This document shows positions 1-64,000 of a DNA stretch of 64,000 bases, in pieces. How positions within the stretch are numbered: position 1 is the stretch's first letter; each line of letters starts with the position of its first letter. This stretch comes from a virus. The translations under genes and the position numbers were made by a program. The DNA is taken from IMG/VR virus record IMGVR_UViG_3300008267_007212; one strand, 5' to 3'. Below the pieces are notes generated by a model that made no database searches, was not told where the DNA came from, and worked only from the letters and a program-made list of their open reading frames with translations.

Positions 1-21
1 CAACTATTTCAGCATTAAAGG

Positions 22-1503
22 TCACGACAATACTTTTACTCCGTATAATTGTTCAAATCTGTCAGCGTCGACCCGGTCATTGACCATAGGTTCACCCCTA
101 ATGTTTAGACTAGTATTTAATAGCATAGGACAATCTGTGACAATAAACCATTTTTCTAAGAGTTCTCTGATTCCCGATCCGTCCTTGGGCACAGTCTGAA
201 CACGACTAGTTCCATCATGATGCACAATAGCAGGAAATAAGTCAGGACTACGGCAACAAGCGACTGACTGCATATAAGGACTATGATCGAAGCCAGGGGG
301 CATATCAAAATACTCGCTAGCGTATTCTGCCAGAATAACTGGCGCAAAAGGTCTGAACTTTTGTCTACGTTTGATTTCATTTACTCTATCCTTAATATCA
401 TTTCCTCTGGGGTCAGCCAATAAACTACGATTGCCTAATGCTCGCGGGCCGAATTCTGCGCGGCCACTTGCCACACCAACAATACGATCACGCAAAAGAG
501 TATCCAGGGCGTCATTAACAGGGTAAGAGCCAGGAATAAGATGACCCAGATAAGCATCATTCCAATTAATGCGGCCGCCATAAACAAGAGCAGCGGCACC
601 AAGACTAGACCCTGCATCCCCGGGATTAGGCATAATCCAAATATTTTCAAAGTATCCTCCTACACAGCTATTAATACTACAGTTAAGAGCAACACCGCCC
701 ATGTATACCAGATTAGAACTCCAGTTAAAATCTTTTGCTCTACGCATGATATTTAACACTAAATCTTGGGTCAGATCTTGTGCGCTGGCTGCAATGTCCA
801 TATCTCCTACGTAGGACAAATACTTTTGTTCTATGCCCGTATGAAGATTTTCTTTAAATTTAATTTCCCATTCATTGTGCAAAAATTTGGACTTAAATAA
901 ATCAGTGAACGCTGGCACACCATATGCTGCCATACCCATAAGAATATATTCTTCTTCATTGGGTTTAAGACCAACACGTTCTGTCATTGCACTGTAAAAC
1001 AGTCCTATACTATGCGGATATTTTTGACGCCATAATCTTTTATAAACGGCTTTTCCTTGAACGTATTCTGCTGCCCAAATGCTTATTGTATCCCATTCAC
1101 CAATGGCATCGATTACAACCACCGTGGCTTTGTCAAATGGGCTTGTCTGAAACCCTGCAGCCGCGTGGCATAGATGATGATTGTGCGTTGAAATCGGTCC
1201 TGGGAAATTAGAAAATTCTTTGCCTATTTGCCTATTAAGAATCTGTCGAACAGTTAATTTATTCCATTCAACACCTTGACCGCTGTACAGTTGTCTTAAC
1301 TGTTTATTCCATGGTCGTTCATAGTAAGCAACATGGTCAATTCTATAATTAATTATTTCTTTGATTATACCAGGACTTAAATTTGGATCGTTTTTAATTT
1401 TACTATAGCGTTCACTGTGACCCGCATATAATATATTTCCATGATAGTCAATGACACTTAATGCAGCATCATGGAATCCTGCAGATATTCCTAAAATATT
1501 CAT
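22..1503 (-). CDS. Carbamoyltransferase, NodU/CmcH/TobZ family
   Basis: N-terminal ILGISAGFHDAA, HHLCHAAAG, DAIGE, GGVALN and PGDAG motifs (Kae1-like domain). C-terminal GRAEFGPRALGNRSLLADP, RPFAP, DGTSRVQTV and LLNTSLN motifs (YrdC-like domain). Confidence 0.95.
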   Translation of the reverse strand: MNILGISAGFHDAALSVIDYHGNILYAGHSERYSKIKNDPNLSPGIIKEIINYRIDHVAYYERPWNKQLRQLYSGQGVEWNKLTVRQILNRQIGKEFSNFPGPISTHNHHLCHAAAGFQTSPFDKATVVVIDAIGEWDTISIWAAEYVQGKAVYKRLWRQKYPHSIGLFYSAMTERVGLKPNEEEYILMGMAAYGVPAFTDLFKSKFLHNEWEIKFKENLHTGIEQKYLSYVGDMDIAASAQDLTQDLVLNIMRRAKDFNWSSNLVYMGGVALNCSINSCVGGYFENIWIMPNPGDAGSSLGAAALVYGGRINWNDAYLGHLIPGSYPVNDALDTLLRDRIVGVASGRAEFGPRALGNRSLLADPRGNDIKDRVNEIKRRQKFRPFAPVILAEYASEYFDMPPGFDHSPYMQSVACCRSPDLFPAIVHHDGTSRVQTVPKDGSGIRELLEKWFIVTDCPMLLNTSLNIRGEPMVNDRVDADRFEQLYGVKVLS

Positions 1504-1601
1504 TTATAGATAAAAGGATCTTGCTTTCGCAATTCTTTGAGTTTGCGACGATAAGTGATTTCTAATTTAATTCTGTAGTATAAATTTTTAAGCCATTTCA
1601 T
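1500..1601 (-). CDS. Unannotated 33-aa basic peptide MKWLKNLYYRIKLEITYRRKLKELRKQDPFIYK
   Basis: Translated by hand. It fills the gap between two operon genes: ATG 4 nt after the upstream stop, and its TGA overlaps the carbamoyltransferase ATG (ATGA coupling). Confidence 0.8.
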   Translation of the reverse strand: MKWLKNLYYRIKLEITYRRKLKELRKQDPFIYK

Positions 1602-1605
1602 GATA

Positions 1606-2706
1606 TTATTTATTGAGTAAACTACTGCTGTAATCGTAACCAGGTTTTAATCTTTCGATTTGTTGATCATAGTAGTCTTTGTCCGACCAAGTATAAGAAT
1701 AGACAGAGCGTAAAATGTTTCCCGACCCATCATCGCATTGAATTGAATATATGTCTAAATAACTCGATAGTATGGGCCAAACTTCGCTGTATTTGATCGT
1801 ACCAAAACTTCTTTGTAAGTCAACTTGCCCCACTGAATGATATCCGAAATTATATTGATTATCTTCGGGATCGAATCCATTTCGTTCAAGCCATGATTTA
1901 AACCCAGACATTTCTTTGGTGTACCAAGGGTGAGGCCCATTATAACATACGTCCTGTGCCCATTCGATATCAAACTCGCCGCTGTAGTAACGTAGATGTG
2001 TAATAGCATCACAGGTTGTCTTGTCGACGTCAACTCCTTTTTCATCTCTATAAACTTCAAACAGTGTTTTGCCAATCTGTGTCCAATGTAAGTAGACTTC
2101 CCCGAATTTTCTATCATACCTTGATTCTTTAAAATTAGTTTTATATGTTGACGGAAATTCGTATCGCGAGGCATTTAGAAATGTAGTGATTTGACTAGGC
2201 CTAACCCACTCAGGCAATGTTGCTTGTTTACGTTGACTCAGCATTAAACTCTCTGCTTCGTGACATAGATTATTCAATTGTCTGATAGCGAATTTAGTTG
2301 TATAATCTGCTTGTTTATAATAATCACTGAGTCCCCACACAGTTCCTTGCAAAATTTCAAAATGGTTATGCAATTTGTTCATTAACTCTTGATTAGGATT
2401 TAATGTTTCAGGATTTCGTAGAGTAAAAGGGTAAAAGTTTTCTTCTATTTTATACTCGCCTTGGAAGAAATCATTTATTACATTCTTGACCCAGAATAGT
2501 TCTCTACAAATATATTCTAAATCTCTTTGACTGTCGGGAAATCCCAAGAAGCAAAAGTTTTTTTCCAGATATTTGTGTTGCTGTACAATTTCTTGTAATG
2601 CCGTAAACCATCGCTGAGCCATTTCATGCTCGTAGACATTGATAATATAGTCTAATGTTTTTGTTTTATCTAACGGATTTCGTAGTGTTATTATTACTTT
2701 ATTCAA
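1606..2706 (-). CDS. Hypothetical protein in the modification operon (His-containing helical motifs)
   Basis: 366-aa ORF overlapping the upstream gene. Motifs NKLHNHFE, LNNLCHEAE and YLHWTQIGKT. No family recognised. Confidence 0.75.
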   Translation of the reverse strand: MNKVIITLRNPLDKTKTLDYIINVYEHEMAQRWFTALQEIVQQHKYLEKNFCFLGFPDSQRDLEYICRELFWVKNVINDFFQGEYKIEENFYPFTLRNPETLNPNQELMNKLHNHFEILQGTVWGLSDYYKQADYTTKFAIRQLNNLCHEAESLMLSQRKQATLPEWVRPSQITTFLNASRYEFPSTYKTNFKESRYDRKFGEVYLHWTQIGKTLFEVYRDEKGVDVDKTTCDAITHLRYYSGEFDIEWAQDVCYNGPHPWYTKEMSGFKSWLERNGFDPEDNQYNFGYHSVGQVDLQRSFGTIKYSEVWPILSSYLDIYSIQCDDGSGNILRSVYSYTWSDKDYYDQQIERLKPGYDYSSSLLNK

Positions 2707-3991
2707 TTGAATTCCACCATTTTAATACTTCAGGTTTTGTTGAGAGTATATCACGCATAGTATAACTATCATTTCGAATTTGTTCAAGTCTTTCGATTCT
2801 TGCTTTTCCTTTACGCAAACCAATTTGATATTCGTTGGGCCATTGTTCCTTAAAGGTGGGTCTAGTTTTTAGTTGGACAAGTATATCCTTTAACGGATTA
2901 TTACTAGTACCACTTATGATTTCGTCTGCCCAAGGATGTAATAATTCCCGGGGAAGAGATAAAGGTGACATAACTATGTCTGGACTAAAACTAAAAATTA
3001 CTTTCGCGAGAATATCGACTTTTTCTTCTTCTGCAAGTCGCTGGATATTAGCAATTTCGAACATGCCGGGCAAAGTGAGCGTAAAGTCAATTCGCATTTG
3101 ACGTCTGTGACTAGCGATTTTAACTCCTTCACGGAAGTTTGCAAGCCAAGAATTGTAGTCAAGGCCTGTTCTAATGTATTCTCCAATTTTTCCTGTGCCG
3201 TCGATACTTGCACAAATCTGCCAATCACGAAGCCCGCTGAGAATATCATTATAAAGATTGATACCTTTATAATTAATTCTTGATAAGTTTGTATTGTATC
3301 TAGCGTAAACATTTGGGCCGTCTCCTAATTCTATTATTCTCTGCATGTATCTCCAATGTTGCTCATACATGAGAGGCTCGCCCCCTACCCAATATACTTC
3401 TTCGACTCGATGCTCTTCGACGGCTTGACTAAACTCTGCCTCAATTTGTGTGTCTTGAAACTGTTCAATTTGTTTTTTGATTTCGGGCTGCATCCAATTA
3501 TTTTTTGGATCCGCCCAATTGATCATGTTGTGTTGTCGTTGCTCACTTTCCCAAGCACTGCTTAACATGTCTCCACACATTCGACATTTAAAATTACAAA
3601 GATTACTAAATCTGTAATCCCAGCTCACAGGCTTCATATCTGTTGAGCCGTCGTGGCAAGTTTTTTCCATTGCTTCATTGTACTTATGACCAAACAATTG
3701 ATTAAAATAGCTACGGTAAACATTGGTGTTTAGCAATTTGTCGTTGCATACTTCACACTCTGGCAGAGTTTCGCCGGCCATCATTCGACGCCGAACAGAT
3801 TTCATATGTTCACTATTCCAATGTTCATCTAAATTAATTGGTATATATTTTCCAGTACCAGACTTAGTATCTATGTACTGTTGAAAACTTTGTGCTGGTT
3901 CGCGACTTGCACAACACATTCTGCGTTCTGTTTGTGGACTCAGATATGTATGTGTCCACGGTGCAAGGCAAAGAGTAAGCGGTTTATTCAT
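2699..3991 (-). CDS. Radical SAM protein with N-terminal SPASM/twitch-like Cys module
   Basis: CNFKCRMC (CxxxCxxC), GGEP and YNTN motifs. N-terminal CLAPW..CC..CxxC. Confidence 0.92.
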   Translation of the reverse strand: MNKPLTLCLAPWTHTYLSPQTERRMCCASREPAQSFQQYIDTKSGTGKYIPINLDEHWNSEHMKSVRRRMMAGETLPECEVCNDKLLNTNVYRSYFNQLFGHKYNEAMEKTCHDGSTDMKPVSWDYRFSNLCNFKCRMCGDMLSSAWESEQRQHNMINWADPKNNWMQPEIKKQIEQFQDTQIEAEFSQAVEEHRVEEVYWVGGEPLMYEQHWRYMQRIIELGDGPNVYARYNTNLSRINYKGINLYNDILSGLRDWQICASIDGTGKIGEYIRTGLDYNSWLANFREGVKIASHRRQMRIDFTLTLPGMFEIANIQRLAEEEKVDILAKVIFSFSPDIVMSPLSLPRELLHPWADEIISGTSNNPLKDILVQLKTRPTFKEQWPNEYQIGLRKGKARIERLEQIRNDSYTMRDILSTKPEVLKWWNSIE

Positions 3992-5189
3992 AGCCCATGG
4001 CCTTTGCTATTTCGGGATGTGTATCCATAAAATTTTGTTTTCGATAAGCATCTGTGCGCTTCATATTGTTTAAAAATATTTGCCCGTCGCTGCCTGCACC
4101 GTTTTCGATAAATTTAATTACATTTTCAATTTCTTGGTGATGTTCCTCTGTGTTCCAAAAAGTTGTTTTAAGTTTATTCAAAACTAATTCTTTGGCTGCA
4201 GGAGTTAACTGTTGAATACTCATATGGTCTGGGCTGTGCAACATATTAAAATAAATGCTGTCAAAAGGTTTGGTGCTTGCCCAGGCCAGTAATTCATCTA
4301 AGTAATATACATTTTGAATATTAATAGTGAAACAAAGTTGAGTAGTAATGTTAGGCGTGTCAACGTCACGGGCAAAATGAACTCCGTCGATTATTTCGTT
4401 GGCCTTATCCCAATCTGCCCCGTATCGTTCATATTCAAATCTTTCACCGACATTGTCGATGCTAAATGCAATATCTACACGACCAAAATTATTCCATAAA
4501 GCTGATTTTTGTATGCCTAACCCGTCGATAGTTGCATTGGTATTATAATGAATATCGATATGTTTACTATGGCCTGTTGCTACTGCATATCGTAGTAAAT
4601 CCCAGTGTTCTTCGATTAACCAAGGCTCGCCCCCGGTAAATTCAAAATACTTAATATTGGGTAGTAACGATTTTAAATTCTCCCAAAAATTAGGACTCTC
4701 CTCTGGCCACTTACCTTGTTTAAGCCAAGTATATGCAACATGTTTTTTCTTATCATGTCCTTGCGGCAAATACTCTAATTCTTCTGCCGCCCACTTACTA
4801 CTGCTCCAACTGCCGCATATCCTGCACTTTAAATTACAAATGTTGCCCAGCTTTAAATCAATGAACCATAATTGATCAGGAACATCGTTTTGCCAATCGA
4901 CCAATGGGTATAACTCTTTGAGTCTAACTTGACTGTGAATACGTTTACTAGTCCTGTTTGCGGCTTCCTCATCCCAGCATAATTTACAGGTATTTGGTTT
5001 TTCGCCGCGGCGGAATTGTCTACGTAAGTTTTGCATATACTCGCTAGTATATGCATCTTGTAATGTATGTCTTCTAAGATCAACACCAGTAATATCTTCT
5101 CTTGCAAGACAACAAGGTCTTGCAGTACCCATGGGGCTAGTCTCGATACTAATCCATGGCAACATACAAATACTATTAGGTAAAGTCAT
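3984..5189 (-). CDS. Radical SAM protein with N-terminal SPASM/twitch-like Cys module
   Basis: CNLKCRIC, FTGGEP and YNTN motifs. N-terminal CMLPW..PCC..CKLC. Confidence 0.92.
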   Translation of the reverse strand: MTLPNSICMLPWISIETSPMGTARPCCLAREDITGVDLRRHTLQDAYTSEYMQNLRRQFRRGEKPNTCKLCWDEEAANRTSKRIHSQVRLKELYPLVDWQNDVPDQLWFIDLKLGNICNLKCRICGSWSSSKWAAEELEYLPQGHDKKKHVAYTWLKQGKWPEESPNFWENLKSLLPNIKYFEFTGGEPWLIEEHWDLLRYAVATGHSKHIDIHYNTNATIDGLGIQKSALWNNFGRVDIAFSIDNVGERFEYERYGADWDKANEIIDGVHFARDVDTPNITTQLCFTINIQNVYYLDELLAWASTKPFDSIYFNMLHSPDHMSIQQLTPAAKELVLNKLKTTFWNTEEHHQEIENVIKFIENGAGSDGQIFLNNMKRTDAYRKQNFMDTHPEIAKAMGYE

Positions 5190-6523
5190 TTATTTTTTAA
5201 CTCGCTTAATTCAGGAAATGTGTTCCAAAAGTTTTCTCCCCTGAGATTATCAATTAAATTAATTTCTTGTTTAAATTTACCCCAGTGCTGTGAGCCGTCG
5301 GTGGACATTAGGAAATTAATGGCACTCTTGAATCCAGTTGTTGCTCGTTTTAATGGATCTTGCGGTTCTAACCATTCAATATGTCTTTCGTATGCTGGTT
5401 TAATTACTCGCTCTTTAAATTCTTGCGGGAACAAATCAATCCTATACCATTCAGGACTTTGACAAATATTCACATTAAAATCTTTAGGCTTAATAAATCC
5501 CATATCAACCCATTCTTTATGAAAATCTAAAACGTGCAATACATTCATAGCACTAATAGTAGATGCAATATAAAAATCTACGTGCGGTACTTCTTCCAAC
5601 ATACGTTCACGATTGCGAACTGTTTGTTTCCAGTCTGTGCCTTTTCGCATTAGTTCTGCTCTGGCTCCGCTGGCATCTAAGCTGGCTCCTACTCCTACAG
5701 TTCTAAAATGTTTCCAGTATTCGAATACATGTTTATCTTTAAAAGCTAATTCACTAAAATTTGTATTGTATTGAATACAAACGTCTGTTCGTCCTGCTTC
5801 AATAAGTTTTTCTAATAGATAATAGTGTTCCTTCATAATCAAAGGTTCACCGCCTGCAAAATAAACTTGTTCCAAGTAGGGAATATGTTCTTCCATTTGT
5901 GCAATCATATAATCTTCGTCGCCAGCAGCATATTCAATTCTGGCCAAATCTTTGCCGTTTACGTCAGGCACTCTATTGAATAATTTGACATGATCATTAT
6001 ACCAATTACTGCTAAAAACCGGGCCGCACGTTCTGCAACGAAAATTACACAAATTGCTAAACCTAACGTCCCAGTATCTGATTTTAAATTCTGGGTGTGT
6101 TCCGTCTGGCAGTGTTTTATCTACGTCTGCAATATTATGTCCGTAACTACGATTAGCATCATAACGCATACTAAAGAATCCGTTTTCTTCTTGTTCATAA
6201 CATTTGGTACATTGTTTAACTGGCTGATCTGCCATCATTAAACGTCTGATCTCTTTGTACCCTTCTTGGTTCCAAACTTCTTGCATTGAATTCTTTTTTA
6301 AATTTCCAATTGGATGAAAGTATTCTGCAAAGCAACAAGGATACACTCTGCCGTCTGGGTAAGCATGTTGGTGAACCCATGGTAACATACAAAAAGATTT
6401 ACTGTTCGTTAATCTGTTGATTTGAGTTTCTGTCAGCGTTGCAGGATCTGCAAATAATGGTTTCCTACTATTGTAATCGTAACCACGTTTATAAAATCTA
6501 TCAGTTTTTTTATCTTCGCTCAT
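5186..6523 (-). CDS. Radical SAM protein with N-terminal SPASM/twitch-like Cys module
   Basis: CNFRCRTC, FAGGEP and YNTN motifs. N-terminal CMLPW..DGRVYPCC..IGNL..CTKC is a textbook SPASM-like signature. Confidence 0.93.
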   Translation of the reverse strand: MSEDKKTDRFYKRGYDYNSRKPLFADPATLTETQINRLTNSKSFCMLPWVHQHAYPDGRVYPCCFAEYFHPIGNLKKNSMQEVWNQEGYKEIRRLMMADQPVKQCTKCYEQEENGFFSMRYDANRSYGHNIADVDKTLPDGTHPEFKIRYWDVRFSNLCNFRCRTCGPVFSSNWYNDHVKLFNRVPDVNGKDLARIEYAAGDEDYMIAQMEEHIPYLEQVYFAGGEPLIMKEHYYLLEKLIEAGRTDVCIQYNTNFSELAFKDKHVFEYWKHFRTVGVGASLDASGARAELMRKGTDWKQTVRNRERMLEEVPHVDFYIASTISAMNVLHVLDFHKEWVDMGFIKPKDFNVNICQSPEWYRIDLFPQEFKERVIKPAYERHIEWLEPQDPLKRATTGFKSAINFLMSTDGSQHWGKFKQEINLIDNLRGENFWNTFPELSELKNK

Positions 6524-7869
6524 AGTGTATTATACCAATCTGCCAGAGAAGGAAATGTTTTACAGAAGTCTTTACCTCTGCGCTGATCGTACTGTGTGTA
6601 AAATTGTTTGAAATCACTGCGTAATTTAGACAGCTCAAATGCATCGCTGTGTGGAGTTTTTACAACATCCAAGTAATCTATTAATCTCTGTAAATGATTT
6701 ATTTCATGCTCATGTAAATAGTTATGTCCTTTATGGCGAACAAGAAAATTAACCAATTGATCTTTGTATTTTGATTTAATATCATCAGGCAACACCAATG
6801 GACTCTGAAAACTAGGAAAACGTAAAATATTTAAAGTAAAATTAGGATAGTCTCGGCCGAATTCTTTCTTTAAGTCTATTAGAGTATCTAAGAAATCAGG
6901 CAATGTATCCAGGCATAATGCATTAATTGTACACATAATATGAAGCCCGCGAAACTTTTTACTGTTAACAAGCTTCATAATATTTTCTAACCACAGAGTA
7001 TAATTTAAACCATCTCGTATATATTCTGCTTGAATGTGATCACTTTCGTTGCTAGTATATAAGTCTATTTCTAAACCATCCACGCTGTCAATTAATCTAT
7101 CGATATCAACTTGATAACCTAAATTACTGTTAATAGCTAAACGTGTTTGGCTTTTACCTTTATTAGTTTTAAACCAATCGATTAGTTTCCAAGTTTCTCC
7201 ACTCATCAAAGGTTCTCCGCCCGTAATACGTAATTCCTTTAATGTGCGATGTAAGTCTGATTCCCACCATTTATGAAATGCTTCAACATAGGGATTAACT
7301 TCGCCAAATTTATATAGTTGACTATGATCATGAGTATGAGTAAAATGATTCCTGCCGTCACTAACCAATCCTGTATAAGGCCCGTTACGTTTGATGTCAT
7401 TGACCCATGTACTGCTAAAAGCAGGATTGCAATAACTACAAGCAAACTGACAAGTTCTGTCGAAAGCAATTTCAAGAGTTTGAAGATTGAAATCTTCTCT
7501 TGCTGGGGTTCTGTATGCATATGCCAAATCTTCATCATTGTAAATTACAGTTTTGTATACTCGATCGCTTATTGCATCTCGACCCATGTCTTCGATCTTC
7601 CAGCAGTACTCGCAACCTGACGGTCTTTCGCCCTTCTGCATCTGCTCTCGTTCCATTTTCTTTTTTTGAGTATTGTGCAATGCCCTAGGATTTCGTTCAA
7701 CATCGTCAATGTCTACTTTGTGCGGCAAGGGATGGTGGCAACTAGTAGTCATTCCGCTACCTAACCATATAGTAGCATTATACCATTTAGCTCCGCAAAA
7801 AGAATTTGATTTAATGTCGATTACTCTGCGTTTGTAATCTAAGTCTGTTTCATTGTTTATTCTTGGCAT
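6520..7869 (-). CDS. Radical SAM protein (CxAKW subclass)
   Basis: CQFACSYC and ITGGEP motifs. N-terminal CGAKW..SCHH..CEYCW. Confidence 0.92.
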   Translation of the reverse strand: MPRINNETDLDYKRRVIDIKSNSFCGAKWYNATIWLGSGMTTSCHHPLPHKVDIDDVERNPRALHNTQKKKMEREQMQKGERPSGCEYCWKIEDMGRDAISDRVYKTVIYNDEDLAYAYRTPAREDFNLQTLEIAFDRTCQFACSYCNPAFSSTWVNDIKRNGPYTGLVSDGRNHFTHTHDHSQLYKFGEVNPYVEAFHKWWESDLHRTLKELRITGGEPLMSGETWKLIDWFKTNKGKSQTRLAINSNLGYQVDIDRLIDSVDGLEIDLYTSNESDHIQAEYIRDGLNYTLWLENIMKLVNSKKFRGLHIMCTINALCLDTLPDFLDTLIDLKKEFGRDYPNFTLNILRFPSFQSPLVLPDDIKSKYKDQLVNFLVRHKGHNYLHEHEINHLQRLIDYLDVVKTPHSDAFELSKLRSDFKQFYTQYDQRRGKDFCKTFPSLADWYNTL

Positions 7870-8890
7870 AGTTGTTAAATTTAGTTGTGAACTCGTCTAT
7901 TAAATTTTTATCCTCACCCGGTGGTTGTGTGGATATCATTACATTCCTATTGTGTCTACAAATATCTTCGGCTTCATTTAAAAATTCTTCTAAATTAGAA
8001 TTGCAAAGAAATTCTACCACATCCACTATTCGATCCAGTCGTTTATCGTTGTCGTCTATTAGATCAAACGATTCATCTATTAGATGACCAAACGTTTTAA
8101 ATCCCTGATTGTGTAAATCTCTATAGAATCCATAGTTTGCCACTGCTACAAATGGGTGCCCAATTTTAAGTGGCTTGTAAATTTTTTCTGTTCTAAAGCT
8201 ATAAGGCAAATAAAAATTTGTTTCAGTGACAACACTGAAATAAGAATCTTCAAAAATATTTGCAAATATTTGTCCGTCGGGCCAGTCGTTTAATTTATAT
8301 TTTCCGTTTATTACATTATCACTGTTGACTTGAAATTGGTAGTCTTTGGGCAAAAATTTATTGTCGTAGAGAGCAGACCATAAACTTCGGACTAACAAAT
8401 CTTTTTTATTTAATTTTTCTATTAGTAATGAACGATGCGATCTTTCTATTCCATTTAAAAAATTAAACAAAAATGTCTTATTCCTTTTTAAAAAAATTCG
8501 ATCAATTATCTTCGAATCTCTTTTTTCGAGCTCGGTTGTTGTACGTCCTAAAATATACCTAAATATGTCTACGGTTACATGTGCTATACCCGGGGGCAAA
8601 TCTCCCGACGACATTATAAACGGTAGACGCACAAAATCATTCCATCCTATTGCCTTTAATGTATCTAACACTGTATTGGTACCTTCGTGTAGCATACTTA
8701 GTATAAACAAATTTTTGCTGTCCAAGGAAATAATATTTTTTTTAATAATATCCCCCGTTAATAAAACAATACCATTGTTTGAAATTAAACTTTCTACGGT
8801 ATCGTGCTCCATTATTTCAAAGTAATCGGGGTACCAATTAAAGAATTCTAAATCGTCGTTTTTTAACGAGTTAATTTTAATCTTTTGCAT
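7850..8890 (-). CDS. Hypothetical protein, possibly glycosyltransferase-like (TEK..KP..HPF motif)
   Basis: 346-aa ORF. VVTET..RTEKIYKPLKIGHPF resembles the nucleotide-sugar-binding TEK motif of GT10/GT-B-like enzymes. The functional call is weak. Confidence 0.5.
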   Translation of the reverse strand: MQKIKINSLKNDDLEFFNWYPDYFEIMEHDTVESLISNNGIVLLTGDIIKKNIISLDSKNLFILSMLHEGTNTVLDTLKAIGWNDFVRLPFIMSSGDLPPGIAHVTVDIFRYILGRTTTELEKRDSKIIDRIFLKRNKTFLFNFLNGIERSHRSLLIEKLNKKDLLVRSLWSALYDNKFLPKDYQFQVNSDNVINGKYKLNDWPDGQIFANIFEDSYFSVVTETNFYLPYSFRTEKIYKPLKIGHPFVAVANYGFYRDLHNQGFKTFGHLIDESFDLIDDNDKRLDRIVDVVEFLCNSNLEEFLNEAEDICRHNRNVMISTQPPGEDKNLIDEFTTKFNNYAKNKQ

Positions 8891-10022
8891 TTAAAAGATC
8901 CTTAACTTTGTCAGGAAGAGTAATGTTTTTTCTATCTTCCCATTGTTTTAAAAAGTGTAAAAATTCTGAAAATAAAGTTTTATTAAATTTGGTTGAAGAC
9001 AATATACTTAAAACAACATCAACATTCTTTATATTTTTATTATCTAACAAAGTTAATAACACAGTTTCTGCTTGTTTTTTAATCTTATCCGGAGTTGCTT
9101 CAATGCTTTGAATTCTGGGATTTTGACCATATGACAATACCCAATGAAATTTATCTTTATATTTTTCTATTCTGGGCAGTATTACAGTAGATGAGAAGTT
9201 TTCAATATCGCAGAGAGTTAAATTAGTCATCAGACTTGATATATTAATTTTGATATTTTCTTCGCTGCGTTCTAATAGATAGTCCAAATTCTTCAAAAAT
9301 AAATCATAATCAAGACCATATCTAACAAATTCTGATATTTCATCACAAGAATCTAAACTGGCGTTTATTACAATGTATTTGAATTTATGTCTATTAGATA
9401 GTAGTTTATCTATTGCTTTTTTATCGACCATTAAATTTGAAGTTACATCTAAAATTCCTTTATGGTCTATCGTATCTAAGATATTAAAAAAATTTTTATT
9501 TATTAATGGTTCACCACCTATTATTCTCAAAGTTTCAAATTTCACAGTGTTTAACAATTCTAAATTTTCATCTATTAATTGCTTATTTTTAATATCTACA
9601 CTGTAGACATGTCGATCTGTAAACAATTGATATTTTTGATTTTGTATATCTTTTTCCCATTGACTGCTAAACTTTGGATTACAATACATGCATTGCATAT
9701 TGCAAGCATTGCCAACATTAATTTCAATTACCTTAGGCGATTTATTATTTTTATATTCATTAAATGTCGATATATCAAATTTTTTTAAGAATTGAATTCT
9801 GAGACTGGTGCCGTTTGTTTTTTCAGAATTCCAACAATAAGAACAACTTGGATCTTTTACATTGTTTAATAAATTTTGTTTTTGATGATCAATGATTTCA
9901 TTGTAATCGTTGACAAATTTTTCTGGCTTTGCTTTACAGCAACCATATACATAGTTATAACTAGTATTGATGATTAGCTCATCCCATTTAGCCGGACAAA
10001 AAGTGTCAGGTAGTTGTTGCAT
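8877..10022 (-). CDS. Radical SAM protein (CxAKW subclass)
   Basis: CNMQCMYC and IIGGEP motifs. N-terminal CPAKW..GCC..CSYCW. Confidence 0.9.
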   Translation of the reverse strand: MQQLPDTFCPAKWDELIINTSYNYVYGCCKAKPEKFVNDYNEIIDHQKQNLLNNVKDPSCSYCWNSEKTNGTSLRIQFLKKFDISTFNEYKNNKSPKVIEINVGNACNMQCMYCNPKFSSQWEKDIQNQKYQLFTDRHVYSVDIKNKQLIDENLELLNTVKFETLRIIGGEPLINKNFFNILDTIDHKGILDVTSNLMVDKKAIDKLLSNRHKFKYIVINASLDSCDEISEFVRYGLDYDLFLKNLDYLLERSEENIKINISSLMTNLTLCDIENFSSTVILPRIEKYKDKFHWVLSYGQNPRIQSIEATPDKIKKQAETVLLTLLDNKNIKNVDVVLSILSSTKFNKTLFSEFLHFLKQWEDRKNITLPDKVKDLLNAKD

Positions 10023-11397
10023 AATATTTGCATTCCTTCCAAAAATCTACCATTTCTGGAAATGCCAAAATAAAGTTAGTTCCCCTGCGTCGATCATGTT
10101 CATTAAAAAACTTATAAAAATTTGCTTTTTGCATTTTAACATAATCAGGATCCAACTTGCTACCTTCTCTCATCCAATCTATCACTCTTTGTAACCGCTG
10201 GACTTCATAGTCTTTGAATCCGTGAAATGGAGTTTCGGGCTGTTCCATTTTTGTAATCATAAAGCTCCACGATGTCTCTAGCTGATCGACATAGCTTTCA
10301 GGTAATAGTTGTAAACTTTGCCATTCTGGTTTACGTAGAATTGGAGTATCAAACCAGACACGCTGATATGTTTTGCTGTGTATTTGCCTAAGTCCCAGTA
10401 TGCAACCTAATAGATTTTGAAGTCCCATTACATTTAAATTATTCATAGTAATTATAAATGTTAGACTACTACGATTCGGAACTTCATATAAAAATCTGTT
10501 AACGTTATCCCAAAATCTTTCAAAATTTAATCCATGTCTGATATATTCAGCCTGCATAAAAGTAGCATCTATACTAACATACTGCATGAAATGCTCGATT
10601 TTTTTATTCTCATTGTCGCACAGTCTTTTTACATAATCCAGATACTTGTCAAATAATGCAGGCTCAACACTGAAATTAGAAGTTACGTTTAAATGTAGCT
10701 TGGGACTAGGATTTTCTAATACGTAATCAAAAACACGATACGTATTTTTATCCATTAGTGGTTCTCCACCAGTCATCCTAAAATGTTCTAGTTCAGGATA
10801 TAATTTTGGCCACCAAGACCAAAAGGCATCGACATAAGAATTATCTTCTCTTGCAGGGATAACTTTTCTATCTCCCGTAAAATGACTGGGATCATTGTGC
10901 GGAGGATTAGTAGGAAAAGCTCCGCTACGTTCTACGTCACTGGCCCAACTGCTAGAGTATTGGGGACTACAATAACTACAAGCCAGATTGCAAGCATTAT
11001 TAAAATTAACTTCTACATAGGAAGGAAGTACATCTTCATCCCCAGTAGAATTAGCTATTGTTTCAAAATCTTTTGCAGCCCATGGTTCCCCACTACGATA
11101 ATGTCGATCGCTTAAATTGCCCAAATCTTCTTGTGTCCAACAATAACTACATTCTTGTGGGCGCTCATTATGGAGCATAATCTTACGCTGCTCTTTTTTG
11201 TAAGGTGTATTATGTAATGCGCTGGGATTATTTTTTACTAGCGTTGAGTCAATTTTATGTAAAGGTGGATGATAACAACTGTTATTGAGACCCGTAGGCA
11301 AATGCAAGCTTACTTGTTTCCACTTTGCTAAACAAAGAGCAGGACCTAATTTAGATTTTGCTTCTTCAGCCGAGTTTAAAAAAACACTTTTAGACAT
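10006..11397 (-). CDS. Radical SAM protein (CxAKW subclass)
   Basis: CNLACSYC and MTGGEP motifs. N-terminal CLAKW..SCYH..CSYCW. Clear paralogue of 6520-7869. Confidence 0.92.
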   Translation of the reverse strand: MSKSVFLNSAEEAKSKLGPALCLAKWKQVSLHLPTGLNNSCYHPPLHKIDSTLVKNNPSALHNTPYKKEQRKIMLHNERPQECSYCWTQEDLGNLSDRHYRSGEPWAAKDFETIANSTGDEDVLPSYVEVNFNNACNLACSYCSPQYSSSWASDVERSGAFPTNPPHNDPSHFTGDRKVIPAREDNSYVDAFWSWWPKLYPELEHFRMTGGEPLMDKNTYRVFDYVLENPSPKLHLNVTSNFSVEPALFDKYLDYVKRLCDNENKKIEHFMQYVSIDATFMQAEYIRHGLNFERFWDNVNRFLYEVPNRSSLTFIITMNNLNVMGLQNLLGCILGLRQIHSKTYQRVWFDTPILRKPEWQSLQLLPESYVDQLETSWSFMITKMEQPETPFHGFKDYEVQRLQRVIDWMREGSKLDPDYVKMQKANFYKFFNEHDRRRGTNFILAFPEMVDFWKECKYYATTT

Positions 11398-12448
11398 TTA
11401 ATAATAACTTCTTTGAAAATTTGTGAAAGGGTAAAGAATCAAATAAATTTTCTTTTCTAATTTTATCTAGAAATAAAACATGTGAAATCGTATGGATTAT
11501 CAATGTTTTATTGTAATTATTTTGTATTCTTGATTCTATTGCGTCGTACATTGATTGTGTAATATAAGGCCTAATACCAGCCAAACACTCAATAGCTAAC
11601 GTTTGTAATTCATCTGGGATTGCATTTAAGTTTAAAAAGTCTGGACCATTTAATAAATTTAATTCAATTTGATAATCTTTAAAGTATGAAAGTAACTTTG
11701 GTAAATGCCAAAAATTCAATATACTAACAGTGGGAGAAATTTTTATACGTAAATTTGTAAGTTGTAACGATGCTAAAAGTTGTAGATTTTTGTTAACATC
11801 TTCCCAAGATGCACCAGATCTGATATATTCAAATTCTTTTTCTATTGCATCTATACTGCATGTTACATTGATTGATTTGAATTCTTTCCAAATATCAGTA
11901 ATTGACGCATCTTTATATTTTAGGGTTGTCAAATTTGTATTATACATTAATGCTATATTTTTTGCTTGACCAGATTCTATATATTTTTTTAAAATTGCCC
12001 AATGATCCCCATTTATAAATGGCTCTCCTCCAGTAAAATATGCATGTCGGACCGATGGAACCGTTATTATATCATAATAATCGTCCAAACTTTGATGTGT
12101 GATCGGTAATCCGAGCTCAGCAGCCCATTGGCTACTCGCATCTGCATTACAAGACCTGCATTTTAAATTACATAGGTTGGTATTTCTTATATCTAAGAAC
12201 TGTAGTTCATTATTATCTATTGCATTTTTATTAAAAAAAGTTCTATAACTTGGTATCTTTTCCTGCTCTGCATCGATACATGTTTTGCATTCTTGAGGTG
12301 GTACACCAGTTTGTAGATCTTCAAACAAGTTACGATTACCAATCTCTGTCATTGGTTTTCTATAGTTTGAATCTATTAGACAACACGGAGAAACTCCGTT
12401 TGAAAAAATTGTCAGACTATTTTTATATGCTGCACATTTCCAAGTCAT
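11390..12448 (-). CDS. Radical SAM protein with N-terminal Cys module
   Basis: CNLKCRSC, FTGGEP and YNTN motifs. N-terminal C..SPCC..CKTC. Confidence 0.9.
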   Translation of the reverse strand: MTWKCAAYKNSLTIFSNGVSPCCLIDSNYRKPMTEIGNRNLFEDLQTGVPPQECKTCIDAEQEKIPSYRTFFNKNAIDNNELQFLDIRNTNLCNLKCRSCNADASSQWAAELGLPITHQSLDDYYDIITVPSVRHAYFTGGEPFINGDHWAILKKYIESGQAKNIALMYNTNLTTLKYKDASITDIWKEFKSINVTCSIDAIEKEFEYIRSGASWEDVNKNLQLLASLQLTNLRIKISPTVSILNFWHLPKLLSYFKDYQIELNLLNGPDFLNLNAIPDELQTLAIECLAGIRPYITQSMYDAIESRIQNNYNKTLIIHTISHVLFLDKIRKENLFDSLPFHKFSKKLLLNV

Positions 12449-13092
12449 AGTTGTTGTATCAAAATTAAAGCAAACTTTTGCTGTTCGTTAGCAGTGGGAT
12501 GCCGAGTGGGTGTCATGATATCGTTAAATGAAACTGATAATTTTGTGTTGAACTCATGCCCAAACACAGAAAAATCGTAGTATTTTATGTGTTGCGAATC
12601 CATCCACAATCTAAACAAATTTATCAACATGCCTGCTGTATTAGTTTGATCAATGAAGTTGTTTTCTATCATGATCTTGTGTAACTTTGGCAGTGTTGAT
12701 AGATGTTGTTGATTGTGTTTGTCTGTGATAAATTTTACATTGTTTTTGTGTTCTACAAATACATCTGGATCGCTGTGATCACCTAGCAAAACGTAACTGG
12801 GGAGGATTTGCAACATAGAATCTTGTGTGTAAAAGCCTGCTCGGGCTGGATTGGTCCACCTTACAATTACTGTGTCAATATCCTGTTGATGGTGGGAAAG
12901 ATAATGATACCCGACCTCCACTGTTCTCTGTACAGAGCTTCCAGGTTCAGCCAAGTTTAAATAGTCTAGTTCTAGGTGATCAGCCACATAGTGACCAAAT
13001 GCATGTTCTGTGTTTTTTGGGTCTTTAAACACGCTTGCAGTGCCTATGCCGTGACAAAAACTATCTCCAAGAACCAGTAACTTTTTTACCAC
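12445..13092 (-). CDS. SGNH/GDSL-like hydrolase or acyltransferase
   Basis: N-terminal LLVLGDSF (block I Ser), NLAEPGSS (block II) and C-terminal RHP (block V His). Confidence 0.7.
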   Translation of the reverse strand: MVKKLLVLGDSFCHGIGTASVFKDPKNTEHAFGHYVADHLELDYLNLAEPGSSVQRTVEVGYHYLSHHQQDIDTVIVRWTNPARAGFYTQDSMLQILPSYVLLGDHSDPDVFVEHKNNVKFITDKHNQQHLSTLPKLHKIMIENNFIDQTNTAGMLINLFRLWMDSQHIKYYDFSVFGHEFNTKLSVSFNDIMTPTRHPTANEQQKFALILIQQL

Positions 13093-14012
13093 CCTTCAAC
13101 TCGTCGAATAACATCTAACTCAGTTATTGTTGTTCCTATATTACGATGCACTGCTTTATAATGATGCTTGAAAAATGCGCTTTGATCTGCTGTCATATCA
13201 ACAATAGGTAGCCCTAGTCGTGTACGTAACGTTTGACCGATATTCTCACAAGCAGGCTCTGCATCTTTACTAAAGCTGTTCCATAAATATGCAAGATGAT
13301 CAAAATCTTGTACTTGTTTATAATCCCACTCTCTTAACATAGTCATGTACGTACCTAGGCGAGCACCGTATATGGCCCACCATCCATTTTCCACGTCTCG
13401 GCCGACACTTTGCCAAATACATAAATGATCATAGTTTCGAGCATGAACTTTTTGTTCAAACTCTTGCAGGCTGGGTTTCTTTCCTCGATCTAAACACATC
13501 TTAACACCTTCGCGGAATCCTGCTCGCCATGCTTGAAAAGGTGTTGCATTGGGAAATGTAGTACTATAGCAATCATGCATGGGAATATACTTAGGGTCAA
13601 AACAAAACTCTATCACGGTTTCGTCTCTGCCGTCAGTGGCTTCATGTGTTCGCATATTGTTAACGAACTCTTTGGTCCAGCAACTTATTCCGCCGTTGCC
13701 GTACATTAACCCATTGATATGATTGCGAGCCTTCCATCTAAACACACAATCTTGATTATTGTCGTCTAATTTAAGTTGGAGATTAAAAAACTCAGCGTCA
13801 GGTATATTGTCTCCGTCTATTAGCACGAACCTATCAGTATCGCTGGCCGCGGCGGCTGCTTTATGTGCAGCATCACTGCCTTTAACTCCATCCACACGTT
13901 TAGCCCACGGAATTAAATTTTGAATCTTAATCCAAAATTCTTCTTTTTTTGGTTCGTCGTAGGTTAAAAATATACAATCGAGATCTGCAATATCAACGAT
14001 TTTTGTAGTCAT
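13086..14012 (-). CDS. Glycosyltransferase-like protein (GT-A fold, DxD)
   Basis: IFLTYDEP, VDGVKGSDAAH, FVLIDGDN and YGNGG motifs. Start placed at ATG 14012 rather than 14042 to reduce the overlap with the upstream gene. Confidence 0.7.
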   Translation of the reverse strand: MTTKIVDIADLDCIFLTYDEPKKEEFWIKIQNLIPWAKRVDGVKGSDAAHKAAAAASDTDRFVLIDGDNIPDAEFFNLQLKLDDNNQDCVFRWKARNHINGLMYGNGGISCWTKEFVNNMRTHEATDGRDETVIEFCFDPKYIPMHDCYSTTFPNATPFQAWRAGFREGVKMCLDRGKKPSLQEFEQKVHARNYDHLCIWQSVGRDVENGWWAIYGARLGTYMTMLREWDYKQVQDFDHLAYLWNSFSKDAEPACENIGQTLRTRLGLPIVDMTADQSAFFKHHYKAVHRNIGTTITELDVIRRVEGW

Positions 14013-14418
14013 AGTGTTCTGTGTCTTTAAAAGTTTCGCCATCTTCCAAAATTATGCCAGATAAATTTTTTACTGTTTTAAAACCAGTCTGACTTTTTTC
14101 AAGTTGAGGAGTTTGATTTAAGTTATCTTTTTTGATCGAAACTTTATCGTTTTGTATTCGATACTTGTAGCATTCCATATACACGGATTTATAAGTATTC
14201 TCATCTACTACAATATAATCACCAGAAAGGCCGTACATTTCTGCATCTTTTACTGTAGGGGATGTAGCCGTGATGTTTCCACTTTCATCGTAGTATATTC
14301 GATATTCGTATTCAATTAGTGCAGGTTTATCTATTAGCCCTAACTCGTCTAATTGTCGAATTATTTCTTCTAAGGTAGTATCTTCATTGACTGTTATGGT
14401 AGGTTCGTTCGTACTCAT
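13993..14418 (-). CDS. Hypothetical protein
   Basis: 141-aa ORF in the operon, overlapping both neighbours. EYRIYYD motif. Confidence 0.7.
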   Translation of the reverse strand: MSTNEPTITVNEDTTLEEIIRQLDELGLIDKPALIEYEYRIYYDESGNITATSPTVKDAEMYGLSGDYIVVDENTYKSVYMECYKYRIQNDKVSIKKDNLNQTPQLEKSQTGFKTVKNLSGIILEDGETFKDTEHYDYKNR

Positions 14419-15235
14419 TTAATAATTCCTCTGTTACATATGATTTATCATAATAATGCACTGGGTTGTATTGATTTAGATTGTGAATTTTAATCATGTG
14501 GTTATCTCGGTCATGCATTACTATGTCTTGCCAAGACTGATCGGTATTACCCCAACCATTGATACCAGGTTTCAAATGTATAAAATTAATGAAATCCATG
14601 GTAGGTATAGTGCATAGTTCTACTCCTATCGTCTTTGCTGTTACTGCATACAGTGCATCGGTGCTGGGTATATCTTCTCGACAATTTTTTAATATATTCT
14701 CTTTGAGATAATCCCAATTTCTTAAAATTCTTTGTGCTGTTAAAAAGAAATCACTGGCTGTTTTACTATATCTAAAATACATCAAACCATTATATATGTC
14801 CGGAAGATCATTATCATCAAAAAATTTTCTATAAAGTCTTGATGTAGATAATTCTTGTCTATAAGTTCTGCAGCCAGTGCTCAATACAACATCTCGCAGT
14901 CTAAAAGCATTCCACCAATGGTCAATATTCCGTGTAAATAATAAGTCACTTTCTAATTTAATAGTTTCTTTAAAAGGACTCAGTGAAAAAACTTGATATT
15001 CATTGGATAGCTTCCATGTACTACCTGTGTCGTTTTCGTCATAGGGAAGTTCGATAATGTGATCAAAAACTTTTGTGTGTTTATCTGTGATTTGATCGAT
15101 AGTATTTTTATCACAGATCACTGCATACTTAGCACCCGGGTGTAGGCTTTTTACATTCATTGCTTGGCAATACGCAAGTCTAAGATAATCTATCTTATCT
15201 GTATTCTGTGCAAATGTAAGAAAACCTTTACTCAT
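14384..15235 (-). CDS. Glycosyltransferase-like protein (GT-A, GT8-like)
   Basis: KGFLTFAQN, DYLRLAY, SPFKETIKLESD (DxD variant), YNGLMYF and STD motifs. Paralogue of 15228-16049. Confidence 0.7.
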   Translation of the reverse strand: MSKGFLTFAQNTDKIDYLRLAYCQAMNVKSLHPGAKYAVICDKNTIDQITDKHTKVFDHIIELPYDENDTGSTWKLSNEYQVFSLSPFKETIKLESDLLFTRNIDHWWNAFRLRDVVLSTGCRTYRQELSTSRLYRKFFDDNDLPDIYNGLMYFRYSKTASDFFLTAQRILRNWDYLKENILKNCREDIPSTDALYAVTAKTIGVELCTIPTMDFINFIHLKPGINGWGNTDQSWQDIVMHDRDNHMIKIHNLNQYNPVHYYDKSYVTEELLNEYERTYHNSQ

Positions 15236-16049
15236 TACAAACAGCCTTTACAAAGCTATCAAATTGTTCTGACAATAGATAGTTCTTATCCATGATATGC
15301 AAATTTTGTCTGCTGATTACATCTGCCCGGTGTTTGTACTTAACAGTTAAAAATTTATTTTTGAGATCGATAGACTCAATGTTGTCTTCTATGGTCAACA
15401 TTAGCCAAGGTATACTTTGCTCAGGAGTCAGTGTATGGCCATTTAAAATGATATTGGCCATACTGAATGCAAAATCGTTTCTATAATTTGTTTCTCTAAC
15501 AGCAAACAAACTTCTATAATATCCATAGTTTCGTTGTATACGGCCCACTAAATCGAAAAACATTTTAGCTCTTGTAGTTTTTCGAAATAGTACTACAGTA
15601 GCCCAAACCATTGGCAAACTCGCAGGCCCCATTTCATCTGTGTTAAGTCCCAGTGGGGTCTGCATGTTATACATTAATCTATAGTCAAAGGGTTGGTCGA
15701 GTAACTTTATCAAGCTATTGTTGAGCATCAAATAATCAGTGTCTATTAAAATGGTTTCATCATATGGACTTAAATCGAATGCTCGATACCTATCAAAATT
15801 TTTCCATTCATATAATTGCTGATCTTTGGAAAATCTGACGTTGCCAGTTTTACTATCAACTCGAATTATTTGATCATAATCAAATTTTAATTCGGCATCT
15901 ATGTCTGTGACTATCGTTACAGGAAGGTTTGTATTTTTTTTGATTAATTTACTTGTTTGGTCTGCTATATCGGTATATTTGACTTTTCGACTGTTAAAAG
16001 CAAATACCAACACACCTTTAGATTTTTCTAATTCGCTTGAGTTCTTCAT
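15228..16049 (-). CDS. Glycosyltransferase-like protein (GT-A, GT8-like)
   Basis: KGVLVFAFN, SPYDETILIDTDY (DxD), WATVVLF and YRNDFAFS motifs. Confidence 0.72.
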   Translation of the reverse strand: MKNSSELEKSKGVLVFAFNSRKVKYTDIADQTSKLIKKNTNLPVTIVTDIDAELKFDYDQIIRVDSKTGNVRFSKDQQLYEWKNFDRYRAFDLSPYDETILIDTDYLMLNNSLIKLLDQPFDYRLMYNMQTPLGLNTDEMGPASLPMVWATVVLFRKTTRAKMFFDLVGRIQRNYGYYRSLFAVRETNYRNDFAFSMANIILNGHTLTPEQSIPWLMLTIEDNIESIDLKNKFLTVKYKHRADVISRQNLHIMDKNYLLSEQFDSFVKAVCNE

Positions 16050-16344
16050 GTTGTTGGTGCCACTCGTTCATTGCTGAATGATAGTGTTGTTGTGCTTTAA
16101 TTAAAAATTCTTGTTTATCTATTTCTATAGGATTTTGATAAACATCCTCAAGATAAAATCTGTCAATGGGCCAACTTGCAGCAAATGCCAATAGTTCTGG
16201 AGTTATTTTGAACAATCCGTTTTCATAAGGCATGTGTAAGTCTGTTAAAATACGTTCCCTTAGCAATCGTTTGTTAATTTGATAATCTGTAGCCAATTTT
16301 ATCTGATTGACTATTTCTTCGACAGTGCTGTTCATATTGGACAT
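16018..16344 (-). CDS. Hypothetical protein, first gene of the modification operon
   Basis: 108-aa ORF immediately downstream of the sigma70-type promoter. Confidence 0.7.
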   Translation of the reverse strand: MSNMNSTVEEIVNQIKLATDYQINKRLLRERILTDLHMPYENGLFKITPELLAFAASWPIDRFYLEDVYQNPIEIDKQEFLIKAQQHYHSAMNEWHQQHEELKRIRKI

Positions 16345-16349
16345 AAAAT

Positions 16350-16382
16350 GATAGGTATATACTATTATAATATATACCTATC
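16350..16382. repeat. 12-bp perfect inverted repeat (operator, cruciform or terminator)
   Basis: GATAGGTATATA-ctattataa-TATATACCTATC. The 9-nt loop contains the -10 box. Confidence 0.75.
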
Positions 16383-16393
16383 TCATATGTCAA
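16364..16393 (-). promoter_or_regulatory. Sigma70-type promoter TTGACA-N18-TATAAT for the modification operon
   Basis: Minus-strand TTGACA at 16393-16388 and TATAAT at 16369-16364, both perfect consensus, about 20 nt upstream of the ATG at 16344. Confidence 0.8.
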
Positions 16394-16402
16394 TCTTAAA
16401 AT

Positions 16403-17341
16403 TTAAGATATGGTAACTGTTCCCCAAGTATTTGTTAAGTTAGTTGTTTCTGGAAATTGAACTGTACAAATCATACCTAAACTAACATTTATCGAATCTG
16501 CGGGCTGAGTTGACCCTGTAGTAGCAGAAAATGCGTTAACTGTGATAGTAATAGTGTTTCCGTTTGCACTATATGAACCGGTAGTTCCATTAGTGGAATA
16601 GTTAACACTTAAAAAATCGCCTGTATAGTAGCTTGTACTAGTAACTTTGAATTTTTCAGTTGGGGTAGTAGTCAAACCGGTATAATATCCGCCGGTAGTA
16701 GTATCTGTGTTTAAAGTTCCACCTGAGCCTGCTCGGGCGCCGTAGGTTATGGCATTCAAACGTTTAGAAGAAAAATTAGTTTGAGCCAAAGTTTGTATAC
16801 TAGTACCACGGGAAGTTCCTCCAGTATTAGTGAAACTATTATACGCTAGGGTTATATATCCGCCAGAATTGAAAAAATATCGTGTTGCATCTACACCACT
16901 ACTGAAAGTAATTGTAAAGGTAATAATTCCAGTAACAGACGTGCCGGCTGAAGTATTCATAGTTGTAGCTTTTGAACTCGACGTTGTAGTTCCAACCGTT
17001 GCCGCACTAAGTCTGTTAGTGGCCGCAGTCGAAACAGCTGACGTTAGTGTGGATAAAAACGCTATCGATGTGCCAGCAGTGGGCGCACTTATACCAGATC
17101 CGCTACCACTTTGATGAACCCTTGCAGAATTTAATGTATTAACTAAACTTGCCCAGTTGGTTGCCGCTACAGTTCCCCCCACAGACACATTGCCCACTGC
17201 GGTTTGACCATATCCATAACTTCCTAGCCCAGTAGACCAAACTGGATTAAGTTGGGTTCCGCCTCCTTGTGTGCCGGCAGACCCGCCCACTATATTGTTA
17301 AAATCGCTTGCTTCAATTAATCCACCGGATGCGTATGTCAT
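16403..17341 (-). CDS. Virion structural protein (Thr/Ser/Gly-rich, tail-associated)
   Basis: MTYASGGLIEASDFN start, RYFFNSGG motif and beta-rich composition. Adjacent to the tail fibre gene. Confidence 0.65.
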   Translation of the reverse strand: MTYASGGLIEASDFNNIVGGSAGTQGGGTQLNPVWSTGLGSYGYGQTAVGNVSVGGTVAATNWASLVNTLNSARVHQSGSGSGISAPTAGTSIAFLSTLTSAVSTAATNRLSAATVGTTTSSSKATTMNTSAGTSVTGIITFTITFSSGVDATRYFFNSGGYITLAYNSFTNTGGTSRGTSIQTLAQTNFSSKRLNAITYGARAGSGGTLNTDTTTGGYYTGLTTTPTEKFKVTSTSYYTGDFLSVNYSTNGTTGSYSANGNTITITVNAFSATTGSTQPADSINVSLGMICTVQFPETTNLTNTWGTVTIS

Positions 17342-17353
17342 ATTTTGTTCCGT

Positions 17354-19006
17354 TTAACTATTTAATGTTACGATGGCGTATATAGTTCCTTCACCGTCGT
17401 CTAACTTATTTTCTAGTGCTCTACCAATTACATTGAACGGAGTAACTTCGGTTTTACTAGCAGCACGAGCCATTCCCCGACCAGCGCTGACTAATCTGTC
17501 CCCTTTACGTATCTCGCCAATTACTTTAACAGGAACTCGACCACTGACTGCAATGGGAGGATGAGTCTCATTAGATCCAGCCTGACTGTTCATTAGATAC
17601 GCTGCCCTTGTACTTACTACTCCGAATACTTCTTCACTGAGTTCTTCATTGGCTAATGTAACTTCTTTTTCGCCGCCCATGGTCAATACTGTACCAGGCT
17701 GATAATACGCATCTGCCTCAAATCGTTCTGCCAAGTCAGCGTACAGTGCATTAATTGCAACACCGTTAAAGAATGCTCCATTCACATTACCTTGTGCAAA
17801 TATTGCCCCAGTTAAACTCATTCCGCCTGATACACGAACAGCACCTGTTACGTTACTTGTAGCATTTTCGCCGCCGGTCACCAACAGATATGCAGCCGTT
17901 GATACATTTCCAGTAGCTTGGACACGCCCGCTGGCAACCACATTCCCAGAAGTTATAACACTGTTTGATGTAAACAGATTTCCGGTTAGACCAATGCCGC
18001 CTGTAACCCTAATAGCTCCAGTAACATTACTGGTGGCGTTATCTCCTTGAGTTGTTTGTATATAACCTGAAGTGACAAATGCGCCGGTTGTGCTTAAGTT
18101 TGCAATATTGGTTACACCAGTTTGACCATTTACTGTTAATACTGGGGAAAGGGTACCTAAAACATTAGCTACAACTTGTAAGTTTCCGCCATTTGTATTG
18201 TTTATAAGTTGAGTTGTGTTACCTGTTATAGAAACTGTAAAATTATTGCCCGACCCAACAGTTAAACCGCTGTTATTGTTTATATTAATTGTATTAGCAA
18301 ATGTAGTAGCAATATCTGTTCTAGCATAACTACTAGCAGGCTGACTACCTAAATTATTAGAATTAGTTGCATTTCCTACGAATGCAATGTTTCCAACTAC
18401 GGTGGTAGATGCTAAATTAAATCCTGGTTTAATTGTGGTAAATCCAGTGGGGCTATCTGCAGGAGTATATTCTTGATCTCTACTAATAATGCCAATTAAC
18501 GTTGTTCCAACAAATACATTAACTGCTACGTGATCTGCTACTAACGGATTGCTGTCTGCGATTTGTCCTACACTGACACCAGACTGACCGACGTTACTGG
18601 TAAATGCAGGCCCAATTAAAACCCAGCTTGAACCATTATAAATATTCAGCTGCTGGGCAGTTGTATCCCACCATGCATTTCCTGTTTTAGATCCAGTAGG
18701 TTGTGTATTACTGGAAGTCATCGTTCCCATTGTTCGCCAAGTAGACCCTGTATAAACTTTTAAGTTTCCAGCAAGATCCCACCATAACTGACCTGTCAAC
18801 GGATTAGGAATAGCTGAACTATCACCTCCACTGGTAGACAAACTGGCAAAATTTTCCAGCATGTGTACTAAGTCTGAGTTCAAAAATGTTCCGTAACCTG
18901 CATAGTTTTTACCTATCAAGGCTAAACTGGTACTGGTTTGATTAACTGTACCATCTTGAATTGTAGTTAAAAGTGTACCGTTACTTAAAGTTATTGTATA
19001 GGCCAT
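17354..19006 (-). CDS. Tail fibre protein with C-terminal intramolecular chaperone/autocleavage-like domain
   Basis: Repeated GQLWWD..L.VY.G..W motifs and two copies of NATSNVTGA(I/V)RV.GG. C-terminal YADLAE..GVVS..GRVPVKV.G...GDRLVS. Confidence 0.75.
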   Translation of the reverse strand: MAYTITLSNGTLLTTIQDGTVNQTSTSLALIGKNYAGYGTFLNSDLVHMLENFASLSTSGGDSSAIPNPLTGQLWWDLAGNLKVYTGSTWRTMGTMTSSNTQPTGSKTGNAWWDTTAQQLNIYNGSSWVLIGPAFTSNVGQSGVSVGQIADSNPLVADHVAVNVFVGTTLIGIISRDQEYTPADSPTGFTTIKPGFNLASTTVVGNIAFVGNATNSNNLGSQPASSYARTDIATTFANTININNNSGLTVGSGNNFTVSITGNTTQLINNTNGGNLQVVANVLGTLSPVLTVNGQTGVTNIANLSTTGAFVTSGYIQTTQGDNATSNVTGAIRVTGGIGLTGNLFTSNSVITSGNVVASGRVQATGNVSTAAYLLVTGGENATSNVTGAVRVSGGMSLTGAIFAQGNVNGAFFNGVAINALYADLAERFEADAYYQPGTVLTMGGEKEVTLANEELSEEVFGVVSTRAAYLMNSQAGSNETHPPIAVSGRVPVKVIGEIRKGDRLVSAGRGMARAASKTEVTPFNVIGRALENKLDDGEGTIYAIVTLNS

Positions 19007-19027
19007 CGTTCATGTATCCATTTAATA

Positions 19028-19035
19028 TATTTATA
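19028..19035 (-). promoter_or_regulatory. T4-type late promoter TATAAATA
   Basis: Exact T4 gp55 consensus about 21 nt upstream of the tail fibre ATG. gp55 is encoded in this window. Confidence 0.75.
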
Positions 19036-19046
19036 TTTCTTTTTAA

Positions 19047-19640
19047 TTACAAATTCGTACTTAAATTAGTTAAAGTTTGAATTCGAATAGTATAATCGAT
19101 TTGAATAAGTCTATTAAGTGCTTTTTGCACAGGGTGGAAAATTACGTGAGTCAGCAATTTTCCACTTTCGCTGATTAACCCTAGCTCATCAAATACATAA
19201 GTTCCAGACATTGTTGCACTGTTGTCAAATGCTTGTTGCCCAGCTGGTTCTGTGTAATCTAATAGACAACTTACAAAAATATCAGTATAGATCAAACCTG
19301 GAGTATGTCTTACTTCGATATAATTTCTAGCTGGATCTGTGTTTAATGCACTGGTATTATCAACTATTTTGCTGTAAGTTTGATTATACAAACTAGCATT
19401 CTGCCCAAAAGTGTTAGTAGGCAAGTACGTAATAACACCTGTGCTATCTACTGCGGTAGCGCCGTTTCCGAAAGCCATGCTTTGTATGTAACCAATACCT
19501 TTATTTGCAATACTTTGTGCCAACGCTTCACTCATATTTTCGTAATGAATAGCATTGGGTTTATCAATGATTATTTCTCCGGACGCAGGATCCCAAATTT
19601 TAATATGGCCTTGTATCATTGTATTTGTTTTATCTAGCAT
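19047..19640 (-). CDS. Conserved-looking virion/baseplate-associated protein
   Basis: 197 aa with GHIKIWDP, NAIHYEN, FDELGL and THVIFHPVQK motifs. Lies within the tail module. Confidence 0.65.
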   Translation of the reverse strand: MLDKTNTMIQGHIKIWDPASGEIIIDKPNAIHYENMSEALAQSIANKGIGYIQSMAFGNGATAVDSTGVITYLPTNTFGQNASLYNQTYSKIVDNTSALNTDPARNYIEVRHTPGLIYTDIFVSCLLDYTEPAGQQAFDNSATMSGTYVFDELGLISESGKLLTHVIFHPVQKALNRLIQIDYTIRIQTLTNLSTNL

Positions 19641-19650
19641 AAGTGATCCA

Positions 19651-19803
19651 TTAATTTCCAGTTTCTACTATTACTTCACCAGACTCTGGATCTGTAATTT
19701 TTACAAAACCACGTACATAAATTCCCGTAGACTCGTTTGGTTTTTCTGGAACAGGTTTTTCAAGTTTTTGTTCCAAATCAGTGTTTGTATGGTTATTTAT
19801 CAT
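19651..19803 (-). CDS. Unannotated 50-aa protein MINNHTNTDLEQKLEKPVPEKPNESTGIYVRGFVKITDPESGEVIVETGN
   Basis: Translated by hand. Fills the gap between genes, has AATAAATA upstream, and its C-terminus resembles the N-terminus of the next gene. Confidence 0.7.
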   Translation of the reverse strand: MINNHTNTDLEQKLEKPVPEKPNESTGIYVRGFVKITDPESGEVIVETGN

Positions 19804-19827
19804 GGTATTCTATGTGCTTGTTGTTAA

Positions 19828-19835
19828 TATTTATT
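19828..19835 (-). promoter_or_regulatory. Late promoter-like AATAAATA
   Basis: Matches the recurrent TAAATA motif upstream of structural genes. Confidence 0.55.
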
Positions 19836-19842
19836 TGTATCT

Positions 19843-22800
19843 TTACCCTTGCAATCCTTGTTTTAAGAAACTTACCTGTAAAGTATTAGCATTAAATAGT
19901 CCCTGTCCGTTGGAAGCTGTGGTATTTCCCAGGACTCCATTGGCATTTGCTTGGGCAGAATTACCTAAATTGTACCAAATATTAGTTTGGGCAAAAGCAA
20001 CATTGGATTCAAAAGTATAATACGTAGTAAACCGTTCATCTGTCAGATTCACCAAAGAATTATTACTAATATAAGCAGAAGTATTGCTAATTACGTTACT
20101 GATAGTTCCTACTATATTTCCGCCATTGTCGTATAAATCATTGCCAACATTCAATTCGGCCAAGAATATAGTACCATTTCCAGTAATAATATTGCTGCTG
20201 GTATTTGCTGTAATATTTCCTGTATATCGAACGGTAACATTAGATATATTTGCAGCTACAAAATACGGTGTATTATTCGCAGAAATATATGCCCATTCGA
20301 CGGGATTTCCTTCTGGTACATCTGGATTTCTCTTTGTAACTGCTAATATCGCAACTGTATCACTTACCACATTGTCGATAGTGCCTATCAATTGTTGGCG
20401 AGTAAAAGTAGAACTTGTACTAGAATTTCCTAGAGTCGACTCTACTGCATTTTCGTCCTTTACACCTGCAAATATTTGTGTTCCCGGAGTTAATGTGGTA
20501 AATGTGGTGCCCACACCTTCTAATGTGCTGCTGTAAACATTTACATTAATTGTTCCAGGACCTTGGGATCTGGCGTACCATACACTATCCCCCGAATTAG
20601 GTATAATTTGATTTTGACTTCCATCTAGTACTATGTTGCCAACAAAATGATTTTTAGCGCCAGTTCCGCCAGTTCCTCTACGAATTCTTCCTAATATATT
20701 AGTTGTGTTATCCTTAGAGTAATAGGTAATTCTTTCACCATTAATATACACAACTCCAGGTTGGCCCCCGTTAGAAGACGGAGTAGCTAATTTACTGGCA
20801 TCTACTACTTGAATTGTAGTGTCTGTCAAACTTAAATTTGCAGCCAATGTAGTGGTACTTGCGCCATCCTCTCTAAGATATGTAAAGTTATCATTCATAT
20901 CTTTAAAGATTCTATAAGACATCATTGGCCAAGCATTTCCGCTGGGAGAAATGCTTAGTTTCATTATGGCCGTAGCAATAATTGGCGACGTGTTTGCGCC
21001 AGTGATAACCACCTGTGGCGTAGTATCATACCCCCCACCATTATTGACAACTTGGAATGATGTTGCAGATCCGTTTGAATTTAATATTACTTGTGCTTGC
21101 CCTTGTGTAAAATATCCGCCGCCTACTATAGTTACACCAATGTCAGCAGGAGAATATCCACTGCCTGGGTCAATAATTTGTATATAATCAAGTTGAATTC
21201 CGCTACCTGTTGACCAGTTAGTATAATAGCTAACAGTGGGATCTGTTGCTATGGTACTAATCGTCATATCCAGTGTGTCATATACTCTTCCGGGCACCAT
21301 TTCTTCAGGAGCATGGCTTGCATATGGTCCTACATTATAAATGGTCAAGTTGGCTGTAGAAAATACATTTCCTGTTGTGGTCGGGGTAACCACATACCAT
21401 ACTTTATCGTTGTAAGAAATTAAATCGCCTTTGTCATAATATCTATTGGCTTTCCACTCAGTGAAGTAACTATAAACAAAAGGTCCCCCGTCAACAATGA
21501 TGTCTTCGGGTTTTGTTCCTAAAGTAATATCATTGAAAGTACTGGTTATTTTAGCATCTAAAATGGCATCACTTAAAATAGGAATTCCGTTTTCGTCAAA
21601 TTCCAATGGATCAAATAGAGTGGCGTCGAATCCGTCGGCAGCACTGATTCCCTCCAATGGGGGTTCAGGACCCGATCCGCCAAATCCTCCGTTGTCACTG
21701 AACGTTGGGCCTTGTACTTTTACCCCGGGATAGTCGATGCCCGATTGTAACAATGACAAATCTTTTCCAGGTTGTCCTAATTCAGGTTGATAATATGCTT
21801 GAATTCTGTCATTTGCATTATTAATATTATCAATAGGATAAACTGTTAAGTTGACAAGAACATTCGAATTGAATGTTGTGGGTGAAGTAAACGTTTGATT
21901 TACAATGTAAGCAACCCCGTTGTAATCAATGATAGTTCCTTGAGTAAACGTAGTATCTGGTTTCCAATCTACAATTGTAGTAGAATATGTATATCTATCA
22001 TAAACTAGAGTAGTTTTAATGTTTCTGACTAATCCGTTGACTAAATTAGCGCGAGCTATCGCGCCTGAACCATTGCCACCTGTTATAGTGATAACCGGGG
22101 TAGTAACATAATCACTTCCAGGATATAATAATACTATTTTTGTTAGAACTCCGTCAGTGATCAAAGCTCTTGCTACTGCATCATTGCCGTTTCTACTACC
22201 TGTAATAGTTATTATTGGGGGCAAGGTATAGCCAGAGCCGCCATCTATAATATCTATAGAAGCAATACTATAAGCATAATTAGATAACCAGTTGGCATAT
22301 TCAGGTTGCTGTAAAAATCTTGCATCTTGAATAAATTCGCCGCTAGGACTTCTTGTAGTTTTTAATACACTATCGTAAGTTGGTGGAACATCAAAATCAG
22401 ACACATAACTGTTATAATTGTCGTACCCTAGATAATCTACTACATATTCTCGGAGTGTAGTTTTATAAGGTTTAACTTCTTCTATGTATTGTTTATAGAA
22501 TTCTTGATTTTCTTTGATGTAGATTGCAGGTTGGTTTAGTCCTTGTATCTTTTGTAATACATTAATGAAGCTGGTCTTAAATAACCAATCTACATACTTT
22601 TGTTCATCTAGTATATAGTTAATGAATACAAAAAACAGATTTAAGAATTTAGAATCAAGTTGATCAATAAAAATATCATCTCTAAGAGTTTGTAGAATTT
22701 GTCTAGTTTCTATTCCAGGATTTTGATCAAATCTTATAGTATCAAAATTATCTGCATCAAACCCGAGACCGAATTCTTCTAGTGCGTAAAGATTTTTCTT

Positions 22801-25800
22801 AAGTTCAATGGTGCCATCTTGAATTCCGACAGTGATCACTGTATTAGGGAATACTTGAATCATGAACCATTTGCCTTGACCATTGTTGTTAATTTTAACC
22901 AGATCCTGCGATCGCAAAGTTAAATCATTCAATTGAGCACTAGTTTCGATAGTATATGTCGGTTTTACTGTTCTATCAAACCCCCGAGCATACCAATCTT
23001 TATATTGCCAGTATTCACTGGTTGCATAACTCTGTACTCTATTTAAATTCCATTCATTTTGTACTTGATAATAGGTATAGTCGTCAATATTAAATGTTGC
23101 ACCGGTTGTAATAGTTTGATTTACAGTATATGTGATGCTGTTATATCTGACGATTGTATTTGTTAAATACCGAGTATTTGGTTGCCACTCGTCGATCACT
23201 CCGTCTTTAATATAGATAGTCCATAAATTATCTACAGAACTGTCATTCTGTACTAATACCTTGTAGCCCATCGGAAGGATTGCGATATTTATGTAGCTTA
23301 ATTCTTCAAGATTAGTTACGACTAAATCATACGCACCAGAATTAGGCACAGGTTCAGGTTCGCCTTCACTTAGTCTGGTTAAATCATATCCTTGACTAAT
23401 AACATTTAAATCGAATATAGAATTAACATAAAGAACCATTTCTCGAATAGCTTCGTTTCTATCGATAAACATGCTTTGTCGAGGTCTGATATCAATTCCG
23501 TATCTATTTTGCACTGCAAGAGTTGGGTCTGGCACAGGATTACCAAATCTGTCAATTCCGCTGGCACTGTCTAATAGCTTATTGTATATGTTCTCTGGAA
23601 TGTCAGCCGATTTATTATTGGTATCTGACAGCAGTGCATATTCATTATGGATAATGTTACTGTTTAATAGTGTTGCATAATCTAAATGAAATATAATATC
23701 TCTACCCACTGCTTCGTTGACCATATTATAAAAAGCAATCGAATCGTCTCTTACTGCGGCAAAGTATTTCACTCCACTGTTCTTAGGAGATGCAATATAA
23801 CTTGCAACAGTTGTGGTAGGAATAGTTCTTCCAAATTGATTGGCAGAAACGGTTGTTTTATTTTTTACCCAGAAATAGTATTTTACTGTGGCAAAATTTG
23901 TAGCAGGATCTATGTAGGTTAATGTTACATATGCACCATTTCCACTGTATTTGGGTTCTCCGTCACCGCCGTTTGCAACATACTGACTAGGAGGATATAA
24001 ACTTTCTACCCATTCGTAGACGTCAATACTGCTGCTAGGGAATACTCGCCCCCAGTTTGTGGTTCTATATTTAATACTACCTTGCTCATAATCAATATAC
24101 CTGACAGTGCTTAAATCCCACCACAATTGTCCTACTTGTTGATCAGTCCAATAAAGATTATTATTAACGCTTACATCGTCGGCACTAGCATTATTATAGA
24201 TAGCAGGATCATAATCAATTTTATAAGTAAGTTCCTGTTCAGCCAGTCCAAGAATTTTACCTTTTGCTGGATCGATATAATCTAAGTTATATTGAACTGT
24301 TTGTGTTAATGCATTATAGGTATATGCTTTAATAATACCATTAATATCAACCTTAGGTTCTTGACTTCTGAGTACGTCCCATCCTAATAGATTTGTCGGA
24401 TTAGCAAACTTATAAACTCTTCCACCATTGAATGCTAATTGTTTATTATTCTTAGATCCAACAATTAATTCGTATTTGCTAATAGATATGGCACTACCAA
24501 ATCCATCATTTGTTTTTAATCCATCATTTGTAGTTGTAGGAGTTAGCTGTTGTATGAAAGTAAATATACCAGGAGTTTCTATGGTTGATAAGTTATTTGG
24601 CAAGTATGAATAAATCCAGACTGCGCCGCTATCGTCTACTGGTTCGCTGAAGATTGTCAATTCCCCGTCAAACGTTGTAGGATTTGGTGTATATATTTTA
24701 GAGTTATCAAAAACAGTAGATTGTAGTGTTGCTGCAATATCGCTGGCCACCACTAGTATATCACTGTTGTTGTTTATTTTAACAAGTTTTCCAAAGTAGT
24801 CGTATGATTTAGTTGAATTATTGTAGATAATATCCACTTCTGGAAAAATATCTAGTCCTAAATCTGTAATTGCTGTGCCTACGCCAGGTAACACATTTAA
24901 TTTATTAAATGTAACTTCTGAGTCACTAACCAATTTCAATTTATTATTTTCGATACTTGCAGTGACACCAGGAATCTTAGGACCAATGGGTTCACCGAGT
25001 GCATTTACATTATTGATAGCATTAACTACACTTGACAATGAGGTGTCAGTGAATTGTACGGCATAGTTATTAATTCTAATAGAATCTCCGCTATTTACAG
25101 TAGCGTTAGCTTTAGTTCCTACTATTTCACCGTATACTTTTCCTTGATTCAGGAATCGATATACGGCCCCGTTATATAAATTAACTTCGGACTGATAAGG
25201 AGCTCCTATATAAAGACTACAACTATTTGTGCATATATCCAAACTATAACCAAATTGTTGATCCGTGAATGGTTGTGCTGGCACTGTCGTTTGTATCGGA
25301 TGGAATACATTGGTTTCTATAGTTAATATTTTACTTTGCCCAGGTGGATTGTAAAATGTTATTAGATTTAGCGTACTATTACTGACATACCAATCTACTC
25401 CAACAAATTTTTCTATATTGTCGACGTACACTCTTGTGTATTGTGTGACTGTGGCTACTGCATTAAAAGTAACAGTAAGATTATCTTGTACAATAAAATT
25501 ATTAATCGATCTATTCCACAAATGCACTGCGCCGGAATCTGTATATGTTGTAATATTACCACCGATATTAGCAGTTACATCTTCCAATGGTGCACCAATC
25601 ATAATCTGTGATCCGTCAACTGTTGCACTCAAACTATAACCAAATTGACTACCCGCATTACCTGCTATTGTTCCTACTAAATTATATCCTGGTCTTTGTG
25701 AAATAACTATAGTTCCTGCAGGTGGAGGCAATGTGAATGAAATCGTTGAAGAGCTTAAAGTATAATCTCTATAAGGAACATATGTGGCCGAAGATCCCTG

Positions 25801-28800
25801 AACATAAATGGTTTCTGCACTCACTGGGACATACGGTAGAGTAAATGAACTAACTGATCCGTTCGGAGTTAATGTTACCACTTCTTGTTCAGGCACGGTA
25901 TTATCGTACCCATATATGTAAACAATGTCATCATCTGGCGCGCCAATATATAACCAGTTATCATCTGCGCTAATAGCAATACTAGTTCCAAAACTTCCTA
26001 CGTTAGCACTAATCGGCGATAATATTTGTGTGTCAGATAATGTTCCGACATTTTCTCTATTATATACAAAAACATAACCAATACCGTTACTACTCTCCGG
26101 AGCTCCAGTTATTACTTTGGTGTTTCCGCTTTCGATAACAGAACCCATCTTAACTGTGGCATTTGCACTAGAAGTAAGAGTCACATCCTCTACTAATACT
26201 CCATTAAAATTAATAACGTAGTTAGTAATAGCACCAACATTGCCATTATATCCGGGTTGTCCAATCACTGCAAAATTATCATCAGTTGCAAGATTTACCG
26301 CGGCACCAAATTGGAAATTATTTTCCAAAGTTCCTTTTTGTAATGCTGTGGTCAATCTCCACGGATCTGTCTTGTTGTAAACGGCCCAGTCTCCTGCAGA
26401 GTTATAGGAATTTACCCATACTTTATTGTTAACACTCCATCCAAGTCTAGGAGTCAAATTTGTGATCCCAAGAGGACTATCAACTTTCATGCTGATCAAT
26501 TTATATAATTGACCAGTCTGATTAAACGTACTAAATCCACGAAGATCTCCGGTAAATTCAACTATAAAACTAGTTAATCCGGTAACATTTTGTACTTTAT
26601 AAAATCCAGTAAATTTGTCTACTCCGGTTAATAAAATAGTATCATTTTTTACCAACCCGTGAGATTTATTTGTGTTTATTTTAACCTTTGTATTCAGGTC
26701 ATTACTTAAACTTATAACACTGCACTCAGAGTCTGACACTCTGTATACGTTCCAATTTTGTTGATAATCTTTTGCTATCCAAATTGTTGATCCGGCAGTT
26801 ATATTAGATATGTCTGCATTTAATGTAGAAACGTTGGTTAAATCAAATAACGTAAAGTCAATATCATCAATGCTAACATAACCCGCAGTTCGAATATCAT
26901 CGCTATAATCGCTGTCAACGGTTCTGTTTATTAAAAAAGGCGATGACCACGGAACTGAACTGGTTTTATACAATCCCTGATTGTCAGTGTACAGAGAACT
27001 AAACAACACAGAATTATTAGATCGAACTTCTAAGCTAGTTGGGTTACTCAATAAATATTTTTCCTCAAGCACCAGTTCTAAAAATTGGTTAGTTCCAGTG
27101 CTACCATAAGAACCAACTCTAAACGCCCAGTCTTCACTGACTGTTACATCGCTGGGACGTCCGCTAAAGCTAACTTTACCCAACGCATTAATTGCATTTA
27201 ATGTTCCTTTTTCTTTAATGAACCCTTGATAAAATTTAACTTGACTGGTATCATCTAGTCCCAAATCATTTAAATAACTTCTATCTCTGTAACCAATTAA
27301 TCCCAATGCGTATCGATCAAATTCGCTTTCTAAGTTAACTTTATCAACATTATAAAATGTCTCGCCTATTCCTGCGTTACGTGCAAAATTATTCAAAAGA
27401 CCTGTTTTAATTTTATTTCTATCGACTGGCAACCAATCACTGAATTTGAATTCAGTTGTGCCCGGTAAATTTTTACTGGCTGTGTAATAAAAGCTCTTAT
27501 ACTCGACCAAGTCTCCTTGTAAATAATCTTTATTCGGTCTCCAAGCAGCAACACCTGGTTGATTATAAACGAATCCCAGTGCAGATAATGTCCCGGTCCA
27601 CTCACCCGTCTTAGAACCTATAAGTTTTAACCGATATTGACGTTGCCCCATTATGGGATCGTAAATAATATCATTAAACTGTGTTCTATTATCAAAAATT
27701 AAAACATGTTCATATTGTACTAAATTAAGATCTACATATCCTATTAGGTCTGTGGTGCTAGTCAAAGATAAAACAAATGTATTGTTATCCCGGGCTACGG
27801 TATAGTTGTCTGTATTCAAAACTTTATAATTTTGATTTAATACTTTTGTGCCATAAAATGAATTATTGATTCCGTCAACTACGGCAGTAGTATTAAATAA
27901 TTTTAAATTATTAGAAGCAGGACTTAGAACAATAACACTGTTAATTGTCCACCCCTGTTGCGTCCAAAATAAAAATTCTTTAGTGCTTAATTGCCAATTT
28001 TTAATTTGAGCCAACGTTTCGTCATAGTAATCAAATTTAAATCCTTGTAATTGAAGGTATCGTTCATATCCACTGATAAAGTTTGCAACTTGTTGTAGTG
28101 TAGTTAATTCGGTGCCGTAAGGGATATTAATTTTAAAATTTGTAAACTCAGTGTAGTAATTTACAGTTCGCTTTTCTGACTTAACTAATTGATACTCTCC
28201 AGTCTGGGCAGGTGGCACAATTGTAAAATACGGTCTCTCATTGTCGTAGCCTGAGATAGTAAAACCATTTCCAGTTTTTTCTATTATTACTGCACTATAT
28301 CTAGAATTAAACACTGGAGTAGATTTATGTAGCGTTAGATTATAGTTGTCATCGGGGACAATAATAGTTTCGTTGGTGCTATTTGGACTATTTTGTTCAG
28401 CTAATATCTTTAAATAATTTTTGCCGCTGAACCCTGCCATTCTATAAGACAATTGAATAGAATAGTCCCTAACAAAATTTAACAATGGAGTTTTGTCTGT
28501 TGCTCCACGAGTTACTTGATAATCACTGATCCAGTTCAAATATCCTGAAGCTCTAGATATATCTCCTGACAAGTTTACATATCCATTGACATCAATGTCT
28601 TCTTGTGTAATTCTATTATTTGTGCCCGTTATTAAATATTGATCTAAATCGACATTATATCTATATTTGCTTGTTGTAATACCGTAAGCAAAATATTTTC
28701 CAGGATTAATTATTGCAGAGGTGTATTGCACTGCAAAAGGATACTCACTACTATTTCTCCAAGCAGTTTCAACTGGGCTGAACTGACCCATATTCCAATT

Positions 28801-31800
28801 ATCATTGAACTGTGTGGAATCATACTTATTGGTTAAAAGACCAATAGGCGGCAGTAATTGTCCGTTTTCATTTACTGGAATAAAGTTACTTAATCCAGGT
28901 CTTGCAAATTTAGTGTCAATGCCTACCCTGCTACCAGCTGCAATGTAACCAGCTTCTAAATCGTCCCATAAAATTTTATTACCAGAAGTATACGGAGCAG
29001 GACCATATGTAGATCTCCACCAGTCTGGTTCTTCACTGAATCCCAGCATTTCCCATGGTGCAGTATTAGGTCTCTGAGTATCATAAAAATACTGAAAACA
29101 TGCACGCCATGAACCAGGCAGTGCTTGACCATTGACTACATCTAATGCAGTGCTATAATTATAACTAAAAGCTGCATCATTTTGATATGTAGTATTCTCT
29201 ACATAATTCAAATTATTAACGCTAGCCCATTGCAAATAAAAACGAGATAATAAATTATTATACTGAGATATAGTATAGCCAGAGTCTCTGAATTTACCAG
29301 GAATCGAATCGTAAGGGGACACTAGTTTATCACTGTATTGAACTTTAATGTTATTGTAAATTCGTTTTTCTAATTCTAAAACAATATTATCTCTGAAATC
29401 GCCAAAACTAGGTGTTAAGCTGCCGTCGTGCCCCCTTATCATAACTTGGGGATTTGTATATGTTATGTCAGTATAAATTGCTGGTGTAAATTTTGGATAT
29501 AATCCTAATTTCGAAGGCGTTTCGGGAACCCAATTACCATCCGTGTCTTGATACTCAACAATTGTAAGAATGTTGCCAACTGCTAATGTTATATTGTTTT
29601 TTATACTGACCCCAGGGCCTGTTACTAAAAATTCATAATCACGTCCGTATAATAATTGACTACCGTTCAAATAAATTAAAATAGACCGATTACTTAATGT
29701 TTCATTTGAAAAAATGGTTGTAAGTTCATAATTACGTTGTTGCGGATTAAAGATATTGTAAGTTATTACATTTTTGTTATCTCCATATGGCACCATATCA
29801 CTGTAGTACCACGGAAAAGTCTTATCCTTAACTGAATTTATTTGTTTAATAATATAGTCCACTGCGCCAACAGGATCACTTGGATTGATCTGACTGCTGT
29901 TGCTTGCAATGTTTATAAACTTATTTTTAAATCTTATATATTCTTGCTGAGCATTAATTAATCCAGATGCAAAATTATATTTTTCGTCGCTCAAGAACAT
30001 AGAAGCAAAGCTAACAGGTGCGCTCTGCTGTAACATAGTACCAGACTGATTTTCGATATATAAATCTCTTAGATTGCTTACTCCTGGATAATTTCCAATA
30101 AAATATAAACTATTTTTACTCAATGAACCTATATGATTTCGTAATTCTCCTAACGTTGGAGTCCCTAAAATTCTATTTTGTGCATTTAAATTTAAATTAT
30201 CAGGGATCTGATAAAATCCAAGACTGCTGATATTTTTACTATAAACAAGAATATCTACTCTGTCATTGATTTGTAATTTAGCTTTCTTTATTACAATTAA
30301 AATTCCGTCTGGCACATTATACGCAAAATAATCATTGATTGATATTTCTTTAAAATTAACGTATATTAATATATTAGGTTTAACTGTTGCTACTTCTGGA
30401 ATAATATCAATTTTGAATGAATTGTCTACCCCATCATAGGTAAACGGTATATCTTGCATTTGCCTGGTAGTAGTATTAACATTGGTCCATACATTAAGTT
30501 TTGTAATACTACCATCTGTATTATTTTTATATAGTAATCCTGAATCTATTTTTTTAGTATAAACAACTTTGTCTATACCATAACTAAATGATTCAACATC
30601 AAAATTATTGTCAAACTGTATATCACCTATATTATTAAAATTTTTATAACTTAAAGGAAAACCTAAGATAGGATCAGCTGTTCCAGTGCCTGTCTTATAG
30701 CTAAAAATTTTAGTACCATTAAATTGTGTAGCAGAATTGATTACTGGATATTTTACACTATCAGAAAAACTAACGCCTTCATTGTCGAAAACATCAAATA
30801 AGGGAGGCTGATTTATACCAGTCTTACTTTGTCCTTCGATCCAAATTTTATCCAAAAAGTAAAAACTTTTACCGTTGTTAACCACTCCATTAAAAACACT
30901 AACAGTATTAAAATCTGATATGTCGTCAACAGGTATTAAATGTATTACTTCATTGGCCAACGGATCTCCCGACACATTTTCAAATGTTACTTGCCAGATT
31001 TTATCTCTAACTCCAGCATCGTTGTCAGCAGAAAAAATTACACGCATTCCTTGAACCAAACTGATACCGTCAACGAAAATAGAAGTTTTACCTTCAACTG
31101 ACAAAAATGCATTTGTGTATACTGTGTCAAATATATCAACAGGTGACTTGGCTGTTTTTCCAAAATTAATTAATTGCAAGTCTGCATCAAATTCTATAAT
31201 AGGGCGTTTTGCTCGTTGATTTGAGTCGAAAACTTGCGGAGTATTGTTATATAAACTGGTTAATTCAATTATATCTTTATGAAACCAACGATTTCTTCGA
31301 GTCCATGGATTAAGGTCTCTACTGGCTCTGCTAATAATAATGTAATCAGGATCAGACAAACTAGTATTAGTGTCTATATTTGTACTTCCGTAATACGCTC
31401 TTCCGATTATGTAAGGATAAATCGGAGTTCCATCACTGGCTTGTGTTGTAAAATATGCATATGTGCCATTGGGAAATTCTGGTGTTACACAAAAACGTCC
31501 ATTGTATTGATCTAGCGTACCGCTGTCTTGTACATAAGAGTAGTCTTCGATAAATGCTCCTGCCAGAAATTCGAATGTAATAGTTACCCCAGCTGATAGT
31601 GTAACACTGCTACTAAGTTGTATCTGACTTGCAGTACCTAAAAATGGTGGCAGTCCTACTGCTGTTTTTAATCCGTTATTAATTATCCACACACTGCCAG
31701 ATTCTAACCCGGCAGAATTAACCGTTATTCTCATACCAGGATTTAATCCATTGGTACTAGACACAGTAATTAAATTGCTATTAACAACATCAGCAGTAAC

Positions 31801-33864
31801 GGTAACAGTTTGTGCTACCGGTCTAAACAGTCCATCGTTAGATGATTCGTATGAACTTATCATACGAATAATAGAACTACTTGAATTTAACGGATTTGAA
31901 TACCCAAACGGTCCGTAAATAGGATATCCGTCTGCTGCAAATCCTATAAGTTTACTATGATTTGTTGCAGGATCTAAATATCCATTAGTAAATCCTGATA
32001 CATTTCCCCATGCGTTTGCTGTAATAAATTTAGAATTTGTATAAACATAACGACCGTTTTCTAATGGATACCCGCCGTAACTATCTTGGCCGTTGATTAA
32101 TACTTGTGTAGTGTCGTAATTCCACTTGCTACCATCTAGCCCAGGAACCGAAGCTCCATTGCTTACACCGTTAATAAGAATTCCCGGCAAAGTTATACCA
32201 ATTACATCTGCAGAATATGTTAAATTATCATGTTCTCCCGGATCGTTTAATCCAGGTCTATAAGGATATTTTAATTTAAGATCTTGAGCGACGATATAAT
32301 TTGTATTAATAGTATTAGGAAAAACTCCAATTTTTACATTTACACCATCAGGAAAATCTGTGGTAGTTATAGTAAGTTGATCTTGTGCTAAATTAAGATT
32401 AGCTGTTGCATACAGCACAAAATTATTGTTTGGATTATAATCTGATTTTGCCTGTGCTTGATTAATTACTAAATCTGACACTGGAATTAATCGTATTCTA
32501 GTTCCTACCCCATCAATATAATATTCTTTATTTTGATAAGATGCAGGTATAACGCTGGTGTCAAAATTAATTTTTAATCCGTTAGTAAAAACAACACCGT
32601 TGGGACTAACATAATTTGTTTTACCGATTATTTCTTCATCAACATTGATAACATTACTGGTCGGATCTACTATTCGAATAATACCAACTTGATTTGCATC
32701 TGACCCATCTTGATAATATAGTGTGTTTAGTGGTGCAGTGATTACAGGTATCTGTTCTAGATTATCCTCAGAATTTGTATACCATTCGGTGTTACCGTAA
32801 CTAATACCTGACAGTATCAAAACTTTGTTATTAGTGGGTATTGGCAAATAGTAAACTAAATTAATGATATAATCTGCGCCGACTGGAGTCAAAACAATTG
32901 TCCAAATTCCGTATCTTTCATTTTCAGGCACTGTAACAGAATTAGAAGTCCAATCAGGATCTACATTATAATTTGGAAAAATTATGTACTTTCCATTTAA
33001 ATTTGCTACTTGGCCATCAATACCTTTGTAATTGTTTTTAATATCTGACAACAATTTACCTTGCAAATTAGCGTAACTTATTGTGCTTACTAAATCAACT
33101 GTTTGCACTATTGGCATAGTGATAAAGAAATCTTGGGCTATTGGAGGTGGAACAAAAAATGTCACAGTGCCCACATCTGTTCCATTATTTTCAACGCCCA
33201 GTACTTGTCTAGAACTTAGGTTAGTTTGCGGGCTAAGTCCGCTTAAGCCAGGATTTGTTTGAATCCAGAAAGGTTTACCAGGCTGATTAACATTGAATGT
33301 ATAGTTTCCGCCGCGTGCTAATACAATGTCAGGATTTGATGCAGTATTGTACCCGCTTATATTATAAACTTGAAGACCGTTTTCAGCATATACATTAAAT
33401 GTGCGTGTTAAGTCTGCTTCACCTGCAAATACATTAACTGATTCTGGGCCGTTGGGTAGCCAATAGTATTGACTAAAATTAATAAATGCATCAGCATTAA
33501 TTCTTGGATTATAACTATAAAAATCGCTTTCCCATAGATTGTCTTGATTGCTGATGTTGCCGCCATAAAAATCTATCTTTTGTAAAACTTCAGGATATGT
33601 AGTATGAAAATCCACTTCTCCAGTTGCTTTATTTTTTACAACTATACTAGGCTCTAATTGGTAATCTGCACGAAGTGCATCAGACTCTTTAATATAGGTA
33701 TTAATTCCACTGAATCCTGGCGCAAATTTTCTTCCAACATAACCATTAATAGGAACCAAATTTGGCTCTGTCATTAGCTGATCCAATGTAGCGTTTAGAA
33801 ATCGTTTATTAGAGTCAGACTGGAATACTGCTGGAAGAAAATTTATTGTTTTAGTAATTGGCAT
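19843..33864 (-). CDS. Giant (4673 aa) baseplate wedge/virion structural protein, multi-domain
   Basis: Single uninterrupted ORF directly downstream of the gp6-like gene. Contains a YHYH-family-like segment (GFAADGYPIYGPFGY; GTLDQYNGRFCVTPEFPNGTYAYF), FG-GAP-like propeller repeats (FGxS..IGAP) and GSGY..P.(I/V).ITG Ig-like repeats. Confidence 0.75.
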   Translation of the reverse strand: MPITKTINFLPAVFQSDSNKRFLNATLDQLMTEPNLVPINGYVGRKFAPGFSGINTYIKESDALRADYQLEPSIVVKNKATGEVDFHTTYPEVLQKIDFYGGNISNQDNLWESDFYSYNPRINADAFINFSQYYWLPNGPESVNVFAGEADLTRTFNVYAENGLQVYNISGYNTASNPDIVLARGGNYTFNVNQPGKPFWIQTNPGLSGLSPQTNLSSRQVLGVENNGTDVGTVTFFVPPPIAQDFFITMPIVQTVDLVSTISYANLQGKLLSDIKNNYKGIDGQVANLNGKYIIFPNYNVDPDWTSNSVTVPENERYGIWTIVLTPVGADYIINLVYYLPIPTNNKVLILSGISYGNTEWYTNSEDNLEQIPVITAPLNTLYYQDGSDANQVGIIRIVDPTSNVINVDEEIIGKTNYVSPNGVVFTNGLKINFDTSVIPASYQNKEYYIDGVGTRIRLIPVSDLVINQAQAKSDYNPNNNFVLYATANLNLAQDQLTITTTDFPDGVNVKIGVFPNTINTNYIVAQDLKLKYPYRPGLNDPGEHDNLTYSADVIGITLPGILINGVSNGASVPGLDGSKWNYDTTQVLINGQDSYGGYPLENGRYVYTNSKFITANAWGNVSGFTNGYLDPATNHSKLIGFAADGYPIYGPFGYSNPLNSSSSIIRMISSYESSNDGLFRPVAQTVTVTADVVNSNLITVSSTNGLNPGMRITVNSAGLESGSVWIINNGLKTAVGLPPFLGTASQIQLSSSVTLSAGVTITFEFLAGAFIEDYSYVQDSGTLDQYNGRFCVTPEFPNGTYAYFTTQASDGTPIYPYIIGRAYYGSTNIDTNTSLSDPDYIIISRASRDLNPWTRRNRWFHKDIIELTSLYNNTPQVFDSNQRAKRPIIEFDADLQLINFGKTAKSPVDIFDTVYTNAFLSVEGKTSIFVDGISLVQGMRVIFSADNDAGVRDKIWQVTFENVSGDPLANEVIHLIPVDDISDFNTVSVFNGVVNNGKSFYFLDKIWIEGQSKTGINQPPLFDVFDNEGVSFSDSVKYPVINSATQFNGTKIFSYKTGTGTADPILGFPLSYKNFNNIGDIQFDNNFDVESFSYGIDKVVYTKKIDSGLLYKNNTDGSITKLNVWTNVNTTTRQMQDIPFTYDGVDNSFKIDIIPEVATVKPNILIYVNFKEISINDYFAYNVPDGILIVIKKAKLQINDRVDILVYSKNISSLGFYQIPDNLNLNAQNRILGTPTLGELRNHIGSLSKNSLYFIGNYPGVSNLRDLYIENQSGTMLQQSAPVSFASMFLSDEKYNFASGLINAQQEYIRFKNKFINIASNSSQINPSDPVGAVDYIIKQINSVKDKTFPWYYSDMVPYGDNKNVITYNIFNPQQRNYELTTIFSNETLSNRSILIYLNGSQLLYGRDYEFLVTGPGVSIKNNITLAVGNILTIVEYQDTDGNWVPETPSKLGLYPKFTPAIYTDITYTNPQVMIRGHDGSLTPSFGDFRDNIVLELEKRIYNNIKVQYSDKLVSPYDSIPGKFRDSGYTISQYNNLLSRFYLQWASVNNLNYVENTTYQNDAAFSYNYSTALDVVNGQALPGSWRACFQYFYDTQRPNTAPWEMLGFSEEPDWWRSTYGPAPYTSGNKILWDDLEAGYIAAGSRVGIDTKFARPGLSNFIPVNENGQLLPPIGLLTNKYDSTQFNDNWNMGQFSPVETAWRNSSEYPFAVQYTSAIINPGKYFAYGITTSKYRYNVDLDQYLITGTNNRITQEDIDVNGYVNLSGDISRASGYLNWISDYQVTRGATDKTPLLNFVRDYSIQLSYRMAGFSGKNYLKILAEQNSPNSTNETIIVPDDNYNLTLHKSTPVFNSRYSAVIIEKTGNGFTISGYDNERPYFTIVPPAQTGEYQLVKSEKRTVNYYTEFTNFKINIPYGTELTTLQQVANFISGYERYLQLQGFKFDYYDETLAQIKNWQLSTKEFLFWTQQGWTINSVIVLSPASNNLKLFNTTAVVDGINNSFYGTKVLNQNYKVLNTDNYTVARDNNTFVLSLTSTTDLIGYVDLNLVQYEHVLIFDNRTQFNDIIYDPIMGQRQYRLKLIGSKTGEWTGTLSALGFVYNQPGVAAWRPNKDYLQGDLVEYKSFYYTASKNLPGTTEFKFSDWLPVDRNKIKTGLLNNFARNAGIGETFYNVDKVNLESEFDRYALGLIGYRDRSYLNDLGLDDTSQVKFYQGFIKEKGTLNAINALGKVSFSGRPSDVTVSEDWAFRVGSYGSTGTNQFLELVLEEKYLLSNPTSLEVRSNNSVLFSSLYTDNQGLYKTSSVPWSSPFLINRTVDSDYSDDIRTAGYVSIDDIDFTLFDLTNVSTLNADISNITAGSTIWIAKDYQQNWNVYRVSDSECSVISLSNDLNTKVKINTNKSHGLVKNDTILLTGVDKFTGFYKVQNVTGLTSFIVEFTGDLRGFSTFNQTGQLYKLISMKVDSPLGITNLTPRLGWSVNNKVWVNSYNSAGDWAVYNKTDPWRLTTALQKGTLENNFQFGAAVNLATDDNFAVIGQPGYNGNVGAITNYVINFNGVLVEDVTLTSSANATVKMGSVIESGNTKVITGAPESSNGIGYVFVYNRENVGTLSDTQILSPISANVGSFGTSIAISADDNWLYIGAPDDDIVYIYGYDNTVPEQEVVTLTPNGSVSSFTLPYVPVSAETIYVQGSSATYVPYRDYTLSSSTISFTLPPPAGTIVISQRPGYNLVGTIAGNAGSQFGYSLSATVDGSQIMIGAPLEDVTANIGGNITTYTDSGAVHLWNRSINNFIVQDNLTVTFNAVATVTQYTRVYVDNIEKFVGVDWYVSNSTLNLITFYNPPGQSKILTIETNVFHPIQTTVPAQPFTDQQFGYSLDICTNSCSLYIGAPYQSEVNLYNGAVYRFLNQGKVYGEIVGTKANATVNSGDSIRINNYAVQFTDTSLSSVVNAINNVNALGEPIGPKIPGVTASIENNKLKLVSDSEVTFNKLNVLPGVGTAITDLGLDIFPEVDIIYNNSTKSYDYFGKLVKINNNSDILVVASDIAATLQSTVFDNSKIYTPNPTTFDGELTIFSEPVDDSGAVWIYSYLPNNLSTIETPGIFTFIQQLTPTTTNDGLKTNDGFGSAISISKYELIVGSKNNKQLAFNGGRVYKFANPTNLLGWDVLRSQEPKVDINGIIKAYTYNALTQTVQYNLDYIDPAKGKILGLAEQELTYKIDYDPAIYNNASADDVSVNNNLYWTDQQVGQLWWDLSTVRYIDYEQGSIKYRTTNWGRVFPSSSIDVYEWVESLYPPSQYVANGGDGEPKYSGNGAYVTLTYIDPATNFATVKYYFWVKNKTTVSANQFGRTIPTTTVASYIASPKNSGVKYFAAVRDDSIAFYNMVNEAVGRDIIFHLDYATLLNSNIIHNEYALLSDTNNKSADIPENIYNKLLDSASGIDRFGNPVPDPTLAVQNRYGIDIRPRQSMFIDRNEAIREMVLYVNSIFDLNVISQGYDLTRLSEGEPEPVPNSGAYDLVVTNLEELSYINIAILPMGYKVLVQNDSSVDNLWTIYIKDGVIDEWQPNTRYLTNTIVRYNSITYTVNQTITTGATFNIDDYTYYQVQNEWNLNRVQSYATSEYWQYKDWYARGFDRTVKPTYTIETSAQLNDLTLRSQDLVKINNNGQGKWFMIQVFPNTVITVGIQDGTIELKKNLYALEEFGLGFDADNFDTIRFDQNPGIETRQILQTLRDDIFIDQLDSKFLNLFFVFINYILDEQKYVDWLFKTSFINVLQKIQGLNQPAIYIKENQEFYKQYIEEVKPYKTTLREYVVDYLGYDNYNSYVSDFDVPPTYDSVLKTTRSPSGEFIQDARFLQQPEYANWLSNYAYSIASIDIIDGGSGYTLPPIITITGSRNGNDAVARALITDGVLTKIVLLYPGSDYVTTPVITITGGNGSGAIARANLVNGLVRNIKTTLVYDRYTYSTTIVDWKPDTTFTQGTIIDYNGVAYIVNQTFTSPTTFNSNVLVNLTVYPIDNINNANDRIQAYYQPELGQPGKDLSLLQSGIDYPGVKVQGPTFSDNGGFGGSGPEPPLEGISAADGFDATLFDPLEFDENGIPILSDAILDAKITSTFNDITLGTKPEDIIVDGGPFVYSYFTEWKANRYYDKGDLISYNDKVWYVVTPTTTGNVFSTANLTIYNVGPYASHAPEEMVPGRVYDTLDMTISTIATDPTVSYYTNWSTGSGIQLDYIQIIDPGSGYSPADIGVTIVGGGYFTQGQAQVILNSNGSATSFQVVNNGGGYDTTPQVVITGANTSPIIATAIMKLSISPSGNAWPMMSYRIFKDMNDNFTYLREDGASTTTLAANLSLTDTTIQVVDASKLATPSSNGGQPGVVYINGERITYYSKDNTTNILGRIRRGTGGTGAKNHFVGNIVLDGSQNQIIPNSGDSVWYARSQGPGTINVNVYSSTLEGVGTTFTTLTPGTQIFAGVKDENAVESTLGNSSTSSTFTRQQLIGTIDNVVSDTVAILAVTKRNPDVPEGNPVEWAYISANNTPYFVAANISNVTVRYTGNITANTSSNIITGNGTIFLAELNVGNDLYDNGGNIVGTISNVISNTSAYISNNSLVNLTDERFTTYYTFESNVAFAQTNIWYNLGNSAQANANGVLGNTTASNGQGLFNANTLQVSFLKQGLQG

Positions 33865-33875
33865 CTTCTAATCTA

Positions 33876-36800
33876 TTAATTAATTATAGTATTTACCGTT
33901 AAATTTTGTATGTTTAATTGTGCTGCGGTAATGGCGCTGATAATTTCAATATTTTCTACTGTTGCACAACTTATTAAAATTTCATTAGGTTCACTGTTAA
34001 TCTGCTGCAATGATCCATACGTTTGACTAGTGCTATTAGGTACAATAATAATGCTGCTAATATTAGGAGCCAGACCTTGCTGAATAAACGTCGATAGTTC
34101 AGTGAAATAAAATGTTTCACCAAAATCCCAATTTCCTACAGCAAAAAATGCATTAATATATGCAAGAACTTGACTTCGAATTTCGCTGTCAGATAAATTA
34201 ATATTCGAATTTTTAATAATCTTGAATGTAGCTTGAAGCTCGGGTCTGGCTTTGCTGCCAAATAACGGCTTAAAAACTGCGGCATTATAAATGATAGCGT
34301 CACTGACTGATTTATAATTTTCTAGATTCCCAAATGCTAGTTTCAGACTTTCTCCTGTTTCTTTTTCAGGTTCTTGAACTTTTCCGGTAGTATCTAATAT
34401 CCATGATCTGTATTCTGTTTCATATTCTTTGGTTAATACATACATATCTATTAGATTACTTGGACTTGGATCTATTCTTCTACTTCCTGGAGCATTGTGT
34501 TTATATTGAAAATATAAAGGCAAGCGGCCAACTCTTGCAATATAATCGTTGCTTTCAGTTAATGATCGTGCATTAAGATTGATAGTTAAAACATAAAAAA
34601 TTTCTTCTTCATATGCATAAAAAATTTGCCCTTCGGTATAGTTATTAATATTTGGAATAATATCAAATTGATTTCCAACTATTACCACAGACGATGAAAG
34701 AATGGGAGTAAATGTTACAAAACTATTATATCCGTAAGTTTTTTTAAAGAAAACAAACTTAGTAGGGGGATCATTATTCACATCAGGTTGTACTATGGTG
34801 TTAAAAATGTCTGGATCGTCAGGCACACCGTCGTTATTAATATCGCTATATGTAACTAATACTTTGCTAGCGTTTACATAACCATCAGATTCTGCAATTT
34901 GATCGTATATGTACCATAAAACGTTTTCGGTTAACGGCTGTCCTGTATCTGGATCTCCGTTAACTTTTAGAACATTTACGCTATCATTGACTGTAAAGCC
35001 AGTTATAGGATCAAAAATCTTTACTTTATTGTCAAAATAGAATTTTGTTTCTTGTATGCTTTCAAAAATATAACTTAATCCTCTAATTTGCACAGTGTAA
35101 ATAGAATTCGAAACAGTAAAGCTTAATAGCCAGCTTGCATCTAAATTCTGGCCGCTGGTAGAACCTTGATAAATTTGACTAAAGGGATCTGTCAGATTTA
35201 AATCTTGGGCACTAACAGTTTGCCAAGTTTGAGTATTTTGATCATAGCGAATTCCAAATTCACTGTAGTTACTGATTAATCCTATCAGCTTAGATATAAA
35301 TTCTGTTGTAAACGTATTACTAAATGTAGGTATCACGGTGATAGCTTGGGCGTTCGACGGTAAATTTAAACTTAACTTAACAGGGCCTTCTCCGTTGCTT
35401 AAATTACCCTGATTGCCATTGCCTATTAAGCTAGTAATAGAAACATATAGTAAAGGTTGTCCGTTTTGTGGCACTTGTCCATTAGCGGGCAAAGGCACTA
35501 TTTCATTACCAGAATTAAAATAATTACCAGCACCCGGACTGAATACTATAATACAACCTTCTGTTAAATATCTATTATTACCCACAACCCCTGATCCTAT
35601 AGCAACTTTATTTCCAGAAATCGGAAAATCTAGAAAATAACCAGTGCTACTGCCAGACCCTGCAGTACTTCGATTCCAATACAAACTGGTCAGCGAAAAT
35701 CTGTTAAAATATTCATAATAAAAATGTTGCAAGGTTTTACTACGTATGTCTGGCAGGATTTGATTTTCAATGATTCTATTAATATCTGCAGTTGTACTGA
35801 AAGTGAAACTAAAACTAGAATCAGCATCTTCTTTATAAAGAATTCCATCTTCTGAAAAAATATTGGTACTGCTATATCTACCGCTGGTGTCGAATATATC
35901 CAAATATCTACTAATTCCGCTACTAGTTCTATTAACTGATTTGACTTTACTGATTGTACTATAGTTTGCATAAGGAAAAGTATTATAATCTTCTCCGGTA
36001 ATCATACGATTTTGTGTATAATACAGTTGCGGTGCTTTAGTTTTAATTTCAGTGATACTTTCCCTGGGGACAGCATTAGCAACTGTGTATTTTAAACTAG
36101 CCACAATTGTCAATGTTTCTAATCTACCAGCACGACTGACATATGGTATAGTTAAACGAATGTTAGTCATTTCGTCTGGGGTAATCTTATAACTTAGTCC
36201 AGTGCTAGTTCTAAAATATGTCACAAAACTTCCCACAGGGATGGCAGAAAAAGTGCCGTCACCGAATACTAGATCAATTTGATCTCCTGCTCTTGTATTA
36301 ACCTGATAGCTTTTTTGTGCTGCATTATTGTTATAGATAATGTTAACCCCGTTAACACTGGGAATTTGATTCCACAATTGTCCGACGTTGCCCAAGCTAC
36401 CAATTTCATATAGCCAAACATCCGAATTATTAATATTATCAAAGTTAATACTAGCTAAATTATTAGGTAAACTTTCAGGAAATCTAAAAGTCTGCGTTTG
36501 TAAATTTCCTTGTTTAAAATAAAAGAAAAATCCTGTATTATTGCTAGCATTGCCTAAATTGTCATTTTTATAAATTACATTAAGAGGTCTGCCTGGTGCA
36601 GGTGCTGCTTCATATATATAACTTTCATCTACACTGGTGCCGCTGACAACTTCAAAATTTAAGGAAGCATTTTCAATTTGCGTGTTGTATCCAAAAACTG
36701 GCAGTGTGCCCGAGGGCAAATTTATATTATATTCTGCATTTAATACCCCAGCAATAGTATTACTGTTGGCAGGTTTACCTACTTGCTGATTGGTCGGTAA

Positions 36801-37289
36801 AGCTGCATTAATTATTGTGATAAACTGTTCATACCAATTAACATTTCCGTTGTCGTTCCAGTTTACAATAAGATTAGTAAGATCAATCCCGTTGCTGTCT
36901 TGTAATCTTTCAGTGGTTTGTACACTGTCGAATTTTATAAAACCATTGGCCGTTTGATTACGTTTAGGCACATAGCTAATTAGTTTAGCTAGTTTTAAAA
37001 CACTGTCTCTACGTTCTGCTGTATCAATAAAATTTTCACGAGCGTTTAAATCTGTACGAAATGCAAGACTCTGTCCTAAAAATGCAATAAGGTCAATTAA
37101 TGCAACATATTCGCTGGATTCGATAAAATCGTTAAAATTTTCTGGATAGTATATGCGTAGATAATCCAGCATTGTTTTACGCAAAGTTTGAAAATCATAA
37201 CTTTGAAAATCTGCGTTTCTGAAAGTTTCGTAAAGAATAGTCCAGTCTTGATTGACTAAAAGACTACTTTGTCTAGTTGTAAGTGCCAT
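33876..37289 (-). CDS. gp6: Baseplate wedge subunit, T4 gp6-like
   Basis: DF..LR..M..YL, NDF.ESSE, LIDLIAF, ARENFIDTAERRDSVLKLAKLISY.P, FGDG.F and QNRMITGEDY motifs. Adjacent to the gp25-like gene. Confidence 0.85.
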   Translation of the reverse strand: MALTTRQSSLLVNQDWTILYETFRNADFQSYDFQTLRKTMLDYLRIYYPENFNDFIESSEYVALIDLIAFLGQSLAFRTDLNARENFIDTAERRDSVLKLAKLISYVPKRNQTANGFIKFDSVQTTERLQDSNGIDLTNLIVNWNDNGNVNWYEQFITIINAALPTNQQVGKPANSNTIAGVLNAEYNINLPSGTLPVFGYNTQIENASLNFEVVSGTSVDESYIYEAAPAPGRPLNVIYKNDNLGNASNNTGFFFYFKQGNLQTQTFRFPESLPNNLASINFDNINNSDVWLYEIGSLGNVGQLWNQIPSVNGVNIIYNNNAAQKSYQVNTRAGDQIDLVFGDGTFSAIPVGSFVTYFRTSTGLSYKITPDEMTNIRLTIPYVSRAGRLETLTIVASLKYTVANAVPRESITEIKTKAPQLYYTQNRMITGEDYNTFPYANYSTISKVKSVNRTSSGISRYLDIFDTSGRYSSTNIFSEDGILYKEDADSSFSFTFSTTADINRIIENQILPDIRSKTLQHFYYEYFNRFSLTSLYWNRSTAGSGSSTGYFLDFPISGNKVAIGSGVVGNNRYLTEGCIIVFSPGAGNYFNSGNEIVPLPANGQVPQNGQPLLYVSITSLIGNGNQGNLSNGEGPVKLSLNLPSNAQAITVIPTFSNTFTTEFISKLIGLISNYSEFGIRYDQNTQTWQTVSAQDLNLTDPFSQIYQGSTSGQNLDASWLLSFTVSNSIYTVQIRGLSYIFESIQETKFYFDNKVKIFDPITGFTVNDSVNVLKVNGDPDTGQPLTENVLWYIYDQIAESDGYVNASKVLVTYSDINNDGVPDDPDIFNTIVQPDVNNDPPTKFVFFKKTYGYNSFVTFTPILSSSVVIVGNQFDIIPNINNYTEGQIFYAYEEEIFYVLTINLNARSLTESNDYIARVGRLPLYFQYKHNAPGSRRIDPSPSNLIDMYVLTKEYETEYRSWILDTTGKVQEPEKETGESLKLAFGNLENYKSVSDAIIYNAAVFKPLFGSKARPELQATFKIIKNSNINLSDSEIRSQVLAYINAFFAVGNWDFGETFYFTELSTFIQQGLAPNISSIIIVPNSTSQTYGSLQQINSEPNEILISCATVENIEIISAITAAQLNIQNLTVNTIIN
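33890..33897 (-). promoter_or_regulatory. Late promoter-like GGTAAATA
   Basis: TAAATA motif about 25 nt upstream of the giant gene's ATG. Confidence 0.55.
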
Positions 37290-37307
37290 GCCTGTCCTCG
37301 TTTTATG

Positions 37308-37315
37308 TATTTATT
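37308..37315 (-). promoter_or_regulatory. Late promoter-like AATAAATA
   Basis: TAAATA motif 18 nt upstream of the gp6-like ATG, with GAGG RBS in between. Confidence 0.6.
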
Positions 37316-37334
37316 GAGAACAAAATATGGTATT

Positions 37335-37712
37335 TTAAAGCATTGAATTATTCTGAATCATTTGCTGATCAAATTGCACAGCCAATTTAGCAGTCTGATT
37401 TGTTTGGATATAAATCAGATCTAATTCTATTTGTAATCCTCTCTCATACTGAGTTACAATTACATTCTGGGCTGCAATCCTCGGATCGTTTGCAACAATA
37501 CGTTTTATGTCCTGTATTATTGTAGTTTTGCTTTCTTCGTTCAACGGTTCGAATATCATATCCCATATGATAGTGCCGAACTCGGGATTCATTAACTTTT
37601 CGCCTTTGCGAATGTTAAAATGATTTTGTAGATCTCGTTTTACTAATTCAAAATCGGTTAGTCGAAATCTTTTGTTACTTTCTAATGTGCTGAATCCGTT
37701 ATATAGTGCCAT
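37335..37712 (-). CDS. gp25: Baseplate wedge subunit, gp25/GPW family
   Basis: LVKRDLQNHFNIRKGEKLMNPEFG..IWDMIFEP and DPRI motifs. Confidence 0.88.
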   Translation of the reverse strand: MALYNGFSTLESNKRFRLTDFELVKRDLQNHFNIRKGEKLMNPEFGTIIWDMIFEPLNEESKTTIIQDIKRIVANDPRIAAQNVIVTQYERGLQIELDLIYIQTNQTAKLAVQFDQQMIQNNSML

Positions 37713-37717
37713 AGCTA

Positions 37718-37725
37718 TATTTACC
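37718..37725 (-). promoter_or_regulatory. Late promoter-like GGTAAATA
   Basis: TAAATA motif only 5 nt upstream of the gp25 ATG. Confidence 0.5.
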
Positions 37726-39880
37726 CTATACTAGTTATATTAGAGCTTTCAACACTAGCTTTTATAATAGGAACCTGTGTTTGACTATACTTTCCGCGAT
37801 TATAAAAGGTTGTAGCAGAAGTGCCATTGGCATCAGTGGTAGACTGACCTGTTTTGTACCAATTAGTTGCAGCTTCTGGTCCGACTAAATGTGCAGCACT
37901 AACTATTCCTGCAATATCTTCTGCTGAACTATCTGCTGTAATAATACCATTTTTTTGTAATCTTGCATAATTATTTTTGGTATAGTTATACATTGCTTTT
38001 TCTTGAATGGTTCCATTTTCTCTGAATGCGTCTGAACTCGATATACCATCTTTTCCAGTCCAATTATTAGGATTACTTAATGCTTCTGCGGTCTGCGGAG
38101 TCCCAGCTTTAACATAACCCAAATCTTGTAAATCTTTTGATCCCAACAGATACTTGCCTTGATATCCATTTGCATTTTGTGTTTGGTATGACCCTTCACT
38201 TTCACTGTACCCGATCTGTGCCATAAGAGCCCTGACTTGATTCTTATCCAAATTTCCCATGCTATCAATGGGTTCGGGCTGAGCAATAAAAATTCCAGCC
38301 GAAGCTGCTCCTGTTAAGTTTTCTCTATCTGCTTGAGCAGGACCCACAACTGTGATATCAGCAGGAGGATTTATAGGATCTCCCAATACATCTTTTGGTA
38401 AAGTAGACACTGTTTGTGCTTGATTTTGAAAAATTGCTGTTGCGTCACCTCTGATATATGGTTCGTGAGTCGGTACTTTATAATTTGTAGAAATTAAAGA
38501 ATTTTGTTGGGCGAACCAAATACCTGGACTAACAACTTTAGCGTCAGGCAATTGATATAAATTAATTCTACTAGGAGGATTTATTTCTGCTCCGCCACCA
38601 CCACCGCCATTTAATGCTATAGCAGCACCGTTGACTGCAATAGAGCCACCTGCTCGTATACCCATAGATTGTTGAGCAACCAAAGACAGCCCCGATCCGC
38701 TTCTTAACTGTGCTTGTTTACCGTACAAATTTAATGCAGTTTCTGCACTGGCTTGAACTAATTGTCCTGCCATTTTAACACTGCCCACTGCTTGCATGTT
38801 AATATTACGACCTGCAAAGAAGCTAATATTGTTATCACTGTGCATCATAATATTGCCCTGAGTTCGCAATGCAAAATCTTTTGCACCATATACTAGAATG
38901 TCGCCTTCTTTAGTAAGTTCTATCCATGCAGTGCCGTTGGAATTTGCAACATATATAAAGCCTTCTGTGTCATTTAACATTATTTGATGACCCATGGCTG
39001 TTTTTAGTCTGACTAAATTATCTTTACCGAATAAATCGCCGTCATCCATGACAAAACTATGGCCGCCCACTCTTGTTGTAACAACATACGTCGCAGGATT
39101 AAATTCTCCTGACACTAATTTTTGTGCGATATTAGGATCTGTAGCAGGATCTTGACTACCAAATGGGCGGCCTGGTGTACTGAATCCGAATACTGAACTG
39201 ACTGGGTCTCTTTGACTGCTACTACTAATGGCTCCCCGAACATTGTCGCTGTCTAATCCTTGCACAATTAATCTGATTGTTTGTGGAATGTGCAGTGGTT
39301 TTTTTAGATTAGGAAGAAAACCGGCTTTACCGTATACATCTGCGCTTTCCACTGTTTCTGCCACAGGATAAAACTTTCCTGGCAACAAGTAAGGCCCTAC
39401 TCCTGATTCAGAAATACTTTCTGGTGAAATATAACTAAGTTCCACCGACCCAATTGCTGGAGTCATATTTCTTGTAATCGAAGAATTTACGCACGCAAAC
39501 CAATACCCCTCTTGGCTTCCTGGAACAAAACAACACAAGACTTCCGTGCCGATATCCGGCGGGCTCATATAAAATCCATAACTCTGAGTCGAATCTGAAA
39601 ACTTATTTTGATTTGCCTTAGGTTGTGTGTATTCCCCTAATCTACTAGACGTGCTGCCCATAAAAGGGCTGGCATATGATACTAGTTTCCACGATGACGG
39701 AAGATCAGGATTTGCGCCGCCGAACTGTGGTATAAAGACTTGCAGTCTTCCTGACCTAGTATTAGTGTCAATGGCTTTTACTTTTCCAATATATATTCCG
39801 CTGGGTTGCGGAATATCCATTTTTGTAGTGTCGATGAACGTGGGGTGTTTTGTACCCAAATATGGTTGATTGTATGACAT
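37721..39880 (-). CDS. Baseplate hub/central spike, gp5/VgrG-like, with C-terminal lysozyme-like domain
   Basis: OB-fold motifs (GRLQVFIP, PPDIGTEVLCCF), GGHSFVMDDGD and GHQIMLND, and beta-helix repeats. C-terminal IGYSES..GKY..AAHLVG resembles the lysozyme/SLT fold. Confidence 0.8.
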   Translation of the reverse strand: MSYNQPYLGTKHPTFIDTTKMDIPQPSGIYIGKVKAIDTNTRSGRLQVFIPQFGGANPDLPSSWKLVSYASPFMGSTSSRLGEYTQPKANQNKFSDSTQSYGFYMSPPDIGTEVLCCFVPGSQEGYWFACVNSSITRNMTPAIGSVELSYISPESISESGVGPYLLPGKFYPVAETVESADVYGKAGFLPNLKKPLHIPQTIRLIVQGLDSDNVRGAISSSSQRDPVSSVFGFSTPGRPFGSQDPATDPNIAQKLVSGEFNPATYVVTTRVGGHSFVMDDGDLFGKDNLVRLKTAMGHQIMLNDTEGFIYVANSNGTAWIELTKEGDILVYGAKDFALRTQGNIMMHSDNNISFFAGRNINMQAVGSVKMAGQLVQASAETALNLYGKQAQLRSGSGLSLVAQQSMGIRAGGSIAVNGAAIALNGGGGGGAEINPPSRINLYQLPDAKVVSPGIWFAQQNSLISTNYKVPTHEPYIRGDATAIFQNQAQTVSTLPKDVLGDPINPPADITVVGPAQADRENLTGAASAGIFIAQPEPIDSMGNLDKNQVRALMAQIGYSESEGSYQTQNANGYQGKYLLGSKDLQDLGYVKAGTPQTAEALSNPNNWTGKDGISSSDAFRENGTIQEKAMYNYTKNNYARLQKNGIITADSSAEDIAGIVSAAHLVGPEAATNWYKTGQSTTDANGTSATTFYNRGKYSQTQVPIIKASVESSNITSIG

Positions 39881-39883
39881 AAT

Positions 39884-42658
39884 TTAAATGAAATTAGTAA
39901 AGTCGCCGAATTCTAAATCGCTCAAACTTGCAAATGCTTCGGTTACATCAATATCCGTCACTCCAACATCCAAATCAAAATTGCCAATTGAGTCGAAACC
40001 AGACGCATAGTCCAGTGCTCCCGCGTATTTAAAATCTCCAATGGAATCAAAACTAGTATTGTAGTCTACTCCCAATGCACCTTGACTTTTAAATATATCA
40101 GTAATTCCAGTTGTTATTTTATCTACTGCAATATTTACACCTCGGCCAACAACGTTATTAATTAAAGATCCTGCTACCTGCGCCCCAATAGCTTGAAGGA
40201 AACTTCCACCTTGTCCATTTGCTAGTGCCGCGGCGCCTTGTACTGCAAGATTTACCGCTGCTGAAGAATTAGTAGCTGGAAGCAAAGAAGAAATATTAGT
40301 TCTTGGACCTGCAAATCTGATTGCTGTATTCACTGTTGGAGTTAACGCATTTGACAATGCAGTTTCTGTTCTTTGTGTAACGGAAGAAGGTACCACTGGC
40401 TTTCCTTCTTGATCATATAATAGTTTTGCCAACGTCAATGATTGTTCAAATTTTCCATTAGAAAAAGAATTGTCAACGGTAATTATTTTATAAACTCCGC
40501 TAAATTCGCTGTATCTATATCTACTAGATGCTACATCTGCTATACCTGTGGTTTCGTCATAGTCCACTGGACTTTGAAAATTTACAAATACATATAGCTC
40601 TCCGCCGTCCATGTATAAACTACTGCCTGAACTGTTATTTAAAAATTGACCTGATGGAGTATCCAATCCTTGTCCCATGAATAAATCATCTTGTTTAATA
40701 AATTGCGGATCCCCTACAATTTTTAAATTTAATGTTATCATGTCACCTTTGGCCCCTAGCATCAAAGATCTCTGTAGATCTCCTGCGTCTGCAGATGCCT
40801 GTGGCAGTCCACCAGCTCTCATAGTCGTTGCGACATTGTCACTGACTAGTCCTATAGAAATTGGCGCAACATTCTCTTGTGGTCTTTCTTCAGTGTTGGG
40901 ATTAGGGTAAGCATTAGCATCGGGTCTAATAGGAGTTCCTGTTTGCGATTGTGTACTTTTTGTACGATTTGTGGTCATCTCTACTAGATATAAAGTGTTA
41001 AAATCTATTTGTAAATCGAGTACGTCTTTATTTTTTCCCGTAAAAATATAATCATATTTTTTTACAAATCCAGGCACACGGCCTTTGGGATAAAATGGAT
41101 GTTTAGCAGATAAGTTATATGGCTTTACATAAAATATAATGTCCATGCTATATCTGTTTTGTGTTGGATCATAATCTCTAATAAGGATACTAGGAATGAT
41201 TCTAAACCATTTTAGCCACGTGATGGTATTAGGGTTTCCGCCTGACTGAATACTTTCCCGTTGTTGTTTTGTTATTGATGGATCTTTCAATTGATCGCTG
41301 ATATATTCACTGTTTCTAACTGCCCAATCGATCATTCTGTCAATAGTGGTGCCCGCAGGAATATTTACGGTTGCTCCGTCGAATCGAAGCCCGCCTTTAG
41401 CAGCTCCTGATGCTGCTTGAATTTGTGATCTTTGTGCGGCAGTCGACGTTCCGCTGGCTGGAGCTCCAGCTGCATTAACAGGACCTGTATATAATTTACG
41501 GTTGCCTATTTTTTCATCAAACACAACCCTAACAGTGTTGACTATAGATATTTGTTTTTGTACTTTTAATGAACTAAAATAACTATTGATAGCGGCGCAG
41601 AATCCAGTTATTCCAAAACTTGAATATTCATTGTTTAATTGACTGGTCAAATCGCTTATTCGGGCCCGGGTGTCAGCCGCAATGCTGGCATCAATTGGAT
41701 CGCCAGACGCTGCAAATTGTCTAGATTCTTCATTAAGGTTTGTAATTTGTCTTTCGATATCAGATCTTCGAAATAGATTTACATAAAATTTACCGTCTTC
41801 AGCTGATACTTCAGCCGGACCACCAAATATTTGACTGACTGTAGTGGCTGTAACTGTTGTGCTAACAGGTAAGCTTACATTTATTTGATTAAATGCCTGA
41901 TGATTAAATGGCACTGCATCAATTTGATATTCTGTGCCTTTTGATGTTAATCTAGACTTGATATTAGTTATTCTAATAGGAATAAATTTTGAATGTTCTT
42001 TGAGTGGCCCGGGCGAGCCCCCGTCGACACTGCCAAAAAAATCAATTTGTAACATGTAAGGCATATGGATGTAACTACCTGTCCCGGGATTAACCCTACT
42101 AGCAGCCTCTAACATTCTATTAATTAGTGTAAACCCCAATGGCTCGATAATTGTAAAACTACATTCAATTAAGTTACTGTTTCTATTTCTGGAAGTAGTA
42201 TTAACTATGGTTTTTACTTTTAAGTTTTCGAAATAAAAATCTTCTTCAAATGCAGGGTCTCGTCTGAAAGTTTCCCCGTATCTTCCTGCACTACTGATTA
42301 AAACATTTTGCGGTACATACTTTTTTTGTAATGAACTATCTCTGCTGATCAAATTATTATAGTTTTGTATTCCCATTAAATGCAGGCTTAGACAATAAGT
42401 GTAAGAATCATATTCTAACAATGGGTTATCAACTACACCTTGTCTGGCATTAGAGCCTATAAAAGCAGTGGTGTCAAATATTGCACGACCTTCTGCGTCA
42501 CGTATTTGTGCCAACTCAGCTTCATTAGCTGCATCTATTGCCTCATCACCCACAGCTGGAATTAGATCTATCGCAGGAGTGGCAATATTTTGTCTCTCAG
42601 CTAACGAAATAGCAACAGCTGATGCGTTGATAGTATTTGACTCTAAGGGATTACTCAT
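39884..42658 (-). CDS. Baseplate hub/tail protein (gp27/phage late control D-like)
   Basis: NPL..Y.SYTY.LSL, FTIIEPLG, KKYDYIFTGKN.D and L.IVGDP motifs, plus FSGVYKI..V...F.NGKFEQ.L. Located between the gp5-like and LysM/gp53-like genes. Confidence 0.6.
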   Translation of the reverse strand: MSNPLESNTINASAVAISLAERQNIATPAIDLIPAVGDEAIDAANEAELAQIRDAEGRAIFDTTAFIGSNARQGVVDNPLLEYDSYTYCLSLHLMGIQNYNNLISRDSSLQKKYVPQNVLISSAGRYGETFRRDPAFEEDFYFENLKVKTIVNTTSRNRNSNLIECSFTIIEPLGFTLINRMLEAASRVNPGTGSYIHMPYMLQIDFFGSVDGGSPGPLKEHSKFIPIRITNIKSRLTSKGTEYQIDAVPFNHQAFNQINVSLPVSTTVTATTVSQIFGGPAEVSAEDGKFYVNLFRRSDIERQITNLNEESRQFAASGDPIDASIAADTRARISDLTSQLNNEYSSFGITGFCAAINSYFSSLKVQKQISIVNTVRVVFDEKIGNRKLYTGPVNAAGAPASGTSTAAQRSQIQAASGAAKGGLRFDGATVNIPAGTTIDRMIDWAVRNSEYISDQLKDPSITKQQRESIQSGGNPNTITWLKWFRIIPSILIRDYDPTQNRYSMDIIFYVKPYNLSAKHPFYPKGRVPGFVKKYDYIFTGKNKDVLDLQIDFNTLYLVEMTTNRTKSTQSQTGTPIRPDANAYPNPNTEERPQENVAPISIGLVSDNVATTMRAGGLPQASADAGDLQRSLMLGAKGDMITLNLKIVGDPQFIKQDDLFMGQGLDTPSGQFLNNSSGSSLYMDGGELYVFVNFQSPVDYDETTGIADVASSRYRYSEFSGVYKIITVDNSFSNGKFEQSLTLAKLLYDQEGKPVVPSSVTQRTETALSNALTPTVNTAIRFAGPRTNISSLLPATNSSAAVNLAVQGAAALANGQGGSFLQAIGAQVAGSLINNVVGRGVNIAVDKITTGITDIFKSQGALGVDYNTSFDSIGDFKYAGALDYASGFDSIGNFDLDVGVTDIDVTEAFASLSDLEFGDFTNFI

Positions 42659-42662
42659 CTTA

Positions 42663-42965
42663 TTATCCGATGGCTCCAGTTATTGCAGCTTTCTTAGGCA
42701 AAAAAATTCTATTGCCTATTTTCATATCAAAAATAGGATCTTTAATAGTGTTAGGATTACGCAGTGCAAACACCCACCAGAGACCAGTATCTTCGTACAA
42801 ATCGTATGCCAATAAATCAGGTCTATATTGATAAGTTTTGTTTATAGCAAAAAGTACATCATCAGGATTCTTAGGTATTACTGGAAAATTGGCAAGATCT
42901 AAAAAGTCTCCATAAAAAGGTGTTTTAGAATATAAACTATTTTGAGCATATTGAATTTCGGCCAT
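42663..42965 (-). CDS. Baseplate wedge subunit, gp53/LysM-like
   Basis: YQYRPDLLAYDLY....LWWVFA.RN motif. Confidence 0.75.
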   Translation of the reverse strand: MAEIQYAQNSLYSKTPFYGDFLDLANFPVIPKNPDDVLFAINKTYQYRPDLLAYDLYEDTGLWWVFALRNPNTIKDPIFDMKIGNRIFLPKKAAITGAIG

Positions 42966-43855
42966 TATAGGAAACCTCCGATAGGTGAATTGCCATTCTG
43001 TATCAGCGCACCTCGCGAGAATCTGTCTAGTGTAAAGTTTCTAGCAATATTTTGTCTGCTGTATAAAGGTTGTAAGGTAATGTTCACTGTGCTGCTTGTT
43101 GGCAGTCGGACTGGGCCACCAAAGTTGACATTTGTTGGCAATTGCAATCCTGCACTACTCAATGAGGCACCCACTGGTATAGATACATAATCAACTTCTC
43201 CTGGCATAGTATGACTGAATGATGTTACAACGCAGGGAACATGGGGAAGATATGCTGCTCCAAACCCATCTAAGAATACCAGTGGAGGAGGGCTGCCTGC
43301 ATTTTGATCTGCTCCAAAAAACATTTTTGTCACAGTTCTAAAAAATTGTATTACTGCCATCAAATACTGACCTTCTTTAATATTTTGAACTGTAAATTCT
43401 CCATTTATATTAATGGAAGAAACTTCACTGCCTTCGTAGAAATAACTAGAATAATTACTGTGAGTTAATGGAGTAGAACCATATTTTGCATTATGCGTTA
43501 TAGTAATAGACGGCGTATACGGAAATATAACTCCACTGGTTTCTCGCAATGGTCCAAGAATACTATTATCTATTCTATTATAAAATAAGTCAGCAGTTGG
43601 CCTTGCCATACTAATTCGCACTCGCCAATCATATTGAGGGTCAATTGTTGATCCATCTGTACCATTAAAATTAACATTAAATACACTGCCGGCTATATCT
43701 GTCAGTAAACCATTAGCACCTGGGGCAAGTCCAGAATTTGCTAGCCTCGATCCGCTTGAAGACGCCGAGCCTGTAGAACCCGTTACGGAGGCTGGGCTGA
43801 AAAATGCGCTTTGGGCAGAACTATCCCCTGCAAAAGTAGAAGTATTATATGACAT
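42965..43855 (-). CDS. Tail tube initiator/baseplate tube-like protein
   Basis: GVIFPYTP.I, G.PPP.V.L.G.G and VPCVVTSF motifs. Upstream of the LysM/gp53-like gene, as in contractile-tail systems. Confidence 0.6.
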   Translation of the reverse strand: MSYNTSTFAGDSSAQSAFFSPASVTGSTGSASSSGSRLANSGLAPGANGLLTDIAGSVFNVNFNGTDGSTIDPQYDWRVRISMARPTADLFYNRIDNSILGPLRETSGVIFPYTPSITITHNAKYGSTPLTHSNYSSYFYEGSEVSSININGEFTVQNIKEGQYLMAVIQFFRTVTKMFFGADQNAGSPPPLVFLDGFGAAYLPHVPCVVTSFSHTMPGEVDYVSIPVGASLSSAGLQLPTNVNFGGPVRLPTSSTVNITLQPLYSRQNIARNFTLDRFSRGALIQNGNSPIGGFL

Positions 43856-43872
43856 TTGATACCCGTTTTAGA

Positions 43873-43880
43873 TATTTATC
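43873..43880 (-). promoter_or_regulatory. Late promoter-like GATAAATA for the baseplate operon
   Basis: TAAATA motif 17 nt upstream of the ATG at 43855, in the divergent intergenic region. Confidence 0.6.
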
Positions 43881-43909
43881 GAACCAAAAATAGTAGCTTA
43901 TTATTGGCA

Positions 43910-43939
43910 TTGACATCACAACTTATAATATGTTAGTAT
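43910..43939 (+). promoter_or_regulatory. Sigma70-type promoter for gp55 (TTGACA-N18-TAGTAT with extended TGn)
   Basis: TTGACA at 43910-43915, TG at 43931-32 and TAGTAT at 43934-39. AAGGA RBS before the ATG at 43967. Confidence 0.65.
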
Positions 43940-43966
43940 GTACCAACCGCAGATTTAAAGGATAAA

Positions 43967-44857
43967 ATGAAATCAAATTACTTAAACAATAAAGATATTC
44001 TTAAAGAGATACACAAAAGCAAGAATTCGTATTGCACATTCAGTGACCCAGAAGTTGCAGACTATGACATGATTCTGCCAGATGTTAAAAAAATTAATAA
44101 AAAAAATATACTAGATGCTCGCAAATTAAGGGCAGAAAGATTAAGCAAATTAGCGCATGAAGCTGCCGTAGCGGCCACTGGGGAAAAGCAAAAAGCTGAC
44201 CAATTTGAAATCAAATACACTAAAATTCCACAGACTGATGTAGTCTTTCGAATTATGACATGGGAGCATATACCATTAGACGATGTCAAGACTAAAAAAG
44301 CCAAAGACGCGGCCAAAGAACTGTTTGAAGACGAAGATGAAACTGCTCATACCGAGTATGACGAAGATGATCCCAAACATAACAAATACGTTAAAGTCAA
44401 TTTTCCGCCTTTCTTTCATTATAAAGTAGACGAAGAAGGCAACCCTATTCTGGTAGGCAAAAGTCATTGGTCGGGCGGATTAGACACTGGATCTTTTAAT
44501 AGAGAACATGGTGCAATGACTAATAAACTAGCTCATATGTTTATGAAACTGTGTGAACGTTATGCAACCAGAAGTAATTGGAGAGGGTACACTTATAACG
44601 ACGAAATGCGTAGTCAAGCCTTATTACAACTCAGTCAAATTGGATTGCAATTCGACGAATCGAAATCGCAGAATCCTTTTGCTTATTATACTGCTGCTAT
44701 CACTAATAGCTTCACTCGAGTGCTGAACATCGAAAAACGCAATCAAAACTTACGTGACGACATTTTAGAAATGAACAATCTTAATCCAAGCTACACTCGC
44801 CAAGGCCAGGGTGGGTCGTGGGGCGGTGCAGGGGGCGGCGTAGATGGTAACGACTAG
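43967..44857 (+). CDS. gp55: Late-transcription sigma factor, T4 gp55-like
   Basis: NYLNNKD, NWRGYTYNDEM, FDESKSQNPFAYYT and NSF.RVLNIEKR motifs. Precedes gp47/gp46 as in T4. Confidence 0.9.
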   Translation: MKSNYLNNKDILKEIHKSKNSYCTFSDPEVADYDMILPDVKKINKKNILDARKLRAERLSKLAHEAAVAATGEKQKADQFEIKYTKIPQTDVVFRIMTWEHIPLDDVKTKKAKDAAKELFEDEDETAHTEYDEDDPKHNKYVKVNFPPFFHYKVDEEGNPILVGKSHWSGGLDTGSFNREHGAMTNKLAHMFMKLCERYATRSNWRGYTYNDEMRSQALLQLSQIGLQFDESKSQNPFAYYTAAITNSFTRVLNIEKRNQNLRDDILEMNNLNPSYTRQGQGGSWGGAGGGVDGND

Positions 44858-45512
44858 GATTAAATTTGATCCAACTAGTTCTGATATAATTCTCATAACC
44901 TACCCCCCGGGGGGTTTTGGGAATTTTGTATATCATCTATTAACTGAATTTACGGATCAAACAGTTAAACCCAATAATAGCTCATTTGCGTTTAGCGGCA
45001 CCGGGAACAGTCACGGTACTAAAAAATATACTGTAACGTATTCTCACAATCCCTCAAAATACCATCCGTACATAGACTCAGACGTAGCCACAGAGGGTAA
45101 AACAATTTTGGTACTGGTAGACAACAAATGGTACGATAACGATTACTCTCGCTTACGTGAGGTTTTTCCAAATGCAAAAATTGTAAGGATGTGCTTTGAG
45201 CCACGCATGTATCCTATTGTGTTTGCTCTAGTTACTGCTAAAACAAAAGGCATACAGGCTAATATATACGTGCCGCCAAATTACAAAGGCGAAGGCAAAT
45301 TTACTCCGTTACATTTGCCCAATGTTGTGAATGCATCCATCGAAGACTTTATCTTGGATCCGTTTGAAACGTTTTATAAGATAGCCACAGAGTTGGGATT
45401 AACTGTTATTAATACTGATCAACTTCATGGCGTTGTTGCAGAATGGCGCAAGGTCCACAAACCATACTTTGAAGATCTATACAAAGAATTCCAGAAGGAG
45501 CATTTGCTATAG
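44844..45512 (+). CDS. Hypothetical protein (YPPGGFGNF motif), paralogue of 46558-47457
   Basis: 222-aa ORF between gp55 and gp47. Confidence 0.7.
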   Translation: MVTTRIKFDPTSSDIILITYPPGGFGNFVYHLLTEFTDQTVKPNNSSFAFSGTGNSHGTKKYTVTYSHNPSKYHPYIDSDVATEGKTILVLVDNKWYDNDYSRLREVFPNAKIVRMCFEPRMYPIVFALVTAKTKGIQANIYVPPNYKGEGKFTPLHLPNVVNASIEDFILDPFETFYKIATELGLTVINTDQLHGVVAEWRKVHKPYFEDLYKEFQKEHLL

Positions 45513-45538
45513 ACATGCCCTCTACAATAGTGTAAACT
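45510..45538 (+). promoter_or_regulatory. Possible sigma70-type promoter for gp47 (TAGACA-N17-TAAACT)
   Basis: Near-consensus hexamers with a 17-nt spacer and TG just upstream of the -10 box. The ATG is 6 nt downstream. Confidence 0.4.
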
Positions 45539-45544
45539 ATATCC

Positions 45545-46561
45545 ATGAGTAACCTATTTAAGAAAGCCGCAGTATTCACCGACATCCACTTTGGTCTAAA
45601 GTCAAATAGTCAATTGCACAACGAGGACTGTTTGAACTTTATCAAGTGGGCTACCGCTAAAGCACGAGAAGAAGGTTGTGAAACCGCTATGTTTCTCGGA
45701 GACTGGCACAATAATCGAGCCAGTCTTAATATTGTCACGCTTAATTATAGCCTTAGAGCATTGGAACATTTAAATGATAATTTTGAACGTGTTTATTTTA
45801 TTCCTGGTAATCATGATTTGTATTATCGGGATAAACGTGATATTCAATCGGTTGAATGGGCTCGTCACCTCCCGAACGTTCAAATTGTTAACGATTGGTT
45901 TACTAGCGGCAATGTGGTTATTGCTCCTTGGCTTGTCGGAGACGACCACAAACGAATTGCCCGACTTACGGGAAAATACATGTTTGGACACTTCGAACTG
46001 CCCCACTTCTATATGAACGCCATGGTGCAGATGCCCGATCACGGCGAAATTAAAAATGAACATTTTGGAAATTTTGATCAAGTATTCACTGGGCACTTTC
46101 ATAAAAGACAGCAACGTCAAAATATTACATATATCGGAAATTGTTTCCCTCACAACTATGCCGATGCTGGCGATGACGATCGTGGACTAACTATTTTAGA
46201 ATGGGGGAAAGAACCCGAATATCATGCATGGCCCAATCAGCCTAGATATCGTGTGCTAGGATTAGGTGCTATTTTAAATAACGCAGACTCGGTGTTAGGA
46301 CAAGGTATGCATGTTCGTGTTAATATTGACATCGATATTAGCTACGAAGAAGCAACCTTTATCAAAGAAACTTTTATGGAGTCTCATAAACTGCGAGAAA
46401 TTACATTAATCCCACAAAAAAATGCAGACTTAAATGAATTTGCAATACAGGGCAATGTTAATTTCGAAAGTGTAGATCAAATTGTTACCAATCAACTTAC
46501 TGCTATTGCCAGTGAGCATTATGACAATAAGATATTGCTGGACATTTATAGAAATTTATGA
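45545..46561 (+). CDS. gp47: Recombination endonuclease subunit, gp47 (Mre11/SbcD)
   Basis: Metallophosphoesterase motifs FTDIHFG, FLGD, PGNHD, GHFE and TGHFH. Confidence 0.93.
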   Translation: MSNLFKKAAVFTDIHFGLKSNSQLHNEDCLNFIKWATAKAREEGCETAMFLGDWHNNRASLNIVTLNYSLRALEHLNDNFERVYFIPGNHDLYYRDKRDIQSVEWARHLPNVQIVNDWFTSGNVVIAPWLVGDDHKRIARLTGKYMFGHFELPHFYMNAMVQMPDHGEIKNEHFGNFDQVFTGHFHKRQQRQNITYIGNCFPHNYADAGDDDRGLTILEWGKEPEYHAWPNQPRYRVLGLGAILNNADSVLGQGMHVRVNIDIDISYEEATFIKETFMESHKLREITLIPQKNADLNEFAIQGNVNFESVDQIVTNQLTAIASEHYDNKILLDIYRNL

Positions 46562-47457
46562 ACTTTGACAAATTATACACTATCCAATATCCTTCGGGAA
46601 GTTTTGGGCATTTTACTCATCTAATATTGTCTACTTACGGCGAAAATTTTACTAAACAAAAGGTCGAATTAAAATTTAAAAATAAAATGAATAGCGGCAG
46701 TAGTCATTTTATTTCTTCGCAAATTCAAAAATATTACGATGTGGATCGATATAAAGAGTATGCTGCAACAGCATTAACCGACGATTATATCGCATTGACT
46801 AAAAACGGAAACTACACAACTGTAATTATCGATTCTGGTATTGCTGATGACTCGGATACTTTTAAACAATTCTTTCCGAATGCAAACTGTATAAAAATAT
46901 GTTATACTGATTATAGCTGGCCGTTCAGTGCTAAATCTTTCTACACCAGATGTATGAGCGAAGTTCTATTAGAAGAAACTAAAATTGACGATTTCATTAA
47001 CCCCGATAAGGATAAATGGATATCGGCCGAGCCGTGGGAAAAAAGAGAAAAATATTTTCTATTTCTCCGAGATCATGAATTTAGACAGATGTGGAATCTT
47101 TCTAGTTCTCCGTTAACTGTTGATGTAAATGCATACCTTAGCTACGAGACTTTATATAATTCATTATCTAATATTGTCAAATTAAGTAATTTTCACGAAT
47201 TATATGATAAATTTTATAAAAATAATTCAATTCATATCGATTGGTATCTACGATGTCGAGAAATTTTATCAGCTATTCAAAATAATCAATGCATCGATCT
47301 AACTGATATTTCCGATGATTTGTTCAGTCAAGCAACCATCAATTACTATATACAAATTTTGTATAACTTCGAAATTCCAGCATGGGATTACCGAGATTGG
47401 TTTTCTTCGACTGATCAAATATTTTCAATGCTCGACTTACATAATATTTCACATTAA
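46558..47457 (+). CDS. Hypothetical protein (YPSGSFGHF motif), paralogue of 44844-45512
   Basis: 299-aa AT-rich ORF between gp47 and gp46, coupled at both ends. Confidence 0.7.
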   Translation: MNFDKLYTIQYPSGSFGHFTHLILSTYGENFTKQKVELKFKNKMNSGSSHFISSQIQKYYDVDRYKEYAATALTDDYIALTKNGNYTTVIIDSGIADDSDTFKQFFPNANCIKICYTDYSWPFSAKSFYTRCMSEVLLEETKIDDFINPDKDKWISAEPWEKREKYFLFLRDHEFRQMWNLSSSPLTVDVNAYLSYETLYNSLSNIVKLSNFHELYDKFYKNNSIHIDWYLRCREILSAIQNNQCIDLTDISDDLFSQATINYYIQILYNFEIPAWDYRDWFSSTDQIFSMLDLHNISH

Positions 47458-49229
47458 TGTTTAAAATAAAATCCTTATCCGTTAAAAACTTCATGAGCGT
47501 GGGCAATGCCACCCAAGGTATTGATTTTGATCGCAACGATTTAACTCTTGTGTTAGGCGAAAACTTAGACCTAGGCGGTGATGACAGCGGTGCTCGAAAT
47601 GGCACTGGTAAAACCACTATCATTAACGCATTGAGCTACAGTCTATTTGGTCAAGCGTTAACTAATATTAAAAAAGACAATTTGATTAATAAAACTAACA
47701 GCAAACACATGTTAGTTACCATCGATTTCGAATCCGAAGGTCGCCGCTATAGAATTGAGCGGGGACGTAAGCCAAATGTATTAAAGTTCTACGTGGACGA
47801 CGAAGAACTAGAAACCAAAGACGATAACAGTCAGGGCGACAGTCGAGAAACACAATTAGAAATCGAACGACTGTTAAACATGAGCCACGACATGTTTAAG
47901 CACATTGTTGCTCTAAATACATATACAGAACCATTTTTAAGTTTAAAAGCCAACGATCAACGAACTATCATTGAACAATTGCTGGGCATCACTGTGCTGT
48001 CAGAAAAAGCCGAAGCACTTAAAGAGCAAAACAAATCCACTAAAGAAGCAATTCAACAGGAAGAATTTCGAATTAAAGCTGTTGGTGATGCAAACAAACG
48101 AATTCAAGATCAGATTGATGCGCTGATTCGTCGACAAACATTGTGGACTAATAAGCACAAAGATGACATTGCATCATTGCAAGCAGCATATGATCAACTC
48201 GCAGAATTAGACATAGAGTCCGAGCTAGATGCTCATAAAAAGCTAGCCGAATATAATACAAAAAGTAAACAAATAGCCGATCTTACAACACTGGTTAAAC
48301 GCTGCGAACAAGACGAAACCAGGGAAACCAAGGAAATAGAAAAGCTTAAAAAAGAAATTGTAGCTTTAAAAAATCACACTTGTCATAGCTGTGGTCAATC
48401 ATTTCATGATGACAAACAAGTAATTGTTTTGGAAGAAAAACAAAAAACACTGCAAGAAACTGCGTTACAAGCATTGTCTACTAATACACAATTGCTAGAA
48501 AATCAAGAAGCTCTTGGACTACTAGGTGATCTGGGACAAAAACCAGTGACATTTTACAAAGATGAAAGCGATGCTTTCGAACATCGTAGCAGCATGGCAT
48601 CTGTTCTTACGCAATTAAATTCTAAGCAGTTAGAACAAGACCCGTACACAGATCAAATTAATGATATGAAGGAAACGGCTGTTGAAGAAATAAATTATGA
48701 TTTTATGAATTCGTTGGTGAGAATTAAAGATCACCAGGATTTTTTACTTAAGTTATTAACCAATAAAGATAGTTTTATTCGTAAAAAGATCATAGATCAG
48801 AATCTAAGTTACTTAAATGCAAGATTGGGATTTTATTTAGATAAAATTGGACTACCTCACACTGTCAAGTTCAATAACGACTTAAGTATTAGTATTGAAG
48901 AGCTGGGCAGAGAGTTGGACTTTGACAACTTGTCGCGGGGTGAACGTAACAGACTTATTTTATCACTGAGCTGGAGTTTCCGAGACGTATGGGAAAGTCT
49001 ATATCAGCCTATTAACTTATTGTTTATCGATGAGCTAGTAGACAGCGGCATGGATGCTAGTGGAGTCGAAAACAGTTTAGCGATTTTAAAGAAAATGAGT
49101 CGAGAAAGCAGCAAATCTGTGTGGCTAGTGTCACACAAAGACGAACTTGCCGGTCGTGTAAACAACATTCTTACTGTGGTCAAAGAAAACGGCTTTACAA
49201 ATTATAATACAGATGTTGAAGTAGTATAA
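47457..49229 (+). CDS. gp46: Recombination ATPase subunit, gp46 (Rad50/SbcC)
   Basis: KNFMSVGN, Walker A GARNGTGKTT, coiled coil with CHSC zinc hook, LSRGE signature, Walker B FIDE and SH motif. Confidence 0.95.
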   Translation: MFKIKSLSVKNFMSVGNATQGIDFDRNDLTLVLGENLDLGGDDSGARNGTGKTTIINALSYSLFGQALTNIKKDNLINKTNSKHMLVTIDFESEGRRYRIERGRKPNVLKFYVDDEELETKDDNSQGDSRETQLEIERLLNMSHDMFKHIVALNTYTEPFLSLKANDQRTIIEQLLGITVLSEKAEALKEQNKSTKEAIQQEEFRIKAVGDANKRIQDQIDALIRRQTLWTNKHKDDIASLQAAYDQLAELDIESELDAHKKLAEYNTKSKQIADLTTLVKRCEQDETRETKEIEKLKKEIVALKNHTCHSCGQSFHDDKQVIVLEEKQKTLQETALQALSTNTQLLENQEALGLLGDLGQKPVTFYKDESDAFEHRSSMASVLTQLNSKQLEQDPYTDQINDMKETAVEEINYDFMNSLVRIKDHQDFLLKLLTNKDSFIRKKIIDQNLSYLNARLGFYLDKIGLPHTVKFNNDLSISIEELGRELDFDNLSRGERNRLILSLSWSFRDVWESLYQPINLLFIDELVDSGMDASGVENSLAILKKMSRESSKSVWLVSHKDELAGRVNNILTVVKENGFTNYNTDVEVV

Positions 49230-49231
49230 TA

Positions 49232-50236
49232 ATGTTAGCAACATGGCACTGGCACATTGAAATTAGCAGTAAATGCACTTTACGCTGTCCTCGGTGCGCA
49301 CGACAAGAAGTTCCTGATACTTTAATAAACACTGAGTTAGATTTAGAGTTTTTCAAAAGAAATTTTACCCCTGAGTTCATTCTTTCTAATGTGGAAAAAA
49401 TAACATTCTGCGGCGACGACGGCGATCCTATATACGCACATGATCTAATACCTGTGATCAAATATCTGAAATCAGTCAAAGATATAGAGATTGTTATTGT
49501 TACCAACGGCAGCTATAAAAAAGAAGACTGGTGGACCAGTCTGGGTAGTACCTTGACTGCTAAAGATAGTGTACATTTTAGTGTCGATGGATTCGACAAT
49601 ATCAGTAATAATTTGTATAGGATAAACAGCGACTATGATAGTATAATACAAGGTATAAAAACATTGCGGGCGCACAGTCCTTGTCAGATTGTATGGGCCG
49701 CAATTGCGTTTCGATTTAACGAAGATCATTTAGAATCAATGAAAGACTATGCCGACCAGATTGGCGTGGATCGATTTCAAATTACACTGAGTACAAAATT
49801 TGGTGCGATCTATCCAAACTATGGAGAGAATGATCCTCTTCAACCCAGTAAAAAATATATTAGTAGCTCACATAGATTTGAACGCCAAATAACTGATTTT
49901 ACTATTAGGCAAACACCTGTTCACCCAATTAATATCAAACTCTATGAACACACAAAATTAAAAGATACAATCGTACCGTTATGTGAAATTGGCAACAAAG
50001 GCTTGTACATAGATGCACAGGGTAGATTATTTCCGTGCTGCTGGGTTGCGAATAGATATTCTCACAATCAAGAATGGCAAGATCTCGGATCAAAATTTAA
50101 TTTAAACAATATAACAATAGAACAGGCATTGGCAGACCCTTTCTGGATCAATGAATTCCAATCGTTTAAGTGGCAAGAATGTCAGACAAAATGCAAGAAA
50201 AACATGGTAAACCAGGAATATGCAACATCATGGTAA
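49232..50236 (+). CDS. Radical SAM protein with C-terminal twitch/SPASM-like domain
   Basis: CTLRCPRC, FCGDDGDP, TNGS and FSVDG motifs. C-terminal C..GLYIDAQGRLFPCCW..CQTKC. Confidence 0.9.
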   Translation: MLATWHWHIEISSKCTLRCPRCARQEVPDTLINTELDLEFFKRNFTPEFILSNVEKITFCGDDGDPIYAHDLIPVIKYLKSVKDIEIVIVTNGSYKKEDWWTSLGSTLTAKDSVHFSVDGFDNISNNLYRINSDYDSIIQGIKTLRAHSPCQIVWAAIAFRFNEDHLESMKDYADQIGVDRFQITLSTKFGAIYPNYGENDPLQPSKKYISSSHRFERQITDFTIRQTPVHPINIKLYEHTKLKDTIVPLCEIGNKGLYIDAQGRLFPCCWVANRYSHNQEWQDLGSKFNLNNITIEQALADPFWINEFQSFKWQECQTKCKKNMVNQEYATSW

Positions 50237-50276
50237 ACTAGATAAATTATAGTACACATGGCACAACAAATCTAAC

Positions 50277-50711
50277 ATGACTTGGTTTTTTCAAGACACC
50301 CCAGTTGAGGAATTGCCCGAGGATTGCATAGGATTTGTATATCTAATCACAAACAAAATATCAAACAAAAAATACATTGGCAAAAAACTGGCAAAATTCA
50401 GTAAAACTACTCAAAGAACAGTAAAATTAAAAAACGGCACCAAAAAGAAAAAGAAAATTCGCTCAAAAGTCGATTCAGACTGGAGAGATTATTATGGCTC
50501 AAGTCCTGAGTTACAAACAGATGTACAAACATTAGGCTCAGACAATTTTACCAGAGAAATACTTTACTATTGTAATTCCAAAGCAATTTGTAGTTATATT
50601 GAAGCAAGAGAACAATTTACCAGGCGTGTATTAGAATCAGACGAATATTACAACGGCATAATCAATTGTCGTATCCATGGCTCCCATATAAAAAATAAAT
50701 TAAGCATTTAA
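50277..50711 (+). CDS. Compact stand-alone GIY-YIG nuclease-fold protein
   Basis: GFVYLITN...KKYIGKK, YYGSS, FTREIL, conserved E and YYN. Lys-rich insert KLKNGTKKKKKIRSK. No appended DNA-binding domain. Confidence 0.82.
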   Translation: MTWFFQDTPVEELPEDCIGFVYLITNKISNKKYIGKKLAKFSKTTQRTVKLKNGTKKKKKIRSKVDSDWRDYYGSSPELQTDVQTLGSDNFTREILYYCNSKAICSYIEAREQFTRRVLESDEYYNGIINCRIHGSHIKNKLSI

Positions 50712-51139
50712 GACTCGCACAGGTCAATATCATGTGCCCTAGACCTGGATCTCGGATCGCAGGGACGGAAGACTCACCGTGCTAGTGAGCACTCAACCAC
50801 TACCCGACAGGATGAAGATTGCCAATGCCGCAATTTGGTTGTTTGAAAAGGATTAACAGGCTAAAAAGACGTAGCAGTGATGCTACAAGGTTTATATGTA
50901 TGTTAGCGTATAGATATAAACTTGCCGTTGTGATAAGAACTGAGCTCGAGGTACCGGACAACCGCCTCTGTAATCGCTTTAACGCTAATGACTGTGCTAC
51001 TCGGATGAAGCATTATCATTTTTGCCCTGTGCGGGCAAAGTGTGACTGATTAATCTGGATGAAACTTATATCGCTACGCTCTTTAATTAAAATATATCAC
51101 TGAGCGACAGCGAAAGTGATAGATGTGCGTAGCACATCT
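50712..51139 (+). ncRNA. Candidate large structured non-coding RNA (unknown class)
   Basis: About ten consecutive helices, GNRA loops (GTGA, GACA), two candidate pseudoknots and three GGATGAA copies. Visibly more GC-rich than other intergenic DNA. Strand inferred from the GNRA loops and G-U pairs. Confidence 0.6.
51121..51139. terminator. Perfect 8-bp hairpin at the junction of convergent transcription units
   Basis: AGATGTGC-gta-GCACATCT abutting the stop codon of the minus-strand ORF 51139-51357. No long U-tract. Confidence 0.45.
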
Positions 51140-51357
51140 TAAAAGAATGGTAATCCTGTTTCCTTTGTGGTATTAAGGTTGTCTTCAATAATACCATTAA
51201 TGATTTCTCTTTCTTGGAAACTTATTTCCAAGGCTTCACTATAAGTTATTCCACCCCTCATATGCCAACAAATTTTTAATATATTCTTCTTAAGGGCTTT
51301 TGAATCTTTGTCGAAGTCTTTGATCATTTCAACAATTGATTCATTGTCTAAACTCAA
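51139..51357 (-). CDS. Small baseplate hub assembly protein (gp51-like)
   Basis: ICWHMRGGITYSEA...ER.II motif. Directly downstream of the gp26-like gene, mirroring the T4 gp26/gp51 pairing. Confidence 0.55.
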   Translation of the reverse strand: MSLDNESIVEMIKDFDKDSKALKKNILKICWHMRGGITYSEALEISFQEREIINGIIEDNLNTTKETGLPFF

Positions 51358-51362
51358 AAGCC

Positions 51363-52205
51363 TTATACGAAAAAACTTGCTTGCTCAAAAACTAATGGGG
51401 TTTCATAGGGTTTGTTGCAGTCTTCGTGTTCGCAAGTTATGGGAATTTTTTTAAGTGGACTCTGTTCTCCAAAGCTTTCTAGTTTTGTTTTAACTGAGTC
51501 CCACACTGTTTTGTTGCAATTTTGAAAGAATTCATGAATTTGTTCCGGATCTTCTACTAGAACGCCTTCTTCTGTTTTAATCCCAGCTACACTCTTACTG
51601 ATTTGTTCTACAGTAAGAGATAATAATCTTTGGAAAACCACATTGAATTTTGATAATTTTTCTTCGTCGCTCAGTGAATCGTCACCTGCTACAGCTAATA
51701 ACCGTTGATGTTCGTAGTTTTCTAAACTGGCTTTGTTAAATTGTTGGTAAGTCTGTGGCCTAATATAAATTTCGAGTCCTTCTACTTTTATAGTGGAATC
51801 AAAATCGGGACAAGTTATCTGTGACGATAATGCGCCAAGATCCGCAGTATTTTCATTTTTTCTTTGACAATGGGGACAAACACTGACGAACTCCATGCCC
51901 GGGCCATATGTTGCATGACGTATAGCTATCAACACTGCATCTAAATCAATGGCAGGCATTTTCCATGCGTCTTTGATGGCAGGTACACAACTTTGTATAA
52001 CTTCCACAGTACTTTGTCCATTTAACAGTGCATCGGGAGTTTTTAAGATTAGTTCGTCTTTGGCAGTCATCGGATAAACTGGTAATTCTCCAGTAACCGG
52101 TAGATCTAAACTGCCAGGTGGATACCATCGTCCCATGCTGGGCAATTTAAGATATAATTGAGGCTGTCTAAAATGTTTAGCCAAAGGATTAGCAATATTA
52201 ACCAT
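51363..52205 (-). CDS. Baseplate hub subunit/chaperone, T4 gp26-like
   Basis: NPL..HFRQP..Y.KLPS.G, PMTAKDE, DLDAVLIAIR.A.YG and two CxxC-type motifs. Confidence 0.75.
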   Translation of the reverse strand: MVNIANPLAKHFRQPQLYLKLPSMGRWYPPGSLDLPVTGELPVYPMTAKDELILKTPDALLNGQSTVEVIQSCVPAIKDAWKMPAIDLDAVLIAIRHATYGPGMEFVSVCPHCQRKNENTADLGALSSQITCPDFDSTIKVEGLEIYIRPQTYQQFNKASLENYEHQRLLAVAGDDSLSDEEKLSKFNVVFQRLLSLTVEQISKSVAGIKTEEGVLVEDPEQIHEFFQNCNKTVWDSVKTKLESFGEQSPLKKIPITCEHEDCNKPYETPLVFEQASFFV

Positions 52206-52215
52206 ATTTTATTCC

Positions 52216-52237
52216 AATAAATATATTAATACTTATC
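52216..52237. promoter_or_regulatory. Overlapping divergent late promoter-like motifs
   Basis: Plus-strand AATAAATA at 52216-23 faces the ATG at 52264. Minus-strand GATAAGTA at 52237-30 faces the ATG at 52205. Confidence 0.5.
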
Positions 52238-52263
52238 TTGGTAAATTTACAAAAAAATAGATT

Positions 52264-54321
52264 ATGGATGAAAGAACACAACAACTGCTGGAAAAACTTG
52301 GTTTAACCGCCAACGCCACTTCGGGTGCAATGCAGCAGTTAATCTCTGCATTGAGTAAAACTGCATCGGCCAGTAACAATCAAACCAATGCAGCAACATT
52401 GACTGCACAATCTTTGCAGCAAATGCAAAGCAGTGCTCAATCCACTGCTTCTTCTTTTAGAAATTTTTTAAGTATAGGCACTAGTTTTGCAGGGGGGTTA
52501 ACAACTTTAACATCCAGCGTATACGGTGCAGACAAAGCTTTTGCCAGTGTTATTCCTACACTAGATTTCATTACCGGTACTTTTACTAAAACTGTTACCG
52601 CAGCTGGCACAGCATTAAGTGGAGTATCTATTGCAGGATTTAGCTTTGGTAAAGCCAGTGAAGCTGCCGCGCAAGGAGTAGCAAACACATTTGAAGTTTT
52701 GTCTGACGTTATTAAATTTCAAATTAACAGTGCTCAAAAAGTTTCTGACCAATTTCTTGCATTATCTAAAGTTGGAGCAACTTTTGGTGGCAGCATAGGA
52801 ACAATGGGTGCTGATGCAAAAAAATTACAAATTCCTTTACTTGAATTTGGTAGGATTATAACAACAAATGTGGAAAATTTAACCAAGCTTGGCAAAAGTG
52901 TAAGAGATGCAGGTTTCGAAGTTGCAAATTATGCAGCAGGACTATATGAATCCAGTGATGCTTTAGTTGCTCTATATGGAAACGTCGAAAATATAAGTGC
53001 AGGAGTAGCTGACTTTCTAGCATTACAGGCACAGTTGGGGCGTGTTGACCAGATGCGTGGGGAACAAGGTCGAGCTGATTCTAATAGACAAAGTGCTGCT
53101 ATCAAAGAATATCTGATCAGACAAAAAGAACTAACAGCACTAACTGGACAAAGTGCAGATGCGCTTAAAAAAGCAGAGGAAGAACGAAGAAGAGATTTAG
53201 CTTATCAATTAAAAGTTAGCAGAATGAGCACTACAGCTCAAGCAAATGTCAGTGAAGCATTCGGAATTGCTCAAACTAAATTTGGTGATGAAGCTGCTCA
53301 ATACTTAAAAGAATATATCAGAACACAAGGAAAAGTAACAGATCCTGCAATGATATCATTTGCTGCTGGTAACCAAGAAGTTGCCCAGACCATGCAAATG
53401 TTTGCTGAAAATATAAATTTAGGAAAAGATGAATTCCGACGAACATACGCAGGATTCATAAAAGCAAATGCAGGTGCTTATCGAGGATTTGCTGAAGGCA
53501 TTGAAGATTTAGCAGAATTGCCGCCTTCGTTAATGAATAACTTTGTTCAATCTCAAACAAAAATGGGTGCTTCATTGATCAGTAATATGAACTTTTTTGA
53601 AAATTTACCGACTACTATAGAAAGAATGATAGCTGAAGGCACAGATCTACGAGGAGTGTTAACTGATTCTGCTAGTAAAGCATTCGTGGATGCAGAGAGG
53701 AGACGTAGCCAAGTTCAGCAAGAAATTGATGCATCGGTGTTAGGAAATATGCAAAAACTTGGAAGTACTATGGAATTGTTAAATCAAGCTACATTGTCCA
53801 TGGTAAGAGCACAAGATAGTATTAACCAGTTAGTAAATAGACTTAAAGATATACCAACGGGAAAAGAGTTTAACAAAGCTGTTGGGGATATTGTGGATCA
53901 GATCTTTAAAGGAATGGGAATACCATTGAAGAAAAACGAGCCTCCTGCACCTGCAAGAGTTCCAGAAGGAGGAGCTACTGAATTGCCCCCGGGAGCGTCA
54001 TTGCCAGGACCAACTTTTGCACAAGCTTCTCCTATCACACCCAGTACTCCCTCAGAAATTGCTGATCAAGTACTACTTATGGAACTATTGGCTGACAGTA
54101 AATCACAAAAAGCAAATCAAGAATCATCAGCTGAATCTCGTAATTTAGCAGCCGACATTACCAGATTACAAACACAAATTGCATCATTGGTTACTGCAAA
54201 TAATAACAACGAACAAGTAGTAGCAGCACTAACTGATCAGAATGGATTAATGTCAACATTAAATGACAAAATGAGTGAAATGATAGATTCTAATAGAAGC
54301 ATATTCAATGCATTGGCTTAA
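52264..54321 (+). CDS. Tape-measure-like alpha-helical tail protein
   Basis: 685 aa, Ala/Gln/Ser-rich helical composition, YL....ELTALTGQS motif. Divergent from the hub genes. Confidence 0.5.
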   Translation: MDERTQQLLEKLGLTANATSGAMQQLISALSKTASASNNQTNAATLTAQSLQQMQSSAQSTASSFRNFLSIGTSFAGGLTTLTSSVYGADKAFASVIPTLDFITGTFTKTVTAAGTALSGVSIAGFSFGKASEAAAQGVANTFEVLSDVIKFQINSAQKVSDQFLALSKVGATFGGSIGTMGADAKKLQIPLLEFGRIITTNVENLTKLGKSVRDAGFEVANYAAGLYESSDALVALYGNVENISAGVADFLALQAQLGRVDQMRGEQGRADSNRQSAAIKEYLIRQKELTALTGQSADALKKAEEERRRDLAYQLKVSRMSTTAQANVSEAFGIAQTKFGDEAAQYLKEYIRTQGKVTDPAMISFAAGNQEVAQTMQMFAENINLGKDEFRRTYAGFIKANAGAYRGFAEGIEDLAELPPSLMNNFVQSQTKMGASLISNMNFFENLPTTIERMIAEGTDLRGVLTDSASKAFVDAERRRSQVQQEIDASVLGNMQKLGSTMELLNQATLSMVRAQDSINQLVNRLKDIPTGKEFNKAVGDIVDQIFKGMGIPLKKNEPPAPARVPEGGATELPPGASLPGPTFAQASPITPSTPSEIADQVLLMELLADSKSQKANQESSAESRNLAADITRLQTQIASLVTANNNNEQVVAALTDQNGLMSTLNDKMSEMIDSNRSIFNALA

Positions 54322-54327
54322 TTTTTA

Positions 54328-54335
54328 GGTAAATA
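54328..54335 (+). promoter_or_regulatory. Late promoter-like GGTAAATA for the portal gene
   Basis: TAAATA motif, then GGAG RBS, then the ATG at 54357. Confidence 0.6.
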
Positions 54336-54356
54336 TCTGACTGGAGAAAAGTTTTA

Positions 54357-56066
54357 ATGTCTTGGAAAAAGTATTTTAGGGTAGCAAATGTAGCTGGAGC
54401 AGTAAGTCCTATTAATGGCTCTCAGGCTCAAAATATGACCTATAGAAATTATCAAAGCAACTTGCCTGAAGTTTATATAGGTCATCCCAATAGAATTGAA
54501 CGTTATAACCAGTACGAACAAATGGATATGGACAGTGAAGTCAATGCCGCACTGGACATTTTGGCTGAATTTAGTACTCAAAGCAATGAAGAAAACGGCA
54601 CAGCTTTTAAATTTTATTGGAAAGAGCAGCCCACAGACAACGAAGTTAAGATTATTCGTGAGCAGTTAACACAATGGGTTAGCTTAAATGAGCTTAACAA
54701 AAGAATATTTAAAATGTTTCGAAATACTATCAAGTATGGTGATCAAGTGTTTATTCGTGATCCAGAAACATTTAAACTATTTTGGGTAGAAGTCAGCAAA
54801 GTTGTCAAAGTCATTGTAAACGAAGCAGAAGGTAAAAAGCCTGAACAGTATATTCTCAAAGATATTGCTCCAAATTTTGAAAATTTAACAGCTACAACCA
54901 TCAATACCAGTGACGTTAATGTTAATCATCCACAAGTAGGCGGCGGCAGTGGTGCATATATTCAACCAAAAAATCCAATTGGTGGCGGGTCAAGATTCAG
55001 TCATGCTCAAAACGAAGCAGCAGTAAATTCTGAACACATAGTACATTTAACACTGACAGAAGGGCTGGATTTCAGCTGGCCTTTTGGTAACAGCGTGTTA
55101 GAAAATGTGTTCAAAGTATTCAAACAAAAAGAATTACTGGAAGATGCTATCATTATCTATCGCGTACAAAGAGCACCAGAACGTAGGATTTTTTACATTG
55201 ACGTAGGTAACATGCCCAGTCACATGGCCATGGCCTTTGTTGAACGAGTTAAAAACGAAGTGCATCAACGCCGTATACCTACACAAACAGGTGGCGGTCA
55301 GAACATGATGGATGCCACATATAATCCATTAAGCACTAACGAAGATTATTTTTTCCCACAAACAGCAGAAGGCCGAGGCAGCAAAGTTGATACACTGCCA
55401 GGCGGTAGTAATTTAGGGGAAATTACAGACCTGCATTTCTTTACCAATAAACTATTCCGCGGACTAAGAATCCCCAGCAGCTATTTGCCAACGGGGCTAG
55501 ATGACGGAACCAGTAATCCAAACTCTTTTAGTGACGGTAGAGTAGGAACTGCACTAATTCAAGAATGGCGATTTAATCAATATTGTATGCGTTTACAGCG
55601 TATGATCTGTGAAAAATTAGATCAAGAGTTCAAATTATTTCTTCGTTGGAGGGGCATTAATATTGACAGTAATTTGTTTGAATTACAGTTCAATGAACCG
55701 CAAAACTTTGCCAGCTATCGTCAAGCTGAAGTAGATCAGGCTAGAATCGGATCGTTTACTCAATTAGAAGCTTTTCCATATTTGAGCAAACGCTTCTTAT
55801 TAACACGATATCTTGGATTAACAGAAGAAGAAATAGCCGACAACGAACGTATGTGGGCCGAAGAGCAAGGGGACGTAGACAAAGCACCGCCAGGCGAAGC
55901 AGGACTACGTAGTATTGGCATTAGTCCAGGCGGATTAGATGCTGATTTAGAAGCAGCAGCTCCACCAGCAGAAGGCGAAGCAGGTGCTGCACCACCTGCA
56001 GAAGTAGGAGCGCCAGCACCTGGAGCAGCAGCGGCAGCAGCACCAGCACCCACTGGAACCCTATGA
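54357..56066 (+). CDS. gp20: Portal protein, T4 gp20-like
   Basis: EVNAALDI, LEDAIIIYRVQRAPERRIFYIDVGNMP, EDYFFP and TLPGG.NLGEI.D motifs. Confidence 0.95.
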   Translation: MSWKKYFRVANVAGAVSPINGSQAQNMTYRNYQSNLPEVYIGHPNRIERYNQYEQMDMDSEVNAALDILAEFSTQSNEENGTAFKFYWKEQPTDNEVKIIREQLTQWVSLNELNKRIFKMFRNTIKYGDQVFIRDPETFKLFWVEVSKVVKVIVNEAEGKKPEQYILKDIAPNFENLTATTINTSDVNVNHPQVGGGSGAYIQPKNPIGGGSRFSHAQNEAAVNSEHIVHLTLTEGLDFSWPFGNSVLENVFKVFKQKELLEDAIIIYRVQRAPERRIFYIDVGNMPSHMAMAFVERVKNEVHQRRIPTQTGGGQNMMDATYNPLSTNEDYFFPQTAEGRGSKVDTLPGGSNLGEITDLHFFTNKLFRGLRIPSSYLPTGLDDGTSNPNSFSDGRVGTALIQEWRFNQYCMRLQRMICEKLDQEFKLFLRWRGINIDSNLFELQFNEPQNFASYRQAEVDQARIGSFTQLEAFPYLSKRFLLTRYLGLTEEEIADNERMWAEEQGDVDKAPPGEAGLRSIGISPGGLDADLEAAAPPAEGEAGAAPPAEVGAPAPGAAAAAAPAPTGTL

Positions 56067-56078
56067 TTTTAATAAATT

Positions 56079-56086
56079 GGTAAATA
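56079..56086 (+). promoter_or_regulatory. Late promoter-like GGTAAATA
   Basis: TAAATA motif 4 nt upstream of the ATG at 56091. Confidence 0.5.
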
Positions 56087-56090
56087 CCTG

Positions 56091-56315
56091 ATGCAGCTCT
56101 TAGAACTTTATAATGAGATTCCGGACGGTTATCGTAGTGAAAAAGACGATAATAGTGTCATTAAAATTGATGACACTAGAAAAACACGATTAACTTTGGA
56201 CCGATTGAATAAACTTCGCATTATGAACGACACTAGAAAATTAGAGCATGAAAAGAAACTGGAAAAAGTTTCCACTCAGTATAAATCAGCAGTTGAAGCC
56301 AGTGCTGGGCTTTAA
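56091..56315 (+). CDS. Small head-morphogenesis hypothetical protein
   Basis: 74 aa with DTRKTRLTL..LNKLR motif. Lies between the portal and prohead core genes. Confidence 0.7.
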   Translation: MQLLELYNEIPDGYRSEKDDNSVIKIDDTRKTRLTLDRLNKLRIMNDTRKLEHEKKLEKVSTQYKSAVEASAGL

Positions 56316-56371
56316 TTATTTTTTAAAAACATTCAAAAAACGCCCATTTAACCCATTAAATGCTCATATTC

Positions 56372-56379
56372 TGTAAATA
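56372..56379 (+). promoter_or_regulatory. Late promoter-like TGTAAATA
   Basis: TAAATA motif upstream of the ATG at 56423, with an AAGGA RBS. Confidence 0.55.
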
Positions 56380-56422
56380 ACTATACAGAATTCACAAACA
56401 TATTTTTAAAAGGAACACAAAT

Positions 56423-57412
56423 ATGTCAAAATATGAGCAACTAATTGAATACATTATTAACGAGCAAGAAGATAAAGCTCGCGAACTTTTCCACCAAATT
56501 GTGGTTGAAAAATCGCGTGATATCTACGAGTCGTTAATCGACGAGCAGGATCTTGAAGAAGTCGGTGGAAATGAAGTCGAATCTATGGTAGACGAAATCA
56601 CTGGTGACGAAGAAGGAATGCAAGAAGCCGAAGACGACATGGGCGATGACGAAGAAGACATGGGCGGTGACGATGACATGGGAGATGACGAAGAAGACAT
56701 GGACATGGACATGGACGCTGGCGATGACATGGACGCTGGCGATGACATGGGTATGGACGGCGGTGACGACATGGAAAATCGTGTCATGGACCTTGAAGAT
56801 GCGTTAGATGAACTTAAAGCAGAATTTGATGCTTTAATGGGTGGCGGTGACGACATGGGCATGGACGACGGTATGGGCATGGGTGACGATGAAGGCGACG
56901 AAGATATGGGTGAAAATCTTATTGTAGTCCCTACAGGTAAACCAACTCCTGAAGGCATGGGAGAATATGAAGAATCAGTCTATGAAGCTAAAAAAGATAA
57001 AAAAGAAGAAATGCTTAAAGACAAAGATAAAAAAGCCAAAAAGATGACTGAAGCTGAATGGATCCGCGAATACGTGGAAAAAATCGGTGAGCCATTCCCA
57101 GGAAAAAATACAGAAACAGGTGAAGTTGGTGCAGGTGGCACAGCCAGTTTGAACACTAAATCTATTGTTGCTGGTAAAAACGATATGGGTGGCACTGCTT
57201 CTAATATCGCTAAAGGTGGCGCAGAGTCTGATCCAAGCGGAACACCAAATAAAAAGCCCAGCGGTCTTTTAAAAGGCGGTTCTGACTTAATTGGTAAAGT
57301 ACAAAACAGTCCAGGTGCTAATGCTGGTAAAACAGCTTATAAGAGTAAAGCTCCTGCTGCATCTAAGGCAGAAGCAGGTGGAACTAACGACAAAAGTCCG
57401 TTAGCTAAGTAA
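56423..57412 (+). CDS. Acidic prohead core/scaffold-like protein
   Basis: ARELFHQIVVEKSR.IYE N-terminus and a long D/E/M/G low-complexity tract. Occupies the position of T4 gp67/gp68. Confidence 0.65.
   Translation: MSKYEQLIEYIINEQEDKARELFHQIVVEKSRDIYESLIDEQDLEEVGGNEVESMVDEITGDEEGMQEAEDDMGDDEEDMGGDDDMGDDEEDMDMDMDAGDDMDAGDDMGMDGGDDMENRVMDLEDALDELKAEFDALMGGGDDMGMDDGMGMGDDEGDEDMGENLIVVPTGKPTPEGMGEYEESVYEAKKDKKEEMLKDKDKKAKKMTEAEWIREYVEKIGEPFPGKNTETGEVGAGGTASLNTKSIVAGKNDMGGTASNIAKGGAESDPSGTPNKKPSGLLKGGSDLIGKVQNSPGANAGKTAYKSKAPAASKAEAGGTNDKSPLAK
56630..56910 (+). repeat. Coding minisatellite built on GACATG(G) units
   Basis: Tandem GACATG x3 at 56696-56713, the 18-nt unit GACATGGACGCTGGCGAT x2 at 56708-56743, and two near-identical GACATGGGxGATGACGAAGAAGACATGG copies. 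Confidence 0.8.
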
Positions 57413-57422
57413 GGCAAATATT

Positions 57423-58061
57423 GTGCGCGGATTAATAAGAGAACACTTATCGTTTGACAATGCTAGAATGGAAGTTCTAGCAGAAGCTAGTGCTGATGGC
57501 CAAGGTAAGAATCTCTACATGAAAGGTATATTCGTTCAAGGCGGTGTTAAAAACGCTAATCAACGAGTATACCCTGTACAAGAAATATCGCAAGCAGTAG
57601 ATTCTGTCAATAAACAACTTAAGGAAGGTTATAGCGTTTTAGGCGAACTAGACCATCCTGATGATTTAAAAATTAACTTAGACCGTGTGTGCCATATGAT
57701 CACAGAAATGTGGATGGATGGTCCAAATGGTTTTGGTAAATTAAAGATTCTTCCAACTCCAATGGGTAAACTGGTGGAAGCCATGTTAACCTCAGGGGTG
57801 AAGTTAGGAGTGTCCAGCAGAGGTAGCGGCAACGTTAACGAAAGCTCGGGCCATGTTAGTGACTTTGAAATAGTCACAGTTGATATAGTTGCACAACCTA
57901 GTGCTCCTAATGCATATCCAAAAGCTGTTTACGAAGGGCTTATGAATATGCGCCATGGACACAAAGTTCTCGAAATGGCAAAAGATGCCGGTGCAAATCA
58001 AAAAGTCCAGAAGTATTTTCAAGAGGAAGTAAAACGCCTCATAAAAGACTTAAAAATATAA
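57423..58061 (+). CDS. gp21: Prohead protease, T4 gp21-like
   Basis: GIFVQG..KNANQRVYP, LGELDHP, GVSSRGSG and DIVAQPSAPNAYP motifs. GTG start. Confidence 0.95.
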   Translation: MRGLIREHLSFDNARMEVLAEASADGQGKNLYMKGIFVQGGVKNANQRVYPVQEISQAVDSVNKQLKEGYSVLGELDHPDDLKINLDRVCHMITEMWMDGPNGFGKLKILPTPMGKLVEAMLTSGVKLGVSSRGSGNVNESSGHVSDFEIVTVDIVAQPSAPNAYPKAVYEGLMNMRHGHKVLEMAKDAGANQKVQKYFQEEVKRLIKDLKI

Positions 58062-58075
58062 AAGGAAAATGATCC

Positions 58076-59176
58076 ATGTTTGATGCTATCAAGCCATTAA
58101 TCGACAGTGGTATCATTAACGAAGACACCAAGCAAGCTATCAGCGAAGCTTGGGAAACTAAGTTAAATGAAGCACGTGAACAACTTCGCGCAGAAATTCG
58201 TGAAGAGTTTGCCAACCGCTATGAACACGACAAAGGTGTAATGGTCGAAGCTCTAGACAAAATGGTCACAGAAAGTCTACAGTCAGAAATTCGAGAGTTT
58301 GCAGAAGAAAAAGAGCAACTAGCTGCTGATCGTGTACGTTTCAACAAACGTATGCAAGAAAGTGCTGGAAAATTTGATCAATTCCTAGTTGGAAAACTAG
58401 CAGAAGAAATCAAAGAATTGCGTAGTGATCGCAAAGTTCAAAAAGAAAGCGTAAGCCGTCTAGAGAAATTTGTTATCCGTGCTCTTGCTGAAGAAATTCA
58501 AGAATTTGCTAAAGATAAACAAGATGTAGTTGAAACAAAAGTTAAATTAGTTCGTGAAGCAAAAACCAAGCTTGACCAATTACAGAAATCTTTTGTTACA
58601 AAATCTGCTGCTCTTGTAAAAGAATCTGTGGCTAACAAGCTAGAGTCAGAATTGACTCAACTAAAAGAAGACATCCAAACTGCTCGCGAGAACAATTTTG
58701 GTCGTCGACTATTCGAAGCTTTTGCCAGCGAATTTGCGATTACTCATTTAAATGAGAATCAACAAATCGCTAAACTATCAAAAGCATTAGAACAAAAAGA
58801 AGCAATGATTGCAGAAGCTAAAAAGTCTGCTGCTGAAAAATCTGCTTTAGTTGAATCAAAAGACCGTGAAATCCGTATCATTAAAGAATCTCAAGAACGT
58901 CAACAAGTAATGAGTGACTTAATGAAACCATTGAATAAAGAGAAGCAGGCTGTAATGAGCCAACTTCTTGAAACAGTGCAGACTAACAAATTGCAATCTG
59001 CATATGAAAAGTATCTACCCGCAGTTCTAAATAATTCTGTTGCACCAAAAGCTGAAAAAGCTCAAGTGTTAGCTGAATCCAGAGTAGAAGTGACAGGAGA
59101 TAAATCTGCTAAGGTCGCCGTTGAATTTGATCATAATAATGTGATCGAAATTAAACGTTTAGCAGGGCTTAAGTAA
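58076..59176 (+). CDS. gp22: Prohead scaffolding protein, gp22-like
   Basis: Glu/Lys-rich coiled coil between the protease and the major capsid gene. FGRRLFEAF and C-terminal IKRLAGL motifs. Confidence 0.8.
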   Translation: MFDAIKPLIDSGIINEDTKQAISEAWETKLNEAREQLRAEIREEFANRYEHDKGVMVEALDKMVTESLQSEIREFAEEKEQLAADRVRFNKRMQESAGKFDQFLVGKLAEEIKELRSDRKVQKESVSRLEKFVIRALAEEIQEFAKDKQDVVETKVKLVREAKTKLDQLQKSFVTKSAALVKESVANKLESELTQLKEDIQTARENNFGRRLFEAFASEFAITHLNENQQIAKLSKALEQKEAMIAEAKKSAAEKSALVESKDREIRIIKESQERQQVMSDLMKPLNKEKQAVMSQLLETVQTNKLQSAYEKYLPAVLNNSVAPKAEKAQVLAESRVEVTGDKSAKVAVEFDHNNVIEIKRLAGLK

Positions 59177-59199
59177 ACCCTAATAAGGAAAGAAAAAAA

Positions 59200-60384
59200 A
59201 TGACACAAGCACTATTAGAAGGCCGTTGGGGCGAAACAAAAGACGCCCTGCTAGAAGGTCTTAACGGTTCACGTAGAACCACTATGGGCGTTATCTTAGA
59301 AAACACCCGTAAGCACTTAGCTGAAGCTGCAACAGCTGGAGCAACAAGCGCAGGTAACGTAGCTACACTTAACCGTGTTATTCTACCAGTTATTCGTCGT
59401 GTAATGCCTACAGTTATTGCTAACGAAATCGTTGGTGTTCAACCAATGACTGGACCTGTTGCACAGATCCACACATTACGTGTTCGTTATGCTGAAACAA
59501 CCAATGTAACTGCACCAAGTCCATTTGACACAGGTACAACAGCAGGTGATGAAGCACTAAGTCCATTCAAGATTGCTACAGCATATTCTGGTTCTTTGAC
59601 AACCGGTCGTGCTACTAGCACATCTTCGTTAGAAGGTCAACCAGGCCGTAAGATCAACGTACAGATCTTAAAACAAGTTGTTGAAGCCAAAACTCGTAAG
59701 TTAAGCGCTCGCTGGACATTCGAGGCTGCACAAGATGCACAATCTATGCATGGCCTAGACATTGAAGCAGAAATCATGGCTGCTCTAGCACAAGAAATTA
59801 CAGTTGAGATCGACCAAGAAGTTCTTGGTTCTCTACGTGCTCTTTCTGCTACAGACTTCGCTTATGACCAAGCTGCTGTTTCTGGTACTGCTACATTCGT
59901 TGGTGACGAACACGCTGCTTTGGCTGTTCTTATCAATCGTGCAGCTAACTTGATCGCTCAGCGTACACGTCGTGGTGCTGGTAATTGGGCTGTTGTAAGT
60001 CCAGCTGCATTGACTGTTCTACAGTCTGCAACAACCAGTGCTTTCGCTCGTACAACAGAAGGTACATTTGAAGCTCCAACAAATACAAAGTTTGTTGGTA
60101 CACTAAACGGAGCAATGCGTATTTACGTAGACAGCTATGCTAGCGATAGCACAGCCGTTCTAGTTGGATACAAAGGTTCTTCAGAGGCTGATGCCGCAGC
60201 ATTCTACTGCCCATACATTCCTCTAATGAGCTCTGGCGTTGTTCTAGATCCAACAACATTCGAACCAGTCGTAGGCTTTATGACTCGTTACGGATATGTT
60301 GAGTTAACAAACACAGCATCGTCTCTAGGCAATGCTGGTGATTACCTAAGCGAAATTAGCGTAGCTAACCTATCGTTTCAGTAA
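59200..60384 (+). CDS. gp23: Major capsid protein, T4 gp23-like
   Basis: LPVIRRVMP..IANEIVGVQPMTGP, AKTRKL.A.WT.EAAQD, TRRGAGN, FYCPYIPL and FMTRYG motifs. Confidence 0.97.
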   Translation: MTQALLEGRWGETKDALLEGLNGSRRTTMGVILENTRKHLAEAATAGATSAGNVATLNRVILPVIRRVMPTVIANEIVGVQPMTGPVAQIHTLRVRYAETTNVTAPSPFDTGTTAGDEALSPFKIATAYSGSLTTGRATSTSSLEGQPGRKINVQILKQVVEAKTRKLSARWTFEAAQDAQSMHGLDIEAEIMAALAQEITVEIDQEVLGSLRALSATDFAYDQAAVSGTATFVGDEHAALAVLINRAANLIAQRTRRGAGNWAVVSPAALTVLQSATTSAFARTTEGTFEAPTNTKFVGTLNGAMRIYVDSYASDSTAVLVGYKGSSEADAAAFYCPYIPLMSSGVVLDPTTFEPVVGFMTRYGYVELTNTASSLGNAGDYLSEISVANLSFQ

Positions 60385-60418
60385 TCAAGAGTTTACTTAC
60401 CACTCGGGATGGGAAGTC

Positions 60419-60444
60419 AAAAAAGGGCCGCAAGGTCCTTTTTT
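60419..60444 (+). terminator. Rho-independent terminator after the major capsid gene
   Basis: AAAAAAGGGCC-GCAA-GGTCCTTTTTT: GNRA-capped stem with a U-tract. Confidence 0.88.
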
Positions 60445-60455
60445 GTTGAGTATAC

Positions 60456-60463
60456 GATAAATA
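60456..60463 (+). promoter_or_regulatory. Late promoter-like GATAAATA for the HNH gene
   Basis: TAAATA motif just downstream of the terminator and upstream of the structured leader. Confidence 0.55.
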
Positions 60464-60480
60464 TAATTATAAAATAAAAA

Positions 60481-60538
60481 TGCTGATCGCGATACTGGTA
60501 ATATCCATCAGCTCTATAACTAGTAAGGAGTTACAGCA
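60481..60538 (+). promoter_or_regulatory. Structured 5' leader sequestering the HNH ribosome-binding site
   Basis: GCTGAT/ATCAGC hairpin at 60482-60512. TAACT/AGTTA hairpin at 60517-60533 overlaps AAGGAG. TGCTG/CAGCA could close the whole leader next to the ATG. Confidence 0.6.
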
Positions 60539-61186
60539 ATGTTATTTATTGATAACAAATACTATAACTGGTATTGTAAAATTATCTCTAATGCAAGACT
60601 TCGTAGTCTATCGACAGTAAAATACACTGAACGACATCACATAATACCTAGAAGTTTTGGCGGTAATAATAAAAAAGAAAATATTGTTAAATTAACTGCC
60701 AGGGAGCATTTTATATGTCATTGGCTTTTAATCAAATGCACCACTGGTGATCTTAGAAATAAAATGATACAAGCATTGCATATAATGCAATGCAAAAATT
60801 CCATTCAATCTCGGTATTCTTCTAAAATTACATCAAAAGTATATTCTTTAATTAGGGAAGAATATGCTAACATAGTTAGTAAAAATATGAAAGGGAAGAC
60901 AGGCAGATTACCATGGAATAAAGGCAAACAAATTGGTCCTCACTCGGCTGAATCTAATAGATTAAAATCAGAAGCACTTAAAAATAAATTTACTGGAAGT
61001 AAGAATCCAGCAGCTAAAACATATATATTCGAAGATCCATACGGAAAAGAGTATATTGTTACCGGAAGATTTAAATATTTTTGTTTAGAGCATCAGTTGA
61101 GTTTCGATACTATGCGTAGAGCATTGAATAACAAAAAGAAAACATATCACGGCTGGTTAGTCAAATATTTCAATTCTGATAAATAA
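60539..61186 (+). CDS. Free-standing HNH homing endonuclease with NUMOD3-like segment
   Basis: ERHHIIPRSFGGNNKKENIVKLTAREHFICHWLL, and PWNKGK..HSAES..K.SEA. Inserted between structural genes. Confidence 0.88.
   Translation: MLFIDNKYYNWYCKIISNARLRSLSTVKYTERHHIIPRSFGGNNKKENIVKLTAREHFICHWLLIKCTTGDLRNKMIQALHIMQCKNSIQSRYSSKITSKVYSLIREEYANIVSKNMKGKTGRLPWNKGKQIGPHSAESNRLKSEALKNKFTGSKNPAAKTYIFEDPYGKEYIVTGRFKYFCLEHQLSFDTMRRALNNKKKTYHGWLVKYFNSDK
61178..61185 (+). promoter_or_regulatory. Late promoter-like GATAAATA
   Basis: Overlaps the HNH stop codon, upstream of the ATG at 61262. Confidence 0.55.
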
Positions 61187-61261
61187 ATGTAGTTTTTAAA
61201 AACTTCCTAGGAGTTGCCACTTCGAGGTAGCTTAGAACGCTAACATAAAGGAATAAATGAA

Positions 61262-62011
61262 ATGGCAAAATTAAAAATACAACACACAAGAACAGGAGCA
61301 GCAGGTTATGAAGCTGGTGCTAGCATCGTTACAGACAGTTATGTAAGTCCAACTCAGATCAATGGAACCAATATTGGTGGTACCGGCGGTGACTTAGATC
61401 AAACAGTACCAACTATCCGTTGCAGTTTCTTAAGAGACACCGGCGGCGCAGTTGATACAGGTTATATTATCTTCCAAAAAGGAATGCGTAAGTTTGAAGT
61501 TAATAACTCTTCAGAAGCAAATACAACTGTTGCTTCGTTGGTAAATGCTATTGCAAGTGAATTGACCACTGCAAACACAATGACTATATTGGCAAATGTG
61601 GCAACTGTACTTGGTGCTAACACTGCTAATATTGGAACAGGTGGTGGTGGATATACTGATAATAGAGCATATGCTTATGTAACATGGACAGCAGCTAACG
61701 TATCTGGTTATACTACCCCGAGCACAGAACATCAACTTTCTGGTACAGGATTAACTGGAAATGTCACTATTGTTGCTGTAAACAGTGCAACTAACGTCAC
61801 TGTTAGCTGTGCAACACAGACAGTAAGTGCAGCTCAAGGCACAGTAACAGAACAATTCAACGTTTCAAGAATCAGCAATAAATTTGTTTGGGAATGGGAC
61901 AATACAAAATGGCGTTACTACTTAGGTACTCCATATTCTGATGGTGTAACAGTATTAGGTTCTCAACCTGCATGGCAAGCAGTGACGCTTGTTCGCGTAG
62001 ACAATGCTTGA
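61262..62011 (+). CDS. Virion structural protein (possible capsid decoration)
   Basis: Thr/Ala/Gly-rich with GYIIFQKG.RKF.V motif. Strong RBS and its own terminator. Follows the major capsid gene. Confidence 0.6.
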   Translation: MAKLKIQHTRTGAAGYEAGASIVTDSYVSPTQINGTNIGGTGGDLDQTVPTIRCSFLRDTGGAVDTGYIIFQKGMRKFEVNNSSEANTTVASLVNAIASELTTANTMTILANVATVLGANTANIGTGGGGYTDNRAYAYVTWTAANVSGYTTPSTEHQLSGTGLTGNVTIVAVNSATNVTVSCATQTVSAAQGTVTEQFNVSRISNKFVWEWDNTKWRYYLGTPYSDGVTVLGSQPAWQAVTLVRVDNA

Positions 62012-62028
62012 TTAATTTAAGTTAATCC

Positions 62029-62061
62029 AAAAATAGGCTGTTTATCAGCCTATTTTTTTTT
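62029..62061 (+). terminator. Rho-independent terminator
   Basis: AAAAATAGGCTG-tttat-CAGCCTATTTTTTTTT. Confidence 0.88.
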
Positions 62062-62089
62062 CTTTGAAAAAGAGTTAATTGTTATTTTG

Positions 62090-62097
62090 AATAAATA
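62090..62097 (+). promoter_or_regulatory. Late promoter-like AATAAATA
   Basis: TAAATA motif 18 nt upstream of the ATG at 62116. Confidence 0.55.
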
Positions 62098-62115
62098 CTC
62101 TAAACGAGAGTCTCT

Positions 62116-62643
62116 ATGGGCGCAAGCAAAAGAATTAATACTGGTAATTATACTATAACAACATTTCCCAATGATGGTAATCCTTTGGGAAATGTTGATA
62201 TTACTACCAACACATTGATGGTATATGGTAATCTCAGAGTTACCGGAACTACTACCAATGTTCAAGCATACGATACTACACTTTCTATTTTTAGATTAAA
62301 TGCAAATTTAACTGTAGCAAATGCACCAGCACCTGGATTTAGCGGAATTGAAAATAACAGAGGCAGTCAACCCAGCGTTGGTTTATATTGGGACGAAGAT
62401 GGAACCTTTCAAGGACAATGGATAGCCAATAATGCTCTAGGAAATGCTGGCCCAATATTGACCAGTTATAATGTAAAAATTGATCAAACTACAAATAGTC
62501 CTACTGGAAATGTTGGGTACACAGTGGTCAGTGCTAATACAGCGGGCACTGGTGGTAGTGGATTATTTGTTAATGCTGGAACTAATTCGGCTGAATTAGT
62601 TACAACTTTGGGCGCAAAAAAATACGCAATAATTTTTGGATAA
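62116..62643 (+). CDS. Virion structural protein (fibre-like)
   Basis: GNLRVTGTTT, SGIE.NRG and LYWDE motifs, plus C-terminal ELVT...A..YAIIFG. Confidence 0.6.
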   Translation: MGASKRINTGNYTITTFPNDGNPLGNVDITTNTLMVYGNLRVTGTTTNVQAYDTTLSIFRLNANLTVANAPAPGFSGIENNRGSQPSVGLYWDEDGTFQGQWIANNALGNAGPILTSYNVKIDQTTNSPTGNVGYTVVSANTAGTGGSGLFVNAGTNSAELVTTLGAKKYAIIFG

Positions 62644-62646
62644 ACT

Positions 62647-62958
62647 ATGTCTTTACAAAGTACTTTATTAACTACATCACCAGGAGCAGTGTTTACCAGT
62701 ACTGGTAACACAGCCGCGATGACCATGTATTTTACAAACTATTCTTCAAGTAATGTAGCTGCTTTTAGCCTATGGGCAGTAAAAAGCGGTGATGTGCCTG
62801 AAAATAAAAATATTTTATATGTTAATGTAACTGTTCAACCTGGGGATACATATTTGGCTAGTACAGAAAGGTTGTTATTAGATAATAATGATGAACTTTA
62901 TGCTAATACCACAGCAAACAGTACCATGTCAACGACTTTAACTTATACAAACATATAA
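62647..62958 (+). CDS. Small beta-rich virion protein
   Basis: 103 aa with ERLLL.N.D motif. Coupled to the upstream gene. Confidence 0.6.
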   Translation: MSLQSTLLTTSPGAVFTSTGNTAAMTMYFTNYSSSNVAAFSLWAVKSGDVPENKNILYVNVTVQPGDTYLASTERLLLDNNDELYANTTANSTMSTTLTYTNI

Positions 62959-62971
62959 AAGATTTAAGACC

Positions 62972-64000
62972 ATGGGACAATTAATTAAGAATACCGAGTT
63001 AGATGTTAACACAATAAATGCAGCGGTGTTGACTGCAAATAATAGTCCCGTATTGACTGTGGCTAACAGTACTTTTGACAATGTAATTTATGTAGCAAAA
63101 AACGGAAATGATTCTAATGACGGTAGAAGTTTAGCCACACCAAAACTTACTATTGCTGGAGCTATGGCCATAGCTACATCAGGTACTGCGGTTAAAGTTG
63201 CTAGCGGATCTTATACTGAAGCTATGCCTTTTATAATTCCTGCTAATGTCGCATTATTGGGCGACGATCTTCGTAGTGTATTTGTTCAACCGGCTGGTGG
63301 AACAGGTGACATGTTCTATATGAAAGGCGGCAGTTACGTTTGGGGTATCACTGTTAGAAACTATACAGGAAAAGCATTTAGCTTCCCTCCTGATTTATCA
63401 GCAGGAGAAATTTTTGTAAGCCCCTACATTCAAAATGTAACAAGTTTTACAACTACCGGTACTACAGTATATATCGACGGAGACTTAGTGCCTGGAACAA
63501 ATTCTACTAGAGCATTTATTTTAGGATTTATTACCAATATTAACCGCGGTGGATACGGACTAGTAATGGTGAACAGATCCTACAGTCAAGCAGTTAACGT
63601 TTATACCATTGCCTGCGAAACTGGAATTTGGGTGCAATCGGGCAGTTTCTTAACATTGAACGGCAGCGATTGTGGAATCGGTAATGTTGGATTAAAGGCA
63701 GAAGGTTTTAGTTCTCAGTTTACTGGTAATGTATTAGGTAATATTCAAGTAGGGGAAACTTCTTGCAACATTGCTTTTGTGTCAAATCCTCCAAGAACAA
63801 ATAATGGGTTGTTATTCGATGGCGATCCCAATATGTATTTTATTACCACATTTAGTAACATTACTGCTATAGTTGGAAATACTTATGGTAATGTATGGAA
63901 TGTGAATATTTCGGCTAGATTTAGCACCAATACCGGAAATGTTATTTCAGATGGTACTGGAGTAGATGGATATCAAGTAAGCACTATCAGCGCCAGTGCT
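62972..64000 (+). CDS. Tailspike/fibre with pectin-lyase-like beta-helix (partial; runs off the window end)
   Basis: Translated by hand: MGQLIKNTELD...IYVAKNGNDSNDGRSLATPKLTIAGAM...VKVASGSYTE...LLGDDLRSVFVQP. I checked the start and end of the frame, not every codon. Confidence 0.75.
   Translation, partial: MGQLIKNTELDVNTINAAVLTANNSPVLTVANSTFDNVIYVAKNGNDSNDGRSLATPKLTIAGAMAIATSGTAVKVASGSYTEAMPFIIPANVALLGDDLRSVFVQPAGGTGDMFYMKGGSYVWGITVRNYTGKAFSFPPDLSAGEIFVSPYIQNVTSFTTTGTTVYIDGDLVPGTNSTRAFILGFITNINRGGYGLVMVNRSYSQAVNVYTIACETGIWVQSGSFLTLNGSDCGIGNVGLKAEGFSSQFTGNVLGNIQVGETSCNIAFVSNPPRTNNGLLFDGDPNMYFITTFSNITAIVGNTYGNVWNVNISARFSTNTGNVISDGTGVDGYQVSTISASA

Follow-up and report, generated by a model that had tools for sequence, protein, structure and literature searches.

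What does a giant phage make with seven radical SAM enzymes, candidate sugar transferases, an SGNH enzyme and a carbamoyltransferase encoded side by side, and which molecule receives the product? The genes lie in the first part of a 64,000-nt stretch of DNA (IMG/VR record IMGVR_UViG_3300008267_007212; the whole stretch is hereafter the window) from an uncultured giant phage from a lake. The operon is genuine, under selection and co-inherited, and its recognisable enzymes are of carbohydrate type.

Operon organisation and conservation

The operon occupies positions 16344 to 22 of the minus strand and comprises 17 genes of one orientation, namely the 16 large minus-strand ORFs of the ORF listing and a 33-aa ORF at 1500-1601. 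Nearly all overlap their neighbours (15 of 16 junctions, by 4-50 nt; the remaining one is a 4-nt gap). Two features lie upstream:

16350..16393, minus strand: sigma-70-type promoter TTGACA-N18-TATAAT (12/12 match) with an overlapping hairpin and T-run
16403..19006, minus strand: fibre-like genes u1 and u2 (context, outside the operon)

The promoter (16393-16364) is the sole 12/12 sigma-70 match in a scan of the first 20 kb, and the sequence-only reading was right to describe a co-oriented, overlapping 17-gene operon under a single consensus promoter. The overlapping hairpin, with a 15-bp stem followed by a T-run, was scored as terminator-like (-23 kcal/mol by RNA folding), and among about 20 distinct relatives most show the same layout, although their stems differ in sequence. 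The hairpin looks like a terminator which, with the promoter, would part the fibre genes from the operon. Of the fibre-like genes, u1 encodes 312 aa (Ser+Thr 34%) and u2 550 aa, and a T4-late-type TATAAATA accompanies them at 19028-19035. The earlier remark that Ser/Thr-rich fibre genes lie upstream therefore stands for u1, but the link is one of position only, with the terminator-like hairpin and the promoter in between. At the other end, the suspicion that the cluster extends past the left window edge proved correct, as seven further co-oriented genes follow in the same phage (ENA contig L001); on this contig, the operon end faces convergent genes for a DegT aminotransferase and an NDP-sugar dehydratase/epimerase.

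The same gene order is kept in more than 120 phage loci (39 + 80 + 10 related loci), with dN/dS of 0.02-0.15 for the core genes (higher for g04), so that the neighbourhood check in relatives proposed by the sequence-only reading finds the genes co-occurring under purifying selection. In the cultured Ralstonia phage RsoM2USA the system is divided over two loci, a sugar-transferase module (g01-g02-g03-slot-g05-radical SAM of g08 type) and a carbamoylation module (DUF6071-radical SAM of g11 type-DUF6071-peptide-DUF6071-carbamoyltransferase). The g08 counterpart there directly follows the g05-like gene, and g11 shares 52% identity across its whole length with the radical SAM protein encoded beside the peptide and the carbamoyltransferase. 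The number of radical SAM genes differs from phage to phage: one beside the peptide in RsoM2USA (two in the genome), five to seven in the operons examined and 12 in one complete genome. We found no description in the literature of an operon of such composition, or of a characterised pathway like it, in agreement with the earlier statement that none was known.

Candidate sugar transferases, SGNH enzyme and other proteins

The genes of the sugar-transferase part, the SGNH gene and two further genes are as follows:

16018..16344, minus strand: g01, 108 aa, first gene of the sugar-transferase module; no family match
15228..16049, minus strand: g02, 273 aa, GT8-like (glycogenin-like) GT-A glycosyltransferase candidate (profile A5)
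14384..15235, minus strand: g03, 283 aa, GT8-like, paralogue of g02 (profile A5)
13993..14418, minus strand: g04, 141 aa; no family match
13086..14042, minus strand: g05, 318 aa, probable GT-A fold glycosyltransferase (Foldseek, weak)
12445..13092, minus strand: g06, 215 aa, SGNH/GDSL-fold esterase or acyltransferase (profile A6)
7850..8890, minus strand: g10, 346 aa, variable member; glycosyltransferase-like motif by eye only
1606..2706, minus strand: g15, 366 aa, predicted cyclophilin-like barrel with an inserted four-helix bundle (model)

Glycosyltransferases and an SGNH enzyme had been read from the sequence, and profiles were required for their detection, as Pfam at its thresholds did not detect them. 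This part of the reading held for g02 and g03 (GT8-like) and for g06 (SGNH), weakly for g05, and not for g10, for which neither Pfam nor PDB searches, profile A7 included, detected a relative. The joint g02/g03 profile A5 matches glycogenin-1 (E 4.6e-5) in an alignment spanning the glycogenin Asp-x-Asp segment; a Pfam search gave no match, and g03 matches phrog_1903 (E 4e-6). The best-conserved enzyme of the operon, g05 (mean column identity 74% in alignment A3), had no match in a PDB sequence search. Its predicted structure (pLDDT 68.5) gave Foldseek rows of which most of the top ones, the best included, are GT-A or other nucleotide-diphospho-sugar-fold enzymes, none below E 0.001; they include beta4GalT7 (prob 0.91), DPMS, PBCV-1 A64R and ArnC. 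From this weak fold signal, g05 is probably a GT-A fold glycosyltransferase.

The window's form of the DUF6071-like gene that adjoins the peptide in relatives is g06. Profile A6, built from g06 and DUF6071-like relatives, matches the GDSL protein 4rsh (E 4.5e-6) and an acetyl-xylan esterase (E 0.002), and the top PDB matches of g06 include carbohydrate esterases. Ser, His and one Gly are invariant in A6 and an Asn nearly so, the Gly being identified by its position after the GDS block, not as the SGNH block II glycine; the Pfam match is faint.

Of the remaining genes, g01 is retained in nearly all relatives (the RsoM2USA version is 35% identical) with dN/dS of about 0.08, and g04 is the core gene under least constraint (dN/dS 0.16-0.5; 29-83% identity to relatives). 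The g15 model is confident (pLDDT 87, pTM 0.85); Foldseek gave no match for it, and VIA-align matched its residues 1-331 to many cyclophilins with middling scores (Z 8-9.5). RsoM2USA lacks g15.

A carbamoyltransferase and its probable peptide partner

The operon ends with two genes:

1500..1601, minus strand: g16, 33-aa basic peptide, C-terminus DPFIYK (ORF; relatives)
22..1503, minus strand: g17, 493 aa, NodU/CmcH/TobZ-type O-carbamoyltransferase with Kae1-like and YrdC-like domains

That the operon encodes a carbamoyltransferase, as first read, is borne out by g17, which carries both Pfam domains, Carbam_trans_N (E 1e-40) and Carbam_trans_C (E 1e-46). Among solved enzymes it matches NovN (E 1e-51), GdmN (1e-45) and TobZ (1e-31), and its HHLCHA, a His-x3-His segment, lines up with HHLAHA in NovN. 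NovN and TobZ carbamoylate sugar hydroxyls. The two-domain architecture and the His-x3-His segment are thus shared with NovN, TobZ, GdmN and NodU, but g17 is shorter (493 versus 576-702 aa) and is accompanied by a 33-aa partner gene that looks obligate. Some marine relatives of g17 consist of the Kae1-like N-domain alone.

This partner, g16, was not singled out in the list of the earlier reading. No other gene of the operon is as well conserved; its C-terminal half hardly varies, and purifying selection on it is strong (pN/pS 0.18, synonymous sites saturated). It falls into 263 clusters at 50% identity, with no Pfam match. Its stop overlaps the start of g17 (ATGA). Homologues of g16 adjoin carbamoyltransferases in distant phages. 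In marine T4-like contigs the peptide gene lies between a primase gene and a carbamoyltransferase gene whose product is either 50.6% identical to g17 or reduced to the N-domain, and no N-twitch radical SAM gene adjoins the pair. It is the carbamoyltransferase, and not the radical SAM genes, that the peptide accompanies from phage to phage.

Seven radical SAM enzymes of one family

The radical SAM proteins, each with an N-terminal twitch domain, are listed with their E-values to NCBIfam NF033640:

11390..12448, minus strand: g07, 352 aa, variable member (2e-70)
10006..11397, minus strand: g08, 463 aa, core, sugar-transferase module (5e-97)
8877..10022, minus strand: g09, 381 aa, variable member (1e-58)
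6520..7869, minus strand: g11, 449 aa, core, carbamoylation module (1e-85)
5186..6523, minus strand: g12, 445 aa, core (2e-121)
3984..5189, minus strand: g13, 401 aa, core (2e-99; synteny)
2699..3991, minus strand: g14, 430 aa, core (1e-87; synteny)

The count of seven agrees with the sequence-only reading, since all seven score 199-406 bits against NF033640, for which the cut-off is 170. Pfam Radical_SAM also matches all seven, four of them above its gathering score, and three have an N-terminal Pfam SPASM match; in g12, SPASM occupies residues 45-109 and Radical_SAM 154-318. The assignment to BtrN-type enzymes or peptide cross-linkers did not survive: the seven are all members of a single uncharacterised family in which the domain order is reversed, the auxiliary Fe-S twitch domain coming first. 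They share the N-terminal Cys-rich twitch and the CxxxCxxC core with NF033640 (N_Twi_rSAM, twitch domain-containing radical SAM protein), for which we found no characterised member or reaction in the literature, and differ in the presence of five to seven ancient paralogues within one operon and of 12 per genome in one complete relative. Relatives of g12 make up at least 5,894 metagenome clusters at 90% identity, none of which carries a functional name.

The paralogues are 18-25% identical to one another, versus 65-80% to their own orthologues, which is consistent with one reaction per enzyme. Counterparts of g08 in relatives are 60-95% identical to it; g07 has no orthologue in most relatives and g09 is found in a minority. 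The best solved relative of the radical SAM profile is not a sugar enzyme but the peptide maturase TvgB (8vpo, E 5e-8), and BtrN and BlsE are touched weakly (E 0.007-0.008). In the complete genome with 12 N-twitch genes, seven stand singly amid replication and repair genes, which argues that the family is not tied to glycan genes.

A proposal for the pathway

We tentatively propose, at a little short of an even chance, that the operon specifies a cytoplasmic pathway that builds a glycan, edits it by radical chemistry and O-carbamoylates it on a phage-made acceptor. An unusual carbohydrate would be built, edited and capped in the cytoplasm of the infected cell, with transcription from the operon's own sigma-70-type promoter, by a pathway assembled from two modules able to exist separately. 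In module A (g01-g05 and the radical SAM g08), a short glycan would be made by three transferases, two of them GT8-like and one GT-A-like, as weak fold and profile evidence suggests. Module B (g11, the SGNH/DUF6071 enzyme, g16 and g17) would O-carbamoylate a hydroxyl of the product and add or remove an O-acyl group; here the enzyme class is observed and the substrate is our supposition. By analogy with twitch enzymes acting on sugars and nucleotides, g07, g09 and g12-g14 may each make one radical edit on a sugar unit (oxidation, epimerisation, deoxygenation or C-C bond formation). Given its co-occurrence with g17, g16 could serve the carbamoyltransferase as a partner subunit or docking handle and would not be the raw material for the radical SAM enzymes. 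The acceptor would most likely be a phage-made protein, for example the Ser/Thr-rich fibre proteins encoded immediately upstream; this is the weakest step of the scheme, and the fibre link is weakened because the early-type promoter and the hairpin lie between the fibre genes and the operon. GT8-like g02 and g03, GT-A-like g05, SGNH g06 and NovN/GdmN/TobZ-like g17 argue for a carbohydrate pathway, as do the aminotransferase and dehydratase/epimerase genes at the operon end, and the lack of membrane segments in all 17 proteins speaks for soluble machinery. TvgB as the best solved radical SAM match, the N-twitch genes that stand apart from glycan genes and the weakness of the glycosyltransferase assignments count against it. 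It should be noted that g15 (cyclophilin-like) and g01 and g04 have no place in the scheme.

Alternatively, the product could be a free aminoglycoside-like, nucleoside-like or pseudo-oligosaccharide metabolite, released on lysis or active within the host, with no macromolecule decorated. We consider this unlikely, though not negligibly so: the toolkit resembles that of antibiotic clusters, the solved enzymes closest to g17 all use small molecules, the radical SAM profile touches BtrN and BlsE, however weakly, genes for an aminotransferase, a dehydratase and a P-loop kinase are nearby, the enzymes are all soluble and the promoter is early-type. However, neither a core scaffold enzyme (cyclitol synthase, NRPS/PKS) nor an exporter or self-resistance gene was recognised among the assignable proteins, and a diffusible metabolite would hardly explain the retention of 16-30 kb by hundreds of lytic phages. 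A RiPP-like pathway, in which g16 is the precursor or scaffold and the radical SAM enzymes cross-link or oxidise its aromatic C-terminus ahead of glycosylation and carbamoylation, appears very unlikely to us. Such a pathway could account for the conservation of g16 and its location inside the radical SAM array, for the match to the RiPP enzyme TvgB and for the two peptide copies in one relative; the predicted cyclophilin-like fold of g15 could bind a Pro-containing peptide. The Asp-x3-Tyr spacing of g16 is reminiscent of PqqA. Like the radical SAM/SPASM maturases TvgB, PqqE and MftC, the phage system combines a radical SAM core, an auxiliary cluster domain and a small conserved peptide gene, but the phage enzymes carry the auxiliary domain at their N-terminal end, and the assignable proteins showed no recognition (RRE) domain, protease or exporter. 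Moreover, the peptide stays constant while the radical SAM genes vary in number, seven of the 12 in the complete genome have no peptide nearby, and in the marine phages the peptide co-occurs with the carbamoyltransferase instead.

DNA and host-surface targets, both of which had been offered in the sequence-only reading, are disfavoured. A glycosyl or carbamoyl adduct on a phage DNA base, serving to evade host nucleases, seems quite unlikely, even with an early-type promoter, with dCMP deaminase, ThyA, DHFR and P-loop kinase genes as neighbours, with a carbamoyltransferase-peptide pair between primase and helicase in marine relatives and with radical SAM genes scattered amid replication genes. 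The ThyA is a canonical thymidylate synthase (E 1e-89), which makes a 5-hydroxymethyl-pyrimidine route unlikely, and no hydroxymethylase, DpdA/TGT-type transglycosylase, pyrophosphorylase-type transferase or DNA-binding domain was recognised among the assignable operon proteins. To our knowledge, the GT8 and GT-A folds also differ from those of known phage DNA glucosyltransferases. That the LPS or capsule of the infected host is remodelled, perhaps so as to exclude superinfecting phages, is highly improbable: none of the 17 operon proteins has a membrane segment, the sole membrane-like product is a 71-aa DUF2061 protein encoded outside the window, and no flippase, polymerase, ligase or polyprenol-phosphate transferase was recognised among the assignable proteins. 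In its favour, marine relatives have KDO synthesis genes close to the peptide-carbamoyltransferase pair, and surface glycolipid pathways are known to include NodU-type carbamoyltransferases, sulfation-type kinases and GT8 enzymes.

Comparison with known systems

The proposed glycan pathway shares soluble GT-A enzymes, and nucleotide-sugar aminotransferase/dehydratase genes adjoining structural genes, with virus-encoded cytoplasmic glycosylation of virion proteins. Examples are the capsid glycans of chlorovirus PBCV-1, whose A64R appeared among the weak fold matches to g05, the glycosylated capsids and tail tubes of mycobacteriophages and the fibril glycans of mimivirus. We know of no radical SAM array, carbamoyltransferase or partner micropeptide in any of these. 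A like arrangement is found in the saxitoxin genes, where an O-carbamoyltransferase is flanked by functionally unassigned short ORFs and a GDSL-type enzyme (PMC2885083): sxtI, sxtJ/sxtK and sxtL correspond in arrangement to g17, g16 and g06/DUF6071, respectively, but they come from bacteria and their substrate is an alkaloid.

Organization of the operon

The sequence-only reading described 17 co-oriented and mostly overlapping genes under one consensus promoter, and as an observation it is confirmed as a whole: 16 large minus-strand ORFs run from 16344 to 22, together with a small ORF encoding a 33-aa peptide, and neighbours overlap by 4-50 nt, with a 4-nt gap as the single exception. We number the genes g01 to g17 from the promoter-proximal end. 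The promoter sits within the 58-nt gap ahead of g01; nowhere else in the first 20 kb is there a perfect promoter of the sigma-70 type.

Features of the operon and its upstream flank (window coordinates)
22-1503, minus strand: g17, carbamoyltransferase
1500-1601, minus strand: g16, 33-aa peptide
16393-16364, minus strand: promoter, TTGACA-N18-TATAAT
16350-16393, minus strand: terminator-like hairpin with T-run, overlapping the promoter
19028-19035, minus strand: one copy of TATAAATA, directly ahead of the fibre-like gene u2
19843-33864, minus strand: single 4,673-aa ORF between the baseplate and fibre genes

The -35 element lies just 5' of the hairpin stem and the -10 element in its loop or 3' arm. 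The same overlap, located between the fibre-like gene u1 and g01, is found in related loci L007, L013, L014, L016, L020, L022, L024, L028, L033, L039 and L042, where the stem sequences vary from phage to phage with pairing retained. From its sequence this element looks like a conserved insulator separating late fibre genes from the operon, and the overlap of hairpin, T-run and -35/-10 pair at this position implies that the operon is transcribed as a separate unit of early type. In the 64-kb window the T4-late-type TATAAATA is found just twice, where chance would give about ten copies. The 4,673-aa ORF is presumably a giant fibre or tail protein.

The right half of the window encodes a T4-type baseplate, late sigma factor, SbcCD-like nuclease, portal and major head proteins. 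The last of these shares 66-71% identity with its counterparts in 350-kb jumbo myophages, among them Vibrio phage 2.275.O, Serratia phage BF and Yersinia phage fHe-Yen9-04. At the nucleotide level, megablast with the 16.5-kb region found no match among 50,697 phage records.

The cluster had been suspected to continue past the left edge of the window, and it does: ENA contig L001, from the identical phage, adds seven co-oriented genes, beyond which lies a converging set.

Genes past the left edge, from contig L001
Co-oriented with the operon: 156-aa unknown; P-loop kinase; DUF2061 protein; 225-aa unknown; dCMP deaminase; 553-aa protein (L001 14205-15866, plus strand, just left of the window); 417-aa unknown
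Beyond these, converging: DegT aminotransferase; NDP-sugar epimerase/dehydratase; ThyA; DHFR

The C-terminal half of the 553-aa protein is a paralogue of g05; the whole protein has no family match, and its N-terminal half carries, by eye, three copies of a D-F-D-F-x-W-x-P-like motif. We do not claim a sulfation step: the match of the P-loop kinase to APS kinase is confined to its first third, which holds the P-loop, and the idea, formed by eye, that g18 and g21 are sulfotransferases found no support.

Conservation in related phages

A scan with g12 returned 39 viral loci and one with the g16 peptide at least 225, of which the best 80 were examined. The order u2, u1, g01-g05, g08, g11, g12, g13, g14, g15, g16, g17 is conserved nearly everywhere, g06, g07, g09 and g10 being variably present among relatives, and the core genes show dN/dS values of 0.02-0.15. 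The genes thus co-occur in relatives and are under purifying selection, two points at which the hypermodification proposal of the sequence-only reading had been open to refutation.

The g16 peptide is also carried by 10 contigs from metagenome-assembled genomes (MAGs). We rejected a bacterial origin since all 10 hits are MAG contigs and those of sufficient length carry the phage operon, except L135, in which the peptide is joined only by a truncated carbamoyltransferase and replication genes. Contigs L129, L130 (Haliscomenobacter MAG), L135, L136 (Neomarinimicrobiota MAG) and L134 (Pacearchaeota MAG), 148-335 kb long and assigned to bacterial or archaeal MAGs, bear either the operon or, alongside phage replication genes, the pair of peptide and carbamoyltransferase; they have the appearance of jumbo-phage DNA that was binned with MAGs.

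Radical SAM enzymes

All seven proposed radical SAM genes (g07, g08, g09, g11, g12, g13 and g14) have a Pfam Radical_SAM match, and all seven proteins belong to NCBIfam family NF033640 (N_Twi_rSAM), scoring 199-406 bits against a curated whole-protein cut-off of 170 bits. In an alignment of the seven paralogues, the cysteines of the CxxxCxxC cluster motif (C159, C163, C166) and those of an auxiliary domain (C64, C105, C108) are invariant. This Cys-rich, SPASM-like/twitch domain is N-terminal to the radical SAM core; Pfam SPASM is matched ahead of Radical_SAM at residues 45-109 in g12, 8-72 in g13 and 8-83 in g14. The best solved relative of the set is the RiPP cyclopropyl synthase TvgB (8vpo, E 5e-8), with MoaA, viperin, BlsE and BtrN matching at far weaker scores, and we found no paper describing the family. 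Identity is 18-25% among the seven versus 65-80% with orthologues in other phages, which marks them as old paralogues that probably hold distinct jobs.

T4-like environmental genomes have been reported to carry up to 12 radical SAM genes (Nishimura et al., 2017; PMC5332604). G002, a 354-kb relative that is 98% complete (IMGVR_UViG_3300022602_000024; loci L137-L142), has 12 N-twitch genes, five in the operon and the other seven scattered singly among replication and repair genes, adjoining DNA polymerase (DNA polymerase B), DnaB, UvdE, GroEL and an FAD oxidoreductase. For one operon radical SAM gene, relatives in public metagenomes form at least 5,894 clusters at 90% identity.

Glycosyltransferase-like and other enzymes

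The proposed carbamoyltransferase is well supported. g17 carries both Pfam domains of the NodU/CmcH/TobZ type, the Kae1-like N-domain at 139 bits (cut-off 24) and the YrdC-like C-domain at 158 bits (cut-off 27), and aligns with NovN, GdmN and TobZ; its His-x3-His segment, HHLCHA opposite HHLAHA in NovN, is one that, after TobZ, we take to be the metal-binding site of the Kae1-like domain. The proposed SGNH enzyme also stands. By Pfam alone g06 falls under the cut-off, and a joint profile of g06 with DUF6071-like genes of relatives matches a GDSL protein (4rsh, E 4.5e-6) and acetyl-xylan esterase, with G9, S11, G15 and H198 invariant in the alignment, N46/N54 nearly so, and the catalytic Ser in a GDS block.

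g02, g03 and g05 are glycosyltransferase candidates. g02 and g03 are paralogues, and a profile built from the two aligns with glycogenin (GT8) at E 4.6e-5 over the first 110 positions; the alignment spans the glycogenin Asp-x-Asp motif (D-A-D), where the profile consensus is E-S-D and g02 reads, by eye, D-T-D, and none of the 29 members of the g02/g03 group matches Pfam GT8. The GT-A matches of g05 lack significance: its model (pLDDT 68.5) gives top Foldseek rows that are mostly GT-A/nucleotide-diphospho-sugar-fold enzymes, at E 0.03 or worse, and an ESM Atlas search returned its own viral clusters, a faint GT2 lead and nothing else. g05 is the most conserved enzyme of the operon, with a mean column identity of 74% and an invariant D76-G-D78.

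Pfam, PHROGs and NCBIfam left nearly all of the dark operon proteins without a match. g01, g04 and g10 stay without an assigned family, g10 also when searched by profile, and PDB sequence profiles for g05, g15 and g10 returned chance rows or none. The model of g15 is confident (pLDDT 87); Foldseek and the ESM Atlas gave no match, and VIA-align reads it as a barrel resembling cyclophilin into which a helical bundle is inserted, at middling scores (Z 8-9.5). None of the 17 operon proteins has a membrane-spanning stretch, and none contains a Pfam RiPP recognition, leader protease or exporter domain. Every recognisable part of the operon is a known kind of enzyme.

The peptide encoded by g16

The substitution pattern of g16 is that of a real gene: among 67 distinct sequences pS is 0.80 (synonymous sites saturated) versus a pN of 0.14, and residues 17-33 are nearly invariant. 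The family comprises 263 clusters at 50% identity, with no Pfam match and no named homologue. We rejected the idea that g16 is a piece of a split carbamoyltransferase, as its reading frame differs, 263 clusters retain it as an ORF of its own, and the N-domain is present at full length in the cultured Ralstonia phage RsoM2USA. Alternatively, g16 may be a ribosome-arrest leader peptide, its conserved C-terminal half ending at a stop codon that overlaps the next start; against this, it is also retained before different downstream genes and as tandem copies. Locus L076, from one phage, has two copies, at 7382-7477 and 8001-8099. The first, which ends in KKPFIYW, overlaps a separate ORF (about 170 aa) at the start of the latter; the second has the canonical form and precedes a carbamoyltransferase match by about 10 nt.

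In marine T4-like contigs the peptide is flanked by a primase on one side and on the other by a carbamoyltransferase, either one with 50.6% identity to g17 or one reduced to the Kae1-like domain, and no N-twitch radical SAM gene lies beside it; in L149 and one further contig of this kind the pair lies between primase and DnaB. The constant companion of the peptide is therefore the carbamoyltransferase, and g16 is on this evidence unlikely to be a precursor for the radical SAM array. The pairing is not universal for phage Nol-like enzymes, since no peptide was found near the carbamoyltransferase genes of cyanophages P-SSM2 and C48C1 and fragment AG-345-D19. Also near the marine pair are genes for KDO-8-P synthase, CMP-KDO synthetase, a 2OG oxygenase and a radical SAM enzyme, whose Cys-rich domain in L149 is C-terminal.

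A two-locus version in a cultured phage

RsoM2USA (MG752970) carries these genes at two separate loci. Locus 1 reads DUF6071, radical SAM (52% identical to g11), DUF6071, peptide, DUF6071, carbamoyltransferase (45% identical to g17). The peptide is an unannotated 36-aa ORF ending in DPFIYK (L045 14168-14278, plus strand) between RsoM2USA_201 and RsoM2USA_200. Locus 2, 90 kb away and downstream of tail genes, holds g01-like, g02-like and g03-like genes, a g04-sized slot, a g05-like gene, an N-twitch radical SAM gene closest to g08, and a second g05-like gene. These are the only two N-twitch genes of the phage, and g15 is absent. All genes of both loci are annotated as hypothetical in the record, and the paper on RsoM2USA does not mention operon-type genes. 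The system is therefore made up of two modules, one of sugar transferases and one for carbamoylation; in the lake phages the two are fused, and further radical SAM paralogues have been added.

Discussion

The data presented here describe a widespread, uncharacterised biosynthetic operon of phages. The claim that no characterised pathway has this composition agrees with our finding no paper that describes the operon; the combination of enzymes, the orphan radical SAM family and the micropeptide partner are all undescribed. The proposed hypermodification role survives in part, as a co-inherited biosynthetic operon under purifying selection, with two of its suggested targets, phage DNA and the host surface, now disfavoured.

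We favour, at something short of an even chance, a cytoplasmic pathway that decorates a phage-made acceptor. Virion proteins or fibres had been suggested as the target, and fibre genes do adjoin the operon; this is an argument from position only, however, and the hairpin and the operon's own promoter intervene. A free small molecule as the product seems to us improbable, and DNA as the target more clearly so. The ThyA encoded beside the operon matches true thymidylate synthases over its full length (E 1e-89, overall similarity at this locus), and because it is canonical and neither a hydroxymethylase nor a DNA-type transferase was recognised in the operon, a pyrimidine adduct in particular appears unlikely. 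We also regard a RiPP pathway as very doubtful, as the peptide of the marine relatives accompanies a carbamoyltransferase in the absence of an N-twitch radical SAM enzyme, and no g16-like peptide was found near 7 of the 12 radical SAM genes of a complete genome. Host-surface glycans, another suggested target, are disfavoured by the lack of membrane proteins and strike us as scarcely plausible.

A more specific form of the favoured pathway is possible, though doubtful. Giant T4-like phages would encode a virus-specific 'radical glycan editing' system, in which every member of an array of N-twitch paralogues would alter a single position of a virion-protein sugar chain, the cap being added by a carbamoyltransferase that depends on a dedicated 33-aa micropeptide subunit. 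If true, this would provide both the first reaction for NF033640 and the first radical-SAM-edited viral glycan. The saxitoxin carbamoylation set sxtI/J/K/L (PMC2885083) is analogous by gene set, the likeness of g16 to SxtK and SxtJ being at the gene-set level only.

In related phages the system takes up 16-30 kb, and a single genome has as many as 12 radical SAM genes. Solving the operon would give an orphan radical SAM family its chemistry, would explain the heavy iron-sulfur enzymology of aquatic giant phages, and could reveal a new modification of the virion or the infected cell bearing on host recognition or defence evasion. RsoM2USA, as a minimal two-locus version in a cultured phage, makes the question testable at the bench.

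What the first reader, a model, noticed from the sequence alone, without database searches (positions are those of the whole stretch)
50277..51139. Compact GIY-YIG nuclease followed directly by a ~430-nt structured RNA-like element: candidate RNA-associated nuclease system
Seen in sequence: the only large gap in an otherwise packed window starts right after the GIY-YIG stop and is filled with helices. These are GCACA/TGTGC (50717-37), CCCT/AGGG enclosing GATC/GATC (50737-64), CTCAC/GTGAG (50773-89), CAACCA/TGGTTG enclosing CC-GACA-GG and ATTGC/GCAAT (50794-841), GTAGCA-GTGA-TGCTAC (50871-86), a long AT stem (50887-923), GAGG/CCTC enclosing CGG-ACAA-CCG (50948-68), TTTGCCC/GGGCAAA (51021-39), TATCACT/AGTGATA (51095-121) and AGATGTGC/GCACATCT (51121-39). 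The 144-aa protein is only the catalytic fold plus a very basic insert, without the DNA-binding tail typical of Seg-type homing GIY-YIG enzymes. Established: nuclease ORFs paired with an adjacent large ncRNA define HEARO/OMEGA-type RNA-guided systems. Inference: this could be an analogous GIY-YIG ribonucleoprotein or a new large phage ncRNA class. I do not recognise it as tmRNA, RNase P, or a group I/II intron.
Basis: partly seen in the sequence, partly recalled or inferred. Interest (0 to 1): 0.88.

Follow-up and report, generated by a model that had tools for sequence, protein, structure and literature searches.

The report
Full-length Polynucleobacter-1 phage RNA
The gap behind the small nuclease gene of this uncultured giant freshwater phage encodes a real, knotted non-coding RNA of about 430 bases; its first third is an orphan RNA motif catalogued in 2010, it is not the nuclease's guide, and its function is still unknown.

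Summary
Window 50712-51139 (+) is a conserved, non-coding, highly structured RNA packed between the GIY-YIG stop codon and the stop codon of a convergent gene.

Its first 133 nt are a full-length match to Rfam RF01718 (Polynucleobacter-1, 114.9 bits). The other ~300 nt are uncatalogued but equally conserved. They hold a covarying pseudoknot and two identical 7-nt boxes (GGATGAA), which were identical in 160/160 phage loci across 8 variants.

On 30 homologues, 89.7% of cells pair and 62 of 98 pairs show compensatory changes (0/500 shuffles reach this).

In phage contigs the RNA follows the GIY-YIG gene in 97/98 cases. The guide-RNA reading is nevertheless not supported:
- Burkholderiales genomes carry the RNA in small islands with no GIY-YIG gene; 18/18 have a divergent DUF6641 gene instead.
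- A clade of close GIY-YIG homologues lacks the RNA.
- No variable guide segment exists.
- No nuclease residue tracks the boxes.

My best reading is an autonomous RNA scaffold, co-transcribed with the nuclease gene, that shows two identical boxes to an unknown reader.

This scan has found the same RNA many times on other DNA.

The parts
50277..50711 (+). GIY-YIG nuclease gene, 144 aa, catalytic domain only
   Evidence: Pfam PF19835 SegE_GIY-YIG, 113.8 bits over residues 3-129. AlphaFold model pLDDT 89. Best structural match is the I-TevI catalytic domain (Z 8.2); T4 EndoII scores Z 5.3. At least 585 relatives in IMG/VR.
50712..51139 (+). Full-length structured non-coding RNA (extended Polynucleobacter-1)
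   Evidence: Colinear conservation over about 430 nt in 59 of 80 GIY-YIG loci. 98 pairs, 89.7% paired, 62 with compensatory changes. The many G-U pairs fix the + strand. No conserved ORF.
50712..50844 (+). 5' domain, equal to Rfam RF01718 Polynucleobacter-1
   Evidence: cmscan 114.9 bits (gathering score 37), E 3e-24, model positions 1-141 of 141. Helices 1-7 covary. A different domain of about 200 nt replaces it in some phage loci.
50871..50922 (+). Two central hairpins: GTAGCA-GTGA-TGCTAC and the long AT stem
   Evidence: Helices 9-11. In the AT stem 11 of 13 pairs show changes on both sides.
50927..50979 (+). Pseudoknot core. GTTGT (50927-31) pairs with ACAAC (50958-62). This crosses GAGC (50942-45)/GCTT (50976-79) and CGAGG (50947-51)/CCTC-T-G (50965-70).
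   Evidence: Helices 12-14: 96%, 100% and 88% of cells paired, with compensatory changes in 3, 4 and 1 pairs. The unpaired letters GGTA..ACCGCC are invariant.
51001..51063 (+). Twin-box domain. Box 1 is at 51003-51009 and box 2 at 51057-51063, both GGATGAA. They flank helix TCGGAT/ATCT-GA and hairpin TTTGCCC/GGGCAAA (51020-51040).
   Evidence: The two boxes are identical in 160/160 phage loci caught by the regular expression, across 8 variants. Mutual information is perfect between the two boxes and with no third column. The same principle holds with other box sequences in bacterial copies.
51095..51138 (+). Two 3'-terminal hairpins: TATCACT...AGTGATA, with an inner GC-GACA-GC, and GATGTGC-GTA-GCACATC. 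Homology ends here.
   Evidence: All 14 pairs change on both sides (helices 17 and 19; the paired share is lowered by alignment register). Flanks diverge directly after the last hairpin. The stop codon of the convergent 72-aa ORF starts at 51139.

Best explanation
Window 50712-51139 encodes the full-length form of the orphan RNA family Polynucleobacter-1. It is a plus-strand non-coding RNA of about 430 nt made of four parts: a 5' domain (the Rfam model), two hairpins, a pseudoknotted core with invariant unpaired letters, and a 3' domain that carries the same 7-nt box twice, 54 nt apart.

Shown:
- The RNA fold.
- Its spread in hundreds of uncultured giant T4-like aquatic phages, once per genome.
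- Its fixed place directly behind a small GIY-YIG gene.
- Its occurrence without that gene in small Burkholderiales islands.

Inferred:
- The RNA is made as the tail of the gp46-(radical SAM)-GIY-YIG transcript, because no promoter of its own is seen.
- It works as an autonomous RNA scaffold, not as the nuclease's guide or UTR.
- Its core holds the two identical boxes in place for one reader that binds twice.
- The linkage to the nuclease gene reflects shared transcription and inheritance.
For: - Family: Rfam hit of 114.9 bits.
- Length: conservation of all ~430 nt with sharp ends.
- Fold: covariation, 62 of 98 pairs, 0/500 shuffles.
- Not coding.
- Copy number: single copy in 5 of 5 long phage records, one of them 345 kb and 99% complete.
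- Position: in an RNA-anchored scan, 97 of 98 loci have the GIY-YIG gene upstream on the same strand. Both outer neighbours vary and mix freely.
- Transcription: no sigma-70-like or T4-late-type box lies before the RNA in phage loci.
- Separability: in 7 loci an extra 0.2-1.1 kb, in two of them shown to be an inserted gene, separates the nuclease gene from the RNA.
- Autonomy: 18 of 18 bacterial loci carry RF01718 at 69-104 bits with no GIY-YIG gene within 8 kb.
- Twin boxes: identical in 160/160 phage loci, and the same principle in 12 of 13 bacterial copies.
- Reader not local: no third covarying column, no local complement and no tracking nuclease residue.
Against: - No transcript ends or abundance data. 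One metatranscriptome holds only two short, low-depth contigs, one on the ORF and one on the RNA, and DNA carry-over is possible.
- The 97/98 adjacency could still reflect a functional tie to the nuclease in phages.
- Thermodynamic stability of the single sequence is unremarkable (z = -1.39).
- In one variant locus (L019) the boxes differ at position 1.
Confidence: 0.6

Rival explanations
1. RNA-guided or RNA-bound GIY-YIG ribonucleoprotein. The RNA binds the DNA-binding-domain-less nuclease and gives it target specificity, as omega RNAs do for IscB and TnpB.
For: The nuclease lacks a DNA-binding tail. The RNA starts at its stop codon, and 97 of 98 RNA loci have the gene upstream. The pair is kept while its flanks vary.
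Against: - Bacterial copies of the RNA have no GIY-YIG gene within 8 kb.
- Seventeen close GIY-YIG homologues, and all cultured-phage homologues examined, lack the RNA.
- There is no variable guide. The only variable element is a 7-nt box with 8 variants.
- No nuclease residue tracks the boxes (mutual information at most 0.47 of 1.0), and the boxes differ in 42% of protein pairs that are 90-95% identical.
Confidence: 0.05
2. A cis-acting signal shared by helper phage and a parasitic island. The element, as RNA primer or as folded single strand, marks a site that the phage replication or packaging machinery uses, and small bacterial islands carry it to be copied or packaged by the phage.
For: - The same element sits in phages, once per genome, at the border between the replication and structural modules.
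- It also sits in small bacterial islands with a tyrosine recombinase. These are rare: 2 of 151 Burkholderiaceae genomes.
Against: - Dense compensatory changes, G-U pairs and a pseudoknot point to a folded RNA with a strand, not a duplex DNA site.
- Island boxes (NGCGAAA type) do not match any of the 8 phage box variants.
- No origin or packaging data exist.
Confidence: 0.12
3. Conflict RNA. In bacteria the RNA belongs to a defence or toxin module (DUF6641 plus RNA), and phages carry a mimic that neutralises it, or the reverse. The twin boxes would be the fast-evolving specificity sites of that arms race.
For: - 18 of 18 bacterial loci pair the RNA with a divergent DUF6641 gene.
- In one genome a PDC-S14 defence-candidate homologue follows the RNA.
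- Distribution is patchy, and IS elements or tRNA genes lie near some of the loci.
- The boxes evolve faster than the neighbouring protein.
- All 18 bacterial loci have an invariant TAAATA box about 62 nt upstream. Ten fit NATAAATA, the T4-type late promoter, which is enriched in this phage's own intergenic DNA.
Against: - DUF6641 has no PADLOC hit and no informative fold match.
- Island and phage box sequences differ.
- The RNA is far more elaborate than known antitoxin or decoy RNAs.
- Nothing has been tested by experiment.
Confidence: 0.12
4. A 3' UTR element of the nuclease mRNA: a stabiliser, terminator or insulator at a convergent gene junction, or a feedback regulator of a dangerous nuclease.
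For: It starts at the stop codon, has no promoter of its own, ends in a hairpin, and sits where + and - strand genes converge.
Against: - Seventeen helices plus a pseudoknot and invariant junctions are far more than is needed for that role.
- No U-tract terminator lies on the + strand.
- It persists when another gene is inserted between it and the nuclease gene.
- It exists without the nuclease gene in bacteria.
Confidence: 0.05
5. Homing target. The GIY-YIG enzyme is a free-standing homing endonuclease that inserted next to, and cuts, a conserved phage RNA gene.
For: The fold is closest to the I-TevI catalytic domain. The cassette is absent at the same gp46/structural-gene junction in Pseudomonas phage PA5oct.
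Against: RNA genes without the nuclease gene were not found in phages: 97 of 98, and the one exception is a short locus of the inserted-gene type. The nuclease family is wider than the RNA, not the reverse.
Confidence: 0.03

Closest known systems
Polynucleobacter-1 RNA motif (Rfam RF01718; Weinberg et al. 2010, Genome Biol 11:R31, PMC2864571)
   Same: Window 50712-50844 matches the whole model at 114.9 bits. It lies downstream of the same gene family that the authors noted (GOS11034). The raw alignment in their supplement already shows flanks that align with window 50845-51065.
   Different: The published model covers only 141 nt. The pseudoknot core, the twin boxes and the 3' hairpins are not modelled or described. 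The authors found it in no sequenced phage, whereas here it sits in phage contigs of up to 345 kb. The upstream gene is here identified as a GIY-YIG nuclease gene.
Large ornate bacterial and phage RNAs of unknown function (GOLLD, ROOL, HEARO, as listed in Weinberg 2010 and Rfam)
   Same: Several hundred nucleotides, many helices, pseudoknot, phage- or mobile-element-borne, no known function (comparison from my own knowledge).
   Different: No Rfam match to any of them, even at E up to 10. The architecture differs. The twin identical boxes have no counterpart that I know of.
OMEGA/HEARO systems (IscB or TnpB with omega RNA)
   Same: A small nuclease gene next to a large structured RNA.
   Different: The nuclease is of the GIY-YIG type, not RuvC/HNH. 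There is no guide segment. The RNA and the nuclease occur apart.
GIY-YIG nucleases of T4-type phages (I-TevI, Seg proteins, T4 endonuclease II)
   Same: GIY-YIG fold with conserved catalytic tyrosines, arginine, glutamate and asparagine. The RNA-less clade lies next to nrdB, as I recall T4 denA does (from memory, not checked).
   Different: There is no DNA-binding domain, unlike I-TevI and the Seg proteins. Structural similarity to EndoII is only Z 5.3. Sequence search of the PDB finds nothing.

Membership tests
Rfam RF01718 Polynucleobacter-1 | Covariance-model score at or above the curated gathering score (37 bits) over the full model | tested here: met
   114.9 bits, model positions 1-141 of 141, E 3e-24
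Rfam RF01718 Polynucleobacter-1 | Consensus helices kept by compensatory changes | tested here: met
   Helices 1-7: 88-100% of cells paired, 21 of 32 pairs with changes on both sides
Rfam RF01718 Polynucleobacter-1 | Lies downstream of a GOS11034 / PSSM2_218-like gene (Weinberg 2010 supplement) | tested here: inconclusive
   It lies directly downstream of a gene whose homologues occur in 22 Prochlorococcus and 339 Synechococcus phage records. PSSM2_218 itself was not compared.
OMEGA/HEARO-type RNA-guided nuclease system | IscB/TnpB-type (RuvC, HNH) nuclease | tested here: not met
   The protein is a GIY-YIG domain only
OMEGA/HEARO-type RNA-guided nuclease system | Conserved scaffold joined to a variable guide segment | tested here: not met
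   Homology runs from end to end. The flanks are neighbouring genes. The only variable element is a 7-nt box with 8 variants.
OMEGA/HEARO-type RNA-guided nuclease system | Obligate co-occurrence of RNA and nuclease | tested here: not met
   18 bacterial RNA loci have no GIY-YIG gene. 17 close GIY-YIG genes have no RNA.
Seg-type free-standing GIY-YIG homing endonuclease | GIY-YIG catalytic domain | tested here: met
   PF19835, 113.8 bits; I-TevI catalytic domain Z 8.2, rmsd 2.7 over 82 residues
Seg-type free-standing GIY-YIG homing endonuclease | C-terminal DNA-binding domain | tested here: not met
   The protein is 144 aa and the domain covers residues 3-129. No further domain is present.
Seg-type free-standing GIY-YIG homing endonuclease | Sporadic presence among otherwise syntenic genomes | tested here: inconclusive
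   Absent at the same junction in PA5oct, but inherited largely vertically among the metagenomic phages
T4 endonuclease II (DenA) | Specific structural or sequence similarity to EndoII above other GIY-YIG enzymes | tested here: inconclusive
   2wsh scores Z 5.3, below I-TevI at 8.2. There is no sequence hit in the PDB.
tRNA, tmRNA, RNase P, group I/II introns, GOLLD, ROOL and other Rfam families | Match to the family model | tested here: not met
   No other Rfam hit at gathering score in the window, nor at E up to 10 in 50000-51500. ARAGORN finds nothing.

The most novel reading that the evidence does not exclude
The RNA is the currency of a conflict between giant T4-like phages and small bacterial islands. 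The islands (DUF6641, the RNA, and a small tyrosine recombinase) would transcribe their own copy from a T4-late-type promoter box only when such a phage infects. The twin boxes would be the rapidly co-evolving specificity sites through which the phage and island RNAs compete for, or address, the same still unknown reader.
Probability: 0.1. Interest if true: 0.8.

Novelty: new member of a known kind. Interest (0 to 1): 0.5.

Why it matters
Polynucleobacter-1 has been an orphan Rfam motif since 2010, filed as a 141-nt bacterial sRNA. This locus, together with hundreds of relatives, shows three things:
- The real unit is a pseudoknotted RNA three times as long.
- Its main home is giant aquatic phages.
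- Its most conserved part is the uncatalogued 3' core with two always-identical boxes.

That puts it among the few large, ornate phage RNAs with unknown biochemistry. It also gives concrete handles for experiments: the boxes, the core, and the DUF6641 islands.

For annotation, it removes a tempting false lead, an RNA-guided GIY-YIG nuclease. It also argues that the Rfam model should be extended.

Tried and rejected
- blastn of 50277-51139 against cultured phages: no match. RF01718 was absent from the whole records of PA5oct, Melnitz-3, P-HM2, phiM19 and S-ShM2, so no cultured system is at hand.
- Sequence search of the PDB with the nuclease: nothing meaningful. Foldseek against the PDB was weak; only the wide structural search was clear.
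- Helix GGC (50859-61)/GCC (50924-26): 56% paired, no covariation; dropped. RNAalifold's 5'-end/GTT pairing was dropped in favour of the pseudoknot, which uses the same letters and covaries better (my reading).
- Search for the twin boxes' partner. No third covarying RNA column. No excess of the box's own complement or of extra copies in up to 10 kb of flanks (55 against 63 expected). No tracking residue in the nuclease.
- A T4-late or sigma-70 promoter directly before the RNA or before the nuclease gene in phage loci: none consistent.
- DUF6641 as a hidden GIY-YIG relative: hhalign probability 0.2. Fold search gave only helical noise, Z at most 4.7. No PADLOC hit. No paper mentions it.
- Literature search for a later description of the long RNA: only Weinberg 2010 was found.
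- Expression: only contigs could be laid. One RNA library holds two short pieces; this gives no ends and no levels.
- The coding reading of the 76-aa ORF at 50819-51049 was rejected.

Full report
**What is there.**
The window is part of an uncultured T4-type giant phage.
- An SbcC/gp46-like gene lies at 47457-49229.
- A radical-SAM/SPASM gene lies at 49232-50236.
- The 144-aa GIY-YIG gene lies at 50277-50711.
- These are followed by convergent minus-strand genes: a 72-aa ORF at 51139-51357 and a baseplate-hub gene at 51363-52205.
- The gp46 homologue is closest, at 50% identity, to Pseudomonas jumbo phage PA5oct.
- NATAAATA, the T4-type late promoter, is strongly enriched in the window's intergenic DNA. 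Eight of 16 copies fall in the 3% of the sequence that is intergenic, and five lie 24-47 nt before gene starts.
- The window is held at high share by fungus- and freshwater-labelled metagenome runs and at lower share by lake-water and drinking-water runs.
- The stretch 50712-51138 has no conserved ORF. It runs exactly from the GIY-YIG stop codon to the stop codon of the convergent gene.

**A known family, but only in part.**
- Rfam's covariance models give one hit in the whole window: RF01718, Polynucleobacter-1, at 50712-50844 (+). It scores 114.9 bits against a gathering score of 37 and covers the full model.
- No other Rfam family matches, even at E up to 10, and there are no tRNA or tmRNA genes.
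- The only paper in the library that names the motif is Weinberg et al. 2010.
- Its supplement says the motif occurs in aquatic metagenomes and in one Polynucleobacter strain, and that most copies lie downstream of genes of family GOS11034, with possible homology to PSSM2_218 of cyanophage P-SSM2.
- It also says the motif was found in no sequenced purified phage.
- The raw Stockholm file shows flanks of several GOS scaffolds that go on aligning with window 50845-51065.
- So the family and its gene association are known.

**The RNA is three times longer than the model.**
- The GIY-YIG protein has at least 585 relatives in IMG/VR, and 80 loci were kept.
- blastn and a profile HMM find the whole ~430 nt, colinear, directly after the gene in 59 of the 80 loci.
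- Homology stops sharply after the last hairpin, where the neighbouring genes begin.
- On an alignment of 30 full-length copies (A1), RNAalifold predicts 76 pairs, 41 of them with compensatory changes.
- I added the helices that RNAalifold missed and replaced two weak ones.
- The resulting structure has 98 pairs in 19 helices.
- 89.7% of cells pair, against 77.3% in shuffles, and 62 pairs carry changes on both sides (0/500 shuffles reach this).
- When the 3' partners are slid by 1-3 columns, only 36-43% of cells pair.
- The frequent G-U pairs fix the plus strand.
ACAAC at 50958-62 is not a hairpin loop. It pairs with GTTGT at 50927-31, and the variants TTG/CAA, TCA/TGA and TCG/CGA covary. This forms a pseudoknot across two nested covarying helices, and the unpaired letters GGTA..ACCGCC in it are invariant.
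- The single sequence is not unusually stable (z = -1.39).
- The 76-aa ORF in the gap is broken in every homologue.

**Twin boxes.**
- GGATGAA occurs at 51003-09 and again at 51057-63.
- In the 160 phage loci where both boxes could be located, they are identical to each other in all 160, although eight variants exist: AGATAAT, GGATGAA, GGATAAT, GGATGAT and others.
- The two boxes predict each other perfectly, and no third RNA column does.
- Neither the complement of a locus's own box nor extra copies of it are enriched in the flanks.
- No GIY-YIG residue follows the boxes, and the boxes differ in 42% of pairs whose proteins are 90-95% identical.
- One variant locus, L019, differs at box position 1.
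- I saw the concerted change before consulting earlier notes. Earlier reports of this scan describe the same feature on other genomes.

**Link to the nuclease.**
- A scan anchored on a pattern from the 3' domain returned more than 120 phage stretches. Of the 98 with enough upstream DNA, 97 have the GIY-YIG gene upstream on the same strand, mostly directly adjacent.
- The one exception is a short locus of the type in which a gene is inserted between the two.
- The outer neighbours vary and recombine freely. Upstream is gp46, a radical-SAM gene or others. Downstream is the baseplate hub or at least ten other gene clusters.
- At the same gp46/structural-gene junction, PA5oct has neither the nuclease gene nor the RNA.
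- In 7 loci an extra 0.2-1.1 kb separates the nuclease gene from the RNA; in the two loci examined it is an inserted gene.
- Seventeen GIY-YIG genes that are 65-75% identical have no RNA. Most of these form one clade, and those whose upstream neighbour was typed sit after nrdB.
- Homologues in cultured phages (Melnitz 54% identity; cyanophages 30-37%) have no room for the RNA, and five whole cultured-phage records have no RF01718 hit.
- Some phage loci keep the 3' core and the boxes but carry a different 5' domain of about 200 nt.
- The protein is a catalytic-domain-only GIY-YIG enzyme: I-TevI catalytic domain Z 8.2, T4 EndoII Z 5.3.

**Bacterial copies without the nuclease.**
- A pattern scan of 185,579 species genomes gave 36 stretches. 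The 18 that I tested all carry RF01718 at 69-104 bits.
- They come from Polynucleobacter rarus, Limnohabitans, Comamonadaceae and other Burkholderiales, plus a few oddly labelled MAGs.
- None has a GIY-YIG gene within the 8-kb locus.
- All 18 have a divergent DUF6641 gene whose start lies mostly 135-230 nt upstream of the RNA (one locus 557 nt).
- Five or six have a small tyrosine recombase gene about 850 nt downstream.
- In P. rarus, a homologue of defence candidate PDC-S14 follows the RNA.
- Only 2 of 151 Burkholderiaceae genomes sampled carry the RNA.
- The bacterial RNAs show the same core (AAGG..ACCGCCCTT) and twin boxes with other sequences: GCGAAA, TCGAAA, GCAAAA and others, concerted in 12 of 13 loci.
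- An invariant TAAATA box lies 53-67 nt before the Rfam start in 18 of 18 loci, and ten of these fit NATAAATA.
- DUF6641 is not a GIY-YIG relative and has no informative fold match.

**Reading.**
- These facts exclude a protein-coding gap, a simple terminator or UTR, a homing target, and (with high probability) an RNA guide for the nuclease.
- They fit an autonomous, elaborate RNA that phages transcribe with the nuclease gene and that bacteria carry in small mobile islands.
- Its invariant core and twin boxes argue for a defined three-dimensional scaffold read twice by one partner.
- What that partner is, and whether the phage and island copies cooperate or compete, is open.
- The only expression evidence is weak. 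One sediment metatranscriptome holds two short contigs, one on the ORF and one on the RNA, and none on the neighbouring genes.

Noticed in passing
L203-L238 (bacterial loci), 53-67 nt upstream of the RF01718 start: An invariant TAAATA box lies on the RNA strand in 18 of 18 bacterial loci. Ten read [G/T]ATAAATA, the T4-type late promoter, which is also enriched in this phage's intergenic DNA. It might make the island RNA inducible by phage infection.
   Followed up: partly
L220:3073-3573 (+), L207:3091-3552 (-) and 16 other bacterial loci: A DUF6641 gene of about 150 aa always lies divergently next to the bacterial RNA. A second small conserved ORF follows it in 10 of 18 loci. There is no fold or defence-database match.
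   Followed up: partly
L220:2-2398 (-): In Polynucleobacter rarus the gene directly downstream of the RNA matches the PADLOC defence candidate PDC-S14 (E 1.5e-51 over its first 148 residues).
   Followed up: no
L004, L006, L007, L034, L019 (about 200 nt after the GIY-YIG stop codon): A phage subgroup replaces the Rfam 5' domain with a different conserved domain (GACACTGTGTTGGG...CCCAACCCCATTGAGGA...). It keeps the pseudoknot core, the twin boxes and the 3' hairpins, so Rfam's model misses these copies.
   Followed up: partly
L002:2536-3540 (+), L022:2637-3437 (+): Two different genes (334 and 266 aa, both with a GCS..G motif near the start) are inserted between the GIY-YIG gene and the RNA in some phages.
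   Followed up: no
window 49232-50236 (+): A radical-SAM/SPASM gene sits between gp46 and the GIY-YIG gene here and in about a third of the related loci. In the others, gp46 abuts the nuclease gene. It is a variable cargo slot.
   Followed up: partly
window 50687-50711 and the homologous place in L-loci: A short conserved word, TTAAGC(A/G)GT(A/T)A, with a YRGT core, lies 5-10 nt before the RNA start. In the window it overlaps the last codons of the nuclease gene. The RNA may start a little upstream of 50712.
   Followed up: no
window 14043-14383: The second-largest stretch without an ORF of 60 aa or more (341 nt). It looks like ordinary coding sequence on the minus strand, perhaps a broken or short-ORF gene. 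It has no Rfam hit.
   Followed up: no
window 50887-50870 and 51113-51097 (- strand): Two hairpins of the RNA read as terminator-like sites on the opposite strand (stem followed by a T run). They could also stop transcription coming in from the convergent structural genes.
   Followed up: no
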